Program-made: the position numbers and the translations under genes | Notes under the pieces: generated by a model | Told to the model about the DNA's origin: nothing | Databases searched by the model: none | The model's input: only the letters and a program-made list of their open reading frames with translations | Virus record (IMG/VR): IMGVR_UViG_3300045988_179014 | Span: 256,001-320,000 of that record | Strand: one strand, 5' to 3' | Source: a virus | DNA: 64,000 bases | Part shown: one piece after another, positions 1-64,000 of the stretch | Position numbering within the stretch: the first letter of the stretch is position 1 | How the letters are laid out: each line of letters starts with the position of its first letter

Positions 1-176
1 GCTTCTTCCCTGGTTTCAGTTCTTAAAATACTATCAGCCTCACGAACGAAACGCATCAGAAGGTCCAAAAGCACTGTTGTATCCTTGAACCTATCAGCAT
101 GATGCTCAATCGATTTGATAACTGACAGAACAAGAAGTTGCACTGTATCATTCATACGTTCTGATGGCTCATTCAT
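1..176 (-). CDS. partial hypothetical protein; N-terminal ~58 codons present, gene runs off the window start
   Basis: ATG at 174-176 on the minus strand, with an open frame (MNEPSERMNDTVQLLVLSVIKS...) running to position 1. It is too short within the window to appear in the ORF track. Confidence 0.25.
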   Translation of the reverse strand, partial: MNEPSERMNDTVQLLVLSVIKSIEHHADRFKDTTVLLDLLMRFVREADSILRTETREE

Positions 177-276
177 AAATACCACATCAGTAAGGTTTGA
201 TTAGTGTTCATATGGCACATCCTTTACTCAACTGACCACAAACCGTAGCTGGGTTGGCCTTGTTCTATGAGAACTG

Positions 277-1602
277 TCACAAATAAGGCTTCATGGCTGA
301 TTTGAATTCCATGGTTCGTTGGTTGTTGTAACGTTTCAGCTCAGTTTTTCCTTCCCCAACCATAAGCGCAATAGCTAAACTAGGAACCAAGTCAAAAACA
401 CTGTTGTCCGCACTTGACAAATTTTTCATCCATTCTCCATATGAAGCCAGAACATCATCATAGTCCAGAACCATTTCAGTAATGAATCTGACTGCTTCTA
501 CAGTGTTGTGACTAGAAACCGCTGTACTGATAATGGTCAAGCTTTTCTCCAAATCACATGAACGAAATGCCATGTTACTATTCAAAATAGCCGCCAAAAC
601 AGATAGGACTTCAACTGGTTTCAAATTGGATGCATTATTGTGTAATGCTGTAGCCATCGTGTACCATTTTTGAAGTCCTGCACTCAGCTTTTTTCCACAG
701 TGCAACTCATCCAGCAAATAATGGAATTCGTTATACAGTGGTCTTGTTGAGAGCCCCCTACCAGTAATGTCATCATGATTGGCTGACATGCTTTTAATGA
801 ATGTGCTTGACAACAAACTTTCAACATCAAAAGCAGAAATACTCGTAGAAACTTTTCTCACATCATCAATGAAGTTTTTCAGAGCACGTGTATAGTTTGA
901 ATACGTGACTCTCTTTTTCTGAGAAGATGGCAGTTTCAAGTAACGAATAATCTCCGATTTGGTCAGAGATTTCACAAGCGGCCCATTTTTGTTCCATGCA
1001 CGGTTTCGAAACGCTATAGGACTTTTACGGTAACAATCCAACAAATCAGTTGTGTGCTCATTTTGGGTGAACTGGAACTTCACAAATTGTGTGTCCAGCT
1101 CTTTTTCGTGTCCTTCCATGTAATCACCCAATGACTCACTATTGTCTCCATGTGCTAGCAACTCATTGATACCCAGCAAATGATAAAGATAGTATTCGTC
1201 CCAAAGTTTATCTGTCTCTGCCATACCATCTTCTATGATTGTCGACATGTCATACACTTGTTCCTTGGAAAAGCCGTGTGCAGATAGAAGCTGATTAATT
1301 CTTCTATCATAGTAATGAGTCTTTTTCTCTCCCGGATTACATGTATGGCTCAATTGAAACGTTCCAATATTTGGGAACATGTAATAGCAGTCATAATATT
1401 TGTAACGCAAAGGCGACCCGTGTCTTTTTAGGTATTTCAAAGCATCATTTACCTGTTGGTCCAAGTTCTCATGATGGACGAACACCCCCGCAATATGAGG
1501 CGCATAGCTGAACATTTCCTTCAGAGCATCTGGAAGCTCTTGGGTACTTCTAGCGTCTTGTTTATAGTTTCTTGACGTGAAATGGTACTTCTTTAATTCC
1601 AT
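277..1602 (-). CDS. hypothetical protein (441 aa), first gene of the Ter-associated minus-strand block
   Basis: Long ORF in the ORF track. Its start overlaps the upstream gene's stop (TGATG-type coupling at 1602). No motif recognised. Confidence 0.55.
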   Translation of the reverse strand: MELKKYHFTSRNYKQDARSTQELPDALKEMFSYAPHIAGVFVHHENLDQQVNDALKYLKRHGSPLRYKYYDCYYMFPNIGTFQLSHTCNPGEKKTHYYDRRINQLLSAHGFSKEQVYDMSTIIEDGMAETDKLWDEYYLYHLLGINELLAHGDNSESLGDYMEGHEKELDTQFVKFQFTQNEHTTDLLDCYRKSPIAFRNRAWNKNGPLVKSLTKSEIIRYLKLPSSQKKRVTYSNYTRALKNFIDDVRKVSTSISAFDVESLLSSTFIKSMSANHDDITGRGLSTRPLYNEFHYLLDELHCGKKLSAGLQKWYTMATALHNNASNLKPVEVLSVLAAILNSNMAFRSCDLEKSLTIISTAVSSHNTVEAVRFITEMVLDYDDVLASYGEWMKNLSSADNSVFDLVPSLAIALMVGEGKTELKRYNNQRTMEFKSAMKPYL

Positions 1603-2027
1603 CAGTTCTCTCCCCGCTGCACAATAATTGATGTCTCAACGTAATCGGTTCCAATACGTCGCAAATATGCATTACCGCCATCAACTGACAATTGTCCACA
1701 TTTGCACGTCACAAAATCGTGTTGATGTTGAGACACTAATTCATTTTCACATTGTCCACATTTTGCCGAGTTTCGTAAAATGGCAAAACCACGGCGATTG
1801 AATTGGTAATCATCCGGGTCCACAACGAAACCCAAAGGAAACTCAGGACTATAGCGAACCATGTGTCCTTGTTTAAAACCTAACGGCAAATCACGGTACT
1901 CATGGTTTGATGGGTTGTGCAATGGACAGTATGCCCCATTACACTGAGTTTCATGATGGATGTGCGACAATTTGGTTCCATCAGCAAAGTACACAGTATC
2001 TCCCACTATGGAATGAGACATGGGCAC
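1602..2027 (-). CDS. hypothetical Cys-rich protein (141 aa), possible Zn-ribbon
   Basis: ORF with several CxxC-like pairs (CNGAYCP, CGQCENE, CKCGQ). Translationally coupled to the downstream gene. Confidence 0.5.
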   Translation of the reverse strand: MPMSHSIVGDTVYFADGTKLSHIHHETQCNGAYCPLHNPSNHEYRDLPLGFKQGHMVRYSPEFPLGFVVDPDDYQFNRRGFAILRNSAKCGQCENELVSQHQHDFVTCKCGQLSVDGGNAYLRRIGTDYVETSIIVQRGEN

Positions 2028-2092
2028 ACCTCCCCTGACATCTTATTGATACACACATCAATGCTAACAACTTATGTACTCAAAATCAATCA

Positions 2093-3436
2093 TCAAGACG
2101 TAATCAGACTGTTGGAATCTGACACACGCTCCACCAGCCGATTCACCTTGAAACGTACCTGCTCCTGAAACGCTCTACTGCGAAAATGCTTCCGGTCTTT
2201 TTGTTGGACCAATGTCAAAAGAAGACTAGCAGGAATTGATGAATCGATTTGCTGACCGTTATGTAACCAATTCTCCCAGTCAGAAAATGTTGGTAGTTCA
2301 TCAACGTTTTCCGTAACTGTATCTTCAATCAATGCCAGAAAAGAGAAAGCTTTACTTGATTTACCACAAAGGCCTTGCCAGATGATTTCCAATGCTTTTG
2401 AAGTTCCGGCACGATTGAACATGAGACGTGGGTGACTCAAAGCAACAATGAGTGTAAGAAATGTCCGTAACTGGATACTGTTTCTGTGTCTCCAGCAGAA
2501 TTTGAAAATCTCGTGTAACTGATAATTTTGTCCTTTGATTCCATTGATTAAAGTCAGTCTAATCCTATCCAAGAAACTGGACAAACCATAAGGTAACTTG
2601 GATTCAATTGCGTCATATATATAATGTTTCAGCAGTTTGTTGCATTGTTTGTTTAATTCGGTTGACTCAATTCTTCTTTTAGGATGTTTGAGTTCCTGCA
2701 TTGCATAAGACCACACACGCCCAAAATCTCGTGAAGAAGTAAAATACCGATAAGAATAGAACATCAGATGTTCTACCTCAATTTGGCGTAATGAGAGAAT
2801 TTTGTTTTTGTGCTGTTTTTCAACAACAGCATTCCAGCGTAAAATACCATCACCATGACTAGCAGTGATGAGTTTTAAAGTATGAACACCCCAATTCCAA
2901 TCCCAATTATAGAACCTGTCCAGTAGTGTTGACATATTCTGTTTCAAATATTCACCATAGGTATCATCAGACTTGTTCTCATGAATGAAAGCATTAAGAG
3001 TGAAGAATCGAAAAATGCTCTCATCATGCCAACATCTTTCATTCAACAACTGATGTCGCATGATTGGAGCAATAAATGACAACCACTCCTCTGGCGTTTT
3101 TGCTGAACGAATATTTGATTTGAAGTATGAAATGTTCACACTAATCGTAGTGTTAATAGTTTCAAATGACAATTTACCTACAGGAGGAAATGCAGCTAAA
3201 CGAAATGGAAACAAATTAGGGGAACAATTCTTTAAATCAGTAAGTAATCCATCATACAATGGGACATAGGAACCCGCTGCTACATGATTCCAGCCTTTGG
3301 AAAGCTTGTTTGAAAGATAAACAATTAAATCATTACTGGTTCCGGATGGAAAAACCAATTTTGACAGTGGAGTGTAATGTTTAACTTTCAATATGGGGTA
3401 AGTTTTCAGTATGTTAGTTGTTTCCAATGATTCCAT
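2093..3436 (-). CDS. hypothetical protein (447 aa)
   Basis: Long ORF in the same orientation as the Ter-associated block. No motif recognised. Confidence 0.55.
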   Translation of the reverse strand: MESLETTNILKTYPILKVKHYTPLSKLVFPSGTSNDLIVYLSNKLSKGWNHVAAGSYVPLYDGLLTDLKNCSPNLFPFRLAAFPPVGKLSFETINTTISVNISYFKSNIRSAKTPEEWLSFIAPIMRHQLLNERCWHDESIFRFFTLNAFIHENKSDDTYGEYLKQNMSTLLDRFYNWDWNWGVHTLKLITASHGDGILRWNAVVEKQHKNKILSLRQIEVEHLMFYSYRYFTSSRDFGRVWSYAMQELKHPKRRIESTELNKQCNKLLKHYIYDAIESKLPYGLSSFLDRIRLTLINGIKGQNYQLHEIFKFCWRHRNSIQLRTFLTLIVALSHPRLMFNRAGTSKALEIIWQGLCGKSSKAFSFLALIEDTVTENVDELPTFSDWENWLHNGQQIDSSIPASLLLTLVQQKDRKHFRSRAFQEQVRFKVNRLVERVSDSNSLITS

Positions 3437-3592
3437 TTCATTATTCTATCAACCAACAAAGTAACCATAGAGTGACATTTCATCCAATAAAAACCCACAA
3501 CATGTATGAATTTCAAGTGTTCGTGTTGTGTTTGAATGATGATTTTGTGAAGTTACTCATCACTCAACAACGAAATGCTCAAAATTGTAATG

Positions 3593-4693
3593 TCAGACTG
3601 TCCATAATCTGTCAAAACGGTCAGGTCCATATGATTCAATTGCTACTGGACCCAACATATTTGGTTTCACAGGTCCATTGTTGGTCATGATGTTGGAAAA
3701 TTGGTCCAACCAGCTTATGGCAAGATACGTTGGTTTTACACGTTCTATTGACCATTCCAGCATGTTTTGGTCCCAAAGTCCAGTACGAAAAGCACCGGCC
3801 CATTCAGATGTTCCATTGTGTGGTTCTGGTACTGTTACATGATTCTCATAAGGCATTGGACCTGCACCATGACGGGTAGCATATGTTCTCAAACAACCAT
3901 ATACTGTCACATCCTCCACACCAGCTTGTCGCAACATTGTTCTGGCATTACTTGGGGTAGTAGTGCTCCAGGTGTTGTGAGGTGGTTGACCAAAGTTTTC
4001 ATCCAAAAGAAACCCTTGAGCGCCTTCAAACACAGTATGCCCCACAGTGAGTTCATTCAGAAAATGGTCATTGTCCACCACTTTGAAAACCTGACTAAAT
4101 GCATCCATCATAGTACGAGCCATTGCAAGATAGGTTCCAGGTTCTTGCTCTTCCAATCCCATGTTCTGACCATAAAATTGGAGAAAATCCAGGATTGTAT
4201 CTATTGAGAACATGTCTTTTGCACGTAAAGGAGTATTTCCATGGTATTCCCAAGCAACCGTTTCCCCAAAACCTGTGCCAGTGGAGCCATGACGTGCTTC
4301 TCCTCTGGCTTTTTCCCGAGCATGATTCACAAACACATGTAAAGGAGTAGTCACTTTCGTAAGTTCTGACACATGAATAAAGCGGGTATCTGTTGTCAAA
4401 ACTGGTTTCAATGCTGTTTGTTCTTGCAATGCTGACAATGGGTCAATAGTGCAATATTCTGAAATCCATGTTGGAACTTGTGAAAATGTCCCAGACCCGT
4501 AACTGGAAAAAGTGTGTGACAGTTTTCCAACTTGTACATTGTGTGCAGCTTGTTGTCCCCCATTGAAGCGCACCACTCTTTTGGCTTTGTGACGATGTGC
4601 CAGGTAATCAGTTGTTGCGCCTTTGCATTCATCACCCCAGCCCAGACCCACCACAATGTCAGCAGTGGGTCGGGATGGATTTTTGAAAGTCAT
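3593..4693 (-). CDS. adenylosuccinate synthetase-like (PurA family) paralog, shortened to 366 aa
   Basis: N-terminus 'IVVGLGWGDECKGATTDYLA..VVRFNGGQQAAHNV' matches the PurA 'GTQWGDEGKGK...VVRYQGGHNAGH' GTP-binding signature. Embedded in the Ter biosynthetic module. Overlaps the next gene by 4 nt. Confidence 0.65.
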   Translation of the reverse strand: MTFKNPSRPTADIVVGLGWGDECKGATTDYLAHRHKAKRVVRFNGGQQAAHNVQVGKLSHTFSSYGSGTFSQVPTWISEYCTIDPLSALQEQTALKPVLTTDTRFIHVSELTKVTTPLHVFVNHAREKARGEARHGSTGTGFGETVAWEYHGNTPLRAKDMFSIDTILDFLQFYGQNMGLEEQEPGTYLAMARTMMDAFSQVFKVVDNDHFLNELTVGHTVFEGAQGFLLDENFGQPPHNTWSTTTPSNARTMLRQAGVEDVTVYGCLRTYATRHGAGPMPYENHVTVPEPHNGTSEWAGAFRTGLWDQNMLEWSIERVKPTYLAISWLDQFSNIMTNNGPVKPNMLGPVAIESYGPDRFDRLWTV

Positions 4694-5634
4694 CGTAACA
4701 CCTTTGGACCAGCATCGTTTTTACGTGCTAAAGTCTTCCCAACTCGAAGTGCTATTTCTTTACCTGCTGTTTCAGTTAAATCTCGTTCGATAGTGGTACG
4801 GTCGGTTCCTTCCGCGAAACCAACAACTGCGGCAATGGTTTCTGCAATGTTGTTGGGGTCTTCCACAATCAACACTTGCTTTTCTCCAAACAAATTGGCA
4901 TAGAATTCATGTGACCGTTGGAATCGTGCAGCTGAATTGTCAATTAGTAGTACCCATACATGCCATTTCTCAGTTACGGCTTTGGCAATTGATTCATTGC
5001 TCAAATCATCCAACAATGGCTGTTTGTCCCCAATGACTTCACGTACATGGTCTTTGTCGATAGGCACTTGTTTCTCATCTGCTATCAAAAACAAATGTCC
5101 TTTGTGTTTCCGTTTTTCCCAGGAATCTGTCTCGGTGTGAGTTGCTGCATAGTAAAGGAGAAGATTGCTGGTTTCACCATTGTTTCCTCCACCACCACCT
5201 TCTAGGAACATGTTGTCCAAGGCATCATCTACTCGGTTGTCAGATTCGAATTGACCAAACTGTAATGGGACTGAATCGCAATGTGCATCACCATACGTGG
5301 CTACTGCAACTTGTGGGTCCTTGGCGTATCCTTTATCCACCAATAGTTTGAATACTGTTCCCAGTTTTTGTTGCATCACTCTTGGGACAGACCCCATGGA
5401 ACCGGTAGAATCAAATGCAACAATGATGGGAAGGGAATTGGGATGTTCTTTTGAGTCTCGTGATTCTCTAACGTTCAACCCTACTTTGTTCAACTTTTTG
5501 GGGGTCAAATCCTCATGAGCCTTGTACACTCCGGAACTACGAACTGACCGGTCGTAACCAAACGTTGCACCAGTACGAATTTTGCTACTTGTAACACCTG
5601 AATATGTAGCAGCACTCCAAACTCCTCCACCCAT
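4690..5634 (-). CDS. von Willebrand factor A (vWA) domain protein, TerY-like
   Basis: MIDAS motif 'VAFDSTGSMGS' (DxSxS). A Gly-rich segment follows. The Ter cluster context fits TerY. Confidence 0.6.
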   Translation of the reverse strand: MGGGVWSAATYSGVTSSKIRTGATFGYDRSVRSSGVYKAHEDLTPKKLNKVGLNVRESRDSKEHPNSLPIIVAFDSTGSMGSVPRVMQQKLGTVFKLLVDKGYAKDPQVAVATYGDAHCDSVPLQFGQFESDNRVDDALDNMFLEGGGGGNNGETSNLLLYYAATHTETDSWEKRKHKGHLFLIADEKQVPIDKDHVREVIGDKQPLLDDLSNESIAKAVTEKWHVWVLLIDNSAARFQRSHEFYANLFGEKQVLIVEDPNNIAETIAAVVGFAEGTDRTTIERDLTETAGKEIALRVGKTLARKNDAGPKVLR

Positions 5635-5736
5635 GATGACACTCTCCTTGGTCTAGTGGTGAACAGCTATGCGTTAAATATCAGTTTGACCCTTAACACT
5701 GTCATTGTACCAATTTGAACCCGAAAATAACTTATG

Positions 5737-6579
5737 TCAAATGCCTTTAGAAGGTGGAGCAGGAAGAGGGTGCCATTTCGACCCACCAAAATCCTTCTTC
5801 AACGCTGCTTCCCCACGATGAACCGCTTTCTCCACAGGTATTGGACGAAGGCGCATCTCATACAAAAACTTCCCCAACGCTGGCGAAGTTTTTCCAGATT
5901 CCAGCAATAAAGCAGCACTCTGGGACACAGACAGTTCAGTATCAGTTGGATTCCCTGAAAGATATCTTGGCAAGGTGAACGCATATGGAGAAACTTCCAA
6001 TGATGCACCAAGAGGAACAGCAGTCCACCATCCATCCAGTCGTAAACCATGCTCAGAAGGAAGAAGCGCTACTGTATTGGCATTGATGTCTCCATGAACC
6101 CAACCCTCCTGTGCTGCCAAATGAATCACTGTCAGCAGTCGACGCCAAATCCAAGCAATCGTTCTCTCGTCCAATTGTTCGAATGCACTTAGTAACCACC
6201 ATCCAGGCCCGTAACGGCTCTCCAGGGTTAGTTTGTTTCGATGTGGCTCCGGAACCCACTGCACCGGCTCAGAAGACTTCCAGAGGGCATTCTGTGCCTT
6301 CTCAGCCCTATCCAACAAATCCGAGTTCACTGCATCAAAAGACCAATAGATGCTTCCACCGCCAAACTTGCCTGTGGCCAATCGAAGACTCACATCTGGC
6401 GCATGGAACAATGATTCCAATTTTGTAAAAGCAAGATTGGCCTGAGGGTGTTTGCACACATCCGGATGAACTCGAACTTGTGCTTTCCTAAGACCTGTTT
6501 TATCGTGCTCCAACCCCAATTGGTCCCAACTGGTAGCATTGAGAACAATATTTACAAAAGCATCCATGGAAAACTCCAT
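5737..6579 (-). CDS. putative kinase-like protein (HxDxxxN catalytic-loop-like motif)
   Basis: 'WVHGDINANTVALL' resembles the protein-kinase/APH-type catalytic loop. It sits next to the TerY-like vWA gene, as in TerY-kinase-phosphatase triads. Weak call. Confidence 0.35.
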   Translation of the reverse strand: MEFSMDAFVNIVLNATSWDQLGLEHDKTGLRKAQVRVHPDVCKHPQANLAFTKLESLFHAPDVSLRLATGKFGGGSIYWSFDAVNSDLLDRAEKAQNALWKSSEPVQWVPEPHRNKLTLESRYGPGWWLLSAFEQLDERTIAWIWRRLLTVIHLAAQEGWVHGDINANTVALLPSEHGLRLDGWWTAVPLGASLEVSPYAFTLPRYLSGNPTDTELSVSQSAALLLESGKTSPALGKFLYEMRLRPIPVEKAVHRGEAALKKDFGGSKWHPLPAPPSKGI

Positions 6580-6618
6580 CTGTTTACAATATTACAAATG
6601 ACAATTACATGATGCCAA

Positions 6619-7488
6619 TTATTGCATGTTTCCATGTTGATTGTTTTGAACAGTTTTCGCAAAATTGGTCCATAACGTTTGAGGGTCGTTGTCGCTCAAA
6701 CCTGACATGCAACCATCATTCAATTCAACCACAGCCCAGCTACCATCAGGGTATTCAGCCATGTCAATCACATAGAACCGCGCCAAGTGTTTTGTCCGGT
6801 CAATTGCATCCATTAAAGCTGTCATGTATTTCGTAAAATCAAGTGGCTGTACACCACTGTATTCAACATGATTGCTCCAATAGAACCCTTCAGAAAGAAT
6901 TCGTCCATCAAGAACAAACACACGTCTTTCATGAAAAATCGGCCTTGAATCCACTGCTTTCCCCAATAGCCGAAAATGCTGAAATGGACGAATCACAATA
7001 CGTTGACTCCCCACATATGTATCACTGAGAACATTGTTGATAATCCTCAGCAAATCATGTTTAGTCTCCGCATAAGCAGCATCAAACCATTTGTTCTTTA
7101 TGGAATTGGTCTCTCCCTTGACAAAATATTCTCCTTCAGGGAGTTTCGGAATATCTTCTATAGAATAGGCTTTCGCTGTCAACCCATCCAAAAGATGGAC
7201 CCATGCAAACAAATCAGCAATGTTTCTATGTTGACTATAACTGTTGACCAGATGACTTCCCAGTAATTGAACCTCTTTGTCCAACTCTGGCCCGAAAGGA
7301 ATTGCTCGGAAACGCGGAATCACCAATGACCCAGCGGGAATTTGGCTGACCATGGTTCCCATATGAGTTCCAAACACTTCTCGGGCAGCATCCAACTCAT
7401 CAGATTCCAAAATGCCTATTTGTGAATCAGAATAAAAATAGTATGGTTGCAGCATTATTTCCCCTTGATATTGTTCGCCAAATCTCAT
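6619..7488 (-). CDS. ATP-grasp domain enzyme (Ter-associated amidoligase-like)
   Basis: C-terminal 'WAVVELNDGCMSG' matches the ATP-grasp Mg-binding E-x-N signature. Size and context match the ATP-grasp member of Ter biosynthetic modules. Confidence 0.5.
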   Translation of the reverse strand: MRFGEQYQGEIMLQPYYFYSDSQIGILESDELDAAREVFGTHMGTMVSQIPAGSLVIPRFRAIPFGPELDKEVQLLGSHLVNSYSQHRNIADLFAWVHLLDGLTAKAYSIEDIPKLPEGEYFVKGETNSIKNKWFDAAYAETKHDLLRIINNVLSDTYVGSQRIVIRPFQHFRLLGKAVDSRPIFHERRVFVLDGRILSEGFYWSNHVEYSGVQPLDFTKYMTALMDAIDRTKHLARFYVIDMAEYPDGSWAVVELNDGCMSGLSDNDPQTLWTNFAKTVQNNQHGNMQ

Positions 7489-7509
7489 TATGGGTATGAT
7501 GATGCTAAT

Positions 7510-7731
7510 TTATGGAAGAGTTGACCAAATTTCTTTGCAGGTCGGGCAAATAGGAAATTCCTTGTAATCTCCGAAAGGTACCCACTTTTTACCACACAAC
7601 GCGGTAGCCGGAATACCATCAAAAATGGCACGCTCCAGCTCATCTTTTCTCACATAATGGGCGAACTTATCGTGATTCCCATCATCATTCACAAGTTGCT
7701 TTTCTTCAACCAGCTCATCCAAAACAGTCAT
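7510..7731 (-). CDS. small conserved protein, DUF3039-like (actinobacterial)
   Basis: 73 aa; 'FAHYV...ALCGKKWVP...PICPTCKEI' resembles the DUF3039 pattern. Confidence 0.45.
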   Translation of the reverse strand: MTVLDELVEEKQLVNDDGNHDKFAHYVRKDELERAIFDGIPATALCGKKWVPFGDYKEFPICPTCKEIWSTLP

Positions 7732-7987
7732 TCATACTCCTATCAATCAAAACCTTGAATCCATGATAACACTCCTTCACCACTTGAACAAGTTTGAAGT
7801 TGTCACCAATCAACAGCACTAGATAAACTCATTCCCCCGACCGAACCTGTTACAAGGCAAACACAATTGAATCCTCCTTCATGTATCTTGTGTTTTTGTT
7901 GAGATTATCAGAACAGGAGTGTGGATTGTTTTAACAAAATAGTTCCAAGCATGTGTTATTATGTTAGCTTCTCTATTATGTTATTCA

Positions 7988-8785
7988 TCAACAAACAACA
8001 TGGTCTCGAACAGTGCGCACAATTTCTACTGAAGCTGCCGAACCTTTTTCACAAGTGCGTTTCATGTTGCCAGCATTGTTTCCTTGATTCACGCCATGAA
8101 ACGGAACAATGAACTCAGCAACTTCATCAGCCATGGACAAATCCAGAATACTGTCTCCAGCAGCAAAACTATAACCATAGCCAAAACGAGCAATGATTTC
8201 GGCTACTGCACGTCCTTTACTGATTGGACGAGGAATCAAATAATGTTTTCTTCCTTGTCGTGAATACATTTGATTGTAGTCTTCAGCCATTGCAGCAATC
8301 ATTGTTTCCAGTTTTTGATGATATCCTAACTCAGTGACTACATATGCGAAAAACCCATCAGCATCATGAACTGCTCTGACCCCATCCAATGTGGAAAAAG
8401 TTTTCACAACTTGCTGCAAAACCTGACTTGGAGAATATTCTTCCTGTAGCACCAAGTCTTGCATCATTCGGGTCCAGTTCATGTCTTCCTGTCCATCAAT
8501 TAGTATTTTTGCACCATTGAGAATGATTGCACAATTGTATTGAATCTGCGGGAATTGGATTCTTTGGAATTGACGCATGGTTCGTGTGGTTGTTGGAATG
8601 AAATCAAAAACCTTGGCAGCATGGTCATGTAGAATCTGATATGTTTCCCAGGCCATATAACCTACTGGGGAATTATTACGTTCCTCAACCACCACATGAC
8701 CAGTTGTTTTCTGTCCATGTGAATACAACCCCCGCTGTGAAAAGACAAGAGTATCATCCAAATCAGAGAACAAAACAGTTTTCAT
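7988..8785 (-). CDS. HAD-superfamily hydrolase/phosphatase
   Basis: N-terminal 'VLFSDLDDTLV' is HAD motif I (DxDxT). A C-terminal 'GDSILD' motif IV-like segment is present. 4-nt overlap with the upstream gene. Confidence 0.65.
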   Translation of the reverse strand: MKTVLFSDLDDTLVFSQRGLYSHGQKTTGHVVVEERNNSPVGYMAWETYQILHDHAAKVFDFIPTTTRTMRQFQRIQFPQIQYNCAIILNGAKILIDGQEDMNWTRMMQDLVLQEEYSPSQVLQQVVKTFSTLDGVRAVHDADGFFAYVVTELGYHQKLETMIAAMAEDYNQMYSRQGRKHYLIPRPISKGRAVAEIIARFGYGYSFAAGDSILDLSMADEVAEFIVPFHGVNQGNNAGNMKRTCEKGSAASVEIVRTVRDHVVC

Positions 8786-9945
8786 ATTGCTGCCATTCCG
8801 GTGTGTCCAATGGCTCCACGACTGTATTGAGGATGAATTAAACCAACACAGGCATACGGCAAATCAGACTTTTCCTCCACAGGCACATTTCGTTGATGTG
8901 CCAAAAGTAGAACATGGGTCAATGCGGTTTTGTCTTCAGGTCGTATGAGAATCCGCCATGGTACTCGTCGCAATAAAACTCTCGTTGTCTCCCCTACCCC
9001 AGGTTTCACCAAGTTGACATCATGAATACCATATTCCTCACTGATTTGTTCCACCATGGTCCACCCCATCCAAGACGGTTCATCATATTCGTGAACTCTC
9101 AAAGCCTCATCCACAACATCAAACAATTCAGAACCAAAATGTTCAATTACAGCATCAATGAAATACTGTGACACATCCATAGCAGCAAATTTACGATAAA
9201 ACTTGGCTCCATGGTAATCATTAGGCCCAATACTGTGATTCAAAACAGTACGTGAAATCAAACCCGACACAGTAGAGTTCAAACATGCTGATGGAATCAG
9301 ATAATCCTCCCTGGTCCCATAAACACGAACGCAAGAACCAGGGTCCGCCAGAACTGCCAACTCACTGTTGAAAACAACGCCTTCCTGTTCTGCAAAAAGT
9401 TTCAACGCTTGTGAAAGTTCCTTCGTTATGGCTCCTTTACCCGTCCATCCATCAATGAAAACAACACAGTCAGGGTTGTGATGTTTTGCAATATAGCGCA
9501 ACGCATTGAAATCGATACCTTTTCCTCGAACAATACTGACCGCATAGTGTGGAACCTGTATCTGATAACGCTGCTCCAAATAACGTTTGACCAGAATTCC
9601 AACAGGTGTCCCCGCACGAGCCAACGACACCAGAACCGGATTCCCGCCTCGCAGAAACCGAACCTGTTCAGCTACCATGCCAACCGCTTTCGCCAGTTTC
9701 TCACTGTTTTGGGCAAGAGATGAAAAGAACAATTGAACATACTCGTCAGATGGTACATATTCCACAGGCAAGGATTCAGCATAGTGTGCTCTACCTGATT
9801 GTATTGCTTCTTCCCGTTCCTCAACTGATGCTTCCAGTTTGCTTCTGGACAAATCTTTCAACAACCAAGCAACATCATCAAAACAGTATGAACCGAACTG
9901 AGGGCCATGCAAAGGTTTCGGTAATATAACATCTTCTGGAATCAT
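8782..9945 (-). CDS. phosphoribosyltransferase-like protein (degenerate PRTase motif)
   Basis: 'VVFIDGWTGKGAIT' resembles the type I PRTase PRPP-binding loop (hhhhDDxxxTGxT). Tandem to a clear PRTase gene, with a 4-nt overlap. Confidence 0.4.
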   Translation of the reverse strand: MIPEDVILPKPLHGPQFGSYCFDDVAWLLKDLSRSKLEASVEEREEAIQSGRAHYAESLPVEYVPSDEYVQLFFSSLAQNSEKLAKAVGMVAEQVRFLRGGNPVLVSLARAGTPVGILVKRYLEQRYQIQVPHYAVSIVRGKGIDFNALRYIAKHHNPDCVVFIDGWTGKGAITKELSQALKLFAEQEGVVFNSELAVLADPGSCVRVYGTREDYLIPSACLNSTVSGLISRTVLNHSIGPNDYHGAKFYRKFAAMDVSQYFIDAVIEHFGSELFDVVDEALRVHEYDEPSWMGWTMVEQISEEYGIHDVNLVKPGVGETTRVLLRRVPWRILIRPEDKTALTHVLLLAHQRNVPVEEKSDLPYACVGLIHPQYSRGAIGHTGMAAI

Positions 9946-19730: not shown

Positions 19731-21425
19731 GTGCTTGAAGAAATCACCATTGAAAATCTTGGGATAATCAATCATGCTCATTTACCTTTCACCCCAGGAC
19801 TTACTGTACTGACCGGAGAAACCGGAGCTGGTAAAACCATGGTGCTCTCAGCCATCAATCTTCTTCTGGGGAAACGTATCAATGCATCCAATGTAACAGT
19901 TGAAGGCAAACAGTTGAGCGTTGAAGGTTGCTGGCAGTTGGATGATGATTTGTCGCACACTGTTGAAGACACTGGAGCATCATTGGAGAACGGTCAATTA
20001 TTTGTTCAACGTGTGGTCAGCAACGACGGCAAAAGCAAAGCATATATGGGTGGAAAACGTATGACTGCCAGCACACTCAACTGTATAGGAAATCAACTAG
20101 TCAGCATACATGGACAATCAGACCAAGTAAGACTTCGTGACCCTCAACTTCAACGAGAATCATTGGATGCATTTGGTGGAACTGTACTACTTCAAACATT
20201 ACAGAAATTCCAATCAGCATACACATCTTGGAAAGAAGTGAACAAATTTTACAATGACGTAAAAGATAATGCAAACAGTCGTCGCAGGGAAATAACATAT
20301 TTGGAGAAACTGATTCAAGACGTATCACAGTTGGACCCACAAGAAAACGAAGACGAAATCCTGCAACACCAAATCAATAAACTGTCCAATCTGGAAACTG
20401 TCCGTGAATCATTGTTGAAAGCACAGGAGTGTATTACTCCAAGTGATGATGAAATACTTAGTCCTGTCACTCAGATACGAGAATTGCAACGTGTTCTGAC
20501 CCCAATTCTCAATTATGATGCTGAATGGGCTGAACTTCATGAACACGCGCAAGGAATAATCACTCAACTGTTTGAATTGGAAAATGAAATCTCAACTCAT
20601 GTGGATTCAATGGATGAAGACAGTTTGGAGCAATTGTACACAGCTCAGGAACGTGCTCAAGAAATCAAAACGCTGGTACGTAAATATGGTACAAATCTCG
20701 CTGATGTGTTACAACAAGCGGATGAAACACACAACCAACTGGAATGTCTATACCAACAAGACGTACCTTTGGAGGACATAGAAGTTGAACTGGAAACATA
20801 CAGAAAATCTATGATTGAAGCTGCGAACCAATTGACGGAACAACGTGTGAAAACTGCTGATTCGTTGTCTGAAGTCATCAATGCTGAATTGGCAGGGTTG
20901 GGAATGAGCAATAGTGTGTTTTCAATTGTCATCAATCCAGCAGATACAACATTTTCCGGACAGGATGAGGTTTTGTTCATGTTGGCTCATCAAGGCCATT
21001 CCCCAGCTCCAATTACAAGAATTGCGAGTGGTGGGGAATTGTCACGAATCATGTTGGCAATGGAATTGGTTTTGGCGAAAGGTCATGGAACATTGATTTT
21101 TGATGAAGTTGACAGTGGTGTTGGTGGTGAAACTGCGGTTGGAATTGGGAAACGACTGGCACGACTGGCACAAGATGTACAGGTTATTGTTGTGACTCAT
21201 CTTCCCCAAGTTGCTGCTTATGCCGACAATCATCTCAAAGTATACAAAGAAGTCAACAACGAACAAGTGCAAACATATGTGAAACAACTACCAGCTGATG
21301 AACGAATCGCTGAAATAACCCGTATGTTGTCTGGCATGGCAGATAGTAGTTCAGGCCAACTTCATGCATCAGAATTATTGAACATGGCGCAAGAATACAA
21401 AAACACCTTGATGACCAATCCCTGA
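19731..21425 (+). CDS. recN: DNA repair protein RecN
   Basis: 'VLEEITIENLGIINHAHLPFTPGLTVLTGETGAGKTM' is the RecN N-terminal Walker A region. C-terminal 'GGELSRIMLA' and 'LIFDEVDSGVGG' (Walker B) are present. GTG start at 19731 is preceded by GAAAGG. The ORF-track ATG at 19635 would add an atypical 32 aa extension. Confidence 0.85.
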   Translation: MLEEITIENLGIINHAHLPFTPGLTVLTGETGAGKTMVLSAINLLLGKRINASNVTVEGKQLSVEGCWQLDDDLSHTVEDTGASLENGQLFVQRVVSNDGKSKAYMGGKRMTASTLNCIGNQLVSIHGQSDQVRLRDPQLQRESLDAFGGTVLLQTLQKFQSAYTSWKEVNKFYNDVKDNANSRRREITYLEKLIQDVSQLDPQENEDEILQHQINKLSNLETVRESLLKAQECITPSDDEILSPVTQIRELQRVLTPILNYDAEWAELHEHAQGIITQLFELENEISTHVDSMDEDSLEQLYTAQERAQEIKTLVRKYGTNLADVLQQADETHNQLECLYQQDVPLEDIEVELETYRKSMIEAANQLTEQRVKTADSLSEVINAELAGLGMSNSVFSIVINPADTTFSGQDEVLFMLAHQGHSPAPITRIASGGELSRIMLAMELVLAKGHGTLIFDEVDSGVGGETAVGIGKRLARLAQDVQVIVVTHLPQVAAYADNHLKVYKEVNNEQVQTYVKQLPADERIAEITRMLSGMADSSSGQLHASELLNMAQEYKNTLMTNP

Positions 21426-21470
21426 TTCTTCACTATTGTGGATTATGTGTTGTTTTGTAATAGCGGATTC

Positions 21471-21494
21471 TCTATTGTGAATTTTTACAATAGA
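21471..21494 (+). terminator. 8-bp perfect inverted repeat (TCTATTGT-N8-ACAATAGA) just downstream of recN
   Basis: Read directly from the sequence. No strong T-run follows, so terminator versus operator is unresolved. Confidence 0.3.
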
Positions 21495-21568
21495 ACACAT
21501 TTGTTGACTATTGCCTGTATGAACAAATTAAATTCATAATGTAAAAGGTTTTAGAGTTGAAGTCATGG

Positions 21569-21713
21569 CTTACCCAGACGTGTTTTGAGCTTGATTTTTG
21601 TACTTCCTGATGCAAGTATCACAAACAAACATTTCTCCCAAAATATCTTGAAAACACGAAAAACGCCACCGAATAAGCTTGGTAGAATCTAACCTATTCA
21701 AGGGGCGTTACAG
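21569..21713 (-). repeat. copy A of a ~144-bp intergenic repeat family; carries a terminator-like hairpin plus T-tract when read on the minus strand
   Basis: Aligns at about 80% identity with copies at 26229-26372 and 41550-41692. Motifs 'gtacccagacgtgttttgag' at one end and 'aacgccNcc...ggtagaatctaacctattcaaggggcgtt' at the other. Confidence 0.6.
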
Positions 21714-21799
21714 GACACAATTTGAGCTGTACACACAATGTCCAAATTATCAGAGTTTCAGGCCACTTAAAACAGCCAAAGCAAATTTTATCAGGATTA

Positions 21800-22207
21800 T
21801 CATGTGGTGTAATAGATTTTCTTCACACCACGAGCCCGCAAAGCTCGTTGGCACCTTTCACAGGGCTTGCTCAGCATCGGCTCCCCAAAAGCACCAATGC
21901 GAGCAATGTAGATGGTTGCATTAGACAAATCCATCTTACGGCACGCACGCAACGCGGCCTCTTCCGCATGAATGGTCGATTCTTGCTTGGGGTCACTAAC
22001 CACCGTTGGGGGGTTAATGGTTCGATTAATACCCACCCCGATGACTTTTCCATTGCGAACAATGACAGCACCATGCCGGAACCGCACCCGTGACTTGGTG
22101 GCAAGTATCATTGCTCGTATTAGGAATGCTTCATCCCGCTTGAAACGAACCTCACGAAACACCAACCCATCATCCAAATCCGGATAGTAATTCTTCTGGT
22201 ATTTCAA
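21800..22207 (-). CDS. CMP/dCMP-type zinc deaminase (dCMP deaminase-like)
   Basis: 'HAEEAAL' + 'PCERC' is the cytidine/deoxycytidylate deaminase zinc-binding signature. 135 aa. Confidence 0.7.
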   Translation of the reverse strand: MKYQKNYYPDLDDGLVFREVRFKRDEAFLIRAMILATKSRVRFRHGAVIVRNGKVIGVGINRTINPPTVVSDPKQESTIHAEEAALRACRKMDLSNATIYIARIGAFGEPMLSKPCERCQRALRARGVKKIYYTT

Positions 22208-22318
22208 AGTGCAGCTCCTTTTTGATATCGCTGTACTATAGCATACACAAGTTGGCGGAATGAATCAAATCGTGGCAACTGATGCCATCAACACAAATTT
22301 ACTCCCAAGAACACAAAT

Positions 22319-22353
22319 AGACCCTGATTCTATTGGTGCTTGAATCAGGGTCT
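22319..22353 (-). terminator. rho-independent terminator candidate downstream of the 22370-22711 gene
   Basis: Perfect 12-bp stem (AGACCCTGATTC / GAATCAGGGTCT) with an 11-nt loop, followed on the minus strand by AUUUGUGUUCUU. Confidence 0.5.
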
Positions 22354-22369
22354 ACGTATGATGTTTTAA

Positions 22370-22711
22370 TCAGGGCCTATGTGTGCAAAAATCCCAGAGG
22401 GTGTTCAGGGTCTCCAGCAACTGAGCAAAAATAGCCTTTGCCCTAGTATCAGTTGCTTCCACCATGGACTCTGAAGCCTCGACCCCAAGACTGCTCAAGA
22501 CCTCTCGCAGGTAGCACTCCCCATATTCGGGGTCTGCCAAAACACCGCGCACGGCTTCTACCGCTGCCTCATCAATAATCTGCTGTTCCTGGTCCATGTT
22601 CTTCTCCCTACTCGTGTTGATGTCTTGCTTCAAGCATAACACACAAAAACACGACTTGTCTACCCCATCACACAATTGGCAGTTGACAGTTGACATCACA
22701 AACGAACACAC
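22370..22711 (-). CDS. small hypothetical protein (true start likely the internal Met giving ~75 aa)
   Basis: ORF upstream of the terminator hairpin. The N-terminal Cys-rich 38 aa may not be translated. Confidence 0.35.
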   Translation of the reverse strand: MCSFVMSTVNCQLCDGVDKSCFCVLCLKQDINTSREKNMDQEQQIIDEAAVEAVRGVLADPEYGECYLREVLSSLGVEASESMVEATDTRAKAIFAQLLETLNTLWDFCTHRP

Positions 22712-23030
22712 GAGCCCACCAGCTTGCGAAATCCTTCATCGCAACATAATTTGTAAAGTATTCAACGTTCTATCTGTAAGCCAGCTTCATCAAGCATGAG
22801 AACCGTTGCACACAAAAGCCACAAAAAGGAAGCACTCTGCCCAAGTTAGTAGTAGATATAGCGAACTCATGAACCAACCACCAACATCTTCAACAATCAA
22901 TAAAACCTTGATTAAAATGCTGAAAAATCAACAATGAACCCAACGTATAATGTATACAGCCAATCTTTGGACAAAAAATTAAAGGCCGGAAATTAATCCA
23001 GCCTTCAATTTCGGTTATTGTTCAAGAATT

Positions 23031-24098
<1,068 letters not shown>

Positions 24099-24372
24099 TC
24101 ATTTCACACGCATCTGTCAACAAGCCCTATTGTGGACAGAAGTATTCATTCTGAGAACTACAGTGTTTCTGATACACATTGAAAGGAACAATTCCATTAT
24201 TGCCATGAACCGAATCATAACCAGACTTGCTGTTCAGCGGTTTTGGAGACGTAACACATTGGTTGTATGAACATAAAGAAATAATTGCATATAGTGTTTT
24301 TAGTAAAGTGTTTTGTCCCCTATGGAAACCATCCGCCTCTGCAAACACTATACTCATGTCGTACTGTTGGAA

Positions 24373-25164
24373 TTATTTACTGATGCTCAACCCTTTGTAG
24401 GGCTGCACTTGAACACCAACCATTGTGGTCAAGTTTTCAACACCTGGTGGAATTGGTACTGCTGAGAACAATTTGACGCAGGCTGCAACAGCTTCCTGAC
24501 GTACTGCAATGTTTTCAGTTGTGTCCCGCATCATGTCATAAAGAGCATGAGCTTTGTCATTCAGGGCAATGGAATCCTCAGTATGGTACTGCAACTCAAA
24601 AGTTTCTCCCCAAGCTGTAGACCAACTTGTTAGAACACCTCTGTACGAACCACCTATTTGAAACGCACTCTTGATTTTGCGGCATACATTACCAGCATCA
24701 ACCAATGATTGTGCACTGACTTCCATGGTGCTCAAAAATGCATCATCTGAGGAAATGACACAACTGTAACGTACTATGTCATCCAGTTCTTCTACCAACA
24801 GTCGAGCGTTTTCCAATGTTGGTTCCAAACCGCGACGTTGCAGACGGTGCAGAATCTTTATGGCCACCGACAATGGAGACTTAACCCGATGCTCCAGATG
24901 AATATAACGTGTACCAACTATCCGCTGATTCTGCAAAATCCCACTGATACTATGTTCGGCGGCCAAACTGCGACACATTCGTTCCAATACGGCTTGATAC
25001 ACATTGAGTGGTACTGTAGTGGACGTAACCAACTGTTTCCAATCTGACTTCCACATCAAAGGTGCCGAAACATCTGACTCCAGTAGTTGTTCCATACGGT
25101 GGGTCAGGAGGGATAGTGCCACTGTTTGTTCAATCATGGTCATCATGTTGCTCTCCCTCCTCAT
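24373..25164 (-). CDS. hypothetical protein (263 aa)
   Basis: ORF only. Confidence 0.45.
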   Translation of the reverse strand: MRRESNMMTMIEQTVALSLLTHRMEQLLESDVSAPLMWKSDWKQLVTSTTVPLNVYQAVLERMCRSLAAEHSISGILQNQRIVGTRYIHLEHRVKSPLSVAIKILHRLQRRGLEPTLENARLLVEELDDIVRYSCVISSDDAFLSTMEVSAQSLVDAGNVCRKIKSAFQIGGSYRGVLTSWSTAWGETFELQYHTEDSIALNDKAHALYDMMRDTTENIAVRQEAVAACVKLFSAVPIPPGVENLTTMVGVQVQPYKGLSISK

Positions 25165-25383
25165 ACCCCTACTATTGCCATCTGTTTAACTGACAAAAAC
25201 TTATGTTTTCAGTTTACATGATGAACTCCTGTTTGTATATAGTCCTGCCATGGATAAAATAGGGTAGTTGTTAAGAGAAACCATACTCATGTTGTGTTCG
25301 TCTCTTGTGGAAGTAAAAACTACTGAACTTGCCACATCTGGAACTAAACTATGGGTTTTATACTGTTAATTATTGTCGAATAG

Positions 25384-26058
25384 TTGATTTTTGTGAAACT
25401 TGTTGTAGCGGAATGTTCAGCCATCTATAGTGGTCGGGGTGATACCACACTGGCACGCGGTCGCAGAGCCATCATGATTAAAGGTGATGGTTCAGTCTCA
25501 ATTCACAATGATGTGGGCAACAAACCGTTGAACTACATGAAACAACCCACTTTCTCTGAAACATTGAATTCTGACGGAGAAAGGGTATGGACTTTTGATG
25601 CTCGTCATGAATCCTTATCCATCACACTTCATCAAGTTGTTTTGGAAACAGCAATGGATTTGATTGGTGAACATGACCCTGGTTTGGTACGTGATGGGAC
25701 TGAAAACCAATTACAAGCATGGATTGCCGAACACCCTGAAGTACTTGGTGAAGGTTTTAGTCTGGTGAAACGTGAATACCCAACAGAAAACGGACCTGTG
25801 GATTTACTGGTTTTGGACAACATGGGTCTTCCTGTTGCTGTGGAGGTCAAACGTGTTGCTATGTTGGGTGCAGTTGACCAAGCCAGAAGATACATGGATG
25901 CGCTGAAAAGCCAACCCTACAATCCTGAGCTGCCTTTTGATTTGACACGTACTCGGGCCATGATTGCAGCAGTTGACATCAGACCAAAAACGATAGCTTT
26001 GGCGGAAAAACGAGGAATCGCGTTACGAACCATTCCTAGTGATTGGAAAACACTGTAA
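25384..26058 (+). CDS. nucS: endonuclease NucS (EndoMS), mismatch-specific RecB-like nuclease
   Basis: 'VKLVVAECSAIYSGRGDTTLARGRRAIMIKGDGSVSIHNDVGNKPLNYM' closely parallels the NucS N-terminal domain. C-terminal 'VDLLVLDNMGLPVAVEVKR' is the PD-(D/E)xK nuclease core. Confidence 0.8.
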   Translation: MIFVKLVVAECSAIYSGRGDTTLARGRRAIMIKGDGSVSIHNDVGNKPLNYMKQPTFSETLNSDGERVWTFDARHESLSITLHQVVLETAMDLIGEHDPGLVRDGTENQLQAWIAEHPEVLGEGFSLVKREYPTENGPVDLLVLDNMGLPVAVEVKRVAMLGAVDQARRYMDALKSQPYNPELPFDLTRTRAMIAAVDIRPKTIALAEKRGIALRTIPSDWKTL

Positions 26059-26228
26059 CAAACATTGACACAAAATATTTCACCAAACAGACTCTTCACA
26101 TTAGCTGATACATACTGATTCAGTTCTTCAGACATGTTGAAAATTGAAAGCATTACATGTTCTCTTATGAATTAATTTCAGGGATTCACCAATGTAGTCA
26201 GTTCAACATAAATCAACACTGATGCTTG

Positions 26229-26372
26229 CGTACCCAGAAGTGTTTTTAGCTTGGTTTTTGTGTTTCCTGATTAGGTATCACAAACTAGGATTTCTAACAA
26301 AACCTCTTGAAAACATGAAAAATACCCCTGAATAAGCTAGGTAGAATCTAACCTATTCAAGGGGCGTTACAA
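26229..26372 (-). repeat. copy B of the ~144-bp intergenic repeat family
   Basis: Aligned to copies A and C. Lies directly downstream (minus-strand sense) of the lipoprotein gene. Confidence 0.6.
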
Positions 26373-26519
26373 AAAGCGATTATGGCTTTGGAAGAAAACC
26401 CTCCAGCAACCAAAATATACATTGTGAACCATGCAATCGTCTTAGTCCTGCTAATAACAATATTTTGATTGTTTTACTTGTTGAATAATGACAATCCTCT
26501 GTATCTTCTGTTTGTACAA

Positions 26520-26999
26520 TCAACCAATTGTTTTCCACATCACTTGTATGGTTGAATAAAGTGGGTCGTCTTCAATGTTGTCATATTCACAGAAGAAAAT
26601 CTTTTTGGAGCCCCATTCAGAAACAACAACACCCATGTCTTCCTGTCCTGTACAGTTTGTTTCAGTAGGTGGGAGCGAAACAGCAGTTGGTATTTTGCTA
26701 TCACGCACGGCTTCTCGGTATTGCCCAACCAAATCCAAATCTACTGTAGCCCCCTTGGATGTACTACCGTCACTGTACAAAGCCACAGATTCCTCATCAC
26801 AATAGACAACATCACCTCGCATTTTGCAGGAACGTTTCATCAAAGTGGCAATGGTGTCCTCAGATGGTTTCGGAAATGATGATTCTGTCCCATATGATGG
26901 AGTTGGTTCAGGTGATGATGACTCTGCGCTGGAAGAACAACCACCCACTCCTATCAAACAACACAAACCAATCAATCCTGTCACAATTCGTTTCAGCAT
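26520..26999 (-). CDS. putative lipoprotein (159 aa)
   Basis: N-terminal 'MLKRIVTGLIGLCCLIGVGGCSSS' is a signal peptide with a lipobox-like 'GGC'. Confidence 0.5.
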   Translation of the reverse strand: MLKRIVTGLIGLCCLIGVGGCSSSAESSSPEPTPSYGTESSFPKPSEDTIATLMKRSCKMRGDVVYCDEESVALYSDGSTSKGATVDLDLVGQYREAVRDSKIPTAVSLPPTETNCTGQEDMGVVVSEWGSKKIFFCEYDNIEDDPLYSTIQVMWKTIG

Positions 27000-27046
27000 A
27001 AAACATGTCCCCTTCTTTTCACATACGATTGTTCTAAATATGCAGA

Positions 27047-27433
27047 TTACAATGATGCTTCGGCTAGTAAACGAGAAACCGCTACTATATCAAATCCACG
27101 ACTAAATTCTAGGTGAACTTGTCCTACACTGCTGTACCATAAATCCACTTCACTGTCCAAATCGACTGTTCCTGCCGTTTCAATGGACCAAGCTTGCAGT
27201 TTTTTGTACGGTAATGACGCGAATGCTTTCTTGGTGCCCGTCATGCCTTGAACATTCACAACAATAACGCGACGATTGGTAAAAACCACATAATCTCTTA
27301 TTCCTTTGGCAGCAATCATAATGGTTTCATGATTGACCAGCAAAGGTTGAATATTTGCTTGAACTTCAACAGGATTAACTGGACCAAGTTTTACCAATGA
27401 GGAGTTTTTGAAATCAATCATGGCTTTCTCCAT
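27047..27433 (-). CDS. bacterial PH-domain-like (YdbT/bPH) protein
   Basis: 128 aa; 'RDYVVFTNRRVIVV' resembles the bPH 'TnkRlli' core. Weak. Confidence 0.4.
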   Translation of the reverse strand: MEKAMIDFKNSSLVKLGPVNPVEVQANIQPLLVNHETIMIAAKGIRDYVVFTNRRVIVVNVQGMTGTKKAFASLPYKKLQAWSIETAGTVDLDSEVDLWYSSVGQVHLEFSRGFDIVAVSRLLAEASL

Positions 27434-27624
27434 TTCCGTAAAAGTAACGAATTATAGTTAAATCTTTCAACACATAGATTTTCTGGCATCAAGCAGAAGA
27501 ACCACAAGTATTCAATATTGGTTTATGATGATTCGATAAATAGATTCATTTCATCATAAACAATTTGTCTTTAACATATCTTTTAAACCGCTTAAGGATA
27601 TCCTACAATTTGTTGATTATCGGG

Positions 27625-28782
27625 TCATCGTCTTGAAGAACGCCAAGAACCAGTCAACTTCCTGGCGGTATCAGTAATGGTTGCAATTTGTTCCTGAGTC
27701 AATCCAAACATTTTGTACAATTGTGGTTCCAATGGGCGGTTCCAACGAATGTGTGGATTGTCGCTGGAATAATCACCCAAGTCCGGAACAAAAACACCCC
27801 AACGAGCTGATTTTCCACCACGACTTTCCTCCAACAAATACCTTACAAAATCAGTGTCAATATAAGCTTTGTAATTGTTGGCTTCTTCCTTGGTCGCAAA
27901 AGTCCCCACCATGAGCCAAGAAGCACCAACAATATGCTCATTGTCAACAACACGATAACTGGAAGTGGCAGGACGTTTACTTATCTGCCCTTGAGAGGAC
28001 AGAACTTTCCATGATTCCATCAACTGGGTTTTTTCTGAAGTCCAATCCAAGAGAGAACCATCAATCCAATACTCCTGAACCCGTTTCTGTTTACCTGGAA
28101 TATTGTTCCCCAAGTAAGCACGAACTGGACGAATGAAACGACCAGACCCTTCATGTATATTTCTCACTGCATCAGGATTCTGCTCCACCCAATTAGTGGG
28201 AAGACCAAACGCATTCACTTTGCAACGTCGCATGCTCACACTGTTGTAACCTTGTGCAAAAATTGTTTCCACAATATTCACAGCATCCCGGCTCAATGGC
28301 AGAATCTCTTTGTTTTTTGGGCGATTGACAGCGATTCCGTTAAGTTCTAAATGATTTGGTGTTTCATTGTTATTGTTCACAGTGACAACAGCGACCCCAT
28401 CCGGAATCGCCACACCTGGAAACAATGGGACCACAGAGCTTTCTTCACCATGAGGAAACCAGTCAATACTGATAGCAGATGAAAAAATGCGATTGGCAAC
28501 ACCATCATATCCTTTAGCGCGCTGCATCCAACGCCCCCCAGGAATAATTACCGAACCATGAATGCCCACATCAGCCACCAAATCATAAAAACACGGGAAA
28601 ACACTGACCACATTACTGTCCCGACCTGATGTTGTTGGGGTACCAGTTGAATACTGATACGGTGGGTTGCTCGCTACAAAAGTATAATCAATGCTGTTGT
28701 CATTTTCCATGAGTTTCAGAGCTTCTTCAATCTGCCCGTTCAGCAGTAGAGTAGCTTTCTCCTCAACCGTCAAAGTGTTCAT
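27625..28782 (-). CDS. restriction-modification subunit 2: N6-adenine MTase catalytic motif IV (NPPY) plus putative target-recognition region
   Basis: 'YTFVASNPPYQYS' near the N-terminus. Start ATG at 28780-28782 overlaps the TGA stop of the upstream helicase gene (ATGA coupling). The ORF-track start at 28815 is an in-frame upstream ATG inside the overlap. Confidence 0.55.
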   Translation of the reverse strand: MNTLTVEEKATLLLNGQIEEALKLMENDNSIDYTFVASNPPYQYSTGTPTTSGRDSNVVSVFPCFYDLVADVGIHGSVIIPGGRWMQRAKGYDGVANRIFSSAISIDWFPHGEESSVVPLFPGVAIPDGVAVVTVNNNNETPNHLELNGIAVNRPKNKEILPLSRDAVNIVETIFAQGYNSVSMRRCKVNAFGLPTNWVEQNPDAVRNIHEGSGRFIRPVRAYLGNNIPGKQKRVQEYWIDGSLLDWTSEKTQLMESWKVLSSQGQISKRPATSSYRVVDNEHIVGASWLMVGTFATKEEANNYKAYIDTDFVRYLLEESRGGKSARWGVFVPDLGDYSSDNPHIRWNRPLEPQLYKMFGLTQEQIATITDTARKLTGSWRSSRR

Positions 28783-31700
28783 ACTGTAGCTCCTTGACTT
28801 GGTTTCAACACCCATGCCATCAAACGCCTCATTTCTTCTTCAGACAATTTGCGTTTAACACCTGTATTGGTTGACACTTCAGCACACCTCAATGAACGTT
28901 GAATCTCCACCATATCCACTACTGTAATATTCAAGTCATAATCTTTACACCCTGCCAATACACGTTGCGCTATGGCTCTACCCTGTTGACTACGAGAATT
29001 CACGAAAACCCTGTTCTCAACAATTTGTTTCCAGAGTTTGCGTTGAGCAACAGAATCCATGTCACGAACTGTTTTACCTGATTTCTGAATTTCATGCATA
29101 AACATGTTCAAGGCGGCATACAACGGATAAAGGCCGGTTTTGGAGCTTGGGTCAAAGAATGTGGTGCTGTCCTGTCCCCACAAAACATCGTATTCGTCAT
29201 TCCCTGTATGATTCCATTGAGGTTCTGGTTTCAACACCCCTTGACTGGAAACCACATCATCCCAGGAGTGCGTATTACCATCAGAGCAGTACCAGTTGCC
29301 TGTATCATCAACGAACCGAATCCCGTTGAAAGCATTCCCCATGTGCCTGTTCACAACCGCCCATGGAGTCAGTACAGTTTCACGGTCAGGATTACGGAAA
29401 CTGGTAAACAGCTGTGTCAAATGTGCCGCTCGTTCCAGTGGGTCACAAGCATCTAAATCCAACACCTGTTCTCTCATCTTCGCACAAGCCCCATTGAAAA
29501 CATCAACATCAAAATATGCCTTCACCACATCCCACATGTTCCGAGTAAACCCCTGAGGCATGAACTCGTCCCATGAAGTATCATCAATATGGGTAGCAAA
29601 ATTGTCAACTGTAAGAGGTTCTTTAGCTTCACTGGCAAAAATGAGCAAAGGAAGCCGCGAAGCAACAGCACGCAGAGTTTCCAAAATCAATTGCGCATTT
29701 TGCTGGTCTTTAGCTTTGCTCTCATATGCATTGTTCACATCTGCATTGGTAACAGATTCATCACCTTCCAACAGCAGAATCCGTTTTCCTTTACGTGTCA
29801 GTTTGGACGCTGCAATACTGATTTCTTTTTTGGAGCTGTTGATGTTCAATGCTTGACGAATATCCTCCAGCTCTTTTGCTTGGGCCTTAGTTATGTCATG
29901 AATATTCAGGTCAAACAGTTTCCGGTGTGTAAAACCAGAGGAAACAATTTCAGCAATGAATACACGACGTAGTTCTTGCAACAAACTGTCAACATCATGT
30001 TTCACAAATCGTGCACCGTCATAGGAAATGATGGGCATATATGTCAACATGTCACCCAACACAGATGATTCTCTGTCATCTTTGTTCCTGTTCTTCTGTG
30101 CAATACCACTGGCGGTTTTCTCCAACATTTTCAATGAACGGTCTGGTGCGAAGTCGAAAACATACCCAACCTCTTTCTGACGCCCATCAGCCAAACTACC
30201 AACTGATTTGACCCGGAAAATGGTCTGCATATACTGGAGAGGTGAAGCCATGTTGCTGAGCATGAAAACAGCCGTCCACTCAGGTACAGTGGTTCCAGTA
30301 GTCAGTTTTTGCGCGGACAATGTGATAGTGCGTTCATTTTTGCGAATCGCTTCTTTAACTGCCAACAACGCGTCTCCGCCATCATTGTCACCTGTTGCAT
30401 TCACCACTGCAAATTCTGGATGTTGTGCTGCCAACATTTCATGCAATGCCACACATGCATCCACCGATGGCAACATCCAAAACGTATGAGCAAAATCAAC
30501 TTTCGAATTGTTCCGGCTGAAAGGGAACAATTTATGGTCATCTTCATACTCATCATTGTAGAATATGAGGTTCAATAATTTTGCCACATCTCGTGGGTTC
30601 TTGAACGGAGAAAAACTGTCATATACTCGTCCTTGAACTGAACGATTTTTGTCTATTTCAAAAAACTTTGCAAAACTGAAGTTGATTTTGCCATTTTCGA
30701 ACGCATCGGCTACATCTGGGTTTTTGAGAGTGTCCAGAATGTCGTAGTGTCGGATTTCAATTCGTGGCAGCATTCCATATGGATTAACTTCTCCCGGGTA
30801 TGGAACAGGGGCATGTTCTCCCAGTTCGTCCCATTGTTTACGAGCCAATTCCCAACGCTCTGAGGCACGCTGTTCATCAATATAATCCCAGTTGAAAACT
30901 TTATCATCAAATTCGTCAATGATGTTGAAAGGCGTTCCTGATAAATACAACCAGTAACGCCCCTGTAAGTTGTTCGCCAAACGTTCCGCAATTGGAGTTT
31001 TTGTTCCCTCATGACCCTCGTCCACAATAATCAAATCAAATTGCGTTGAGAACAGTTGAGCATTCTTTTCAAAAACGTTCTCTATTTCAACAGAATCCTT
31101 GTTTGCTTCATCATTGACTCCAAACGACCCTCGAAGGTCTTGGATAGATGCAAAATAGTAGAATGGTTTTTCGCGGTCCAGTGAATCCCATGAAACCCCG
31201 TACAGATTTTGTTTAGCACCGAACTGCCAATCAGATTTAGCCCCATACATTTTACGGAAATCTTCACTCCATCCAGCTGCAACCACAGGACGATGAGTGA
31301 TGATGAGAACTTTGCTTACATCCGGCATGGATTGCACCAGACTGTAGGATGTAAGCGTCTTCCCAAAACGCATGATGGCATTCCACAGGAACTTTTTGGG
31401 GCGTTCTACCGTACCTGACCGAAATATTTGTAGTGTTTCCGCTACTGCTCGTTTTTGTTCTGGACGTAAAACGATTTGTAGGGGCTTCTCGTCCATGTTG
31501 TCAATGAATGATTTGCGACCCTGTACTGCTTTGAATGCTTCAATGGCATTGTTCAGAGAAACCTCAAACCACTCTCCCGCGTTCTTGTCTTGACGGATGA
31601 ATCGTTTTGAAAACCCTGACCGCAACAAAACTTCATGCACTTGGTAATCCCTGAACGCTTCATAACGTCCTGGAACTGAACTGGAGCGAATACTGAGTGC

Positions 31701-31967
31701 CGTAAAAAGCAGTTCATATTTGACGTCAGCCGTTTTTGTCTGCTCGTCAATACGTGCTCGGGCTGCGGATTCAATTTCAGGCGATGAAATCAAATCCCCA
31801 TCAACCACTGTGGCTTCAGCTCGAATCTCTTCCAATATTTTAGAAGTGTGGTAAGTCGCATCCCCAATCTTCAACCGTCCTTGATGGTCCTGGTCGTTGA
31901 TTGTATATATGTATAAAACCTTATAACTACCTGGAGACAAAGCTGTGTCCAGAATCGTAGCCGTCAT
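28779..31967 (-). CDS. restriction-modification subunit 1: N-terminal T5orf172/GIY-YIG-like nuclease domain + SF2 helicase (Type III Res / Type ISP-like) + C-terminal MTase motif I
   Basis: N-terminus 'YKVLYIYTIND...GRLKIGDAT...GEWFEV' (GIY-YIG/T5orf172 pattern). Walker A 'MRFGKTLT' and DExH 'IIVDEGHEG'. C-terminal 'TTFFDPSSKTGLYPLYAA' resembles the AdoMet-binding motif I (DPAxGxG). Confidence 0.65.
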   Translation of the reverse strand: MTATILDTALSPGSYKVLYIYTINDQDHQGRLKIGDATYHTSKILEEIRAEATVVDGDLISSPEIESAARARIDEQTKTADVKYELLFTALSIRSSSVPGRYEAFRDYQVHEVLLRSGFSKRFIRQDKNAGEWFEVSLNNAIEAFKAVQGRKSFIDNMDEKPLQIVLRPEQKRAVAETLQIFRSGTVERPKKFLWNAIMRFGKTLTSYSLVQSMPDVSKVLIITHRPVVAAGWSEDFRKMYGAKSDWQFGAKQNLYGVSWDSLDREKPFYYFASIQDLRGSFGVNDEANKDSVEIENVFEKNAQLFSTQFDLIIVDEGHEGTKTPIAERLANNLQGRYWLYLSGTPFNIIDEFDDKVFNWDYIDEQRASERWELARKQWDELGEHAPVPYPGEVNPYGMLPRIEIRHYDILDTLKNPDVADAFENGKINFSFAKFFEIDKNRSVQGRVYDSFSPFKNPRDVAKLLNLIFYNDEYEDDHKLFPFSRNNSKVDFAHTFWMLPSVDACVALHEMLAAQHPEFAVVNATGDNDGGDALLAVKEAIRKNERTITLSAQKLTTGTTVPEWTAVFMLSNMASPLQYMQTIFRVKSVGSLADGRQKEVGYVFDFAPDRSLKMLEKTASGIAQKNRNKDDRESSVLGDMLTYMPIISYDGARFVKHDVDSLLQELRRVFIAEIVSSGFTHRKLFDLNIHDITKAQAKELEDIRQALNINSSKKEISIAASKLTRKGKRILLLEGDESVTNADVNNAYESKAKDQQNAQLILETLRAVASRLPLLIFASEAKEPLTVDNFATHIDDTSWDEFMPQGFTRNMWDVVKAYFDVDVFNGACAKMREQVLDLDACDPLERAAHLTQLFTSFRNPDRETVLTPWAVVNRHMGNAFNGIRFVDDTGNWYCSDGNTHSWDDVVSSQGVLKPEPQWNHTGNDEYDVLWGQDSTTFFDPSSKTGLYPLYAALNMFMHEIQKSGKTVRDMDSVAQRKLWKQIVENRVFVNSRSQQGRAIAQRVLAGCKDYDLNITVVDMVEIQRSLRCAEVSTNTGVKRKLSEEEMRRLMAWVLKPSQGATV

Positions 31968-32457
31968 AAGGTATTCTCCTCTTAGTTGGTTGCATATTTA
32001 TGAGGAATCATAGAAACCTCAAAGTTACACTAGCAAACTCCATTTTATTTGTCAAATACATAGAACTATAAGTAATGACAAAACTGATGATTTTACATAA
32101 TGCTCATCATCGTTTTCATCCTGTTCAGACATCTTGTTTCACCATGTTGTGTTAAACTGTCATCATCCTTGAATGGCATTAACCACAAATAATGAATGAA
32201 GATTCAATTGTCAACATTTCATCACCACAGCATCATATGATGACATTTTGACGCAATGGAATCAAAACCATGGACCAAACCTGTAACGACACAACGAAAG
32301 CAAAACATACGTTGTTTCATACCAGCCAACTTATTTCAACTGCGAATCGTCGTCCCCTTGTATTCATGCAAGTTTGTTTTTGTGCTACAAGAAACATGAG
32401 AAAAAGAAAGAATCATTCCAGTTGTGATAATTGTTTGAATTTGTCACAACCCAACAG

Positions 32458-32913
32458 TCAAAGAATGAAAACGTCTGTATCCATTTCTGAAGTACCATTG
32501 TTTCCCACAATATAAGTCACAGGGCTGGTCATCAGTAAGAAGTCATCTGTTACTGTATTTCCCGGATGAGCAAACAACGCTTTTTCTCTTGTCTGCAAAT
32601 TGACCAGTACCATGTTGACATATAGATGATACTGACCATTGGATTGCTCTTGTTGCACCACCCAATGATTGGATTCAGGTAAAGGACATATTGTATACAC
32701 ACTTTTACTGAGAGTTTCAAATCTCATGGATGGAGGAACAGGCGATGTTCTCTGCAAATCTTTCATCACAGACACCCCATAATTGTTCATGATGATGCTG
32801 TCAGCTGCCATCAATGCCATCTCGTAATCATTGAATCGTTGGTATGAACCATTGTCCCCTGACCATGGAACTGGATGAATATGCCCATGAGGATGTAAAA
32901 CATATTTACTCAT
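32458..32913 (-). CDS. hypothetical protein (151 aa)
   Basis: ORF only. Confidence 0.4.
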   Translation of the reverse strand: MSKYVLHPHGHIHPVPWSGDNGSYQRFNDYEMALMAADSIIMNNYGVSVMKDLQRTSPVPPSMRFETLSKSVYTICPLPESNHWVVQQEQSNGQYHLYVNMVLVNLQTREKALFAHPGNTVTDDFLLMTSPVTYIVGNNGTSEMDTDVFIL

Positions 32914-33078
32914 ATTGAAACCTCCTTGGTTGATTCAATTTGTCACATGTTTCACCTTGTCGTCTAACCAATATGTGTACCCAAGTCCTGTAAACATTGT
33001 ATACAAATCAGTACAGGGCAGATGAGAACTGATTGAAGCCCCCGTCCGCCCTGTTTGTTAGGTTGTATGATTTTGGTT

Positions 33079-34542
33079 TTACTTCTTCTTAGGTTTGACC
33101 CAGAAAACTCGTGACAGAATTGTTTGGTCCTGTTCTTCGTAAGTGGAGTGTTTTTTGATGGTTGCAGATGAAATTGTGACATTTCCGTCTTCATCAGATG
33201 TTACAGGTTTTGGTGAGAAGTAAACAATTTGGTGCCCATCATCATCTACCATGGTTATACGGTATTTGATGATTTCGTAACCGCGATAATCACGTGTTTG
33301 ATATGGGGTACTATCCACTAGGTTGTATTTAGTACCTTTCGGAATCTTGTCTCCTACTTGCCCCACATAACCCGACTTGAACAATGCTGCACGTTCTTCT
33401 TTGGCTTTTTCACGTGCAGCTTTCTCCGCTTCTCGGCGTAGTCTGTTTTTCTCACGTTTGATGCTGGCAACACCTGAAACAAGCAAAGCAACTGTTTTAG
33501 GGGAAACATAGTCACTGGCTATCGCAGTTTTCAGATTGTTCACGTAATCATTTGAATCATCCATTTTGTTGATGAGTGATTTCAATGCAGCAACTTGCCC
33601 ACTTTGGATATACCCTGCGGCTTTGTCGGCCATTTCATTTCGCCATTCTGAATCCACTTGTTTACCACCGAAAATTGCGTTGTCCACATCATCCACAGTA
33701 GCCGACCCATAACCCCAGGAACGTGGAATGAAGTTGTCTCCACCATCAGAAACAGCCAACGCAAACGCCAAGGTCTGGTCCACGTTCCGAGCGCTATAAG
33801 GACCAAAACCTTCAGACTTTCCAGGGTTTTTGAGTTCGTCCAAATCGTCATACTCAAGTGCCCACAATCCTTTTGGTTTGAGTCCCAAGTATGCTTCTAC
33901 ACAAGTTGAACCAATTTGTTTACGGTTACCTTCTTCATCTTCAATGAGATAGGTTTTAGCACGAGACCGTTTCTGCCCACAATGCTCACAATACATGGAT
34001 TCAGGACGCCAACCACCCAATTCGACACCTTCAGCAGTACGTGTTATGAAACCACCCTGTTCCTTGTCCATTACAGCCAAGAATGTGTATCCATTGTAAG
34101 AGATTTTTGGTTCGCTCAATTCAATGTCATAATAAACATCTGCCCATTCAACCAGAACCCCATCACGCATTTCAGAACGTGGTACAAAACGTTCTTTAAC
34201 AGCCATCTCGAATCGTTCATCAATGCCTGCTTTTTCAAGTCTACGGTTGGCTTGAGCAATTGATTTCTCAGCTTCTTCCAGTTTGTCAGCTGCAATACTG
34301 AAACGTGACCTTGTGTAAAAATCGTCAACTGTTTCATGTTTAGACAAGGCTGTTAAAGTCTGAGCATTCATTGAATCTTCATATGCAACTTGCGCATCAC
34401 CAAAACTGTTGTAATGTTCTCCACCAGTTTCTTTTGTTACTGGACAGTTTCCTGGTTGTGCTGTACATGGTTTGGGGCCATCATCTGTTATGTGAAACTT
34501 GCCGCTCATGATACTCCTCCACACATAATGAGGTATTATCAC
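33079..34542 (-). CDS. hypothetical protein (487 aa) with N-terminal 'KFHITDDGPKPCTAQPGNCP' Cys motif and an internal CxxC...C cluster
   Basis: Long ORF; the probable start is the second Met (MSGKFHIT...). The N-terminal motif is shared with the ART-like ORF at 18767-19570. Confidence 0.5.
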   Translation of the reverse strand: MIIPHYVWRSIMSGKFHITDDGPKPCTAQPGNCPVTKETGGEHYNSFGDAQVAYEDSMNAQTLTALSKHETVDDFYTRSRFSIAADKLEEAEKSIAQANRRLEKAGIDERFEMAVKERFVPRSEMRDGVLVEWADVYYDIELSEPKISYNGYTFLAVMDKEQGGFITRTAEGVELGGWRPESMYCEHCGQKRSRAKTYLIEDEEGNRKQIGSTCVEAYLGLKPKGLWALEYDDLDELKNPGKSEGFGPYSARNVDQTLAFALAVSDGGDNFIPRSWGYGSATVDDVDNAIFGGKQVDSEWRNEMADKAAGYIQSGQVAALKSLINKMDDSNDYVNNLKTAIASDYVSPKTVALLVSGVASIKREKNRLRREAEKAAREKAKEERAALFKSGYVGQVGDKIPKGTKYNLVDSTPYQTRDYRGYEIIKYRITMVDDDGHQIVYFSPKPVTSDEDGNVTISSATIKKHSTYEEQDQTILSRVFWVKPKKK

Positions 34543-34575
34543 TAATCTCTAAAAACAAACCAAGTATAATCGCAA

Positions 34576-35448
34576 TCATTTTTGAAGTACGAATCGTGTG
34601 GCATCAATACCAGCTCGTGCCCCATCACCCACTGCAATGGCAACTTGACGATGTTCTGGTTTGGTAACATCCCCAGCTATAAAAAACCCAGGAACATTTG
34701 AACATTGAATGAATCCATCTGCAAACAAAGTTACATGAGGTTTTGCAATACTAGAATTCGGCTCCTGTCCAATAGCCACAAAAACCCCAGTAACCGATAG
34801 TTGCCGGCCATCATCAAGTTGTACTGATTCCACTGAGTCAATGCCATCAATAGAGACAATGGATGATTCCATGGATACTGTAATTCGAGGATGTGTCAAC
34901 AGTTTTTGCACTGCGGGTTCAGTTGCTCGCCATTTTGAACTTCGCACCAACACATGAACTGATGACGCTACTTGTGCGAGGTATAGTGCATCCTCTACAG
35001 CTGTTTCTCCACCTCCAACAACTGCTACATGCTCATCCTCAAAAAACAAACCATCACATGTGGCACAATAAGAAACACCATCAAGATGCTCCCCTGGTAT
35101 GCCTAATTTCCGTGGGGTGGAGCCAGTAGCAAAAACAACTGATTTGGAAAACATTTTTTCACCAGAAACCAATTGAAGCATAAACCCATTATTGTGTGTT
35201 TCAATGGTGTCAACTGTTTCGTGTAATAATTGTGCCCCAAATTTTTCTGCATGTGATAAAAACGCATCGGCCAGTGCACTTCCTGTATAATCTGGCAGTC
35301 CAAGGTAATTGTCTATCTCCTCTGTGGAAAGCAATAAACCACCTTGTGTTTCCCCTGTCAGAACCACAGTTTTCAATCCCGCACGACTGGTGTATAATGC
35401 TGCGGACAAACCAGCAGGTCCAGAACCAACAATTATTGTGTCTATCAC
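34576..35448 (-). CDS. trxB: thioredoxin-disulfide reductase
   Basis: FAD site 'IIVGSGPAGLSAA', redox-active 'CATCDG', NADPH site 'VAVVGGGETA'. GTG start at 35446-35448 is preceded by a perfect GGAGG at -7. The ORF-track start at 35541 is probably an artefact. Confidence 0.8.
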   Translation of the reverse strand: MIDTIIVGSGPAGLSAALYTSRAGLKTVVLTGETQGGLLLSTEEIDNYLGLPDYTGSALADAFLSHAEKFGAQLLHETVDTIETHNNGFMLQLVSGEKMFSKSVVFATGSTPRKLGIPGEHLDGVSYCATCDGLFFEDEHVAVVGGGETAVEDALYLAQVASSVHVLVRSSKWRATEPAVQKLLTHPRITVSMESSIVSIDGIDSVESVQLDDGRQLSVTGVFVAIGQEPNSSIAKPHVTLFADGFIQCSNVPGFFIAGDVTKPEHRQVAIAVGDGARAGIDATRFVLQK

Positions 35449-35537
35449 TCGTAATCCTCCATATGTTTCAGCAAGTATTTTAACGAAACACCACTGAAGC
35501 GAGATTGATGTTTTGTCTGAAGATGTCTTACACCCAA

Positions 35538-36866
35538 TCACAATTCATCATCTGGTGACGACACATCAAGACCTTCCATATGCATTAGTAAAGACAATGG
35601 CAGTTTTGTTTCACGGTACAATTCCAAAACCTCTTTAATCTCAGGTCCTGTGAACCTTTTGTAAGCATATAGTTGATTGTAGTGGTCCCCTTCAGCTGGG
35701 AGGACTTCCGGCAAATCTTTTAGCAATGCCTCAAAATCTTTCTCGTCCCATTCCAAAAACGCCTTATAAACGGGGAAAGAATTAAACAACATCCAAGATA
35801 TGTTAGAAGGATTGCGAATGTCCACTTTATCCACTATTTTATTTGCCAATGCTACTAATTGTTCCTGTTCAGAAGCAGTAGCAATACGTTCCACAACAGT
35901 GGAAAATAGTACATTATCAGTTGGTTTGGCTGGACGGATGCCTTTTCGCAATCTGCTCTCTAGAAACTCTCCCACTTCAATAGGGTCATGTTCTTGGATG
36001 GTTTGGAACAAAATCAACGCATCCTCAATTGCCATGGGAGCCGCAGATAAACCAGGTACAGGAACATGTTTATTCCAGTTGTTGGCATCATCCCACAGAT
36101 AGATGGTCCAATTAACCACTAAATTTCTAATCTCTTCCCTCATCTCAGCCGAAAAACCGAGAAGTGAAGACAATGGCAGTTTTTGGCCAAATGCATTGGG
36201 AGCAGTTTTTCCATTTTCTCCATTGAAGAAAGCCACCAAAGTGTTCATCATCAAACGCTCTTCCCATATAAATGGGGAATTGGTGTCTCCTGCACGAATA
36301 CCAGGACACAAGGGAAAAGTTGGAAACAAATACCCAAAAGCGGAGTCAAAATCCAATTGAGACACATTGGGTGCTATTGGATGAGTTTCAGCAGCTTCCA
36401 ACACTAAATTCTTGGCATCATTGAAAACATTCTCCTTTGCTGACAGAAAACACAGGAAACTGGCAATAGCACACCATTTGGCGCCAGGTTCCAATGATTG
36501 TGAGAGTATCCACTCAATTGTTTCTTTGCAATCTGGAGAATGTGGATAATACTGAAGTTCCCTGTATGGGGTTTGGACCCGATGAGTTACTCCCGGGTTT
36601 GGCATTCTAATTGTCCCCATAACATCAATGTATTCTAGTAATGCATCAATGATAGGTTCTAGCAAACCATCATCCTCCAACAAACCACCATTGTGAATAC
36701 TGAACAAGCGTACCAAGTCACTGGAATCTGTTTTCTTGTGAGCCCGGAAGCGGCGAGGGTGTTTTCCCATGTAAGCATAGATTACCGCTACTCCAGTCCC
36801 CAGAATAATTCTGCGTATCAGCCCACGGTCACGGATTTCTACTGGGTTACGCATTGAACTAGACAT
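35538..36866 (-). CDS. hypothetical protein (442 aa)
   Basis: ORF only. No motif recognised. Confidence 0.5.
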   Translation of the reverse strand: MSSSMRNPVEIRDRGLIRRIILGTGVAVIYAYMGKHPRRFRAHKKTDSSDLVRLFSIHNGGLLEDDGLLEPIIDALLEYIDVMGTIRMPNPGVTHRVQTPYRELQYYPHSPDCKETIEWILSQSLEPGAKWCAIASFLCFLSAKENVFNDAKNLVLEAAETHPIAPNVSQLDFDSAFGYLFPTFPLCPGIRAGDTNSPFIWEERLMMNTLVAFFNGENGKTAPNAFGQKLPLSSLLGFSAEMREEIRNLVVNWTIYLWDDANNWNKHVPVPGLSAAPMAIEDALILFQTIQEHDPIEVGEFLESRLRKGIRPAKPTDNVLFSTVVERIATASEQEQLVALANKIVDKVDIRNPSNISWMLFNSFPVYKAFLEWDEKDFEALLKDLPEVLPAEGDHYNQLYAYKRFTGPEIKEVLELYRETKLPLSLLMHMEGLDVSSPDDEL

Positions 36867-37100
36867 ATGAAAGGCTACCTCTCTGAAGCAATATTGGTTT
36901 CATCATCAACAATAGCATACAATCTGTTCCTGAGCTACTCAGAACATCATAAAAACATAGCCTGTTCCAAAGATATTTCGCTATTCTGTATCATAAAATC
37001 GTAGTATTGGGGAAACGAATTTGCATGACTCAGATTCTAAACGTCTATTGTTTTTGACAGTCCAACGATTTTAAGTATTCAATATATCAAGGATTGAAAA

Positions 37101-37168
37101 GGATATGTTTCCACTCATTGTAATCATTGTTTATTATTGACAACTGATTACACAACGGAAACATATCC
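37101..37168 (-). promoter_or_regulatory. 12-bp perfect inverted repeat (GGATATGTTTCC ... GGAAACATATCC) with a 44-nt spacer, between the 37257-37607 gene end and the 36866 gene start
   Basis: Read from the sequence. On the minus strand it is followed by UUUUCAAUCC. It could be a large-loop terminator or a protein-binding operator. Confidence 0.35.
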
Positions 37169-37256
37169 TAATAACTTAATATACTACATATTTTTAACTG
37201 ATGACTGAATCAGATGATGTTCTAAAAACTACTAATTAACTGTTAACGTGTTTTGT

Positions 37257-37607
37257 TCATGAGTCTAAAGAGTGCTCTAAACACATCAAGCTTACTGTGT
37301 CTCCATAACGTTCATAATTTTGGAGCCATTTGACTTGCCGGGACATCTGCAACAATGATAAATAATTCAAACCCTGACCGTTTCCACTTTGAATCAGCTG
37401 TTCAAGCGCTTTTTCCAAAGTGTTGGCCAGGGTTTTTGTTTTCGAACGTGCTGGATTCGTCCCGAGCACCCCAAGACGTTTGGCAATGCCTGCAATGGTT
37501 GCTCTCTCCCAGATTGATTGAATCGTAGCATCATTATAGTCATCATCAATGGTTGTTGAATCTTTGATGTCAGACTCACAAAGTGGATGGTCCAACAAAA
37601 CACTCAT
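37257..37607 (-). CDS. hypothetical protein (116 aa)
   Basis: ORF only. Confidence 0.35.
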   Translation of the reverse strand: MSVLLDHPLCESDIKDSTTIDDDYNDATIQSIWERATIAGIAKRLGVLGTNPARSKTKTLANTLEKALEQLIQSGNGQGLNYLSLLQMSRQVKWLQNYERYGDTVSLMCLEHSLDS

Positions 37608-37829
37608 AATCGGTCTCCTCTGAACTAGGAACTAATAACAAACATGTAGTTTCATCAGTTCGTGGCAGGTAGGCGAGACTGATTAAATTATCTACAATCA
37701 CCATAATAGACAACCGCGTCCAAACAAGTCAAATCATTCTTCAAAAATGTTTATGCTAAAATAACAACAATATTTAAAAACCATGAAAACAGAAACCATA
37801 GTCTTACCAAAACGCCAGTAAAATCAATG

Positions 37830-38261
37830 TTATTGGTTTGTGGAAGCGATACCGGTCGAGTCTTTGTGTTCCCAGAGTTTCATCAAACCGTTACGAACTC
37901 TGTCCACGTCATCAGGGGTACCCAATAATTCAAATGAGTACAGTAGGGGAATTTGAAGTTTACGACTGATGATTTTACCAGCCAATCCAAAAGCGGTACC
38001 AAAGTTAACATTTCCAGCTGTAATCACACCCAAACAATGTGAACGATTGTCAACATCATTGAGAAACTTAATCACTTGTTTAGGAACTGCTCCTTTTACT
38101 TCCCCACCACCATAGGTAGGAACCACCAATACATATTCCTCATTAACATGCAGAAAAGGGTCTTTTGCCCTCAACGGGATTCTCTCACTTGGAAAACCCA
38201 ATTTCTCCACAAACCGTTTAGTGTTTTCTGTGACGGATGAAAAATACACCAACTTGACCAT
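37830..38261 (-). CDS. nrdI: class Ib RNR flavodoxin-like protein NrdI
   Basis: '[21 protein letters not shown]' is the canonical NrdI N-terminus. ATG at 38259-38261 is preceded by AAAGG. The ORF-track start at 38318 adds 19 aa. Confidence 0.8.
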
Positions 38262-38429
38262 TACATACCTTTCGTCTGAATCTCTCAGTAGTTTAACCAA
38301 TGAAGGAACCAAGAGCACCAGAACACACCAACCACTTCATCCTGTTAACACTGTTCGTTTTGTTGGAGATAAAGTGACAGTGTTTCAATTAAGAATCAAA
38401 GTATGTATCCATTGAGGTTGTTGTATATG

Positions 38430-39668
38430 TTACAGAACCCCTCTGAAAATGTTGGCAAGGTCCGAGATGATGATAAGACTCATGAAAATCAGCACAGGAA
38501 CGCCAGTAATAATTGACATGGCGCCCATCCCGCGTGGACCGATAGGACGATAGACACGACGAGTCAATTTACTGAAACCCATTTTCACACTATCCAGCAA
38601 CGCCATGAAAATGCGTCCACCATCCAACGGCATCAATGGAAGAAACAAGTTGATGAAACCCAATCCGATGTTCAACAATCCAGAATACATGAGCATCATC
38701 TTGAATTTGTTACCATCAGTCAATCGTGTGGATGCAGTGGTGTCACCATATGTTTTCCCCACTGCCACAATAGACGATGGAGCTTCTGCATCCCGTTCTG
38801 TTGTGCCCAGAATATTATTCACCAGGCCAGGAATTTTGGATGGTAGTTTTGCCAATGATTCCGTGTTGAGAACAAACAAGTTTTTCATGGCTTCAACAGA
38901 TTCACCAAAAGTTGCTGTTCGTTCCACACTTGCAAGATTGATACCAATTTTTCCGTTGGTTACTGGTACTGTAAAAGTCTGTTGTGAACCGTTACGTTCC
39001 ACTACAACAGACACTTGGTTTTGATTTGCAAGTAGTGGACTGATTTGGCGACTGTTTTCCACAGGGGTCCCATTAATGCTAACAATGTTGTCCCCTGGTT
39101 GTAATCCTCCTCGTTCCGCACCACATGATTCCCCTGCTTTTATTTGTTCACAACTGTTTACTGTATCAATTCGATTACTGATGAAATTGCTGGGAAATGC
39201 CATCAATATGGTTATTAGGATTGCTGCACCCAGAATCAGGTTCACCACAGGCCCCGCCATGAAAACCAGAATACGTTTCCAAGGTGATACATGAGACAAC
39301 AAGTTCTTTCGAGCCTCGTAATCATCCAAGAGTTTTTGACGTTCCTTCTCTGTCTTTTCTCTTGTCTCATCATCAATGTTGGATTGAGCCAATATGTCAT
39401 CATAAACAGATGTATCTGGTTTGGGTGTTTTGTCATCCTCAATCAACACGAATCCGCCCAATGGAACAGCTTTGACCCCATATTCTGTGCTTTTGTGTTT
39501 ACGAGAGAATATTGTGGGGCCAAATCCGACGAAAAATTTTGGCACATGCAGTTTCACAGCTTTGGCAACAACCATATGACCTGCCTCATGAAGACCAATG
39601 GATACAACCAATATGACCAAGAAAATAATCAAACCACATATCCAGGCCAAACTTTCCGTCAACTGCAT
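38430..39668 (-). CDS. rseP: site-2 protease, M50 family zinc metalloprotease (RseP/Rip1-like) with PDZ domain
   Basis: 'HEAGHMVVAK' HExxH in TM1. Central PDZ-like region 'GLQPGDNIVSINGTPV'. C-terminal 'LNxxP..DGGRI' motif. Confidence 0.8.
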   Translation of the reverse strand: MQLTESLAWICGLIIFLVILVVSIGLHEAGHMVVAKAVKLHVPKFFVGFGPTIFSRKHKSTEYGVKAVPLGGFVLIEDDKTPKPDTSVYDDILAQSNIDDETREKTEKERQKLLDDYEARKNLLSHVSPWKRILVFMAGPVVNLILGAAILITILMAFPSNFISNRIDTVNSCEQIKAGESCGAERGGLQPGDNIVSINGTPVENSRQISPLLANQNQVSVVVERNGSQQTFTVPVTNGKIGINLASVERTATFGESVEAMKNLFVLNTESLAKLPSKIPGLVNNILGTTERDAEAPSSIVAVGKTYGDTTASTRLTDGNKFKMMLMYSGLLNIGLGFINLFLPLMPLDGGRIFMALLDSVKMGFSKLTRRVYRPIGPRGMGAMSIITGVPVLIFMSLIIISDLANIFRGVL

Positions 39669-39905
39669 GATTCAGGCTCCTTTGTTAATCGTTCAGTACT
39701 GAATATTACAGACCTGAATATTAGGACTGCTTTATCAATATCCCAGAATTATTCATTCCTACGCTATCAAATACGTTTCCAAAATCAATCACAACTTTAT
39801 ACAGAATTTGTTTACATGATGAATGAAACCAACTGACCTCATTACAGCTCATTCCAAATACTTATGACAAACATACAGAAAACTGGCCGATAATATTTTC
39901 TTACA

Positions 39906-40763
39906 CTATGGGGATTCAACCACTAGAAGAGCATTGCTTGAAGGCCAAATAACTGTTCCATCTGAAGACATGATACGTACTTTGGATTTCAGGTGTTCTA
40001 TATAGCCTGATTGAACATACTGCTCATGATGCAATATGGTGAACTTGTGTTGTGACAACAATGCGAGATAATCCAGTTCAGTCAATATTCCATACATTTC
40101 CTGTACTTCACGGATTGCTGATTCTGGTCCCCATGTATATGTGTACACTATTTCCATTGCAGACCCCAGATTGCCAATCCAATTGTTTGGGCCGCTTTGC
40201 TGCAAGTTTACGGTCCATGAACTGAATGAATCAGACCAGAAGGGAGAATTGTCAGCATAGTAACACACAAAATCGTCTCCATCAGATTGCAGGAATTGCA
40301 CCATTACTGAATCAGACCAATTGGAGGGTTTGATACCGTCACGTATGACAAGACGACCCCCTGGACGAAGTAATCGACGAAAACTAATCAATGCGTTGTT
40401 CACGTCAATCAAATCACCAGGAACATGAAATGCTTCCCCATATGAATACACTTCATGCATTATTGAGGAACACACAACATTGTCAAAACTGTTTTCAGGA
40501 AACAATGAATCCAATTCAGCTACATGTCCCAATACCCCGTGAATATTGTCATATTGTTGGATACGCGTTTGTGATGATGGGGATGCATCCAAAGCATAGG
40601 TTTCATATCCATGATTTGCCATGATGTGTGACAGTTTGCCGCTACCTGCTCCAACATCCAGAACTGAACCAGGTACCAGCCAATCCAAAATATGCTGTTT
40701 ATCTCCTAATGATGCTTCCATCCGCTGAAAATATGTTGCATCATGACTATCAACCATCACCAT
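39906..40763 (-). CDS. class I SAM-dependent methyltransferase
   Basis: 'SVLDVGAGSGKLS' motif I, and an acidic residue at the end of beta2 ('YALDAS'). Confidence 0.65.
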   Translation of the reverse strand: MVMVDSHDATYFQRMEASLGDKQHILDWLVPGSVLDVGAGSGKLSHIMANHGYETYALDASPSSQTRIQQYDNIHGVLGHVAELDSLFPENSFDNVVCSSIMHEVYSYGEAFHVPGDLIDVNNALISFRRLLRPGGRLVIRDGIKPSNWSDSVMVQFLQSDGDDFVCYYADNSPFWSDSFSSWTVNLQQSGPNNWIGNLGSAMEIVYTYTWGPESAIREVQEMYGILTELDYLALLSQHKFTILHHEQYVQSGYIEHLKSKVRIMSSDGTVIWPSSNALLVVESP

Positions 40764-40949
40764 GAATATGTTCTCTTCCTTTGTTTGTTTTTGGTAACAA
40801 GTATACTAAGCATACATTACACAATTGGAACATCATACTAGTAGTGGTTGAAGAAACAATAATGGTTCACATTCCATCACGCTCTTTAAAAGTGAATATT
40901 ATGGAGTGTGAACCAACAGATTACCGCTAAACTTGTATAAGAATGCGTC

Positions 40950-41330
40950 TTAAGTATTATCTGGCCTTGGATATACTGTTTCTGCGTCAAACAACAGTCT
41001 TACTTGATATCCTGTACCAAAACCAATGGTAACAGGCCTGATAATTTCTGCTACCCCTGAAGTCACTAGACATTCCGTGACGCCTGCTCCTTCTCCATAA
41101 TCTTTGATGAATACTTGATTTGGACCAATGTCAACATTAGGTAGCAGGTTGACACTAACAGAAGTTGGTATATATTCATCTTCCACGGCCAAGCCCAAAT
41201 TACCATCCAGATATCTGAACACACTGACTTCTGCTGGTTCTCCATTATTGTATGGATAAGCTTCTGTTACAACGGGAATTGCCACACCAACTGAACGATA
41301 CGTGCTCACACTGCACCCTTTCCTCTCCAA
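40950..41330 (-). CDS. hypothetical protein (126 aa)
   Basis: ORF only. Confidence 0.35.
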   Translation of the reverse strand: MERKGCSVSTYRSVGVAIPVVTEAYPYNNGEPAEVSVFRYLDGNLGLAVEDEYIPTSVSVNLLPNVDIGPNQVFIKDYGEGAGVTECLVTSGVAEIIRPVTIGFGTGYQVRLLFDAETVYPRPDNT

Positions 41331-41549
41331 ATTTTGTTCATATACAGATTAGCGCAACACATACAAATAATCAACTATCAACAAGTGTTTACACATCACC
41401 TCAAGTAGTAGTGGTACATTGCATTAGGCTCTGCGTATCAAAGCGAAAGATGATAAGAACAATCAAGTAAACAACTATACGTGAAACTAATGAAATTTGA
41501 AGTTGGGGTAATATTCAAGTTCTGTTTGCATTTACACATATATTCATGA

Positions 41550-41692
41550 CGTACCCAGACGTGTTTTGAGTTTAATTTTCTCGTTTCCTGATGCAAGTAT
41601 CACGAAGAAGCATTTCGCGTAAAACTTCTTAAAAATATGAAAAACGTCCCCGAATCGGCTTGGTAGAATCTAGCCTATTCAAGGGACGTTAC
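41550..41692 (-). repeat. copy C of the ~144-bp intergenic repeat family
   Basis: Aligned to copies A and B. Its stem carries compensatory changes relative to copy A (aacgCc/gGcgtt versus aacgTc/gAcgtt). Confidence 0.6.
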
Positions 41693-41835
41693 AGAAAGAG
41701 ATTTGCAGCACAATTTGACGTACCAAAATCCAACAATATTCAGGCCATAGTAATAGATTCTGACTCTAACATCTCAGAAGAGTATTCTTCATCTGTGTTG
41801 GTACGCAAGAATAGCCTCCACATGATAAATGGTTG

Positions 41836-42507
41836 TCATTGAAACCCCCAAAAGTGCTTCATGGTATCCAACTCAGCTCTGGAGATACCATACCGATAAT
41901 CTGGCTTCACCAACAACACATTCTCCCTAATAAAGGTGTTCTTCAAAGAATCATCAGTCTGAACCAAGGCAACATCCAATGCCTCATCATCAGCCCATAT
42001 TGCTTTGGCTGTGGGGCACAAATCAGACACCCCATAAAATGCATCATGAAAAGCTGTTCGTTTTTTCGCATGGTGCCAATCACGATTATCCTCACCCCAT
42101 GGAAGATAATACGCCTCATTGTGGAAACACAAACCCATACGTTGCATAACAGCACCCATATGCTCACGCCAAGTGGTCAACCACACCACCAACGTATCAG
42201 CAGTAGACGCCATATCATTGACAGCAGACACCAGCTCTGCGGACCAAGCCAACTCATACGTTTTGGGCTCGTAATCCTCCCAATACCTTGCCTTCTTAAC
42301 ATAATACGGGTTTGGGTGTCGCTCATGATACGTTGGATTGAAGTACTGCTTTTTGAAAGTACCACGAGCGCTTGAATTGAACACCCCATCATAGTCCAAC
42401 ACCAAAAATCGCGTTATCCCGTTTTGCAACAATGACTGAACAGGAGGTAACGGGGTCAAAGTGTGTTTTCCCATGAGTGTCCTCCCTACGATGTCAGCAA
42501 TAATCAA
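41836..42507 (-). CDS. HAD-like hydrolase (DxDGV motif)
   Basis: 'RFLVLDYDGVFNS' is HAD motif I. 'LVVWLTTWRE' (motif II-like Thr) and 'IWADDE' (motif IV-like DD). Confidence 0.45.
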   Translation of the reverse strand: MIIADIVGRTLMGKHTLTPLPPVQSLLQNGITRFLVLDYDGVFNSSARGTFKKQYFNPTYHERHPNPYYVKKARYWEDYEPKTYELAWSAELVSAVNDMASTADTLVVWLTTWREHMGAVMQRMGLCFHNEAYYLPWGEDNRDWHHAKKRTAFHDAFYGVSDLCPTAKAIWADDEALDVALVQTDDSLKNTFIRENVLLVKPDYRYGISRAELDTMKHFWGFQ

Positions 42508-42693
42508 TCATCCATTATAGCAGAACAACAACCAATCCACCATAGATTACAACCAACAAACAGAACACCAAACAAACAAAAGCTCAACTGATTCTTGATG
42601 TTTCTCAATCGTTGGGAAACCATGCCCCCTCAGTTTAAGAATCTGTAAGGAATATGTCCATTGAATAACATGTGTTTCAATGATTTCAGAGTT

Positions 42694-43278
42694 TTAGTTG
42701 TTGGCGCCAAAACGACGATTGAACTCATCAGGCGTCACATCCCAGAATTGAGAACCATCATGATTGAATTCCACCACAACTGCCGCAAAAGCAGTCAACC
42801 CATTCAGTCTAGCAGCTGCAAACCTATGGTTCCCATCAACAATATGTGGTATGTCATCCACAATAGCCACCAACGGGAAGCTCTCATGCGTATCTTTGAG
42901 TGTTTGCCGGAACAATGAACCAGCAAACGGATTCTTCTGTTGACGGTATTTTTCCAAGATATCCGGACAGATGAGTTTCTGGAGAGTAGTTAATGGCGCG
43001 CTCAAATCATACCCAGGGACAACATCCTGAGCGTCATATTCCTCCAACAAGTCTGCCATTTCGGCAAACCTGTGATACGATGCCCCATCTGGCGACGTTT
43101 CACAATACACACTTGGCAGATTGGGTTGGTGAAAAGGAATTCCAATTGAGTCCGTAGCAATTGTAAACTCAAATTCTTCCGGAACAACTATTCTCTTCAT
43201 CAAGAATAATCCCATCTTCCTGTGTGCGAGTTTTCGATTGGTTGTGTACAGCATACCATCATGAAACCAATAGTTCAA
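42694..43278 (-). CDS. ParB/sulfiredoxin-like nuclease domain protein
   Basis: C-terminal 'VAIVDDIPHIVDGNHRFAAARLNG' matches the ParB-N/Srx 'DGxHR' core. Confidence 0.45.
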   Translation of the reverse strand: MNYWFHDGMLYTTNRKLAHRKMGLFLMKRIVVPEEFEFTIATDSIGIPFHQPNLPSVYCETSPDGASYHRFAEMADLLEEYDAQDVVPGYDLSAPLTTLQKLICPDILEKYRQQKNPFAGSLFRQTLKDTHESFPLVAIVDDIPHIVDGNHRFAAARLNGLTAFAAVVVEFNHDGSQFWDVTPDEFNRRFGANN

Positions 43279-43492
43279 AACGCAACAACATCAGAGAACT
43301 CAAACAAAAACGTTCACAAAACCGTATCCAATACAAAAATGTCTCAATACGGTGTCAAAAAACCAACAATGTTTATTTTGAGGGTTTGTATCTGGTTTTA
43401 TTTCTCATGATTACAAACAACCATTGAAGAAAAACCCAATACCAATGGAAACAATTTATTGATTGATGGAAAACATGCCCAATACAAAAGTA

Positions 43493-45358
43493 TCAACGTG
43501 GGGAAGTTTTGATAATAGCCAGCAAAAACTGTAATAAACCCACAACCAGCATAACACTCAACACTAAAAGAAGTATTGGTCCATAAATGATAGGGATAGG
43601 AACAAAACTCAACACTGTCTTACCTGGAGCTTCTTCTTTCTTCAAATGAGACAGGTTGGTATGTTTCGCTGTTTTTGCCCGGTCATGTAATCCTGAAATC
43701 GCCAACACCATAGAGGCCAATGCGCCGGTTCCTGCACCAATCAATCCCCAAAAAACAAAAATCAGGTTTTGATACATGGGTTGTATGTACGGGAGCACAA
43801 ATTGTTGACCTATCAAAGGAACTACAACAATCATGGATACAGAAACCATAAACGCTGTAAGCAATCCCAAACCCAAAGCCCACGGAATGGCGATGTTTCT
43901 TGCAGGATGCCACCATGCTCGTGCAAAAGATGGAGTTTCCTCTGCCATACAGTGAAAAGCTAGTTTTGGATTATGTCTTAACAGGACTCGATATGGTGGA
44001 CGTACACCCCATGAACCATCTGCATAATCCAACACCATCTTGCCCTTGATTTTCTTTGGATGTGATGGTGAAGAAGTTTTCGTTGCAGGCTGTGTACGAG
44101 GGGTTATAGGATTGGGAGACGACAACCCAGCCATATTGGGAATTTGTTTAGCAGATTTTGGAGAGCTAGACGAATTAGGAGAGGAAATACGTTGAGGACT
44201 CTGTGAAGGAATATTTGGTAAAGCCCTAGGTGCCGGCCCAATTGATGATTCAGCATCCTGAAACTTCACTGAAGGTAGCTTCTTCTGGTCCGGTATTTTT
44301 GTTTTAGGCACTTCACGGGACCATGGGTCAAGATTACCAGCATCTTTGTGAACACACCAAGCACACTGTTTGTCTTTACTGTCAAACCAGTGCTGAGAAA
44401 CTTTTGAACATTGAACCAACCTGGACAATACGTCATCCAGTAAAGAAATAAAGGTTTCAAGAGATGGCCGTTTTGTCGGGTCAGCTTGCAATGCTTTTAC
44501 CATAGGGGTGTGAAGTATTGACGGGATAGCTCGTGTGGGTATACGAGGTACTGGTCGGAAATGCCGAGCTGACGAAGGATTCAAACCAGGAAGAATTGAT
44601 TGACGAATTTTCTCAACCATAGAGGGGGGTTCGTTTTTCTCATCTGTAAAAATACCATCAGTGGGATGTGCACCACCAGTCAACATCTGAAACATGGCAA
44701 CAACATATGCAAACGTGTCAGATGCTATGGTTCGTCGCTGGTCTTTGAGAGACCCATGTGTCAATTCTGCTGCTGTGTATTCCGGCTTACCGACCATACA
44801 CGGAAATACACGTCCATCTTTTGCAACAATCTGAGCTGAATCGGTATCAACAATGAAAACACTGGCATCGGTTCCCACGAAAATGTTGGATTCATTGACA
44901 TCACCAACACAATGCCCTGCTGTGTGAATGGCGTGTATTGCTACTGCCAGGTTACGGCTTGCGGTCAAAGCATACTGAACATCAAAACCACTGGCAGTTC
45001 CTCTACGGTCGCGTGTATTGGACAATTCAGCCCATGAACGATAGTTCGATGAATCCAGTTTTACCATGAGATAGCCTTGAAACTTCCCATGCTCCGCCAA
45101 CAATGCCAACGGCCATGCCACAGAGTTCGAATCTGGGGGCATTGTTACCATGGCCACCAATTTTTGGGTTCTATCGCCTTCAGCAGGATTGTGATAGATT
45201 TTGGCAACCAACATGGACGCGTCAGGAAGACCATCAAGTGAATGTGATTCAACATTGTAGACAGAACCTTCTCCACCTTTACCCAACGGTTCATCAGAAA
45301 TAACCACTGAACCTTTATTTGTTGGGGTACGGCCTAGGAGTTTTCTACTCACATCCAT
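43493..45358 (-). CDS. Ser/Thr protein kinase (eukaryotic-like) with Pro-rich linker and C-terminal multi-TM anchor
   Basis: Gly-loop 'LGKGGEGSVYNV', Lys 'LVAKIY', catalytic loop 'HCVGDVNESNIFV', 'IVDTDSAQ' (DFG-position) and 'GKPEYTAAE' (APE). Then a PxxP-rich segment and about 4 predicted TM helices. Confidence 0.7.
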   Translation of the reverse strand: MDVSRKLLGRTPTNKGSVVISDEPLGKGGEGSVYNVESHSLDGLPDASMLVAKIYHNPAEGDRTQKLVAMVTMPPDSNSVAWPLALLAEHGKFQGYLMVKLDSSNYRSWAELSNTRDRRGTASGFDVQYALTASRNLAVAIHAIHTAGHCVGDVNESNIFVGTDASVFIVDTDSAQIVAKDGRVFPCMVGKPEYTAAELTHGSLKDQRRTIASDTFAYVVAMFQMLTGGAHPTDGIFTDEKNEPPSMVEKIRQSILPGLNPSSARHFRPVPRIPTRAIPSILHTPMVKALQADPTKRPSLETFISLLDDVLSRLVQCSKVSQHWFDSKDKQCAWCVHKDAGNLDPWSREVPKTKIPDQKKLPSVKFQDAESSIGPAPRALPNIPSQSPQRISSPNSSSSPKSAKQIPNMAGLSSPNPITPRTQPATKTSSPSHPKKIKGKMVLDYADGSWGVRPPYRVLLRHNPKLAFHCMAEETPSFARAWWHPARNIAIPWALGLGLLTAFMVSVSMIVVVPLIGQQFVLPYIQPMYQNLIFVFWGLIGAGTGALASMVLAISGLHDRAKTAKHTNLSHLKKEEAPGKTVLSFVPIPIIYGPILLLVLSVMLVVGLLQFLLAIIKTSPR

Positions 45359-45414
45359 TCCTTCTGGTGTTTGTACATGATTACATCAAATATCATCTAC
45401 TTTATTCACCGAAG

Positions 45415-46332
45415 TTATGCTCCATGTTCTTTCAAAAACTTCATCGGGTCTTGGGAATGGTAAACATCTCCTGGTGTTGTTCCTTTCGGATACCATTCAA
45501 AATGCAAGTGTGGACCAAAACTACGACCGGTATTACCAACAACTCCAAGTCTTTGTCCAGCTACCACTTTATCTCCTGGTTTGACTTCTACATTGTTCAA
45601 ATGGGCGTAAAGGAAAGCGTCCCCGTTTGCGATACGTAGAACCACATTGTTTCCAGCCCATCCGGAACTGATGGATGATTCAATAACACCATCTGAAACT
45701 GCTTGAATTGGTGTTCCAAGTGGCGCTACCAAATCCTGCCCTGTATGATATGACGCCCAGTTGCCTCTAGCACCCCATTGAGCCCCTAAACGATATGAAC
45801 CAGCAGCTAAAGGGAACACTACTCGTGAAACGCTTTCAGAGGTTGTTGCTGCGGGTTCATGTCCCTGTGTAAATGTTTCAGCACGTTTCTGAGCTTCCTC
45901 GGTTTTACGTGCTTCTTCTGCTTTCTCTTCAGCTATGCGCTCATTTTCCCGTTTCTGGGCCAACTCTTCGTCCACTTTACGACGTTCCAGCATGTCTTGT
46001 TGTGCACGTTCGATAGAAGCCTGTACAGACAGCTCTTTTTCGCGTTGAGCTACTTGTTGTTTCAATGTTTCTGCTTCCACATCAAAAGACTTATCATGTT
46101 TCTGCATCCATGATTGTTGTACTTGTTGTTGACCCGTGACTGAAGACTGCAAAGCTTCTTCACTGAGGTACGGTTTCGTCGTCCCCTTGATTATGGATGT
46201 ATCTGGAGACAAAGCATTTGCTGGGTAGGAAGGCATGGAAGCTGAACTCATGAACAACGGCAAAGCCCCAAGAAGAACATACCGTAACGTTTTGGGCATC
46301 TTTTTACGATTACTATTACTGTCAATACTCAT
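45415..46332 (-). CDS. secreted M23/LytM-family peptidase with N-terminal signal peptide and coiled-coil
   Basis: Signal peptide 'MPKTLRYVLLGALPLFMSSASMP'. Long KE-rich coiled coil. 'YHTGQDLVAP', 'YAHLNN' and 'GPHLHFEW' are M23 zinc-site motifs. Confidence 0.75.
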   Translation of the reverse strand: MSIDSNSNRKKMPKTLRYVLLGALPLFMSSASMPSYPANALSPDTSIIKGTTKPYLSEEALQSSVTGQQQVQQSWMQKHDKSFDVEAETLKQQVAQREKELSVQASIERAQQDMLERRKVDEELAQKRENERIAEEKAEEARKTEEAQKRAETFTQGHEPAATTSESVSRVVFPLAAGSYRLGAQWGARGNWASYHTGQDLVAPLGTPIQAVSDGVIESSISSGWAGNNVVLRIANGDAFLYAHLNNVEVKPGDKVVAGQRLGVVGNTGRSFGPHLHFEWYPKGTTPGDVYHSQDPMKFLKEHGA

Positions 46333-46365
46333 TTAAACAATTCTTTCAATCAACTCACAAAAAAT

Positions 46366-46396
46366 GTGGAGTCATGTTGATACGGCATGACTCCAC
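46366..46396 (-). terminator. rho-independent terminator/attenuator between the PP2C and M23 peptidase genes
   Basis: Perfect 11-bp stem (GTGGAGTCATG / CATGACTCCAC) with a 9-nt loop, followed on the minus strand by AUUUUUUGUG. Confidence 0.55.
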
Positions 46397-46408
46397 ACTG
46401 AGACGGTG

Positions 46409-47176
46409 CTAGCGATGAGCTATTACCAACGTTGTATCATCAACCACTTTCTCTTTATCATCCATATAATCTAGAAATGCTTGCACATCCATGCCATCAT
46501 CTTCCAATGCTCTCTTCACAACAGGATTCCAAAACCCGGGGGAGGGAGCATTTTCAGCTATGGACACATTTTCCAACCCATCAGATGACAATGAAATGGC
46601 AACAATAGGTTCATCACCTGAATAATACAATGGTTGGTAATTGTTGTTTCTACTTGTCAACAATGTGGTCAGATTCGCAAATTCGCCTATTTTATCTGGT
46701 CGAATCAGAGTATGATGATTGTTTGCATATGACACAACCGCAAATGCGTCCCCAACCACTGCTACTGCCCATGTGTCACCACTGATAGCGGCAAGAGCAA
46801 TCGTGCAACCTATTTCTTCATGGTCATCTCGGTCCAACAAGGCATGACGAGCGGCTTCCAAACCTTTTTGTACTGCACCCATTGTATCTATGCCGTCATT
46901 GAGTGCATCCATGGTTTCTGCTACTGATGTGGATGCAGCGATAGAGGCTCCGATATCTGACAATCGCAAGCTCCCAGCACCATCAGCTACCGCAACAACT
47001 GTATGTCCATTTTCCTGCAAACTGGCATATGCATCTTGGTTGTTTTTATTGTTTACTTTGTTATGGGGACCTGTTACAGTACCAGCATTGACAGTTACAT
47101 TCAAGGAAGTCTCCCCTCTGTCGAGTACATCATGGGAGAAAATATCACTCCGAATATGAAAACCAGTCCAAATCAC
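46409..47176 (-). CDS. PP2C-family Ser/Thr protein phosphatase
   Basis: 'NQDAYASL' and 'VVAVADGAGS' PP2C metal-site motifs. Downstream 'DD..TLVI' C-terminal Asp. The start overlaps the last array gene by 32 nt. Confidence 0.7.
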   Translation of the reverse strand: MIWTGFHIRSDIFSHDVLDRGETSLNVTVNAGTVTGPHNKVNNKNNQDAYASLQENGHTVVAVADGAGSLRLSDIGASIAASTSVAETMDALNDGIDTMGAVQKGLEAARHALLDRDDHEEIGCTIALAAISGDTWAVAVVGDAFAVVSYANNHHTLIRPDKIGEFANLTTLLTSRNNNYQPLYYSGDEPIVAISLSSDGLENVSIAENAPSPGFWNPVVKRALEDDGMDVQAFLDYMDDKEKVVDDTTLVIAHR

Positions 47177-48290
47177 TAAGCTCCAATTTCAAAGATAATG
47201 GTAATTCTGGATTGGTTTCAGATAAGGAAACAATGTCTTCTTGCAGTTTGAGAGACTTGCACAATACTTGAACAACTAATTGTGGCGCTCCCTGAATATT
47301 GTTTTCTTCCAAATCTGACATGTGTTGCAACAAATCCTCAAAATCACTACTACCTAACTTGAGATAAAGGTAAACGAACGGACTAAGAGGGTTGTATCTA
47401 CCATAGAAGACGGGAAGAGCCAATTGAGTTCTAGCTGTTATGGTATTGAAGTCATTGGTTTCTTCATATGTCATGGCACCTGATAAATACGTCGGGTGAG
47501 GTTTTGGTGCACGATACTCATAGAAACCCATCATACAAGCTTTTTCACTGAAGTCGATAAGGAAATTTTGCCGTACTCGCGCTAAATGGAGTTTGGTATA
47601 GCGGTTATCCCATATATACCAGTTTGACTCCATTATTGCTTTGACTTGTTCCAGAGAATATGACAACATTTCTCGTTGTTCTTCAGGAGACAAATACAAG
47701 AACATGGGAACAATTACACCCAGATAAATTTTTAAATCTGGATATGCTTTTGTCAGTAAGTATAAATTTTCAAGTGAGTACGGATTAGCTCGGTGTTGAC
47801 AGGACTGGTTGTTGAAATATGGCATGTACCCGTCAAAATCAATTTGGGCTATGAATGGGTTTCTTAAATTATAGCGACTCTGCTGATGTCGCAAAAATGA
47901 CCATTCAGTCAGGTGCTCTGATACATAGAAACCATGTTGCCATAGAATCAAAAGTTGCACCAGATGCCTTAACCGTTCTCGTTGATGTGGATAGTCGCAA
48001 ATCAACGCCAAGACTCGCGAATCCTCATCATCAAGACGTAACTGTGGGTCATGAAAATGAGGGTTGAAATCTTCAGTAATTGGGCTCGTATCTGGATTTT
48101 CTAGCAATGCAAAATCTTCACTCAACGTATTCAATTGTTGAAAGGACAAAGCGTCTTTGCTTATTATCAAACCACGAGTTGACATATCTGGAGTAAAATC
48201 ACATACTTGACCATCTAAGGTAACAATGATTTCTTCAGAAGACAACGCCAACAATTGCTCTTGTGTTATAGGTTTGATTGAATGACTCAT
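47145..48290 (-). CDS. tandem-array paralog 1 (381 aa) of an uncharacterised family
   Basis: Shares the family core: N-terminal 'IIVTLDGQVCDF...GLIIS..LSFQQL', 'HFHDPQLRLDDEDSRVLALICDY', 'ANPYSLENLYLL', 'LHLARV', 'YLYLKLGSSDFEDLL', and C-terminal 'ELPLSLKLELSDLDWFSY'. Confidence 0.7.
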   Translation of the reverse strand: MSHSIKPITQEQLLALSSEEIIVTLDGQVCDFTPDMSTRGLIISKDALSFQQLNTLSEDFALLENPDTSPITEDFNPHFHDPQLRLDDEDSRVLALICDYPHQRERLRHLVQLLILWQHGFYVSEHLTEWSFLRHQQSRYNLRNPFIAQIDFDGYMPYFNNQSCQHRANPYSLENLYLLTKAYPDLKIYLGVIVPMFLYLSPEEQREMLSYSLEQVKAIMESNWYIWDNRYTKLHLARVRQNFLIDFSEKACMMGFYEYRAPKPHPTYLSGAMTYEETNDFNTITARTQLALPVFYGRYNPLSPFVYLYLKLGSSDFEDLLQHMSDLEENNIQGAPQLVVQVLCKSLKLQEDIVSLSETNPELPLSLKLELSDLDWFSYSE

Positions 48291-48355
48291 GTACTTTTCC
48301 TCTATTTAGACCAATCTTTACTGGGTTTCTTCCGAATAATGGTTTTACTCGGTTG

Positions 48356-49528
48356 TCATTTCTTGTAGGAGAACCAATCCAAGTCGCTTAGTTCCAGTTT
48401 CAATGACATTGGCAACTCAGGGTTTTCCTGTGATATGTCAACAATCAATTCTTGCAGTTCAAAAGAATCCAACAGTGTACTAATTACAGATTCTTTCGTC
48501 CCAGAAACCTCATCCTGCTGATTTAACTCATACACGTATCGTATAAAAGCTTCAAAATCAGCACTACCCAATTTAAGGTACAGGTAAATGAACAGTTCTG
48601 GTACTCCACGTTTGCTGGTGAGATACTCAATTGGAAACATCAACGGGAACCGAGATACAATTGAATTGAAATCATTGGCCTCATCAGGTGTCATTGAACC
48701 AGAGTTTTCGGTTTTGACTGATGATGCCCTATATGAGTCTATGAATGAGAAACAAGCTAAGCTACCAGTAGAAATAGGGTACTTGTTCCGTATTCGTTCC
48801 AGATGCAGTTGAACGTAGCGTTCATCATCCAGGTACCAATACGATGTTGCCAATATTTCCATTTGTGCTGGGGTGTAGGACATGATTTCTTCTTGCTCTT
48901 CTTGTGGTAAACACATGAAAAACTGTTCTAGTGTTTTAGGGTGGAAGAAGACATCAGGATACATGTTTCTCATCCTGTACAAGTTTTCCAAGAAGTAAGG
49001 ATTGGCACGATGCTCGCAAGCTAATTCATGGAAACGGGTTATCAAGTTTGCATTAAACATGCGGACCATGGCGAAAGGGGCGAAACCTAAAACACGACTC
49101 TGGTATTTAGCCAACGAATGTTCCGTGACTGCTTCTGATACATAAACACCATGTTGCCAATGAACCATAAGTTGAAGTAAGCGCTCTAACCGTTCTATCT
49201 CAAGTGGATGGCAACAAACTAACTTCAACACCCGTACCTGTTCATCATCAAGACATAGTTGTGGTGTATGAAAATGCTGAAAACTGTTAGCGGGCTTTTT
49301 CAACTTTGACATACTTTGAACAGTTGTCAGGTCGGAACTCAATTTTACCAGTTGTTGAACTGACAAACCATTATTGGGTATTACCAAACCTTGAGTACTC
49401 GTGTCAATACTGGAATCAAAATCCAATATTTGGCCTTCTAGCGTAACCATGATGTATTCACTAGTTTCTGATAACCCCAAGGAATTCTGTTCCTCACAAA
49501 CGCACATGATAGCATTCTTCCAACACAA
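48356..49528 (-). CDS. tandem-array paralog 2 (390 aa)
   Basis: Same motif set; ends '...ELPMSLKLELSDLDWFSYKK'. Confidence 0.7.
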   Translation of the reverse strand: MCWKNAIMCVCEEQNSLGLSETSEYIMVTLEGQILDFDSSIDTSTQGLVIPNNGLSVQQLVKLSSDLTTVQSMSKLKKPANSFQHFHTPQLCLDDEQVRVLKLVCCHPLEIERLERLLQLMVHWQHGVYVSEAVTEHSLAKYQSRVLGFAPFAMVRMFNANLITRFHELACEHRANPYFLENLYRMRNMYPDVFFHPKTLEQFFMCLPQEEQEEIMSYTPAQMEILATSYWYLDDERYVQLHLERIRNKYPISTGSLACFSFIDSYRASSVKTENSGSMTPDEANDFNSIVSRFPLMFPIEYLTSKRGVPELFIYLYLKLGSADFEAFIRYVYELNQQDEVSGTKESVISTLLDSFELQELIVDISQENPELPMSLKLELSDLDWFSYKK

Positions 49529-49549
49529 ATCCAGTTTTCAAAACAACCC

Positions 49550-50704
49550 TTAATAGGATTGCACTCGTCTCAAATAGTCACCCAAATCAAACAACTCCAA
49601 TTTCAGAGATAGTGGCAGTTCTGCGTCATGGTTGGATATAGCAATAATCTCATCCTGCAATTCGAGAGAATCAGCTATAATATTTAGTGTATGCCCCTTT
49701 CTCTCGAAGAATGTTGCCATATCCTGTTTTTGCATATACTGCAACAAGTCCTCGAAGGCACTACTACCCAACTTGAGGTAAAGATACATCAGCAGGTGTA
49801 CGATATGTTCGTACAAGAAATCATCGTATTCCAAGTTTTCTATGATTCTTTGAAAATCTTTTGCCTCCTCAATGGTCATCGCATAGGATGTACGTATTCT
49901 TCTATGCGGCATTGAGGTCTCAAACGTGAATAGAATCAGTGGTAGATTCTTTCTCACGCGTTCCAAATGCAATTGCAGATATCGTGTGTTATCAGCGCAC
50001 CAATCCGAATCCATCATTGCCCGCACCTGATTCTCGGTATGAGAATGAACTAGCTCTTCCTGCTCCTCTTTTGAAAGATGCATAAACACATCCACCATAT
50101 TGCGAGGAGGGAATCTGATATCAGGATACTTTTCCACCAATGAATACAAATTCTTCAATGAATGTGGGTCAGGAGAATGACTGTCAATCCATATATTGAA
50201 CCAACACAAAAACCCATATCCGCAATCAGCCCTATCTATTTTCACCATGAACGGACTGACTTGATAGGAGTCATAGTGTTCATGAAAACTTGCCAACGAT
50301 TTGTTCAGCATCTTCTTAGACACATGTATGCCATGCTGCCTAAGGATAATAAACTGTTCCAAATGAGGCAATCGTTCTTTTTGAGGGGAATGGTCACAAA
50401 TCAATCTCAGGACTTTTGCATCTTTCCCCTCAAAATGCAACAATGGCGCGTGAAAGTGAAGCGCCTCCAGATACGATGATTCCCTAGCCCGAGCAATACG
50501 CTTTCTTATCCATTTGATGTCTTTGCTCAGTTTTTCTATCCTTTTTGATGAGAACATATTGCATGGAACTACTAATCCCACATCCTTTACATGTGCTGAC
50601 TCGAATTTACAAACATCTCCATCCAAAGTAATGAGGACTTTTTGAGAATTGGACTTTTCCATCATGACAGCACTCCTCTTGGGCGTCCTTTCTATGCGTT
50701 CCAA
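49550..50704 (-). CDS. tandem-array paralog 3 (384 aa)
   Basis: Same motif set: 'LICDHS', 'LHLERVRKNLPL', 'YLYLKLGSSAFEDLL', and C-terminal 'ELPLSLKLELFDLGDY'. Confidence 0.7.
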   Translation of the reverse strand: MERIERTPKRSAVMMEKSNSQKVLITLDGDVCKFESAHVKDVGLVVPCNMFSSKRIEKLSKDIKWIRKRIARARESSYLEALHFHAPLLHFEGKDAKVLRLICDHSPQKERLPHLEQFIILRQHGIHVSKKMLNKSLASFHEHYDSYQVSPFMVKIDRADCGYGFLCWFNIWIDSHSPDPHSLKNLYSLVEKYPDIRFPPRNMVDVFMHLSKEEQEELVHSHTENQVRAMMDSDWCADNTRYLQLHLERVRKNLPLILFTFETSMPHRRIRTSYAMTIEEAKDFQRIIENLEYDDFLYEHIVHLLMYLYLKLGSSAFEDLLQYMQKQDMATFFERKGHTLNIIADSLELQDEIIAISNHDAELPLSLKLELFDLGDYLRRVQSY

Positions 50705-50812
50705 TACAAATTTATTGGGGTTCTATACATAGAGAATACCAGCCAAGACCATTAAGTTCAAGCTTCAGTAGCATAAACACTGTAGAGCCAACCTTGATGC
50801 TGTACCAATCTT

Positions 50813-50840
50813 GTCCTGTAATTTTGGTTTTTTACAGGAC
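50813..50840 (-). promoter_or_regulatory. 9-bp perfect inverted repeat (GTCCTGTAA-N10-TTACAGGAC) in the 310-bp gap between array paralogs 4 and 3
   Basis: Read from the sequence. The flanks are not strongly U-rich, so its function is unresolved. Confidence 0.3.
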
Positions 50841-51014
50841 ACGCAGAAACGCTAATTTCGGATGTCCAAATTTTAGCACTTTGAGTGAAATTCGATGATG
50901 AGCATTTTTCTCCATACGCTCTCGAACTGATTTTCCTGTTTTTAAGGACTTTAATCAGTTTTGTCTTATTATCCTTGACGGGAAAACCATGCAGAAACAC
51001 TAATCCTGAAACTT

Positions 51015-52268
51015 CTATAGATAGTAATTTTGAATCAAAATCCTATCCTGTCTGCTATATCGACCACTCATTAACCAGTTGTCATATGCTTTTTCTCCAT
51101 ATGCTTGAACGAGTCTTTCATTCTCAGTTTTCACATATGAATACCAATCCAAATCACTAAGTTCGAGTTTCAGCGACATGGGCAATGCGGAGTCAAGTTT
51201 TGATGCTGCAATAATTGCTTCCTGCAATTCAACCGAATGATACAAAATATGAACCATAGGGCTCTTGTCGTGTCTATCATTTCTATCATTGTTTTGCATA
51301 TATCTCAACAATTCCTCAAAATCGTTACCCCCGAGTCTGAGGTATAGATAAACAAGCAATCTTATGAATACTACTTGAGAAGCTACTTCATAACAATGGG
51401 GAACAACAAATCCGAGTCGAGCTATAATGTCTTCAAACTCATTCATTTCGTCAAGATTTAGTGCACATATGCGCATTGGTTCATCACCACAACATACTGG
51501 TACTTTAAGCGTCATGTCATAAGCATCAATGCCTTTCCTTATACGCGAGAAATGAATCTTTCGATAACGCGCATCAGAGAAATACCAATCCCCTTGAAAA
51601 ACAGTTGTTCTAAGACCTAAAGAACCCCCAAATACTGGGTACACTTCTTGATTCTTTTGAAACAAACAGAGAAGCGCTGGTAGTACCCAAATACCATGAC
51701 CAAACATGCCTCTTCTGCGCTTCTTGGCAAACTCTTCCAGTAGCTCCAACACATGAGCATTAACAGGATGGTCACACACCCAGTCATTGAAGTCTGGTTT
51801 TTTAACCCACTCATCATAACTGATTTCAAACATTACGAATGGAATATTTTCTTTAATAACATTATCCAGTACTGAGAGTAGAACTGAATCGCGCCAGGTT
51901 GACAATGACTGCTTCGCCAGACGTTCAGAAACATAAATATTATGTTGTCGAAACACTATGAATTGTTTCAAATGGGATAATCGTGCTTGTGAATCTGGCC
52001 AATCCAGAATCGCTCTCAGCACTTTTAAGTCTTCCCCTTCAAGACTTAACTGCGGTTTGTGAAAATGGGATTCGTCTTTAGAAGCAAAAGAATTTCCCAA
52101 TTCGGCCATATCAGCAGCTAACACCTTCAGTTGTTTATTTGATAACCCTCTACGGGGTATCAACAACCCATATGTTTCATTTGCTGATTGCGCCCATCTA
52201 TGTATTTTGCCATCTAATGAAACTAAGATGGGAGAAACAAACTTTCCTAAAAGGTGCTTAAACAACAC
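51015..52268 (-). CDS. tandem-array paralog 4 (417 aa), C-terminally extended variant
   Basis: Family motifs are present, but 'LICDH' is replaced by 'AILDWP', and there is a ~35 aa extension after '...LSDLDWYSY'. Confidence 0.65.
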   Translation of the reverse strand: MLFKHLLGKFVSPILVSLDGKIHRWAQSANETYGLLIPRRGLSNKQLKVLAADMAELGNSFASKDESHFHKPQLSLEGEDLKVLRAILDWPDSQARLSHLKQFIVFRQHNIYVSERLAKQSLSTWRDSVLLSVLDNVIKENIPFVMFEISYDEWVKKPDFNDWVCDHPVNAHVLELLEEFAKKRRRGMFGHGIWVLPALLCLFQKNQEVYPVFGGSLGLRTTVFQGDWYFSDARYRKIHFSRIRKGIDAYDMTLKVPVCCGDEPMRICALNLDEMNEFEDIIARLGFVVPHCYEVASQVVFIRLLVYLYLRLGGNDFEELLRYMQNNDRNDRHDKSPMVHILYHSVELQEAIIAASKLDSALPMSLKLELSDLDWYSYVKTENERLVQAYGEKAYDNWLMSGRYSRQDRILIQNYYL

Positions 52269-52344
52269 AAAGCTCCCCTATTTTATAGACTAAATTGATA
52301 ATCACAATTCTAGTCTCAGGGGAGCCACGTGTCAATTCTGGCTA

Positions 52345-53400
52345 TCAAAACACCAGCTGTACCAACTCTTCATTGGGGTCTTCCTCAGCCAACTGCTGAA
52401 GAAGCTTTTCAAACTTTTTGCTACCGAGTCTGAGGTAGCAATACAAAAACCTTGTAACAAAAACCTTACTGAGATAATAATATTTATTTGGAATTCTGAA
52501 ACTGGTGCAGTCCAGAATTTCCTGAAGTTCAGCTGCCTCCTCTGCGGTCAGGACATGATTTGGCAGAAGAGTACAATCATCTTCCTTCTTGTACCATGCC
52601 CTTAGAACATTTTTCTTGATGGGAAGATTCTCTTCCTGCACTCGTTTTCTGTGAAGCTCCCGGTACTCAGGATTCGCGAAGTCCCAATCAGCTTCCAGAG
52701 TACGCTTGATATGGGATGGCTCCCAGAGACGAAGCTGCTGCTGTTGCTCATCTGTCAGCCCCACGAACCATTTAAAAGTAGTGAATTGAATCTCTTGTAC
52801 TTCTGGGGTTTTTTCAAGAAGAGCCCATAGATTCTCTAGGACATGTGGATTCACCTCATGAGAATCCAGGCAAAGTGACGTTATAGACCGTTTCGGAGGA
52901 TTTTTAACATATGGCGCAAATGGTACGTTTTGACTCATTGTTTTCATATCCCAATACCTTGACATAGCGGCCAAGGATATTTTCGTCAGTTCGGTTGGCA
53001 CATACACCCCGTTCTGCCGAAAAATCAAGAAGTCAATCAGGTGCGCTACGCGTACATATTTATGCGGTTGGTCACAAATCAGTTTCAATGTTTCCAGGTC
53101 ATCATCCTGGATATGTAGAGGATTGTTGAAATGACATCTTGATTCCAAAGGTTCCAAGGAATTTCTGTGATGGTTGCCCAAATCAGTTCTAAGAGTATTC
53201 AATTGGTCCTCAGTCAGAGCACCTTTGGACAACACAATACCAACCACTTTGGTCTTTTTACCAAGGTGAACAGTGCCATCTAGGCCAACCGTAATGAAGT
53301 GAGTACCCCCACAAGCCGTAATGAACTTCTCAAACTGTCGTACAATGGCTTCCATTTCCGCGTTTCCCTTTCTGCGATTCGTATGAGAACAGACTATCAC
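52345..53400 (-). CDS. tandem-array paralog 5 (351 aa), divergent and C-terminally truncated copy
   Basis: Retains 'LICDQP', 'NPHVLENLWALL' and 'YCYLRLGSKKFEKLL' but lacks the LPLSLKLEL tail. A degenerate remnant of the tail is visible out of frame. Confidence 0.55.
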   Translation of the reverse strand: MIVCSHTNRRKGNAEMEAIVRQFEKFITACGGTHFITVGLDGTVHLGKKTKVVGIVLSKGALTEDQLNTLRTDLGNHHRNSLEPLESRCHFNNPLHIQDDDLETLKLICDQPHKYVRVAHLIDFLIFRQNGVYVPTELTKISLAAMSRYWDMKTMSQNVPFAPYVKNPPKRSITSLCLDSHEVNPHVLENLWALLEKTPEVQEIQFTTFKWFVGLTDEQQQQLRLWEPSHIKRTLEADWDFANPEYRELHRKRVQEENLPIKKNVLRAWYKKEDDCTLLPNHVLTAEEAAELQEILDCTSFRIPNKYYYLSKVFVTRFLYCYLRLGSKKFEKLLQQLAEEDPNEELVQLVF

Positions 53401-54563
53401 ATGTGTGAAGACCTGTCAAAACCGCTGAGTTGGAATCTCAAGGAGAAAGGTAGTGCGGAGTCCAGCTTTGAGACTGCAATAATCGTTTTCTGTGCTTCAA
53501 CAGCCCCATACAGTGCATTTGACAGAAGCTTCCAGTCTTCCTCGTTTTGTTGGCAATCACGTAAATATTGCAGAAACTCTTCAAAATCTTTACTACCAAT
53601 TTTGAGGTACAGATAGATGAAAGATTTGAAGCTTCGATATCGCGAAAATGAATTGTCATATAGAGGGCCAAGTTCTGAACGTTCTATAATTGCTTGAAAA
53701 TCATTCGCTTCATTCTGTGTCATGGCACAAACAGACCATGTATCATCATATCGCCCTGATTTCACATTGAAGGAAAACTTTACAATTGGAAGGTTTTGTT
53801 TCAATCGGTCTAGGTGAAATGTCTTGTATTGTTCATCCCATATGTACCAATCTGATGCCATTAGTGCTCTAACATATTCTGAAGTGCAAGAACACAATGC
53901 TTTTTGTTCTTCTGATGACAAACACATAAAAACTCGCAACATGGGTTCATAACTAATTTTGACATCAGGGTGGCTTTTGGTCAACAAATACAGGTTTTCC
54001 AATGTATATGGATTACATGGGTGTTCGCATATCCAATTGTTGAAGTCTTGTGACAATTCCAGGCCATAACGAAAACTGTTGGTAATTTGAACCATGAATG
54101 GAACAGCGTTATATGTGCCATTGTTCCAATATATGTGCAAATCGGATAATGATTGTTTAGCAACCCATTCGGGGATATGAACACCATGTTGCAGAAGGGT
54201 CAGAAATTGACTCAGGTGTGCTTCCCTCTCCCCTTGTAATGGATGGTCACAAATCATTTTCAGTACGTCCACATTTTCACTGTCAAGATGTAATTGAGAT
54301 GTATGAAAATGCAATAATGACATCAACATGCTAGAACCAAATCCTGTTTCCAGCCGAGCAATGTCCTGTCTCAATGTTGTTAACTGCTGTGGGGACAAAA
54401 CACCTTTGGGGAACACTACGCCTTGGACTGAAGACACCTTTGAATCCAAATCATACACTTGACCGTTTAGTGTGACTACGATTTTCTCAGTAGATTCACT
54501 GGTGTTTTCAACAGATTTGAAATACTCTTGCTGTGGTTTACTGCGTGAATGATGACTATGCAT
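53397..54563 (-). CDS. tandem-array paralog 6 (388 aa)
   Basis: Family motifs; tail 'ALPFSLRFQLSGFDRSSHM'. ATGA overlap with paralog 5. Confidence 0.7.
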   Translation of the reverse strand: MHSHHSRSKPQQEYFKSVENTSESTEKIVVTLNGQVYDLDSKVSSVQGVVFPKGVLSPQQLTTLRQDIARLETGFGSSMLMSLLHFHTSQLHLDSENVDVLKMICDHPLQGEREAHLSQFLTLLQHGVHIPEWVAKQSLSDLHIYWNNGTYNAVPFMVQITNSFRYGLELSQDFNNWICEHPCNPYTLENLYLLTKSHPDVKISYEPMLRVFMCLSSEEQKALCSCTSEYVRALMASDWYIWDEQYKTFHLDRLKQNLPIVKFSFNVKSGRYDDTWSVCAMTQNEANDFQAIIERSELGPLYDNSFSRYRSFKSFIYLYLKIGSKDFEEFLQYLRDCQQNEEDWKLLSNALYGAVEAQKTIIAVSKLDSALPFSLRFQLSGFDRSSHM

Positions 54564-54603
54564 TTTCCAGTTTCATTGATGTGAGTGTGTTTTCAGATTT
54601 CAC

Positions 54604-55752
54604 TCATATGGAGAACATGTCGTCTCTTGATGCATTCCAATCAAATCCGTTAAATTCCAGTTTTAGGGACAATGGCAAGGTGGCATCAAGTTTTGAAGCA
54701 TCCACAATAGCTTTCTGGAGTACCAAAGATTTTTCCAGCTTGTATATGGTGTCTTCTTGCAGCATTGAGCCTCTCTTTTGTTGATGATGTTGCAAATATT
54801 GCAATAGTTCAATGAAATCTTTGTTACCCAATTCAAGATATAAATAAGCTAGTAGACCCAGAATCGCAGCTGGTGACATATAAACATCATCGAAAATAGC
54901 AAACTTTGTTTCATCCAGAATTGCCTGAAAATCTTCTGCTTCAGCCTGTGTCATAACACGAGCATTCACTACAACTTTTCTATCTGCTGCCATACGTATC
55001 GTAAATGGAAACTCAATTATTGGATGATTTCTCTTCACACGTTCCAGGTGAAGTTTACGAAGCAATATATTACGTTTGTACCAGTTGTAATCCATTAGAG
55101 CTTTAATTTGGTTCGAGGTATAGGAACGAACCATTTCTTCTTGTTCTTCGTCAGACAATGTCATGATGACGTTTTCAATAACATCGCACTCAATTCCTAT
55201 GTCTGGATGTTTCTGATTCAGAAGATACAAATTTTCCAGCAAATACCGATTTACTGGAGTATCCAAATCCAATAAGTAATTCAAATCCTCTGGAAAATGG
55301 TCTGCTGAAGAACCACTACCAAGTTTAACCATGAAGGGCCTAGCATGATATAAGCCATTGCTCAAACATGCATGCAAATCAGACAACGATTTTTTGGTAA
55401 CCCATTCAGAAACATAAATATTCCCCTGCTTGAAAAGCATAAATTGCCTCAAATGGGCTTTTCTTTCACGTTGGTACGGATGGTCACAAATCAGCCTTAG
55501 AGACTTGATGTCTTCGTCATCAAAATATAATTGCGATACGCTAGGGAACCAGCCTTCATACGCTAAATCCCAAGTTGGTTCAATGTCTTGACTCAATCGT
55601 GCTAATTGTGTTTTGGACAATGCGTTCTTTCTCATGACTAGACCTGGGAGAGTGGGTTCTGAATCAAACTCTTTTATTTCGCCGTCCAATGCAATGACAA
55701 TATAGATTGAATCAGAACATTGCGCTGTAGTTTCCAATTGGTTATCATTCAT
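54604..55752 (-). CDS. tandem-array paralog 7 (382 aa)
   Basis: Family motifs; tail 'TLPLSLKLEFNGFDWNAS'. Confidence 0.7.
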   Translation of the reverse strand: MNDNQLETTAQCSDSIYIVIALDGEIKEFDSEPTLPGLVMRKNALSKTQLARLSQDIEPTWDLAYEGWFPSVSQLYFDDEDIKSLRLICDHPYQRERKAHLRQFMLFKQGNIYVSEWVTKKSLSDLHACLSNGLYHARPFMVKLGSGSSADHFPEDLNYLLDLDTPVNRYLLENLYLLNQKHPDIGIECDVIENVIMTLSDEEQEEMVRSYTSNQIKALMDYNWYKRNILLRKLHLERVKRNHPIIEFPFTIRMAADRKVVVNARVMTQAEAEDFQAILDETKFAIFDDVYMSPAAILGLLAYLYLELGNKDFIELLQYLQHHQQKRGSMLQEDTIYKLEKSLVLQKAIVDASKLDATLPLSLKLEFNGFDWNASRDDMFSI

Positions 55753-55796
55753 AATATTTGTGCATCCTGATTGATGTAATTATTTAACAGTTAAAC

Positions 55797-56954
55797 TTAT
55801 GATGACGTATCAATGTATGGCGCAAAATCCAAATCACTAAGCTCTAATCTCAAGGACAAAGGAAGTTCGCAGTCCTGTTTTGAGAGAGCAATGATTAACT
55901 CCTGTAATTTGGTAGAATCGCACAACGTCTTTACAATAGATTTTTTCTCGTGACTACCATTTTGACAATCTCTTAAATAAGACAAAAGCTCGCTGAAGTT
56001 CTCACTTCCCAATTTGAAATACAGATAAGCAAATATACCAAAAATTGGCAATACAGACCGTCCCATATGACGGCTATGAAGAATGACAAACTGGGTTCGG
56101 TCAAGAATTGCTTGAAAATCTTCCGCCTCAGCCTGAGTCATAGCACAAATCAACTCGGATACAGTGAAAATTTCCCCGTTGTTTTCAAATTTCATTACAA
56201 ATTGGTATTCAACAAGAGGGACGTTTTTCTTAACCCGCTCCAAATGAAGCAAACGAAGGGATTCATGGGTCTTATACCAGTCACAATCCATTATGGTCTT
56301 GATTTGATGGGATGTATAACCAATCATCTCTTGCTGTTCTTCATGCGACAAATGTATGAAAACACGCAAACCGGTTCTATAATCAATTCCTGTATTGACA
56401 GGGTGTTTTCGGGCTAGTAAGTGCAAGTTCTCCAATATATGGGGAGTTACCGGGTATTTGCATATGTAATATTTAAAATCTGGGCACAACCACTCATATG
56501 ACAAACCACTATCACTTTCAATCACATGTGCAGGGTGGCGTAATGATTGTTGTGTTACCCATTCAGGCACATATATATTGTGTTTTCTGAAATACAGGAA
56601 ATTCTTCAAGTGATTTCGTCGTTTCTGTTTATGAGGATGGTCACAAATCAACCTCAAATTTTTTATATCTTCTTCAGTTTCAAACTGAGGTAGATGGGGA
56701 TGACGACACAGCTCTTTATAGTTATCGTGAAACCGCAAAAAATTAAAGTCTTCTTTCAATGTATTTAATTGCTGTTCAGATAAAGCATCATGTGGCAAAA
56801 CCAAAAAACCTGGAAGTACGAAGCTTGAATCAAAATCGTATATTTCAGCGTTCCAAGTAATAGCGATTCGTTTTGAGTCGTTGGGAGAATGAGGCGATTG
56901 TGCTACCAAAGGTGACATTGGATGCTGACAATTCATGAAGTACTTTCCTTGCAA
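55797..56954 (-). CDS. tandem-array paralog 8 (385 aa), subtype A
   Basis: Family motifs. About 75% identical to paralog 10 in the N-terminal region ('KRIAITWNAEIYDFDSSFVLPG'). Confidence 0.7.
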   Translation of the reverse strand: MQGKYFMNCQHPMSPLVAQSPHSPNDSKRIAITWNAEIYDFDSSFVLPGFLVLPHDALSEQQLNTLKEDFNFLRFHDNYKELCRHPHLPQFETEEDIKNLRLICDHPHKQKRRNHLKNFLYFRKHNIYVPEWVTQQSLRHPAHVIESDSGLSYEWLCPDFKYYICKYPVTPHILENLHLLARKHPVNTGIDYRTGLRVFIHLSHEEQQEMIGYTSHQIKTIMDCDWYKTHESLRLLHLERVKKNVPLVEYQFVMKFENNGEIFTVSELICAMTQAEAEDFQAILDRTQFVILHSRHMGRSVLPIFGIFAYLYFKLGSENFSELLSYLRDCQNGSHEKKSIVKTLCDSTKLQELIIALSKQDCELPLSLRLELSDLDFAPYIDTSS

Positions 56955-56988
56955 CTAGGCCATTTACAGGATTGAAAAACGACATTAC

Positions 56989-58083
56989 TCACTTGGTACA
57001 CAATTCTCCGTCCAAATCATAGAGTTCAAGCTTTAACGACAATGGTAGCTCACAATCCTGTTTCGAGAGCGTAATGATTGACTCCTGAAACTTGGTAGAA
57101 TTACACAACATTTTTACAATAGAGTCCCCGTTTTTACAACTACTGCTTGGGTAATCCCGCAAGTAGTACAGTAGCTCTTCGAAATTCGCAGCACCAAGTT
57201 GAAAATACAAATAAACGAATGGGCTAATTTGACCTGATGATATGTAGACATCCTCGGGAACAACGAATTGAGTTTTTTCAAAAATCCTCTGAAAACACTC
57301 TGCCTCATTCAGCGTCATTGAAGAAATTGTCATTGTTGCACTATATATTTTGCTGTCACATTCAAATTTTATAACAAGCGAATAATCTGAAATAGGCAGA
57401 TTATTTCTCACCCGCTCCAAGTAAAGTGTCTGCCAATGTGGGTGAGCCTCATCCCAACCACATTCCATTACATTTTTGATTTGCTCAGGTGTGTAGGAAT
57501 GAACTATCTCGCTTTGCTCTTCTTGCGACAGCCTCAGGAACGCCCCTCGTACAATATTGCTACGATACATCTTTATATTTAGATGCTCTTTTTTAGCGAG
57601 TAGATGCAAGTTTTCTAATGTGTGTGGATTGACTGTTTTTAAACGTACCAAGAAATTAAATTCCCTCAATAACCAATAGGCCAACGACTCATTCTCCATT
57701 TCAATCATGAAAGGAGCTTGGCACTCATTGGATGAGGACAAGGATTGTTTAGTCATCCATTCTGGTACGTAAATTCCATAGTGCCGCAAATACAGGAATT
57801 GCTTTAAGTGGTCAAATTGTTCCCACGAATCATTATGGTCACAAATCAGTCTCAGCGACCTGACATCTTCGTCATTATCGAGACGCAAATGAAACATACG
57901 TCCATGACTATAATGAAAATCCCGCAGCTCTGTCATAGAATCCGTCAAGATGTTAAGTTGTGTTTCTGACAAACCATCCTGCGGTAATACTATCCCTTGA
58001 TAGTTTGTGTCTTTAGCATCAAAATTCCGAACCTTGTCATCATAGAAAGGAATGAGGATTAAACTGGAACTAGGTGACAGCAA
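56989..58083 (-). CDS. tandem-array paralog 9 (364 aa), subtype B
   Basis: Family motifs. Pairs with paralog 11 ('LILIPFYDDKVRNFD' and the tail 'LKLELYDLDGELCTK'). Confidence 0.7.
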   Translation of the reverse strand: MLSPSSSLILIPFYDDKVRNFDAKDTNYQGIVLPQDGLSETQLNILTDSMTELRDFHYSHGRMFHLRLDNDEDVRSLRLICDHNDSWEQFDHLKQFLYLRHYGIYVPEWMTKQSLSSSNECQAPFMIEMENESLAYWLLREFNFLVRLKTVNPHTLENLHLLAKKEHLNIKMYRSNIVRGAFLRLSQEEQSEIVHSYTPEQIKNVMECGWDEAHPHWQTLYLERVRNNLPISDYSLVIKFECDSKIYSATMTISSMTLNEAECFQRIFEKTQFVVPEDVYISSGQISPFVYLYFQLGAANFEELLYYLRDYPSSSCKNGDSIVKMLCNSTKFQESIITLSKQDCELPLSLKLELYDLDGELCTK

Positions 58084-58122
58084 AACACTACTCCTTTACC
58101 CTATTGACTCAATGACATCAGC

Positions 58123-59274
58123 TCAAAACTCATACTGTAGAGCACAAGATTGCTCCATGTACGGGTTCCAGTCAAAACCGCTGAATGTCAACCTCAAAGA
58201 CAATGGTAGCTCACAATGCTGCTTTGATGCAACAATGATTCGCTCTTGTGCTTCATAATAGTCATACAACACTTTGACAAGAGACCTTTTTCGCCTGTTG
58301 TTGCTTTCACAATCTTTCAAGTAATACAGTAGTTCTTCAAAATTTGTGCTACCCAGTTCAAGATATAGATAGACGAACAACCCAAAAACTGATGATGTTG
58401 ACATTGAATAATAACTATTAGGAACAACAAATTGGGTTCTGTCCAAAATTGTTTGGAAATTGTTTGCTTCATCTAACATCATTGCATGAGCCAGTTGTTG
58501 TATACTGGATATTTTCCCTTTGGATTCAAATTGCATTACGAATTGGTGCTCAACAAGTGGAAGGTTCTTCTTCACTCGTTCCAAATGAAGTGAAGATAAA
58601 TTCGCATGGTGGATATACCAGTCACAATCCATTATGGCCTTGATTTGATGAGGTGTATAACCAATCATCTCTTTCTGTTCTTCATGTGACAAATACATGA
58701 AGACATCACAAACAGCCATATGGCTAATTTCCACATTGGGGTGTCTTTTAGCTAGTAGGTGCAAGTTCTCCAATATATGAGGAACTACGGGGTATTCGCA
58801 TATGTAATAATTAAAATCTGGCAGCAGTCCATATGGTAAATCGCTATCAGTTTTAATCATAAATGCGGCTTGGCGTGTAGCTAGTAATGATTGTTGTGTC
58901 ACCCATTCAGACACATATATACCATGTTGCCTGAAATACAGGAAATGCCTCAAATGCCGCAATCGTTTATCCTTGTAAGAGTGGTCACAAATCAATCTCA
59001 ATACTTTGACGTCTTCTTCGGTGTCAAGACGTAGATGCGGTGTATGAAAATGTTCATCCTCGTACAACAAATCCTGTAACGCAGAAACATCTTCTTTCAG
59101 CGTGGTCAATTGCTGTTCAGATAAAGCTCCATGTGGTATGACCAAACCTGGAAGTATGAAACTTGAATCGAAATCGTATATTTCAGCATTCAAGGCCACA
59201 ATGATTCGTTTTGGGCTACTGGTCGAACGAGATGGTTGTGATGCGAAAGGATGTATTAGATGTTTATTATACAT
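58123..59274 (-). CDS. tandem-array paralog 10 (383 aa), subtype A
   Basis: Family motifs; near-duplicate of paralog 8. Confidence 0.7.
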   Translation of the reverse strand: MYNKHLIHPFASQPSRSTSSPKRIIVALNAEIYDFDSSFILPGLVIPHGALSEQQLTTLKEDVSALQDLLYEDEHFHTPHLRLDTEEDVKVLRLICDHSYKDKRLRHLRHFLYFRQHGIYVSEWVTQQSLLATRQAAFMIKTDSDLPYGLLPDFNYYICEYPVVPHILENLHLLAKRHPNVEISHMAVCDVFMYLSHEEQKEMIGYTPHQIKAIMDCDWYIHHANLSSLHLERVKKNLPLVEHQFVMQFESKGKISSIQQLAHAMMLDEANNFQTILDRTQFVVPNSYYSMSTSSVFGLFVYLYLELGSTNFEELLYYLKDCESNNRRKRSLVKVLYDYYEAQERIIVASKQHCELPLSLRLTFSGFDWNPYMEQSCALQYEF

Positions 59275-59328
59275 GATGCTGTATTCTCACTGCCGTTAAA
59301 AGATTCTTGAAATTAAAGCTGGCATTAT

Positions 59329-60423
59329 TCAACTTGGACATAATTCTTCATCCAACACGCTGAGTGCCAAACTCAGAGACAGAGGTAGTTCATAAGCCTG
59401 TTTCGAAAATGCAATAATTGACTCTTGCAACTCACGTGAATCACATAATGTTTTTACAGCAGACTTGTTTTCCTTAGCATCATTTTTGCAATCTCTCAAG
59501 TAATAAAGTAGTTCTTCGAAATTTGTACTACCAAGTTGAAAGTACAAATAAATGAATGAACTAATTCGGTCTGATGACATGTAGATATCCTCTGGGACAA
59601 CAAATTCAGTTCGGTCTAGGATTGCTTGGAAGTTTTCTGCCTCGTCTAGTGTCATCGCACGAATTGGTATTGCGGTATTTTGGATTCTTCCGTTAAAATT
59701 ATTTTTCACAATAAATGGGTACCTTACAATGGGAATGTTCTTCTTGACTCTCTCCAAGTGAAGAGATTGCAGACGTGTACGATGTGCATACCACCCATAC
59801 TCCATTACTGCTTTAATTTGAGCTGCTGTGTAAGAACTGACCATTTCTTCTTGTTCTTCTTGAGACAAATAAACGAAGACCTGTAGGATTCCGCCATAAT
59901 CCAGGTCCATTTCTGGATATTCCGGATATTTGGAAACAAGGGCGTGCAGATTCATCAATGAATATGGATTAATTTGGCACCGACATATTGTGTAATTGAA
60001 GTCTTCCAAGAACGATTCCATCAAACTCTGGTTTCCAATTTTAGGCATAAATGGAGTTCGTTGTGTGGTAGCGAAGAGCAATGATTGCAGTGTCACCCAT
60101 GCAGGAAGGTACACACCATGCTGTCGCAAATACAAAAACTGGTTTAAGTAATCCAATCGTTTTCTTGAATCACAATGGTCACAAATCAACCTTAGAGACT
60201 TGATGTCTTCGTCATTATCAAGACGCAGCTGAGGAATATGACAGTGTCTATCATATAATAACCGTAATTCTGCCATAGAGTCTTTCAAAACGGCAAGTTG
60301 TGATTCCGATAAAGCCCCATATGGTACTACTACCCCACAAATAGTTGAATCCTCGGACTCTAAACATCGAATTTCGTTATACAATGTGACAAGGATTAGA
60401 GGAGGATTGGACAAATCCATCAT
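59329..60423 (-). CDS. tandem-array paralog 11 (364 aa), subtype B
   Basis: Family motifs; near-duplicate of paralog 9. Confidence 0.7.
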   Translation of the reverse strand: MMDLSNPPLILVTLYNEIRCLESEDSTICGVVVPYGALSESQLAVLKDSMAELRLLYDRHCHIPQLRLDNDEDIKSLRLICDHCDSRKRLDYLNQFLYLRQHGVYLPAWVTLQSLLFATTQRTPFMPKIGNQSLMESFLEDFNYTICRCQINPYSLMNLHALVSKYPEYPEMDLDYGGILQVFVYLSQEEQEEMVSSYTAAQIKAVMEYGWYAHRTRLQSLHLERVKKNIPIVRYPFIVKNNFNGRIQNTAIPIRAMTLDEAENFQAILDRTEFVVPEDIYMSSDRISSFIYLYFQLGSTNFEELLYYLRDCKNDAKENKSAVKTLCDSRELQESIIAFSKQAYELPLSLSLALSVLDEELCPS

Positions 60424-60481
60424 AATGGTCTTTCGTCTTCATCAAGTTGATAGCATAATAATAGTACAGAGATAGAACTGA

Positions 60482-61606
60482 TTATTCCACAGAATCCCAG
60501 TCCAAATCATAGAGTACCAATCTCAAAGACAGTGGTAACTCATCTTCTTGGTTTGGGGCAGGAACAATCAATTCTTGCAGTTGAGGGGAATCATATAGTG
60601 TTTTCACAATAGACTCTTCCTTCTCGCTGTTATACTGGCAGTCTTGTAAATACTGTAGCAGTTCTTCAAAATCCGTGCTACCCAGTGTGAGGTAGAAGTA
60701 AACGAACAGCCCAAAAAGTTCATCAGAGAACATGTAAGAAATATTTGAGAAGATATATTTGGTTCGATTCAGGATTGCCTGAAAATCTTCTGACTCCTCC
60801 AATGTCATGGCACGAGCTGATTTTGATACATCAGATACTCCCCATATTGATGTGAATCGAAGAATAAAAGGATAGTTAACAATGGGAAGATTCCGCTTCA
60901 CCCGGTCAAAATGAAGTGACGACAGAAGCGCATGATGTATGTACCAATCACAATCCGTTATAGCTCTAACTTGGTCTGAAGTGTAAGAATGCATGATTCT
61001 TTCTTGTTCACCCTCAGATAGTGTTGCAAACACCTTTAAAGCGCTAATGTAATTAATCTTTATGTTGGGGCGATTCTTGGCTAACCAGTGTATATTCTCC
61101 AATATGTTGGGACTAACAGAAGACTTGCACACTATATGATTAAAATTCATGCCAAACGAGTGTATTGAGCCAACATGACTGATTCCAACCATAAACAGCT
61201 CCCAATCCACAGCCAACAAAGACTCTTGCGTGAGCTGCTCTGAGACACGGATTCCATGCTGTCTTAAATATAGAAACTGCTTTAGATGTTCCACCCTGTT
61301 TCGTGAACACTTATGGTCACAAATCAATCCCAGCACTTTTATGTCTTCTTCACCATCAAAACGCAGTTGAGGAATATGACAATGTTGGTTGTGTAAGGGA
61401 CGTGATAACCAGACATCCTTTTTCAACACGGTTAATTGCCGTTTGGACAAAGCATTCTTCGGTATGACCAAACCGCGAATGACAGAGACCTCAGAATCGA
61501 AGTCTACCACATCACCGTCCAATGTGACCATTATTGAACCAGAATTCAATATTTTCTTCATAATGCATATTCCCTTGTTTTCATTGATTGGATAGTTCAA
61601 GTTCAT
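60482..61606 (-). CDS. tandem-array paralog 12 (374 aa)
   Basis: Family motifs; tail 'ELPLSLRLVLYDLDWDSVE'. Confidence 0.7.
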   Translation of the reverse strand: MNLNYPINENKGICIMKKILNSGSIMVTLDGDVVDFDSEVSVIRGLVIPKNALSKRQLTVLKKDVWLSRPLHNQHCHIPQLRFDGEEDIKVLGLICDHKCSRNRVEHLKQFLYLRQHGIRVSEQLTQESLLAVDWELFMVGISHVGSIHSFGMNFNHIVCKSSVSPNILENIHWLAKNRPNIKINYISALKVFATLSEGEQERIMHSYTSDQVRAITDCDWYIHHALLSSLHFDRVKRNLPIVNYPFILRFTSIWGVSDVSKSARAMTLEESEDFQAILNRTKYIFSNISYMFSDELFGLFVYFYLTLGSTDFEELLQYLQDCQYNSEKEESIVKTLYDSPQLQELIVPAPNQEDELPLSLRLVLYDLDWDSVE

Positions 61607-61621
61607 ACTATAGTACGAAAA

Positions 61622-62721
61622 CTATCCTATATATGAATCCCAGTCCAAATCATAGAGTTCAAGTTTCAACGACAATGGTAATTGAGGGTTCTCCTCTGAA
61701 ATGGAAACAATCATTTCTTGTAGTTCGAAAGAATTGCACAATAAGCTCACAATAGCTCCTTGTTGATTACGAGAATAGTTTTGCAGGTATTGCAGCAATT
61801 CTTCAAAATCTGTACTACCAAGTCTGAGATACCAATAAACCAGTGAACAAAAAGGTTATTGGATGTCCGATACATTTCATCTGTAACCACGAACTTGGTT
61901 CTCTTCATAATCGCACAATAATCATGAATCTCGTTTGATGTCATGGCGCGAACCGACTTGTATACGTTAAATGCTCTTGTTGTAGATGTGAGCCTTATAA
62001 CAAAAGTGTATACAACAATAGGAAGATTCTTCTTAACTCGCTCTAAATGAAGAGAACGAAGGGATTCATGACCTCTGTACCAATCACAGTTTAAGACGGC
62101 TTTAATTTGGTTTGATGTATAGGAGTACACCACTTCTTCTTGTTCTTCTTGTGACATCCATATGAAGATTTTCAGAATACCATCATAGTTGTTCTTTATG
62201 TTGAAATGTTTCTTACCTAGTAGATAGATGTTTGTCCAAGTGTGAGGATTTATGGAATGCACACAAATGTAGTAATTGAAACTCCCCAGAAAAGAACTCA
62301 TTGATTCGTTGCCCCCAATTTTAAACATGAACGGGGTCTGGTGAGAATTTGACAATGACTCTCGTGCCAACCATTCTGGTACATGAATACCATGTTGCCT
62401 AAAAATCAGAAATTGCTCTAAATGAGACACACGTTTTTGAGACTGAACATGGTCACAAATCAACTTCAAAACCTTTATCTCTTCTTCCGATTCAAGGCAT
62501 AGTTGAGATTTGCGTTGATGATGCATTTCATATTGAGTTCTTCTTAATTGGGCAACGTTGTCTCTCAGCGTTGACAACTGTTCTTCTGACAAAACGTCTT
62601 TTGGTAGAACTATGCCACAGGGTATAACCTCAGAATCAAAATCCAAAACTTCACCGTCTAATGTGACAATAATTTGGTTTGAACAGGAAGACTTCAAGTT
62701 AGCATTAAGGTGATTACTCAT
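61622..62721 (-). pseudogene. tandem-array paralog 13, disrupted by a frameshift near 61850-61860
   Basis: The ORF-track product (61747-62721) ends abnormally ('...FVHWFIGISDLVVQILKNCCNTCKTILVINKELL'). The canonical C-terminus 'LVYWYLRLGSTDFEELLQYLQ...LPLSLKLELYDLDWDSYIG*' is encoded in another frame and ends at the TAG at 61622-61624. Confidence 0.6.
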
Positions 62722-63886
62722 AACTATTGGCCTTTAACACAGTTGAAATTCGACGCCTTCGGGAGAAAGAAGATGAGTCCCATTCCAGCCCACTGAGAAC
62801 CAACCTCAAGGACAGTGGCAATTCACGATTCTGCTTTGAAACATCAATAATCGACTTTTTCATTTCTGAAGAATTGCACAACAGCGTTTTTATGAGAGTC
62901 TCCTTTTCGGAATGCTCGCAATTTTGTATATACTGAACCAATTCCTCAAAATCCGTACTGCCCAATTTCAGATAATAGTAAAACAACACACCAAATATTT
63001 CTTCAGGCGTTGTATCAATACTCTCCGGAACGGCAAATTCAGTTCGGTTTAGAATGGATTGGAAGTCATCTGCTTCATCCAACGTCATAGCCATAATAGA
63101 GATTTTAGCGTCGTACACCTTTCTTTTGGAGGAGTACCTTATAATAAATGAGGAACGAACAACTGGGGTATTTGCTCTGACTCGGTCCAGATGTAGATTT
63201 TTGAGAAGGGCGTCATCCAAGTACCATGAACTCCCCATTATTGCCATAATTTGGTCGAATGTATAGTAATTGATTATGGTCTCTTGTTCATCTTGCGTCA
63301 AACAAAGAAACATTCGTAAAATAGCATCATAGTTTATCACCATATTCGGATATTTCTGTACCAACAAATATACGTTTTCCATAGAATATGGATTTATTGA
63401 CATATGGCATACCCAATCCTCAAAATTCTCTATAGGACTAGAACCTGTCGTACTGATTTACACTATGAATGGAACAATGGTGAATGCTCCTTGGTCCCAA
63501 TAATAGTGAAAATCTGACAATGATTGTTTAGTCATTGTCTCAGATAAATATATGCCGTGTTGACGAAGATAAACAAAATATTCCAAATGAATAGCACACT
63601 CTACTAGGAATGGGTGGTCGCAAATCAGGCCTAAGACCTTTACGTCCTCATCGCTAAGTTTTAAATGACGAGTATGTATATGAATTGACCGATGAAATGT
63701 ACCAGGTAATAGTTTTAGGCATCTTGTCAACATAGACAGTTGAGTTTTGGAAAGAGCATTGTTTGGCAGTACTAGACCAGGAATCATCAGTTCCGAGTCA
63801 AAATCTAGGACCTCCCCATCTAACGTGACAATAATTTGACCCGAGCTAGAACTTTTTAACGCTATACTACTTGAATCATGACACAT
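62714..63886 (-). pseudogene. tandem-array paralog 14, interrupted by a single in-frame TAA (63458-63460)
   Basis: The N-part ORF 63458-63886 and C-part ORF 62714-63403 are in the same frame. The 18 codons between them read through as 'ISTTGSSPIENFEDWVCH' and align with the other paralogs. Confidence 0.55.
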
Positions 63887-63917
63887 AGTTACCTCTTAAT
63901 GCAGTTCACAATTGTAT

Positions 63918-64000
63918 TCATAATGTTTGACAAGAAGGATACGAGTTCCAATCCAATCCATTGAGAGCAAATCTCAAGGATAATGGCAATTCACGATTTT
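63918..64000 (-). CDS. tandem-array paralog 15, C-terminal 27 codons only; gene continues beyond the window end
   Basis: The minus-strand frame encodes '...ELPLSLRFALNGLDWNSYPSCQTL*', the family C-terminal tail. Confidence 0.55.
   Translation of the reverse strand, partial: NRELPLSLRFALNGLDWNSYPSCQTL

What the first reader, a model, noticed from the sequence alone, without database searches (positions are those of the whole stretch)
21569..41692. Three copies of a ~144-bp structured intergenic repeat carrying a terminator hairpin with compensatory mutations
Copies lie at 21569-21713, 26229-26372 and 41550-41692, all in the same orientation and about 80% identical. Read on the minus strand, each begins with the hairpin AACG(C/T)CCC...GG(G/A)(G/C)GTT followed by a U-rich tract, exactly where the upstream minus-strand gene ends. 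Copy C has C->T on one arm and G->A on the other, which preserves pairing. The remaining ~100 nt ('...gtgatacttgcatcaggaa...caaaacacgtctgggtac') is also conserved. That is more than a terminator needs, so the element may encode a small RNA or be a MITE/REP-like mobile terminator cassette.
Basis: seen in the sequence. Interest (0 to 1): 0.55.

Follow-up and report, generated by a model that had tools for sequence, protein, structure and literature searches.

The report
Dispersed terminator-hairpin repeat in oral mega-replicon
The three repeats are real copies of a ~160-base intergenic module, a long RNA hairpin that looks like a transcription stop signal plus a conserved tail of unknown role, which is ancient at one site in a group of uncultured giant phage-like genomes from the human mouth and has spread to at least four more sites in this genome.

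Summary
Observation confirmed. Copies A (21567-21726), B (26227-26385) and C (41548-41707) lie on the minus strand and are 76-81% identical. Their flanks are unrelated, so they are not segmental duplications.

- **More copies.** The same organism has at least two more: D upstream of an sbcC-like gene and E upstream of gyrA. E is inverted relative to its neighbours.
- **Age.** D is ancestral. It is present at the same locus in four distant relatives (29-57% element GC). A, B, C and E appear lineage-specific.
- **Hairpin.** Covariation support is strong: 93% of cells paired, 11 of 19 pairs with compensatory changes, 0 of 500 shuffles as good. G·U outnumbers A·C 21 to 4, so the RNA is read from the minus strand. 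In this genome a U-tract follows, making it an intrinsic terminator. It is the only convincing one in 40 kb.
- **Tail.** The ~95-nt tail has conserved blocks and a fixed length (70-72 nt from GGAAA to the end). I found no supported helix, promoter, ORF or Rfam match.
- **Copy exchange.** Copies exchange sequence by gene conversion, and assemblies break inside them.
- **Not shown.** No TIR or TSD, so MITE status is unproven. Nothing supports an sRNA gene.

Best reading: a terminator-bearing boundary module dispersed by recombination, functionally closest to T4 PeSL cassettes. Tail function is unresolved.

The parts
21567..21726 (-). Copy A, whole module (leader motif, P1 hairpin, U-tract, tail). 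It lies between the convergent dCMP-deaminase (-) and RecN-like (+) genes.
   Evidence: CM R1 hit at 164.5 bits, E 1.7e-28; nhmmer E 7e-50; alignments A1 and A9.
21662..21709 (-). Copy A, P1 hairpin (48 nt): an 8-bp lower stem, a bulge, a 9-11-bp upper stem and the 7-nt loop AUUCUAC.
   Evidence: MFE -17.5 kcal/mol on the sense strand against -14.8 antisense. Pair counts.
21648..21661 (-). Copy A, U-rich tract directly 3' of P1 (UUUCGUGUUUUC; the last two stem pairs are A-U).
   Evidence: Read from the sequence.
21567..21647 (-). Copy A, conserved tail with the blocks GAAAU, GUGAUAC, AUCAGGAA and CUCAAAACACGUCUGGGUA.
   Evidence: Alignments A6, A7 and A9. The length from GGAAA to the end is 70-72 nt in every lineage.
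26227..26385 (-). Copy B, whole module. It lies between the convergent 159-aa lipoprotein-like gene (-) and NucS (+).
   Evidence: CM R1 hit at 151.7 bits, E 4e-26. The terminator scan recognises 26363-26325 plus TATTTTTCAT.
26321..26368 (-). Copy B, P1 hairpin.
   Evidence: MFE -23.5 kcal/mol sense against -15.1 antisense.
41548..41707 (-). Copy C, whole module. It lies between two minus-strand genes: a HAD_SAK_2-like gene at 41836-42507 and a 119/126-aa gene at 40950-41330.
   Evidence: CM R1 hit at 158.6 bits, E 2e-27.
41643..41690 (-). Copy C, P1 hairpin, carrying the C->U / G->A compensatory pair.
   Evidence: columns 22/62 read U-A in this copy; -22.2 kcal/mol.
21800..22207 (-). dCMP/cytidine deaminase gene whose transcript would run into copy A.
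   Evidence: ORF list; Pfam dCMP_cyt_deam_1 on the called gene.
26520..26999 (-). 159-aa lipoprotein-like gene upstream (sense direction) of copy B.
   Evidence: ORF list; exact-protein look-up.
41836..42507 (-). HAD_SAK_2-like gene upstream (sense direction) of copy C.

Best explanation
**What it is.** The repeats are copies of a ~160-nt intergenic 'boundary module'. The module consists of:
- a short leader motif (AAAU-N7-CCUGUAACG);
- a long (~19-bp, bulged) RNA hairpin, P1;
- a U-tract;
- a ~95-nt tail with a tightly conserved length.

**Ancestral copy (shown).** The original copy sits between an upstream operon and an sbcC-like operon in a clade of uncultured, very large phage-like replicons from the human mouth.

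**Dispersal (shown that it happened; route inferred).** In this lineage the module was copied to at least four other intergenic sites: A, B and C in the window, and E upstream of gyrA. The copies are kept mosaic by gene conversion.

**How it most likely works (inferred).** On minus-strand transcripts P1 plus the U-tract acts as a factor-independent terminator. As a ~20-bp duplex it could also serve as a 3'-end-protecting or RNase III-type processing hairpin. It would close the dCMP-deaminase, lipoprotein and HAD transcription units.

**The tail (function not identified).** The tail is probably a second cis-acting part of the ancestral sbcC-upstream element, carried along when the module was copied. 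The invariant loop AGAUUCUACC points to a sequence-specific partner.
For: **More copies, unrelated flanks**
- D: L003 8147-8306 and L004.
- E: L189 5563-5721.
- Apart from the element itself, L003 has no similarity to the 84 kb already held.

**Orthologous conservation of D**
- L092 (113 bits), L110 (105 bits) and L130 (99 bits). Element GC is 57%, 29% and 52%.
- L094 carries a partial copy.
- All lie directly upstream of the SbcC homologue.

**A, B, C and E are not ancestral**
- The RecN relative L095 has no copy in the locus held.
- The gyrA relative L253 has none upstream of gyrA.

**P1 hairpin**
- 93.1% of cells pair, against 82.4% in shuffles and 32-51% when partners are slid.
- 11 of 19 pairs show changes on both sides; 0 of 500 shuffles reach any measure.
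- An independent MAFFT/RNAalifold run also recovers P1.
- Strand: 21 G·U cells against 4 A·C cells. The sense hairpin is more stable than the antisense in all six copies of this species.

**Terminator anatomy**
- U-tract UUUUUC(A/G)UGUUUU follows the stem.
- Across 40 kb, terminator-like sites are not above chance (8 found against 16 expected; 13 against 14.4). The element is the only long one.

**Gene conversion**
- A compared with its ortholog in a strain whose neighbouring protein is 95% identical: the sequence immediately flanking the element is almost identical, but there are 19 differences inside the element. All fall in columns 1-117, and 12 match copy C.
- L003 and L004 are 98.9% identical over 2.9 kb but only 92.5% in the element.
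- E is a mosaic of A, B and D states.

**Assemblies break in or beside the element**
- L002 ends, and L007, L093 and L094 start, inside it. L096 starts at the sbcC ATG just beyond it.

**Tail**
- The distance from GGAAA to the end is 70-72 nt in 12 sequences from 5 lineages.
Against: - Copy E is antisense to both of its flanking genes, so it cannot terminate a co-directional upstream gene. Only 2 of the 3 informative loci (C, D, E) are co-directional.
- Two relatives (L094, L130) keep the long hairpin but have no U-tract. Termination may therefore not be the conserved function of P1.
- P1 is far longer than a typical terminator stem, and its loop is invariant, which a plain terminator does not need.
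- The tail is conserved across deep divergence. A terminator does not explain this, and I could not assign it a function.
- No transcript data were available.
- About 250 kb of the 337-kb contig was not examined, so copy number is only a lower bound.
- The P1 alignment used for the counts was fitted to the model.
Confidence: 0.5

Rival explanations
1. The whole ~160-nt module is one functional structured RNA, either a cis-regulatory leader or processing element or a stable ncRNA. P1 would be a protein-binding domain rather than a terminator, and the dispersed copies would be paralogous RNA genes.
For: - Overall length is 159-162 nt in three lineages of very different GC content, and 171 nt in L130. 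The tail is 70-72 nt everywhere.
- The loop AGAUUCUACC is invariant in all copies of this species and nearly so in L092 and L094.
- G·U asymmetry shows the minus strand is the RNA strand.
- L094 and L130 lack the U-tract but keep the hairpin and the tail blocks.
- A 10-bp helix between GCAUCAGGAA and UUUCUGGUGC is possible in copy D (duplex p = 0.007-0.03).
Against: - No tail helix is conserved. RNAalifold's second hairpin breaks in the distant lineages.
- The candidate long-range helix is no better than shuffles in L092, L130 and L094 (p = 0.56, 0.85 and 0.54).
- No promoter was found upstream of P1.
- A strong hairpin plus U-tract at the 5' end would terminate most transcripts before the tail is made.
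- No Rfam family matches, even at E <= 10.
- Whole-element folding z-scores are only -1.2 to -2.8.
Confidence: 0.2
2. A MITE-like, non-autonomous mobile element that happens to carry a terminator. It would be inserted by a transposase or recombinase encoded elsewhere in the genome.
For: - At least five copies of 160-190 bp, all intergenic, in both orientations (E is inverted).
- Four of the five sites are lineage-specific.
- The module starts and ends with a similar motif (CUCAAAUUGUGUCCUGUAACGCC and CUCAAAACACGUCUGGGUAAGCC). This repeat is highly significant in L130, where 1 of 2000 shuffles matches it.
Against: - No terminal inverted repeats and no target-site duplications are visible at any copy.
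- The end-motif similarity is weak in this genome (p = 0.05-0.26).
- No transposase was seen in about 100 kb of context.
- Copy D has stayed at one locus across relatives whose SbcC proteins are only 46-57% identical to this one. That is not how a MITE behaves.
- The copies differ by 20-25% yet are mosaic. This fits recombination between resident copies rather than recent bursts.
- No empty site was available.
Confidence: 0.15
3. A DNA-level element. The apex of the palindrome would carry an antisense promoter: the plus strand reads TGGTAGAAT, an extended -10. The module would then be a combined 'stop one way, start the other way' signal or a protein-binding site.
For: - The plus-strand sequence of the loop is (T)GGTAGAAT in four of the five copies of this species (copy B reads AGGTAGAAT) and GGTAGAAT in L094.
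- The same octamer GGTAGAAT lies 6-9 nt upstream of the sbcC ATG in L092 and L094. There it is the only -10-like element.
- In copy E this putative promoter points at gyrA, about 135 nt downstream.
- The loop is the most conserved block of the family.
Against: - In A, B, C and D the promoter would fire antisense into the 3' end of the upstream gene, with no gene to express.
- L092 has GGTGGAAT, which loses the essential A at -11. The L110 and L130 loops are unrelated.
- gyrA and sbcC each have another -10 (GATAAAAT) closer to the start codon.
- Compensatory stem changes and the G·U bias point to selection on RNA, not on duplex DNA.
Confidence: 0.1
4. Chance similarity, or leftovers of larger segmental duplications with no function of their own.
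For: Only three copies lie in the window, within 20 kb of one another.
Against: - The core occurs 3 times against 0 expected.
- Flanks are unrelated.
- Further copies lie on another contig.
- The element is conserved in distant relatives.
Confidence: 0.02

Closest known systems
PeSL (promoter-early stem-loop) cassettes of T4-type phages (Arbiol et al. 2010, PMC2839356; Comeau et al. 2014, PMC4122927)
   Same: - Short composite intergenic repeats in a large phage-type genome.
- Each contains a stem-loop described as an effective terminator, followed by further conserved sequence.
- Several copies lie close together in variable regions.
- Recombination between copies drives sequence exchange (for the description; for conversion here).
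   Different: - A PeSL carries a sigma-70-type promoter, a Shine-Dalgarno sequence and the start codon of the next gene directly after the stem-loop. No promoter, SD or start codon is conserved in this tail. Two copies have no downstream gene at all.
- This module is about 160 nt with a ~19-bp hairpin.
- One copy is orthologously conserved across relatives of very different GC content.
- There is no sequence relationship to PeSLs.
Canonical intrinsic (Rho-independent) terminators
   Same: A G+C-rich stem base (CGCC/GGCG) is followed immediately by a U-tract. The element lies downstream of co-directional genes at A, B, C and D. Stem pairing is maintained by compensatory and G·U changes.
   Different: The stem is about twice the usual length, the loop sequence is invariant, and about 95 nt of conserved sequence follows. 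Two relatives lack the U-tract. One copy (E) is inverted with respect to its neighbours.
Phage T7 RNase III processing sites (R0.3, R0.5, R1, R1.1, R1.3) (from my own knowledge, not tested here)
   Same: These are repeated, related intergenic hairpins of about two helical turns with an internal loop or bulge, found between genes of a phage transcription unit. After cleavage they leave a protective 3' hairpin.
   Different: No cleavage evidence is available here, and no RNase III gene or host is known. The T7 sites have no U-tract and no conserved downstream tail.
Bacterial intergenic repeat families with terminator or regulatory activity, such as Neisseria Correia elements, pneumococcal RUP/BOX and REP/BIME (from my own knowledge)
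   Same: All are 100-200-bp intergenic repeats that form hairpins, can terminate or stabilise transcripts, and occur in either orientation.
   Different: - Those families have tens to hundreds of copies per genome.
- They have defined TIRs and TSDs (Correia, RUP) or a dedicated RAYT transposase (REP).
- Only five copies are known here, with no TIR or TSD, and one member is anciently conserved at a single locus.

Membership tests
Intrinsic (Rho-independent) terminator | Stable G+C-rich RNA stem-loop maintained by base pairing | tested here: met
   93% of cells pair, 11 of 19 pairs are compensatory, 0 of 500 shuffles match. Hairpin energy is -17.5 to -25.6 kcal/mol.
Intrinsic (Rho-independent) terminator | U-tract immediately 3' of the stem on the transcribed strand | tested here: met
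   UUUUUC(A/G)U(G/A)UUUU follows the stem in A, B, C, D and E. It is weaker in L092 and L110 and absent in L094 and L130.
Intrinsic (Rho-independent) terminator | Lies downstream of a gene transcribed in the same direction | tested here: inconclusive
   True for A, B, C and D. False for E, which is antisense to both neighbours.
Intrinsic (Rho-independent) terminator | Releases transcripts in vivo or in vitro | not testable with these tools
   No transcript data were available.
PeSL-type promoter-terminator cassette | Stem-loop immediately followed by a sigma-70-type promoter (-35/-10) | tested here: not met
   No promoter-like site falls inside any copy. The only -10-like hexamers in the tail (GATACT) are lost in B, L092 and L094.
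PeSL-type promoter-terminator cassette | 3' end of the cassette carries the SD and start codon of the next gene | tested here: not met
   A and B face the 3' ends of convergent genes. C is 239 nt from the next start codon and D is about 47 nt away, each with a separate -10.
PeSL-type promoter-terminator cassette | Multiple copies that recombine with each other | tested here: met
   A conversion tract in L007 copy A matches copy C. Copy E is a mosaic.
MITE | Terminal inverted repeats | tested here: not met
   The ends read CUCAAAU...CCUGUAACG and ...CUGGGUACG. They are direct repeats, not inverted ones.
MITE | Target-site duplication flanking each copy | tested here: not met
   No shared short direct repeat lies immediately outside the homology boundaries of A, B, C, D or E. 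No empty site was available to define the ends exactly.
MITE | Several intergenic copies in either orientation, with lineage-specific insertions | tested here: met
   Five copies, with E inverted. The element is absent near RecN in L095 and upstream of gyrA in L253.
Trans-acting sRNA gene | Own promoter upstream and terminator at the 3' end of a discrete transcript | tested here: not met
   The terminator-like hairpin is at the 5' end, and no conserved promoter precedes it. The plus strand has no U-tract after the hairpin.
Any curated RNA family (Rfam 15) | Match to a covariance model | tested here: not met
   No hit at gathering threshold in the whole window. Only noise at E <= 10 around copy A and the L092 and L130 orthologs.
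RNase III processing hairpin (T7 R-site type) | About 20 bp of duplex RNA with an internal loop or bulge, lying between genes | tested here: met
   8-bp plus 9-11-bp stems separated by a bulge in this species. L110 and L130 have perfect stems of 16 and 21 bp.
RNase III processing hairpin (T7 R-site type) | Cleavage by RNase III | not testable with these tools
   Needs RNA end mapping or an enzyme assay.

The most novel reading that the evidence does not exclude
The module is a previously undescribed cis-acting RNA element. A long hairpin with a sequence-specific loop is followed by a length-constrained 70-72-nt region. The element would be conserved upstream of the sbcC-like operon throughout a clade of uncultured giant phage-like replicons from the human mouth, and would do something other than simple termination, for example protein-dependent processing, antitermination or strand-specific transcription control. 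In this lineage it would also have become a dispersed, recombining repeat.
Probability: 0.25. Interest if true: 0.6.

Novelty: new variant of a known kind. Interest (0 to 1): 0.42.

Why it matters
- **Transcription units.** If the reading is right, the three copies mark the only strong transcription stops in this part of a very large uncultured replicon. They give a first handle on its transcription units.
- **Origin of repeat families.** The family shows a conserved single-copy regulatory element turning into a dispersed repeat that is homogenised by gene conversion. This is a route to PeSL-like or REP-like families that is seldom seen at so early a stage.
- **Assembly.** The repeats explain why assemblies of this organism break repeatedly at the same places.
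- **Candidate RNA motif.** The conserved tail and the invariant loop are not explained. That makes the sbcC-upstream element a reasonable candidate for a new RNA motif, worth testing with existing oral metatranscriptomes.

Tried and rejected
**Known RNA families.** No Rfam match for the whole window at gathering threshold, nor for copy A, L092 or L130 at E <= 10. No tRNA or tmRNA.

**Coding potential**
- A 12-codon ORF (M-F-S-R-x-F...) starts right after the U-tract. It is kept with the same length in this species, L092 and L110, and L110 uses a different stop codon. However, the start is ATA in copy C, L007 copy A has a premature stop, L130 has TAG at the start position, and L094 reads through. 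Substitutions are not concentrated at third positions (sequences).
- A second ORF (MLVCDTCI...) exists only in some copies.
- The plus-strand ORFs starting MVES... lack a start codon in B.

**Promoter in the tail.** None was found on either strand, and the element motifs are not reused upstream of other genes.

**Tail helices.** P2 (UGAU/AUCA) and a long-range helix (CAGG/YCUG plus UAC/GUA) look plausible by eye. They fail in distant lineages.

**Flanking direct repeats.** The similarity between the two ends is significant only in L130.

**Other resemblances considered by eye and dropped**
- Integron attC sites
- DtxR/IdeR iron box
- LexA box
- DnaA box
- ECF-sigma -35 motif (TGTAAC/GGAAC)
- tRNA T-arm

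Each fails on spacing or is not conserved in L092, L110 or L130.

**Searches that returned nothing useful**
- Exact-core scans of GTDB genomes and IMG/VR.
- Megablast of 24 kb against phages and plasmids.
- NucS and RecN as IMG/VR queries.
- A look-up of P0002.
- Look-ups that returned only the same contig.
- GTDB RecN loci, which were only Actinomycetota at 41% identity or less.

**Nature of the replicon: unresolved**
- IMG/VR lists the relatives as viral contigs of 88-420 kb.
- No capsid or terminase gene was seen. PHROG hits are few.
- There is no close relative among cultured phages or plasmids.


Full report
**1.

The three stretches align over about 160 nt (alignment A1, 83% mean column identity). 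A covariance model built later places them at 21567-21726 (A), 26227-26385 (B) and 41548-41707 (C). All are on the minus strand, with E 1e-26 to 1e-28. Pairwise identity is 76-81%.

The 24-nt core occurs three times against 0.00 expected. The repeat finder reports the family as isolated 175-nt units with unrelated flanks (family D13). The hairpin, the U-rich tract and the C->U / G->A compensatory pair in copy C are all present.

One detail is overstated. The hairpin begins 91-152 nt after the upstream stop codons, not exactly at them.

**2. Where the window comes from**

An exact-protein look-up places the window on ENA contig ERZ27262748:k119_28504, which is 337,400 bp. A sister contig from a human oral metagenome is 344,924 bp (PRJEB6997).

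GC content is 38-45%. The window has no tRNA.

Recognisable genes include:
- a tellurite-type stress cluster;
- ribonucleotide reductase beta, dCMP deaminase, and RecN-like and NucS proteins;
- a T5orf172-helicase, an ART-PolyVal protein, a Ser/Thr kinase with a PP2C phosphatase, and an M50 protease.

Many ORFs have no Pfam or PHROG match. Relatives of a neighbouring gene are listed in IMG/VR as viral contigs of 88-420 kb. I saw no capsid or terminase gene, and there is no close relative among cultured phages or plasmids. The nearest cellular RecN sequences found are from Actinomycetota.

I therefore call it a huge phage-like replicon of uncertain type.

**3. The family is larger than three**

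| Copy | Location | Context |
|---|---|---|
| A | window 21567-21726 (-) | between convergent dCMP deaminase (-) and RecN-like (+) |
| B | window 26227-26385 (-) | between convergent lipoprotein-like (-) and NucS (+) |
| C | window 41548-41707 (-) | between two minus-strand genes |
| D | L003 8147-8306; L004 | 35 nt after a membrane-protein gene, about 47 nt before an sbcC-like gene |
| E | L189 5563-5721 | about 95 nt upstream of gyrA, on the opposite strand to both neighbours |

Copy D was found by a metagenome scan with the loop core. L003 has 41% GC and shares nothing else with the 84 kb I could read around the window. Its SbcC is 98% identical to one at the very start of IMGVR_UViG_3300045988_187329, a 188,933-bp contig. 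I therefore treat D as another part of the same or a near-identical genome.

Copy E came from a looser pattern scan of IMG/VR. It lies on the same 189-kb contig, about 120 kb from D.

A second pattern that fits all five copies found nothing else in IMG/VR. Within the 84 kb of the 337-kb contig that I could read, only A, B and C exist. About 250 kb remains unexamined, so five is a lower bound.

Independent assemblies stop in or beside the element. L002 ends, and L007, L093 and L094 start, inside it. L096 starts at the sbcC ATG just beyond it. This is the usual behaviour of a multi-copy repeat.

**4. One copy is ancient, the others are not**

SbcC homologues at 46-57% identity were traced to contigs of very different composition:

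| Locus | Locus GC | Element result |
|---|---|---|
| L092 | 63% | 113 bits |
| L110 | 36% | 105 bits |
| L130 | 47% | 99 bits |
| L094 | 39% | partial, weak hit; recognisable by eye |

In each, the intergenic region just upstream of sbcC contains the same module.

More distant SbcC loci have ordinary terminator hairpins or a different conserved region there, and the model does not hit them (L097-L109, L111-L119).

By contrast, a RecN relative (L095) has no copy in the locus held. A gyrA relative (L253) has none upstream of gyrA. So D is the ancestral member, and A, B, C and E are lineage-specific.

**5. The hairpin is a real RNA structure on the minus strand**

I aligned ten sequences to the model. 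The alignment is fitted to the model, so it leans towards the structure.
- 93.1% of pair cells are standard pairs, against 82.4% after shuffling and 32-51% with slid partners.
- 11 of 19 pairs show changes on both sides.
- None of 500 shuffles reaches any of the five measures.

An independent MAFFT/RNAalifold run also recovers the helix. L110 and L130 have entirely different stem sequences, 16 and 21 perfect pairs, at the same place.

G·U cells outnumber A·C cells 21 to 4. The sense hairpin is more stable than the antisense hairpin in all six sequences of this species. Selection therefore acts on an RNA read from the window's minus strand.

In this species the stem is followed by UUUUUC(A/G)UGUUUU. 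In two 20-kb scans, terminator-like sites were not above chance (8 against 16.0 expected; 13 against 14.4). The element was the only long one. On anatomy it is an intrinsic terminator, and a conspicuous one.

**6. What does not fit a plain terminator**

- The stem is about 19 bp with a bulge, roughly twice the usual length and the size of an RNase III substrate.
- The loop AGAUUCUACC is invariant in all copies and strains of this species and nearly so in L092 and L094. The stems vary.
- L094 and L130 keep the hairpin but have no U-tract.
- Copy E is inverted relative to its neighbours.
- The tail is conserved in blocks: UUU..GGAAAU, GCUU, (G)UGAU, CAG and YCUG. The distance from GGAAA to the end is 70-72 nt in 12 sequences from five lineages whose element GC ranges from 29% to 57%.

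**7. The tail: what I tested**

- *Structure.* RNAalifold's second hairpin is broken in the distant lineages. A long-range helix that looks good in copy D (10 bp) is no better than shuffles in L092, L130 and L094.
- *Coding.* Two mini-ORFs are not conserved. L130 has a stop at the start position, copy C has ATA, and L007 copy A has an early stop.
- *Promoter.* None was found on either strand, and the element motifs are not reused elsewhere in the window.
- *Known families.* None match.
- *End repeat.* The start and end of the module resemble each other as a direct repeat. This is highly significant only in L130.

I could not assign a function to the tail. Its conservation at the sbcC locus argues that it has one.

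**8. Copies exchange sequence**

- Copy A in the window and its ortholog in a strain whose neighbouring protein is 95% identical (L007) are almost identical in the sequence immediately flanking the element. They differ at 19 positions inside it. All 19 lie in columns 1-117, and 12 carry the state of copy C.
- L003 and L004 are 98.9% identical over 2.9 kb but 92.5% in the element. The differences include a completely replaced 15-nt stretch.
- Copy E combines states typical of A, B and D.

This is gene conversion among dispersed copies.

**9. Interpretation**

The best-supported account is a boundary module. Its hairpin terminates minus-strand transcripts and possibly also protects or processes them. 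It is ancestral upstream of sbcC, was copied in this lineage to other intergenic sites, and is kept mosaic by recombination.

Functionally, the closest described thing is the PeSL cassette of T4-type phages (PMC2839356; PMC4122927). It fails the PeSL definition because no promoter, SD or start codon follows the stem-loop.

MITE status is not established: there is no TIR, TSD or transposase, and one member is anciently fixed at its locus.

A structured-RNA reading is kept alive by the length constraint and the invariant loop. An antisense-promoter reading rests on the loop reading TGGTAGAAT on the plus strand. GGTAGAAT is also the -10 of the sbcC promoters in L092 and L094, and in copy E the motif points at gyrA. 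Each of these readings has clear evidence against it.

**10. Verdict**

This is a real, non-trivial repeat family and a new variant of a known kind. The sRNA part is not. The mobile-cassette part is open. The finding is of moderate interest, mainly for the unexplained conserved tail and loop and for showing a conserved single-copy element becoming a dispersed repeat.

Noticed in passing
window 47145-64000 (minus strand), continuing into L010: A tandem array of at least 14 paralogous genes of about 350-420 aa, spaced 1.14-1.2 kb apart (repeat families D1-D20). One member has no Pfam or PHROG match.
   Followed up: partly
window 8782-18000 (minus strand): A complete tellurite-type stress cluster: StiP/PELOTA, PRTase_2/TRSP, C-C bond lyase, TelA, TerD paralogues and TerC/DUF475. 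An ART-PolyVal protein lies next to it at 18767-19570.
   Followed up: no
L002 end, L007 start, L093 start, L094 start, L096 start: Five independent metagenome assemblies break inside or right beside a copy of the element. The repeat therefore limits assembly of this organism.
   Followed up: yes
L003 8270-8285 against L004 2501-2516: Two strains are 98.9% identical over 2.9 kb, yet a 15-nt stretch of the tail is completely different (GCGACAGAATCTTTC against ACTGTTAACCCTCTC). L130 shares AGCGACAG with L003.
   Followed up: partly
L092 ~9444-9470; L094 ~235-255; L130 ~9985-10003: The sbcC genes of relatives have a -10-like GGTAGAAT or GGTACAAT only 6-12 nt upstream of the ATG. This suggests leaderless or very short-leader mRNAs, as is common in Actinomycetota.
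   Followed up: no
L112-L114 and L117-L119, about 2800-2990: A more distant group (60% GC, SbcC 30% identical) has a different conserved region of about 150 nt upstream of the SbcC homologue. It looks structured, ends in a terminator (CCCCGCCACGTGG...CCACGTTGGCGGGGTGTTT), and has no Rfam match.
   Followed up: partly
L007 2290-4155 against window ~24100-24370: The strain whose neighbouring protein is 95% identical carries an extra 621-aa DUF4379 gene between the 257-aa gene and the ribonucleotide reductase gene. The window has only a 76-aa ORF there. The A-B interval is therefore variable between strains.
   Followed up: no
window 21610-21651, 26270-26310, 41591-41632 (minus strand): A 12-codon ORF starts 1 nt after the UUUUUC run that follows the hairpin. 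It has the same length in this species, L092 and L110, and L110 uses a different stop codon. It is absent from L130 and degenerate in copy C and L007 copy A. It is probably not coding.
   Followed up: yes

Follow-up and report, generated by a model that had tools for sequence, protein, structure and literature searches.

The window, which is the whole 64,000-nucleotide stretch of DNA that was analysed, ends in an array of tandem ORFs on the minus strand (47145-64000), which are all co-directional, recur with a period of 1.14-1.23 kb and share a common motif scaffold. These co-directional ORFs and their consensus confirm that the tandem array of paralogs with a fixed scaffold, as described in the original prediction, is real. 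At least 15 genes had been counted, and 15 copies are indeed present in the window, but only 12 of these are intact (W02-W13), two are freshly broken (W14 and W15) and of the 16th (W16) only the 3' end is included. The array had also been called uninterrupted; this does not fully hold, as the gap between W05 and W04 is 352 nt long and contains the tail relic of a lost copy. In the contig L004, which is the window's own element (100% identity across 13.5 kb), the full array is visible; it consists of a divergent half-copy (234 aa) and, after it, 16 units, giving 16-17 tandem copies.

At the 5' side of the array, the last 83 nt of W16 (63918-64000, with the tail '...ELPLSLRFALNGLDWNSYPS') are found at the edge of the window, and the remainder of this 371-aa copy is at 6529-7644 of L004. 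W15 (orthogroup A, 62714-63886) is a young pseudogene, having an in-frame TAA at 63458-63460 where the intact ortholog has GAA, and W14 (orthogroup B, 61622-62721) is frameshifted, having lost 1 nt near 61848, following a T5 run; its DNA is 97% identical to that of the intact L009 ortholog. The next copies are intact: W13 (orthogroup C, 60482-61606; 359 aa from the likely start, 60482-61561), W12 (D, 59329-60423, 364 aa), W11 (M, 58123-59274, 383 aa), W10 (P, 56989-58083, 364 aa), whose orthogroup is found only in this element, and W09 (N, 55797-56954, about 379-385 aa). W08 (E, 54604-55752) opens the constant 3' core and is followed by W07 (F, 53397-54563, 388 aa, intact), by W06 (G, 52345-53400), which represents a conserved short subclass of about 336-351 aa that lacks the tail together with the two final helices, and by W05 (H, 51015-52268, 417 aa), which has a C-terminal extension of about 35 aa. 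The relic of the lost copy's C-terminal tail ('LLKLELNGLGWYSL'; 'MLLKLELNGLGWYSLCIEPQ*') lies at 50712-50774 on the same strand. It is followed by W04 (I, 49550-50704) and W03 (J, 48356-49528), both intact, and by the final array gene, W02 (K, 47145-48290), of which the 3' end overlaps the start of the next gene by 32 nt.

This next gene, on the minus strand like the other window features given with coordinates below, encodes a PP2C-type Ser/Thr phosphatase (46409-47176; Pfam PP2C_2, 1.4e-28). Just past its stop codon there is an intrinsic-terminator-like hairpin (46354-46402; 13-bp stem and U6, -22.8 kcal/mol, z -3.45), which is the probable end of the transcription unit of the array and PP2C. 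It is the sole strong terminator of this stretch, and the array genes are spaced by 31-65 nt; as predicted from these features, the array is probably cotranscribed with PP2C. Further downstream are a secreted M23 peptidoglycan endopeptidase with a signal peptide (45415-46332; Pfam 1.4e-25) and a 621-aa Ser/Thr kinase (43493-45358; Pkinase 33.3 bits, cut-off 31.7). The kinase has an S/P-rich linker, C-terminal TM segments and, after the kinase domain, a zinc-ribbon-like C-x5-H-x8-C-x2-C motif; its residues C317, H323, C332 and C335 are invariant in 14 homologs, and no zinc-ribbon model matched. On the other side of the array, just outside the window (L004 2581-3279), lies a gene for a 232-aa vWA protein (Pfam VWA 30.4 bits, cut-off 23.8), with an intact MIDAS motif (DxSxS...T...D), seen as 'DASDS' and 'TDG' in the L001 ortholog. 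Around these genes, 40 kb form a Ter stress/defence island, with three TerD genes, TelA, TerC/DUF475, StiP, PRTase_2-TRSP, a C-C lyase and an ATP-grasp gene.

The TerY-P triad consists of vWA/TerY, PP2C and a Ser/Thr kinase-zinc ribbon protein (Anantharaman et al.). Two of its features, the TerY-like vWA protein with MIDAS and PP2C, are present here, and the kinase, with its zinc-ribbon-like motif, is the probable third member of this TerY-P-type triad, differing by its extra TM segments. The original prediction, which placed the array next to a signalling module, understated this relation, as the array lies inside the triad, between vWA and PP2C. PADLOC models of defence systems gave no specific matches to the three proteins of the TerY-P antiphage system, only generic kinase matches (mad6, PD-T4-6), a weak PP2C match (5.5e-4) and none for vWA. 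The triad is not contiguous in this lineage, where the array and a DUF4379/REase unit put about 21 kb between vWA and PP2C, and where PP2C and the kinase are split by the M23 gene, which is found between them in this lineage only. In seven related giant elements the order vWA, PP2C, kinase is always kept (7/7), the three genes are contiguous in four (L006, L015, L016 and L017) and the array family is found in none, so the array is best described as an insertion into a conserved triad. In one related element, a different tandem family, of three lipoproteins, adjoins the triad.

The paralogs of one element are 25-61% identical (median 36%), and the closest pair in the window reaches 58%; the range of 35-75% given by the original prediction was too high. 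No pair exceeds 61% and long identical repeats were not found within the array, showing that there is no recent amplification; as judged from these sequences, the paralogs are old and anciently diversified. The description of the proteins as cytoplasmic-looking holds, because they have no TM segment (maximum KD19 <= 1.51) and a pI of 4.8-6.6.

Six loci carry the family, and in all six the array occupies the identical position, recurrence next to kinase, PP2C and M23 genes having been suggested as a check; L002 and L003 are near-identical contigs, and the six loci therefore correspond to five distinct array layouts. For every paralog there is a syntenic ortholog among the sister elements. Most orthologs are 88-98% identical, with lower values (73-83%) for W06, W09 and the W13/L002 pair. 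The seven 3' genes are constant and strictly 1:1, and copies are gained and lost in the 5' half, with 9-16 copies per element. In all testable orthogroups dN/dS is 0.12-0.34, as compared with 0.07-0.10 for the kinase, PP2C and M23 genes. Because of the 1:1 syntenic orthologs and the purifying selection, the array copies are considered to be maintained genes, not products of decay, which also agrees with the original view that this is not random duplication. That the array is a set of non-coding repeats or of pseudogenes in decay is a practically negligible possibility: two of the 15 window copies are disrupted and there is one relic, but for most copies decay is refuted by the dN/dS values, by L009 and L010, in which all full-length copies (14 each) are intact, and by the confident AlphaFold2 models described below.

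The claim of an unrecognised protein family is strongly supported, both by sequence and by fold. Profile searches, as had been proposed, matched no characterised domain family: among Pfam, NCBIfam, PHROGs and PADLOC no family matched more than 2 of 29 members (best E-value 0.027), and there is also no match among PDB sequences. Among 5.8 billion entries, 18 clusters only were retrieved, and HMMER, run exhaustively over 1.84 billion representative proteins, gave 12 family matches and one spurious match, with no relatives found outside one lineage of approximately 337-347 kb human-oral metagenome contigs. That these proteins form a new sequence family is strongly supported by these comparisons. 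The AlphaFold2 model of W11 is confident and globular (pLDDT 85, pTM 0.79), and the model of the short-subclass protein W06 is also confident (pLDDT 82). Structure comparison of the pLDDT 85 model, another proposed check, gave no match with any fold of PDB or BFVD. The modelled structure is probably a new fold, as judged against these two databases alone.

Across 61 copies, the polar residues Q116, S129, Q200, H230, R233, E269, Y302 and Y304, and also C96, R104 and H107, are invariant or nearly so. Such residues, together with the confident globular model and a metabolite-biosynthesis pathway encoded in the neighbourhood, are compatible with a new catalytic family of enzymes with diversified substrate specificity (for example, for nucleic acids, proteins or Ter-pathway metabolites). 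This is doubtful, as no catalytic fold or motif was matched, the HFH and CDH motifs vary between copies, and 16 paralogous enzymes in a single operon would be unusual. The variation among orthologs is diffuse and has no focus on a single surface, of the hypervariable kind that had been sought.

The C-terminal 'ELPLSL...DLDW' tail is kept in all copies but the short subclass (orthogroup G), which is without it in every element, and the tail serine is 85-95% conserved. In the model the tail forms ordered helices (pLDDT 87) and it is therefore maybe structural rather than a docking motif; folding does not depend on it, as the short class without a tail is modelled at pLDDT 82. A 442-aa orphan protein encoded elsewhere in the window (35538-36866) may be a distant relative of the array family that shares its C-terminal module and tail, since its last approximately 100 residues ('...DFEALLKDL...KLPLSLLMHMEGLD') weakly resemble these. 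A conserved acidic/hydrophobic C-terminal tail on otherwise diversified proteins, with a secreted M23 peptidase nearby and a phage-like element as carrier, could also be an export or packaging signal, the paralogs then being secreted or translocated effectors or virion-packaged proteins. We consider this very unlikely: the tail is predicted to be ordered, one conserved subclass lacks it, the conservation spans the whole body of the protein, and secretion ATPase, WXG100 and T4SS genes were not found in the window and the 7.5 kb upstream. In this same region, contextual support is absent for both secreted effectors and immunity, which were candidate functions in the original prediction.

Two further genes, for a DUF4379 zinc-finger protein and an REase-like protein and both unrelated to the array, lie in the vWA|PP2C junction, which may therefore be only a permissive insertion site. 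It is possible, although we regard it as unlikely, that the array is independent cargo in such a junction, being a host-takeover or anti-defence family of a phage or giant element that expanded by birth and death and has no tie with kinase signalling. In agreement with this are the DUF4379 and REase-like unit, the lipoprotein family beside the triad of the related element, the copy number, ranging from 9 to 16 through copies gained or lost in the 5' half, the two fresh pseudogenes and the relic, as well as the classification of the element's relatives as viral in IMG/VR and the ART-PolyVal gene in the window. On the other hand, W02 overlaps the PP2C start with no terminator before the PP2C end, the array position is invariant in 6/6 loci, and the constant 3' seven genes and the lack of recent amplification are not accordion-like.

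The reading that we favour, with a probability of about 35%, is that the array is a diversified adaptor or substrate repertoire wired to a TerY-P-type phospho-switch. The 16-17 soluble cytoplasmic paralogs, lineage-specific and inserted between the vWA (TerY-like) and PP2C genes, would be expressed as a single long operon with PP2C last, and would serve as interchangeable adaptor or substrate modules of the vWA/PP2C/kinase switch. The conserved core (LICDHP...RQHGIYVSEW, YLYLxLGSxDFEELL) would contact a common partner, which could be the kinase, PP2C or the vWA MIDAS site, and the Ser-containing acidic tail (ELPLSLKLELSDLDW), conserved in most copies, would contact the same partner. The variable beta-hairpin (residues ~241-265) and loops would give each paralog its own target, which could belong to conflicts of phage and host or between elements, or to the sensing of stress. 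The anatomy of the array, its orphan status, its orthology, the purifying selection and the operon-like layout are shown, and the role of the paralogs in the switch is inferred from them. The points counted for this reading are the gene spacing, the PP2C overlap, the terminator after PP2C, the insertion into a triad conserved in related elements, the invariant position, the syntenic orthologs with their dN/dS values, the intact copies of L009 and L010, the conserved tail with its serine, which folding does not need, the possible second tail-bearing orphan, the known cargo insertions in TerY-P modules and the Ter island; those counted against it are the junction insertions, the ordered tail, the diffuse variation and the generic PADLOC matches. 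A rather unlikely extension is that at least 16 paralogs with a new fold form a modular receptor/adaptor repertoire, sensing invader or host cues via variable surfaces and reporting through the shared core and tail to one vWA/PP2C/kinase switch ('one switch, many sensors'), in an innate-immunity-like or counter-immunity-like manner. The array may be a dedicated biological system, as originally proposed, although the junction might only be tolerant of insertions.

The carrier is probably a phage-like giant element of about 340 kb from the human mouth. The relatives of its kinase triad are on IMG/VR viral contigs of 83-420 kb, and in the window, read with its flanks, there are the ART-PolyVal gene and one ORF with a weak head-morphogenesis PHROG match. 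The affinities of the element's genes are actinobacterial or actinophage, which suggests that the host is probably an actinobacterium; the GC content is 41% here, with 38-46% across the window. This element is prevalent and undescribed. If the array is wired to the TerY-P-type switch, its proteins would be the first candidate clients for a long-enigmatic kinase/phosphatase/vWA module, and would illustrate how a diversified repertoire can be served by one signalling switch. Regardless of the wiring, a confidently folded family without sequence or structure relatives is maintained in 9-16 copies, and the array is a tractable entry point to giant oral phage- or plasmid-like elements and to phage-host conflict in oral Actinobacteria.

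Long same-strand arrays of immunity genes with strain-variable copy number occur in polymorphic toxin and T7SS loci (e.g. EsaG/DUF600), and diversified cytoplasmic paralogs arranged in this way are typical for immunity genes. The present array is similar in these respects, but its proteins, of about 380 aa, are multi-domain and 2-4 times larger than usual immunity proteins, its 3' seven genes are strictly 1:1, and the family is restricted to one element lineage. A repertoire of immunity proteins against polymorphic toxins is highly improbable here: the proteins are not homologous to any family of immunity proteins (Imm, SUKH and DUF600 profiles did not match), and toxin, LXG, Rhs, CDI and secretion genes were not found in the window and the 7.5 kb upstream. 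T4-like phages have a hyperplastic internal-protein (Ip) locus, and large DNA viruses have paralog 'accordions'; these variable tandem genes are thought to act in host-virus conflict. Like the array, they are variable sets of tandem genes in large virus-like genomes, they have a short terminal motif in common, and genes are gained and lost between strains. In the array, by contrast, conservation extends beyond a targeting peptide to the whole ~380-aa scaffold, the paralogs (25-61% identity) are ancient, with no sign of amplification in recent times, and the shared motif is at the C-terminus, where order is predicted.

The carrier can be compared with the Inocles, which are giant extrachromosomal elements of approximately 350 kb of oral Streptococcus, with a GC content of 32% or 24% (PMC12340149) and InoC as their marker gene. 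Both are of human oral origin, have a size of about 340-350 kb, encode mostly unknown genes with stress/DNA-repair cargo and are absent from reference databases. The GC content (41% here, 38-46% across the window) and the actinobacterial/actinophage affinities of the genes differ from those of a Streptococcus element and speak against the carrier being an Inocle. For the locus itself, the closest comparison is with the TerY-P triad. Arrays of this kind are not known from TerY-P loci. The insertion of cargo operons into TerY-P modules has been described before (PMC11090510). Like that triad, the locus has a small vWA protein with MIDAS, PP2C and a kinase with a post-kinase Cys/His motif, beside a Ter island, whereas its kinase has C-terminal TM segments, an M23 peptidase is also inserted, and the cargo is 16-17 orphan paralogs instead of an ATPase/secretion operon.

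The minus strand of the window carries an unbroken run of genes in one orientation from 47145 to the window end, with a period of 1.14-1.23 kb, as seen from the ORF listing and its translation, and all of these ORFs have a common motif scaffold and can be aligned end to end. The array described in the original prediction, with its period of about 1.15 kb and its motif scaffold, is confirmed by these data, with corrections. Concerning the predicted number of at least 15 genes, the array is real and contains 12 intact copies in the window (W02-W13, numbered from the 3' end), whereas the reading frame of W15 (62714-63886) is cut by one GAA to TAA change at 63458-63460, W14 (61622-62721) has a 1-nt deletion and of the next copy, W16, the window has only the tail (63918-64000). 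The disruptions of W15 and W14 are called by comparison with intact orthologs, being 93-97% identical in DNA. The identity range predicted for the paralogs, 35-75%, is too high, as within one element it is 25-61%, with a median of 36%. The proteins are acidic to neutral and, as predicted, no TM segment is found in them. Neighbouring copies are separated by 31-65 nt, except for the 8-nt overlap of W15 and W14, the W06-W05 gap of 76 nt and the W05-W04 gap of 352 nt, which holds the relic of the tail of another copy. The best sigma-70-like match of the array region (TTGACA-17-TAGAAT, 11/12 positions) is at 52307-52335 on the minus strand, in the W06-W05 gap, where it is a possible internal promoter. 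Overall, such sites occur at chance level.

The region 50482-64000 of the window is 100% identical to the metagenome contig ena:ERZ27262748:k119_28504 (337,400 bp), on which the remainder of W16 is followed by a divergent 234-aa half-copy, matching the C-terminal half of the family (hmmsearch E 4e-7). Upstream of this half-copy are an 81-aa gene on the other strand, a REase-like 135-aa gene, the gene of a DUF4379 treble-clef zinc-finger protein and that of a 232-aa vWA protein. The region 3365-4791 of the locus of the window's own element (L004), past window coordinate 64000, encodes the DUF4379 protein, with three treble-clef zinc-finger repeats, and next to it the overlapping 135-aa gene, which is REase/homing-endonuclease-like. 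As an insertion located between vWA and the array, this gene pair has the look of a selfish unit.

The paralogs make up a new protein family. The original prediction, in which it is referred to as unrecognised, stands, and more strongly than could be known from reading the DNA. Single array members do not match any Pfam, NCBIfam, PHROG or PADLOC model, no family recurs when the 29 aligned members are all compared with Pfam at E<=1, and a family profile search of the PDB sequences finds nothing. A word-indexed search of 5.8 billion clusters finds only 18 clusters, all unnamed and all metagenomic, and an exhaustive HMMER search over 1.84 billion representatives finds 12 members and one repeat protein (P0026), which is rejected as spurious, being a eukaryotic GBP-like protein with eight helical repeats. 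No relatives are found when scanning the GTDB species genomes for the family and for RecN, when scanning IMG/VR for the array family, or when searching PLSDB plasmids and GenBank phages for the family by megablast and tblastn; also, no paper describing the family or its setting was found in the literature. In L007, a gene of 393 aa lies between vWA and PP2C; this gene and one of 383 aa in L006 were considered as possible remote relatives and rejected (hhalign probability 0.1%).

All occurrences of the family are on contigs of human oral metagenomes. Several of these are near-equal in size (337,400, 343,299, 344,797, 344,889, 344,924 and 347,407 bp), which suggests that they represent a complete replicon. 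The position of the array is identical in the six loci examined (6/6), and these correspond to five distinct array layouts, since L002 and L003 are near-identical contigs. Clustering of all copies into orthogroups, denoted by letters (fs, disrupted copy), gives for the window element, from 5' to 3', the leader half-copy followed by A A(fs) B(fs) C D M P N E F G H I J K. The order is leader half-copy, A A B C D M O E-K in L009; A A B C D M O E-K in L010, whose contig starts inside the array; leader half-copy, A B C D N E-K in L001; and leader half-copy, C D E-I, a truncated J and K in L002. The seven 3' genes are therefore constant between elements, and genes have been gained and lost towards the 5' end and in the middle, so that an element has 9-16 copies.

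Orthologs of different elements are mostly 88-98% identical, with more divergent values (73-83%) for W06, for W09 and for the comparison of W13 with L002. For the orthologs the dN/dS is 0.12-0.34; the flanking genes of the kinase, PP2C and M23 have values of 0.07-0.10. The array genes are under purifying selection; a pseudogene reading, to which the two disrupted copies and the relic tail would conform, is less likely, as are the readings of the proteins as enzymes, effectors or immunity proteins. Long identical repeats and inverted repeats are absent from the array, and because of the latter the idea of phase variation or a shufflon was dropped. The one-to-one orthogroup map, the identities, the dN/dS values and the absence of both types of repeats show that the copies are old, individually maintained genes, with ongoing birth and death at one array end. 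The dS between sister elements is very uneven by position (0.03-0.79) and differs 25-fold between adjacent array genes, which hints at mosaic recombination between these elements. Focused diversifying selection is not what is found within the orthogroups, where the variation is diffuse and tracks the variability of the paralogs (Spearman 0.59). The hairpin of residues 241-265 is the ordered element that varies most, and conservation is highest in residues 91-130, 301-320 and the tail 351-370. In all elements, the ~45 C-terminal residues are missing from the short subclass (W06, 52345-53400), which is nevertheless modelled at pLDDT 82.

The window has a GC content of ~41%, no tRNA genes are found in its 64 kb, the minus strand has nearly all of the genes and the plus-strand GC skew is steadily negative. 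NrdF, a 487-aa protein and the C-C lyase have their best database matches in Gordonia and Rhodococcus phages and Mycobacteriales plasmids. Among the very few plus-strand genes is that of NucS/EndoMS (25384-26058), a mismatch-repair nuclease typical of Actinobacteria and Archaea; its presence supports an actinobacterial host, and together with Lsr2 in a relative it points to Actinobacteria. An ART-PolyVal ADP-ribosyltransferase domain protein (18767-19570, minus strand) and an ORF that weakly matches a 'head morphogenesis' PHROG (24373-25164, minus strand; 3.5e-9) hint that the element may be a phage or another DNA-injecting mobile element. The element may be a jumbo phage or a megaplasmid. Circular jumbo phages of >300 kb are common on the tongue dorsum (bioRxiv 10.1101/2020.07.06.186817), and the oral origin and the size of ~345 kb also prompted a comparison with the Inocles, ~350-kb oral elements of Streptococcus (PMC12340149). 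This identity is rejected, because the GC content of Inocles is 32% or 24% and that of the window ~41%, and because the gene affinities are also against it.

The first 43 kb of the window form a Ter island, which on a giant phage-like element is unusual in itself. The complete Ter-type stress/defence island (4690-18000, minus strand) encodes a weakly matching vWA protein (4690-5634), R2K ATP-grasp (6619-7488), StiP+PELOTA (8782-9945), PRTase_2+TRSP (9942-11267), the C-C bond lyase (11271-12443), three TerD proteins (13180-13731, 15655-16236 and 16277-16873), TelA (14325-15554) and DUF475/TerC (16909-18000), all on the minus strand, and alongside the Ter genes are those of RecN, NucS, NrdF/NrdI, a ResIII helicase and the ART-PolyVal protein. 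A divergent adenylosuccinate-synthetase-like gene (3593-4693, minus strand) reaches 122 bits with NCBIfam PurA (cut-off 402) and has a weak secondary match (4.5e-9) to PurZ, with which phages synthesise 2-aminoadenine (Z-base). The 1062-aa protein at 28779-31967 (minus strand), with a T5orf172 domain and a ResIII helicase, resembles type IIG restriction-modification enzymes in the PADLOC comparison.

On the 3' side of the array are the genes of a PP2C phosphatase (46409-47176), a secreted M23 peptidase (45415-46332) and a 621-aa Ser/Thr kinase (STK, 43493-45358). The kinase has >400 full-length metagenomic homologs, none of the 120 listed being of NCBI or UniRef source, and a C-x5-H-x8-C-x2-C motif after the kinase domain is invariant in 14 aligned members. 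The gene order vWA, PP2C, STK is found in 7/7 related loci, five of which are on IMG/VR 'viral' contigs of 83-420 kb; the three genes are contiguous in four, and the array family is absent from all seven. One of these loci, L006, has downstream synteny in common with the window (HAD_SAK_2, methyltransferase, M50/RseP and NrdI), and its kinase is 52% identical to that of the window. Just upstream of its contiguous triad are three tandem paralogous lipoproteins (L006 2938-5315), mutually 41-46% identical (BLASTP), with the lipobox 'SATAC'; these were rejected as array relatives, being lipoproteins unrelated to the family.

The array is inserted into this conserved triad, with an operon-like link to PP2C. 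The last gene of the array shares 32 nt with the start of PP2C, and a hairpin with a 13-bp stem and a U6 tract (z -3.45), spotted by eye and then confirmed by folding, follows the PP2C stop; therefore, the array and PP2C probably form one transcription unit. Consensus scans for promoters and terminators gave results at chance level. It is possible, with a probability of about 0.35, that the paralogs are interchangeable clients, being adaptors or substrates, of the phospho-switch. The conserved core and the Ser-containing acidic tail would then be the contact surfaces common to all paralogs, and the variable hairpin and loops would provide recognition specific to each of them. In the main rival reading, which we consider nearly as likely, the array would be conflict cargo of its own that sits at a permissive site; the PP2C overlap fits this less well. 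A small supporting lead for the client reading may be a 442-aa orphan protein (35538-36866, minus strand), whose C-terminal ~100 residues, ending '...DFEALLKDL...KLPLSLLMHMEGLD', weakly resemble the C-terminal module and tail of the array proteins (hmmsearch E 0.0095 within the window; hhalign E 0.0022, with a probability of only 13%). This protein has only two other clusters in the 5.8-billion-cluster database, and its gene overlaps a start-proximal thioredoxin-reductase-like gene by 4 nt. The notion of a dedicated biological system, as originally predicted, is plausible.

By definition, the TerY-P triad comprises a TerY-like vWA protein, a PP2C and an STK that carries a fused zinc ribbon; it has been proposed as a phosphorylation switch, and defence against phage has been demonstrated for related modules (PMC11090510; PMC4978471). 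The vWA, PP2C and STK gene set of the window element agrees with this definition, the C-x5-H-x8-C-x2-C motif of the kinase being a candidate zinc ribbon, but here the triad is split, with ~21 kb between vWA and PP2C, accounted for by the DUF4379/REase unit, the half-copy and 16 copies, and with M23 between PP2C and the kinase. The genomic setting of the array is an unprecedented variant of a known switch.
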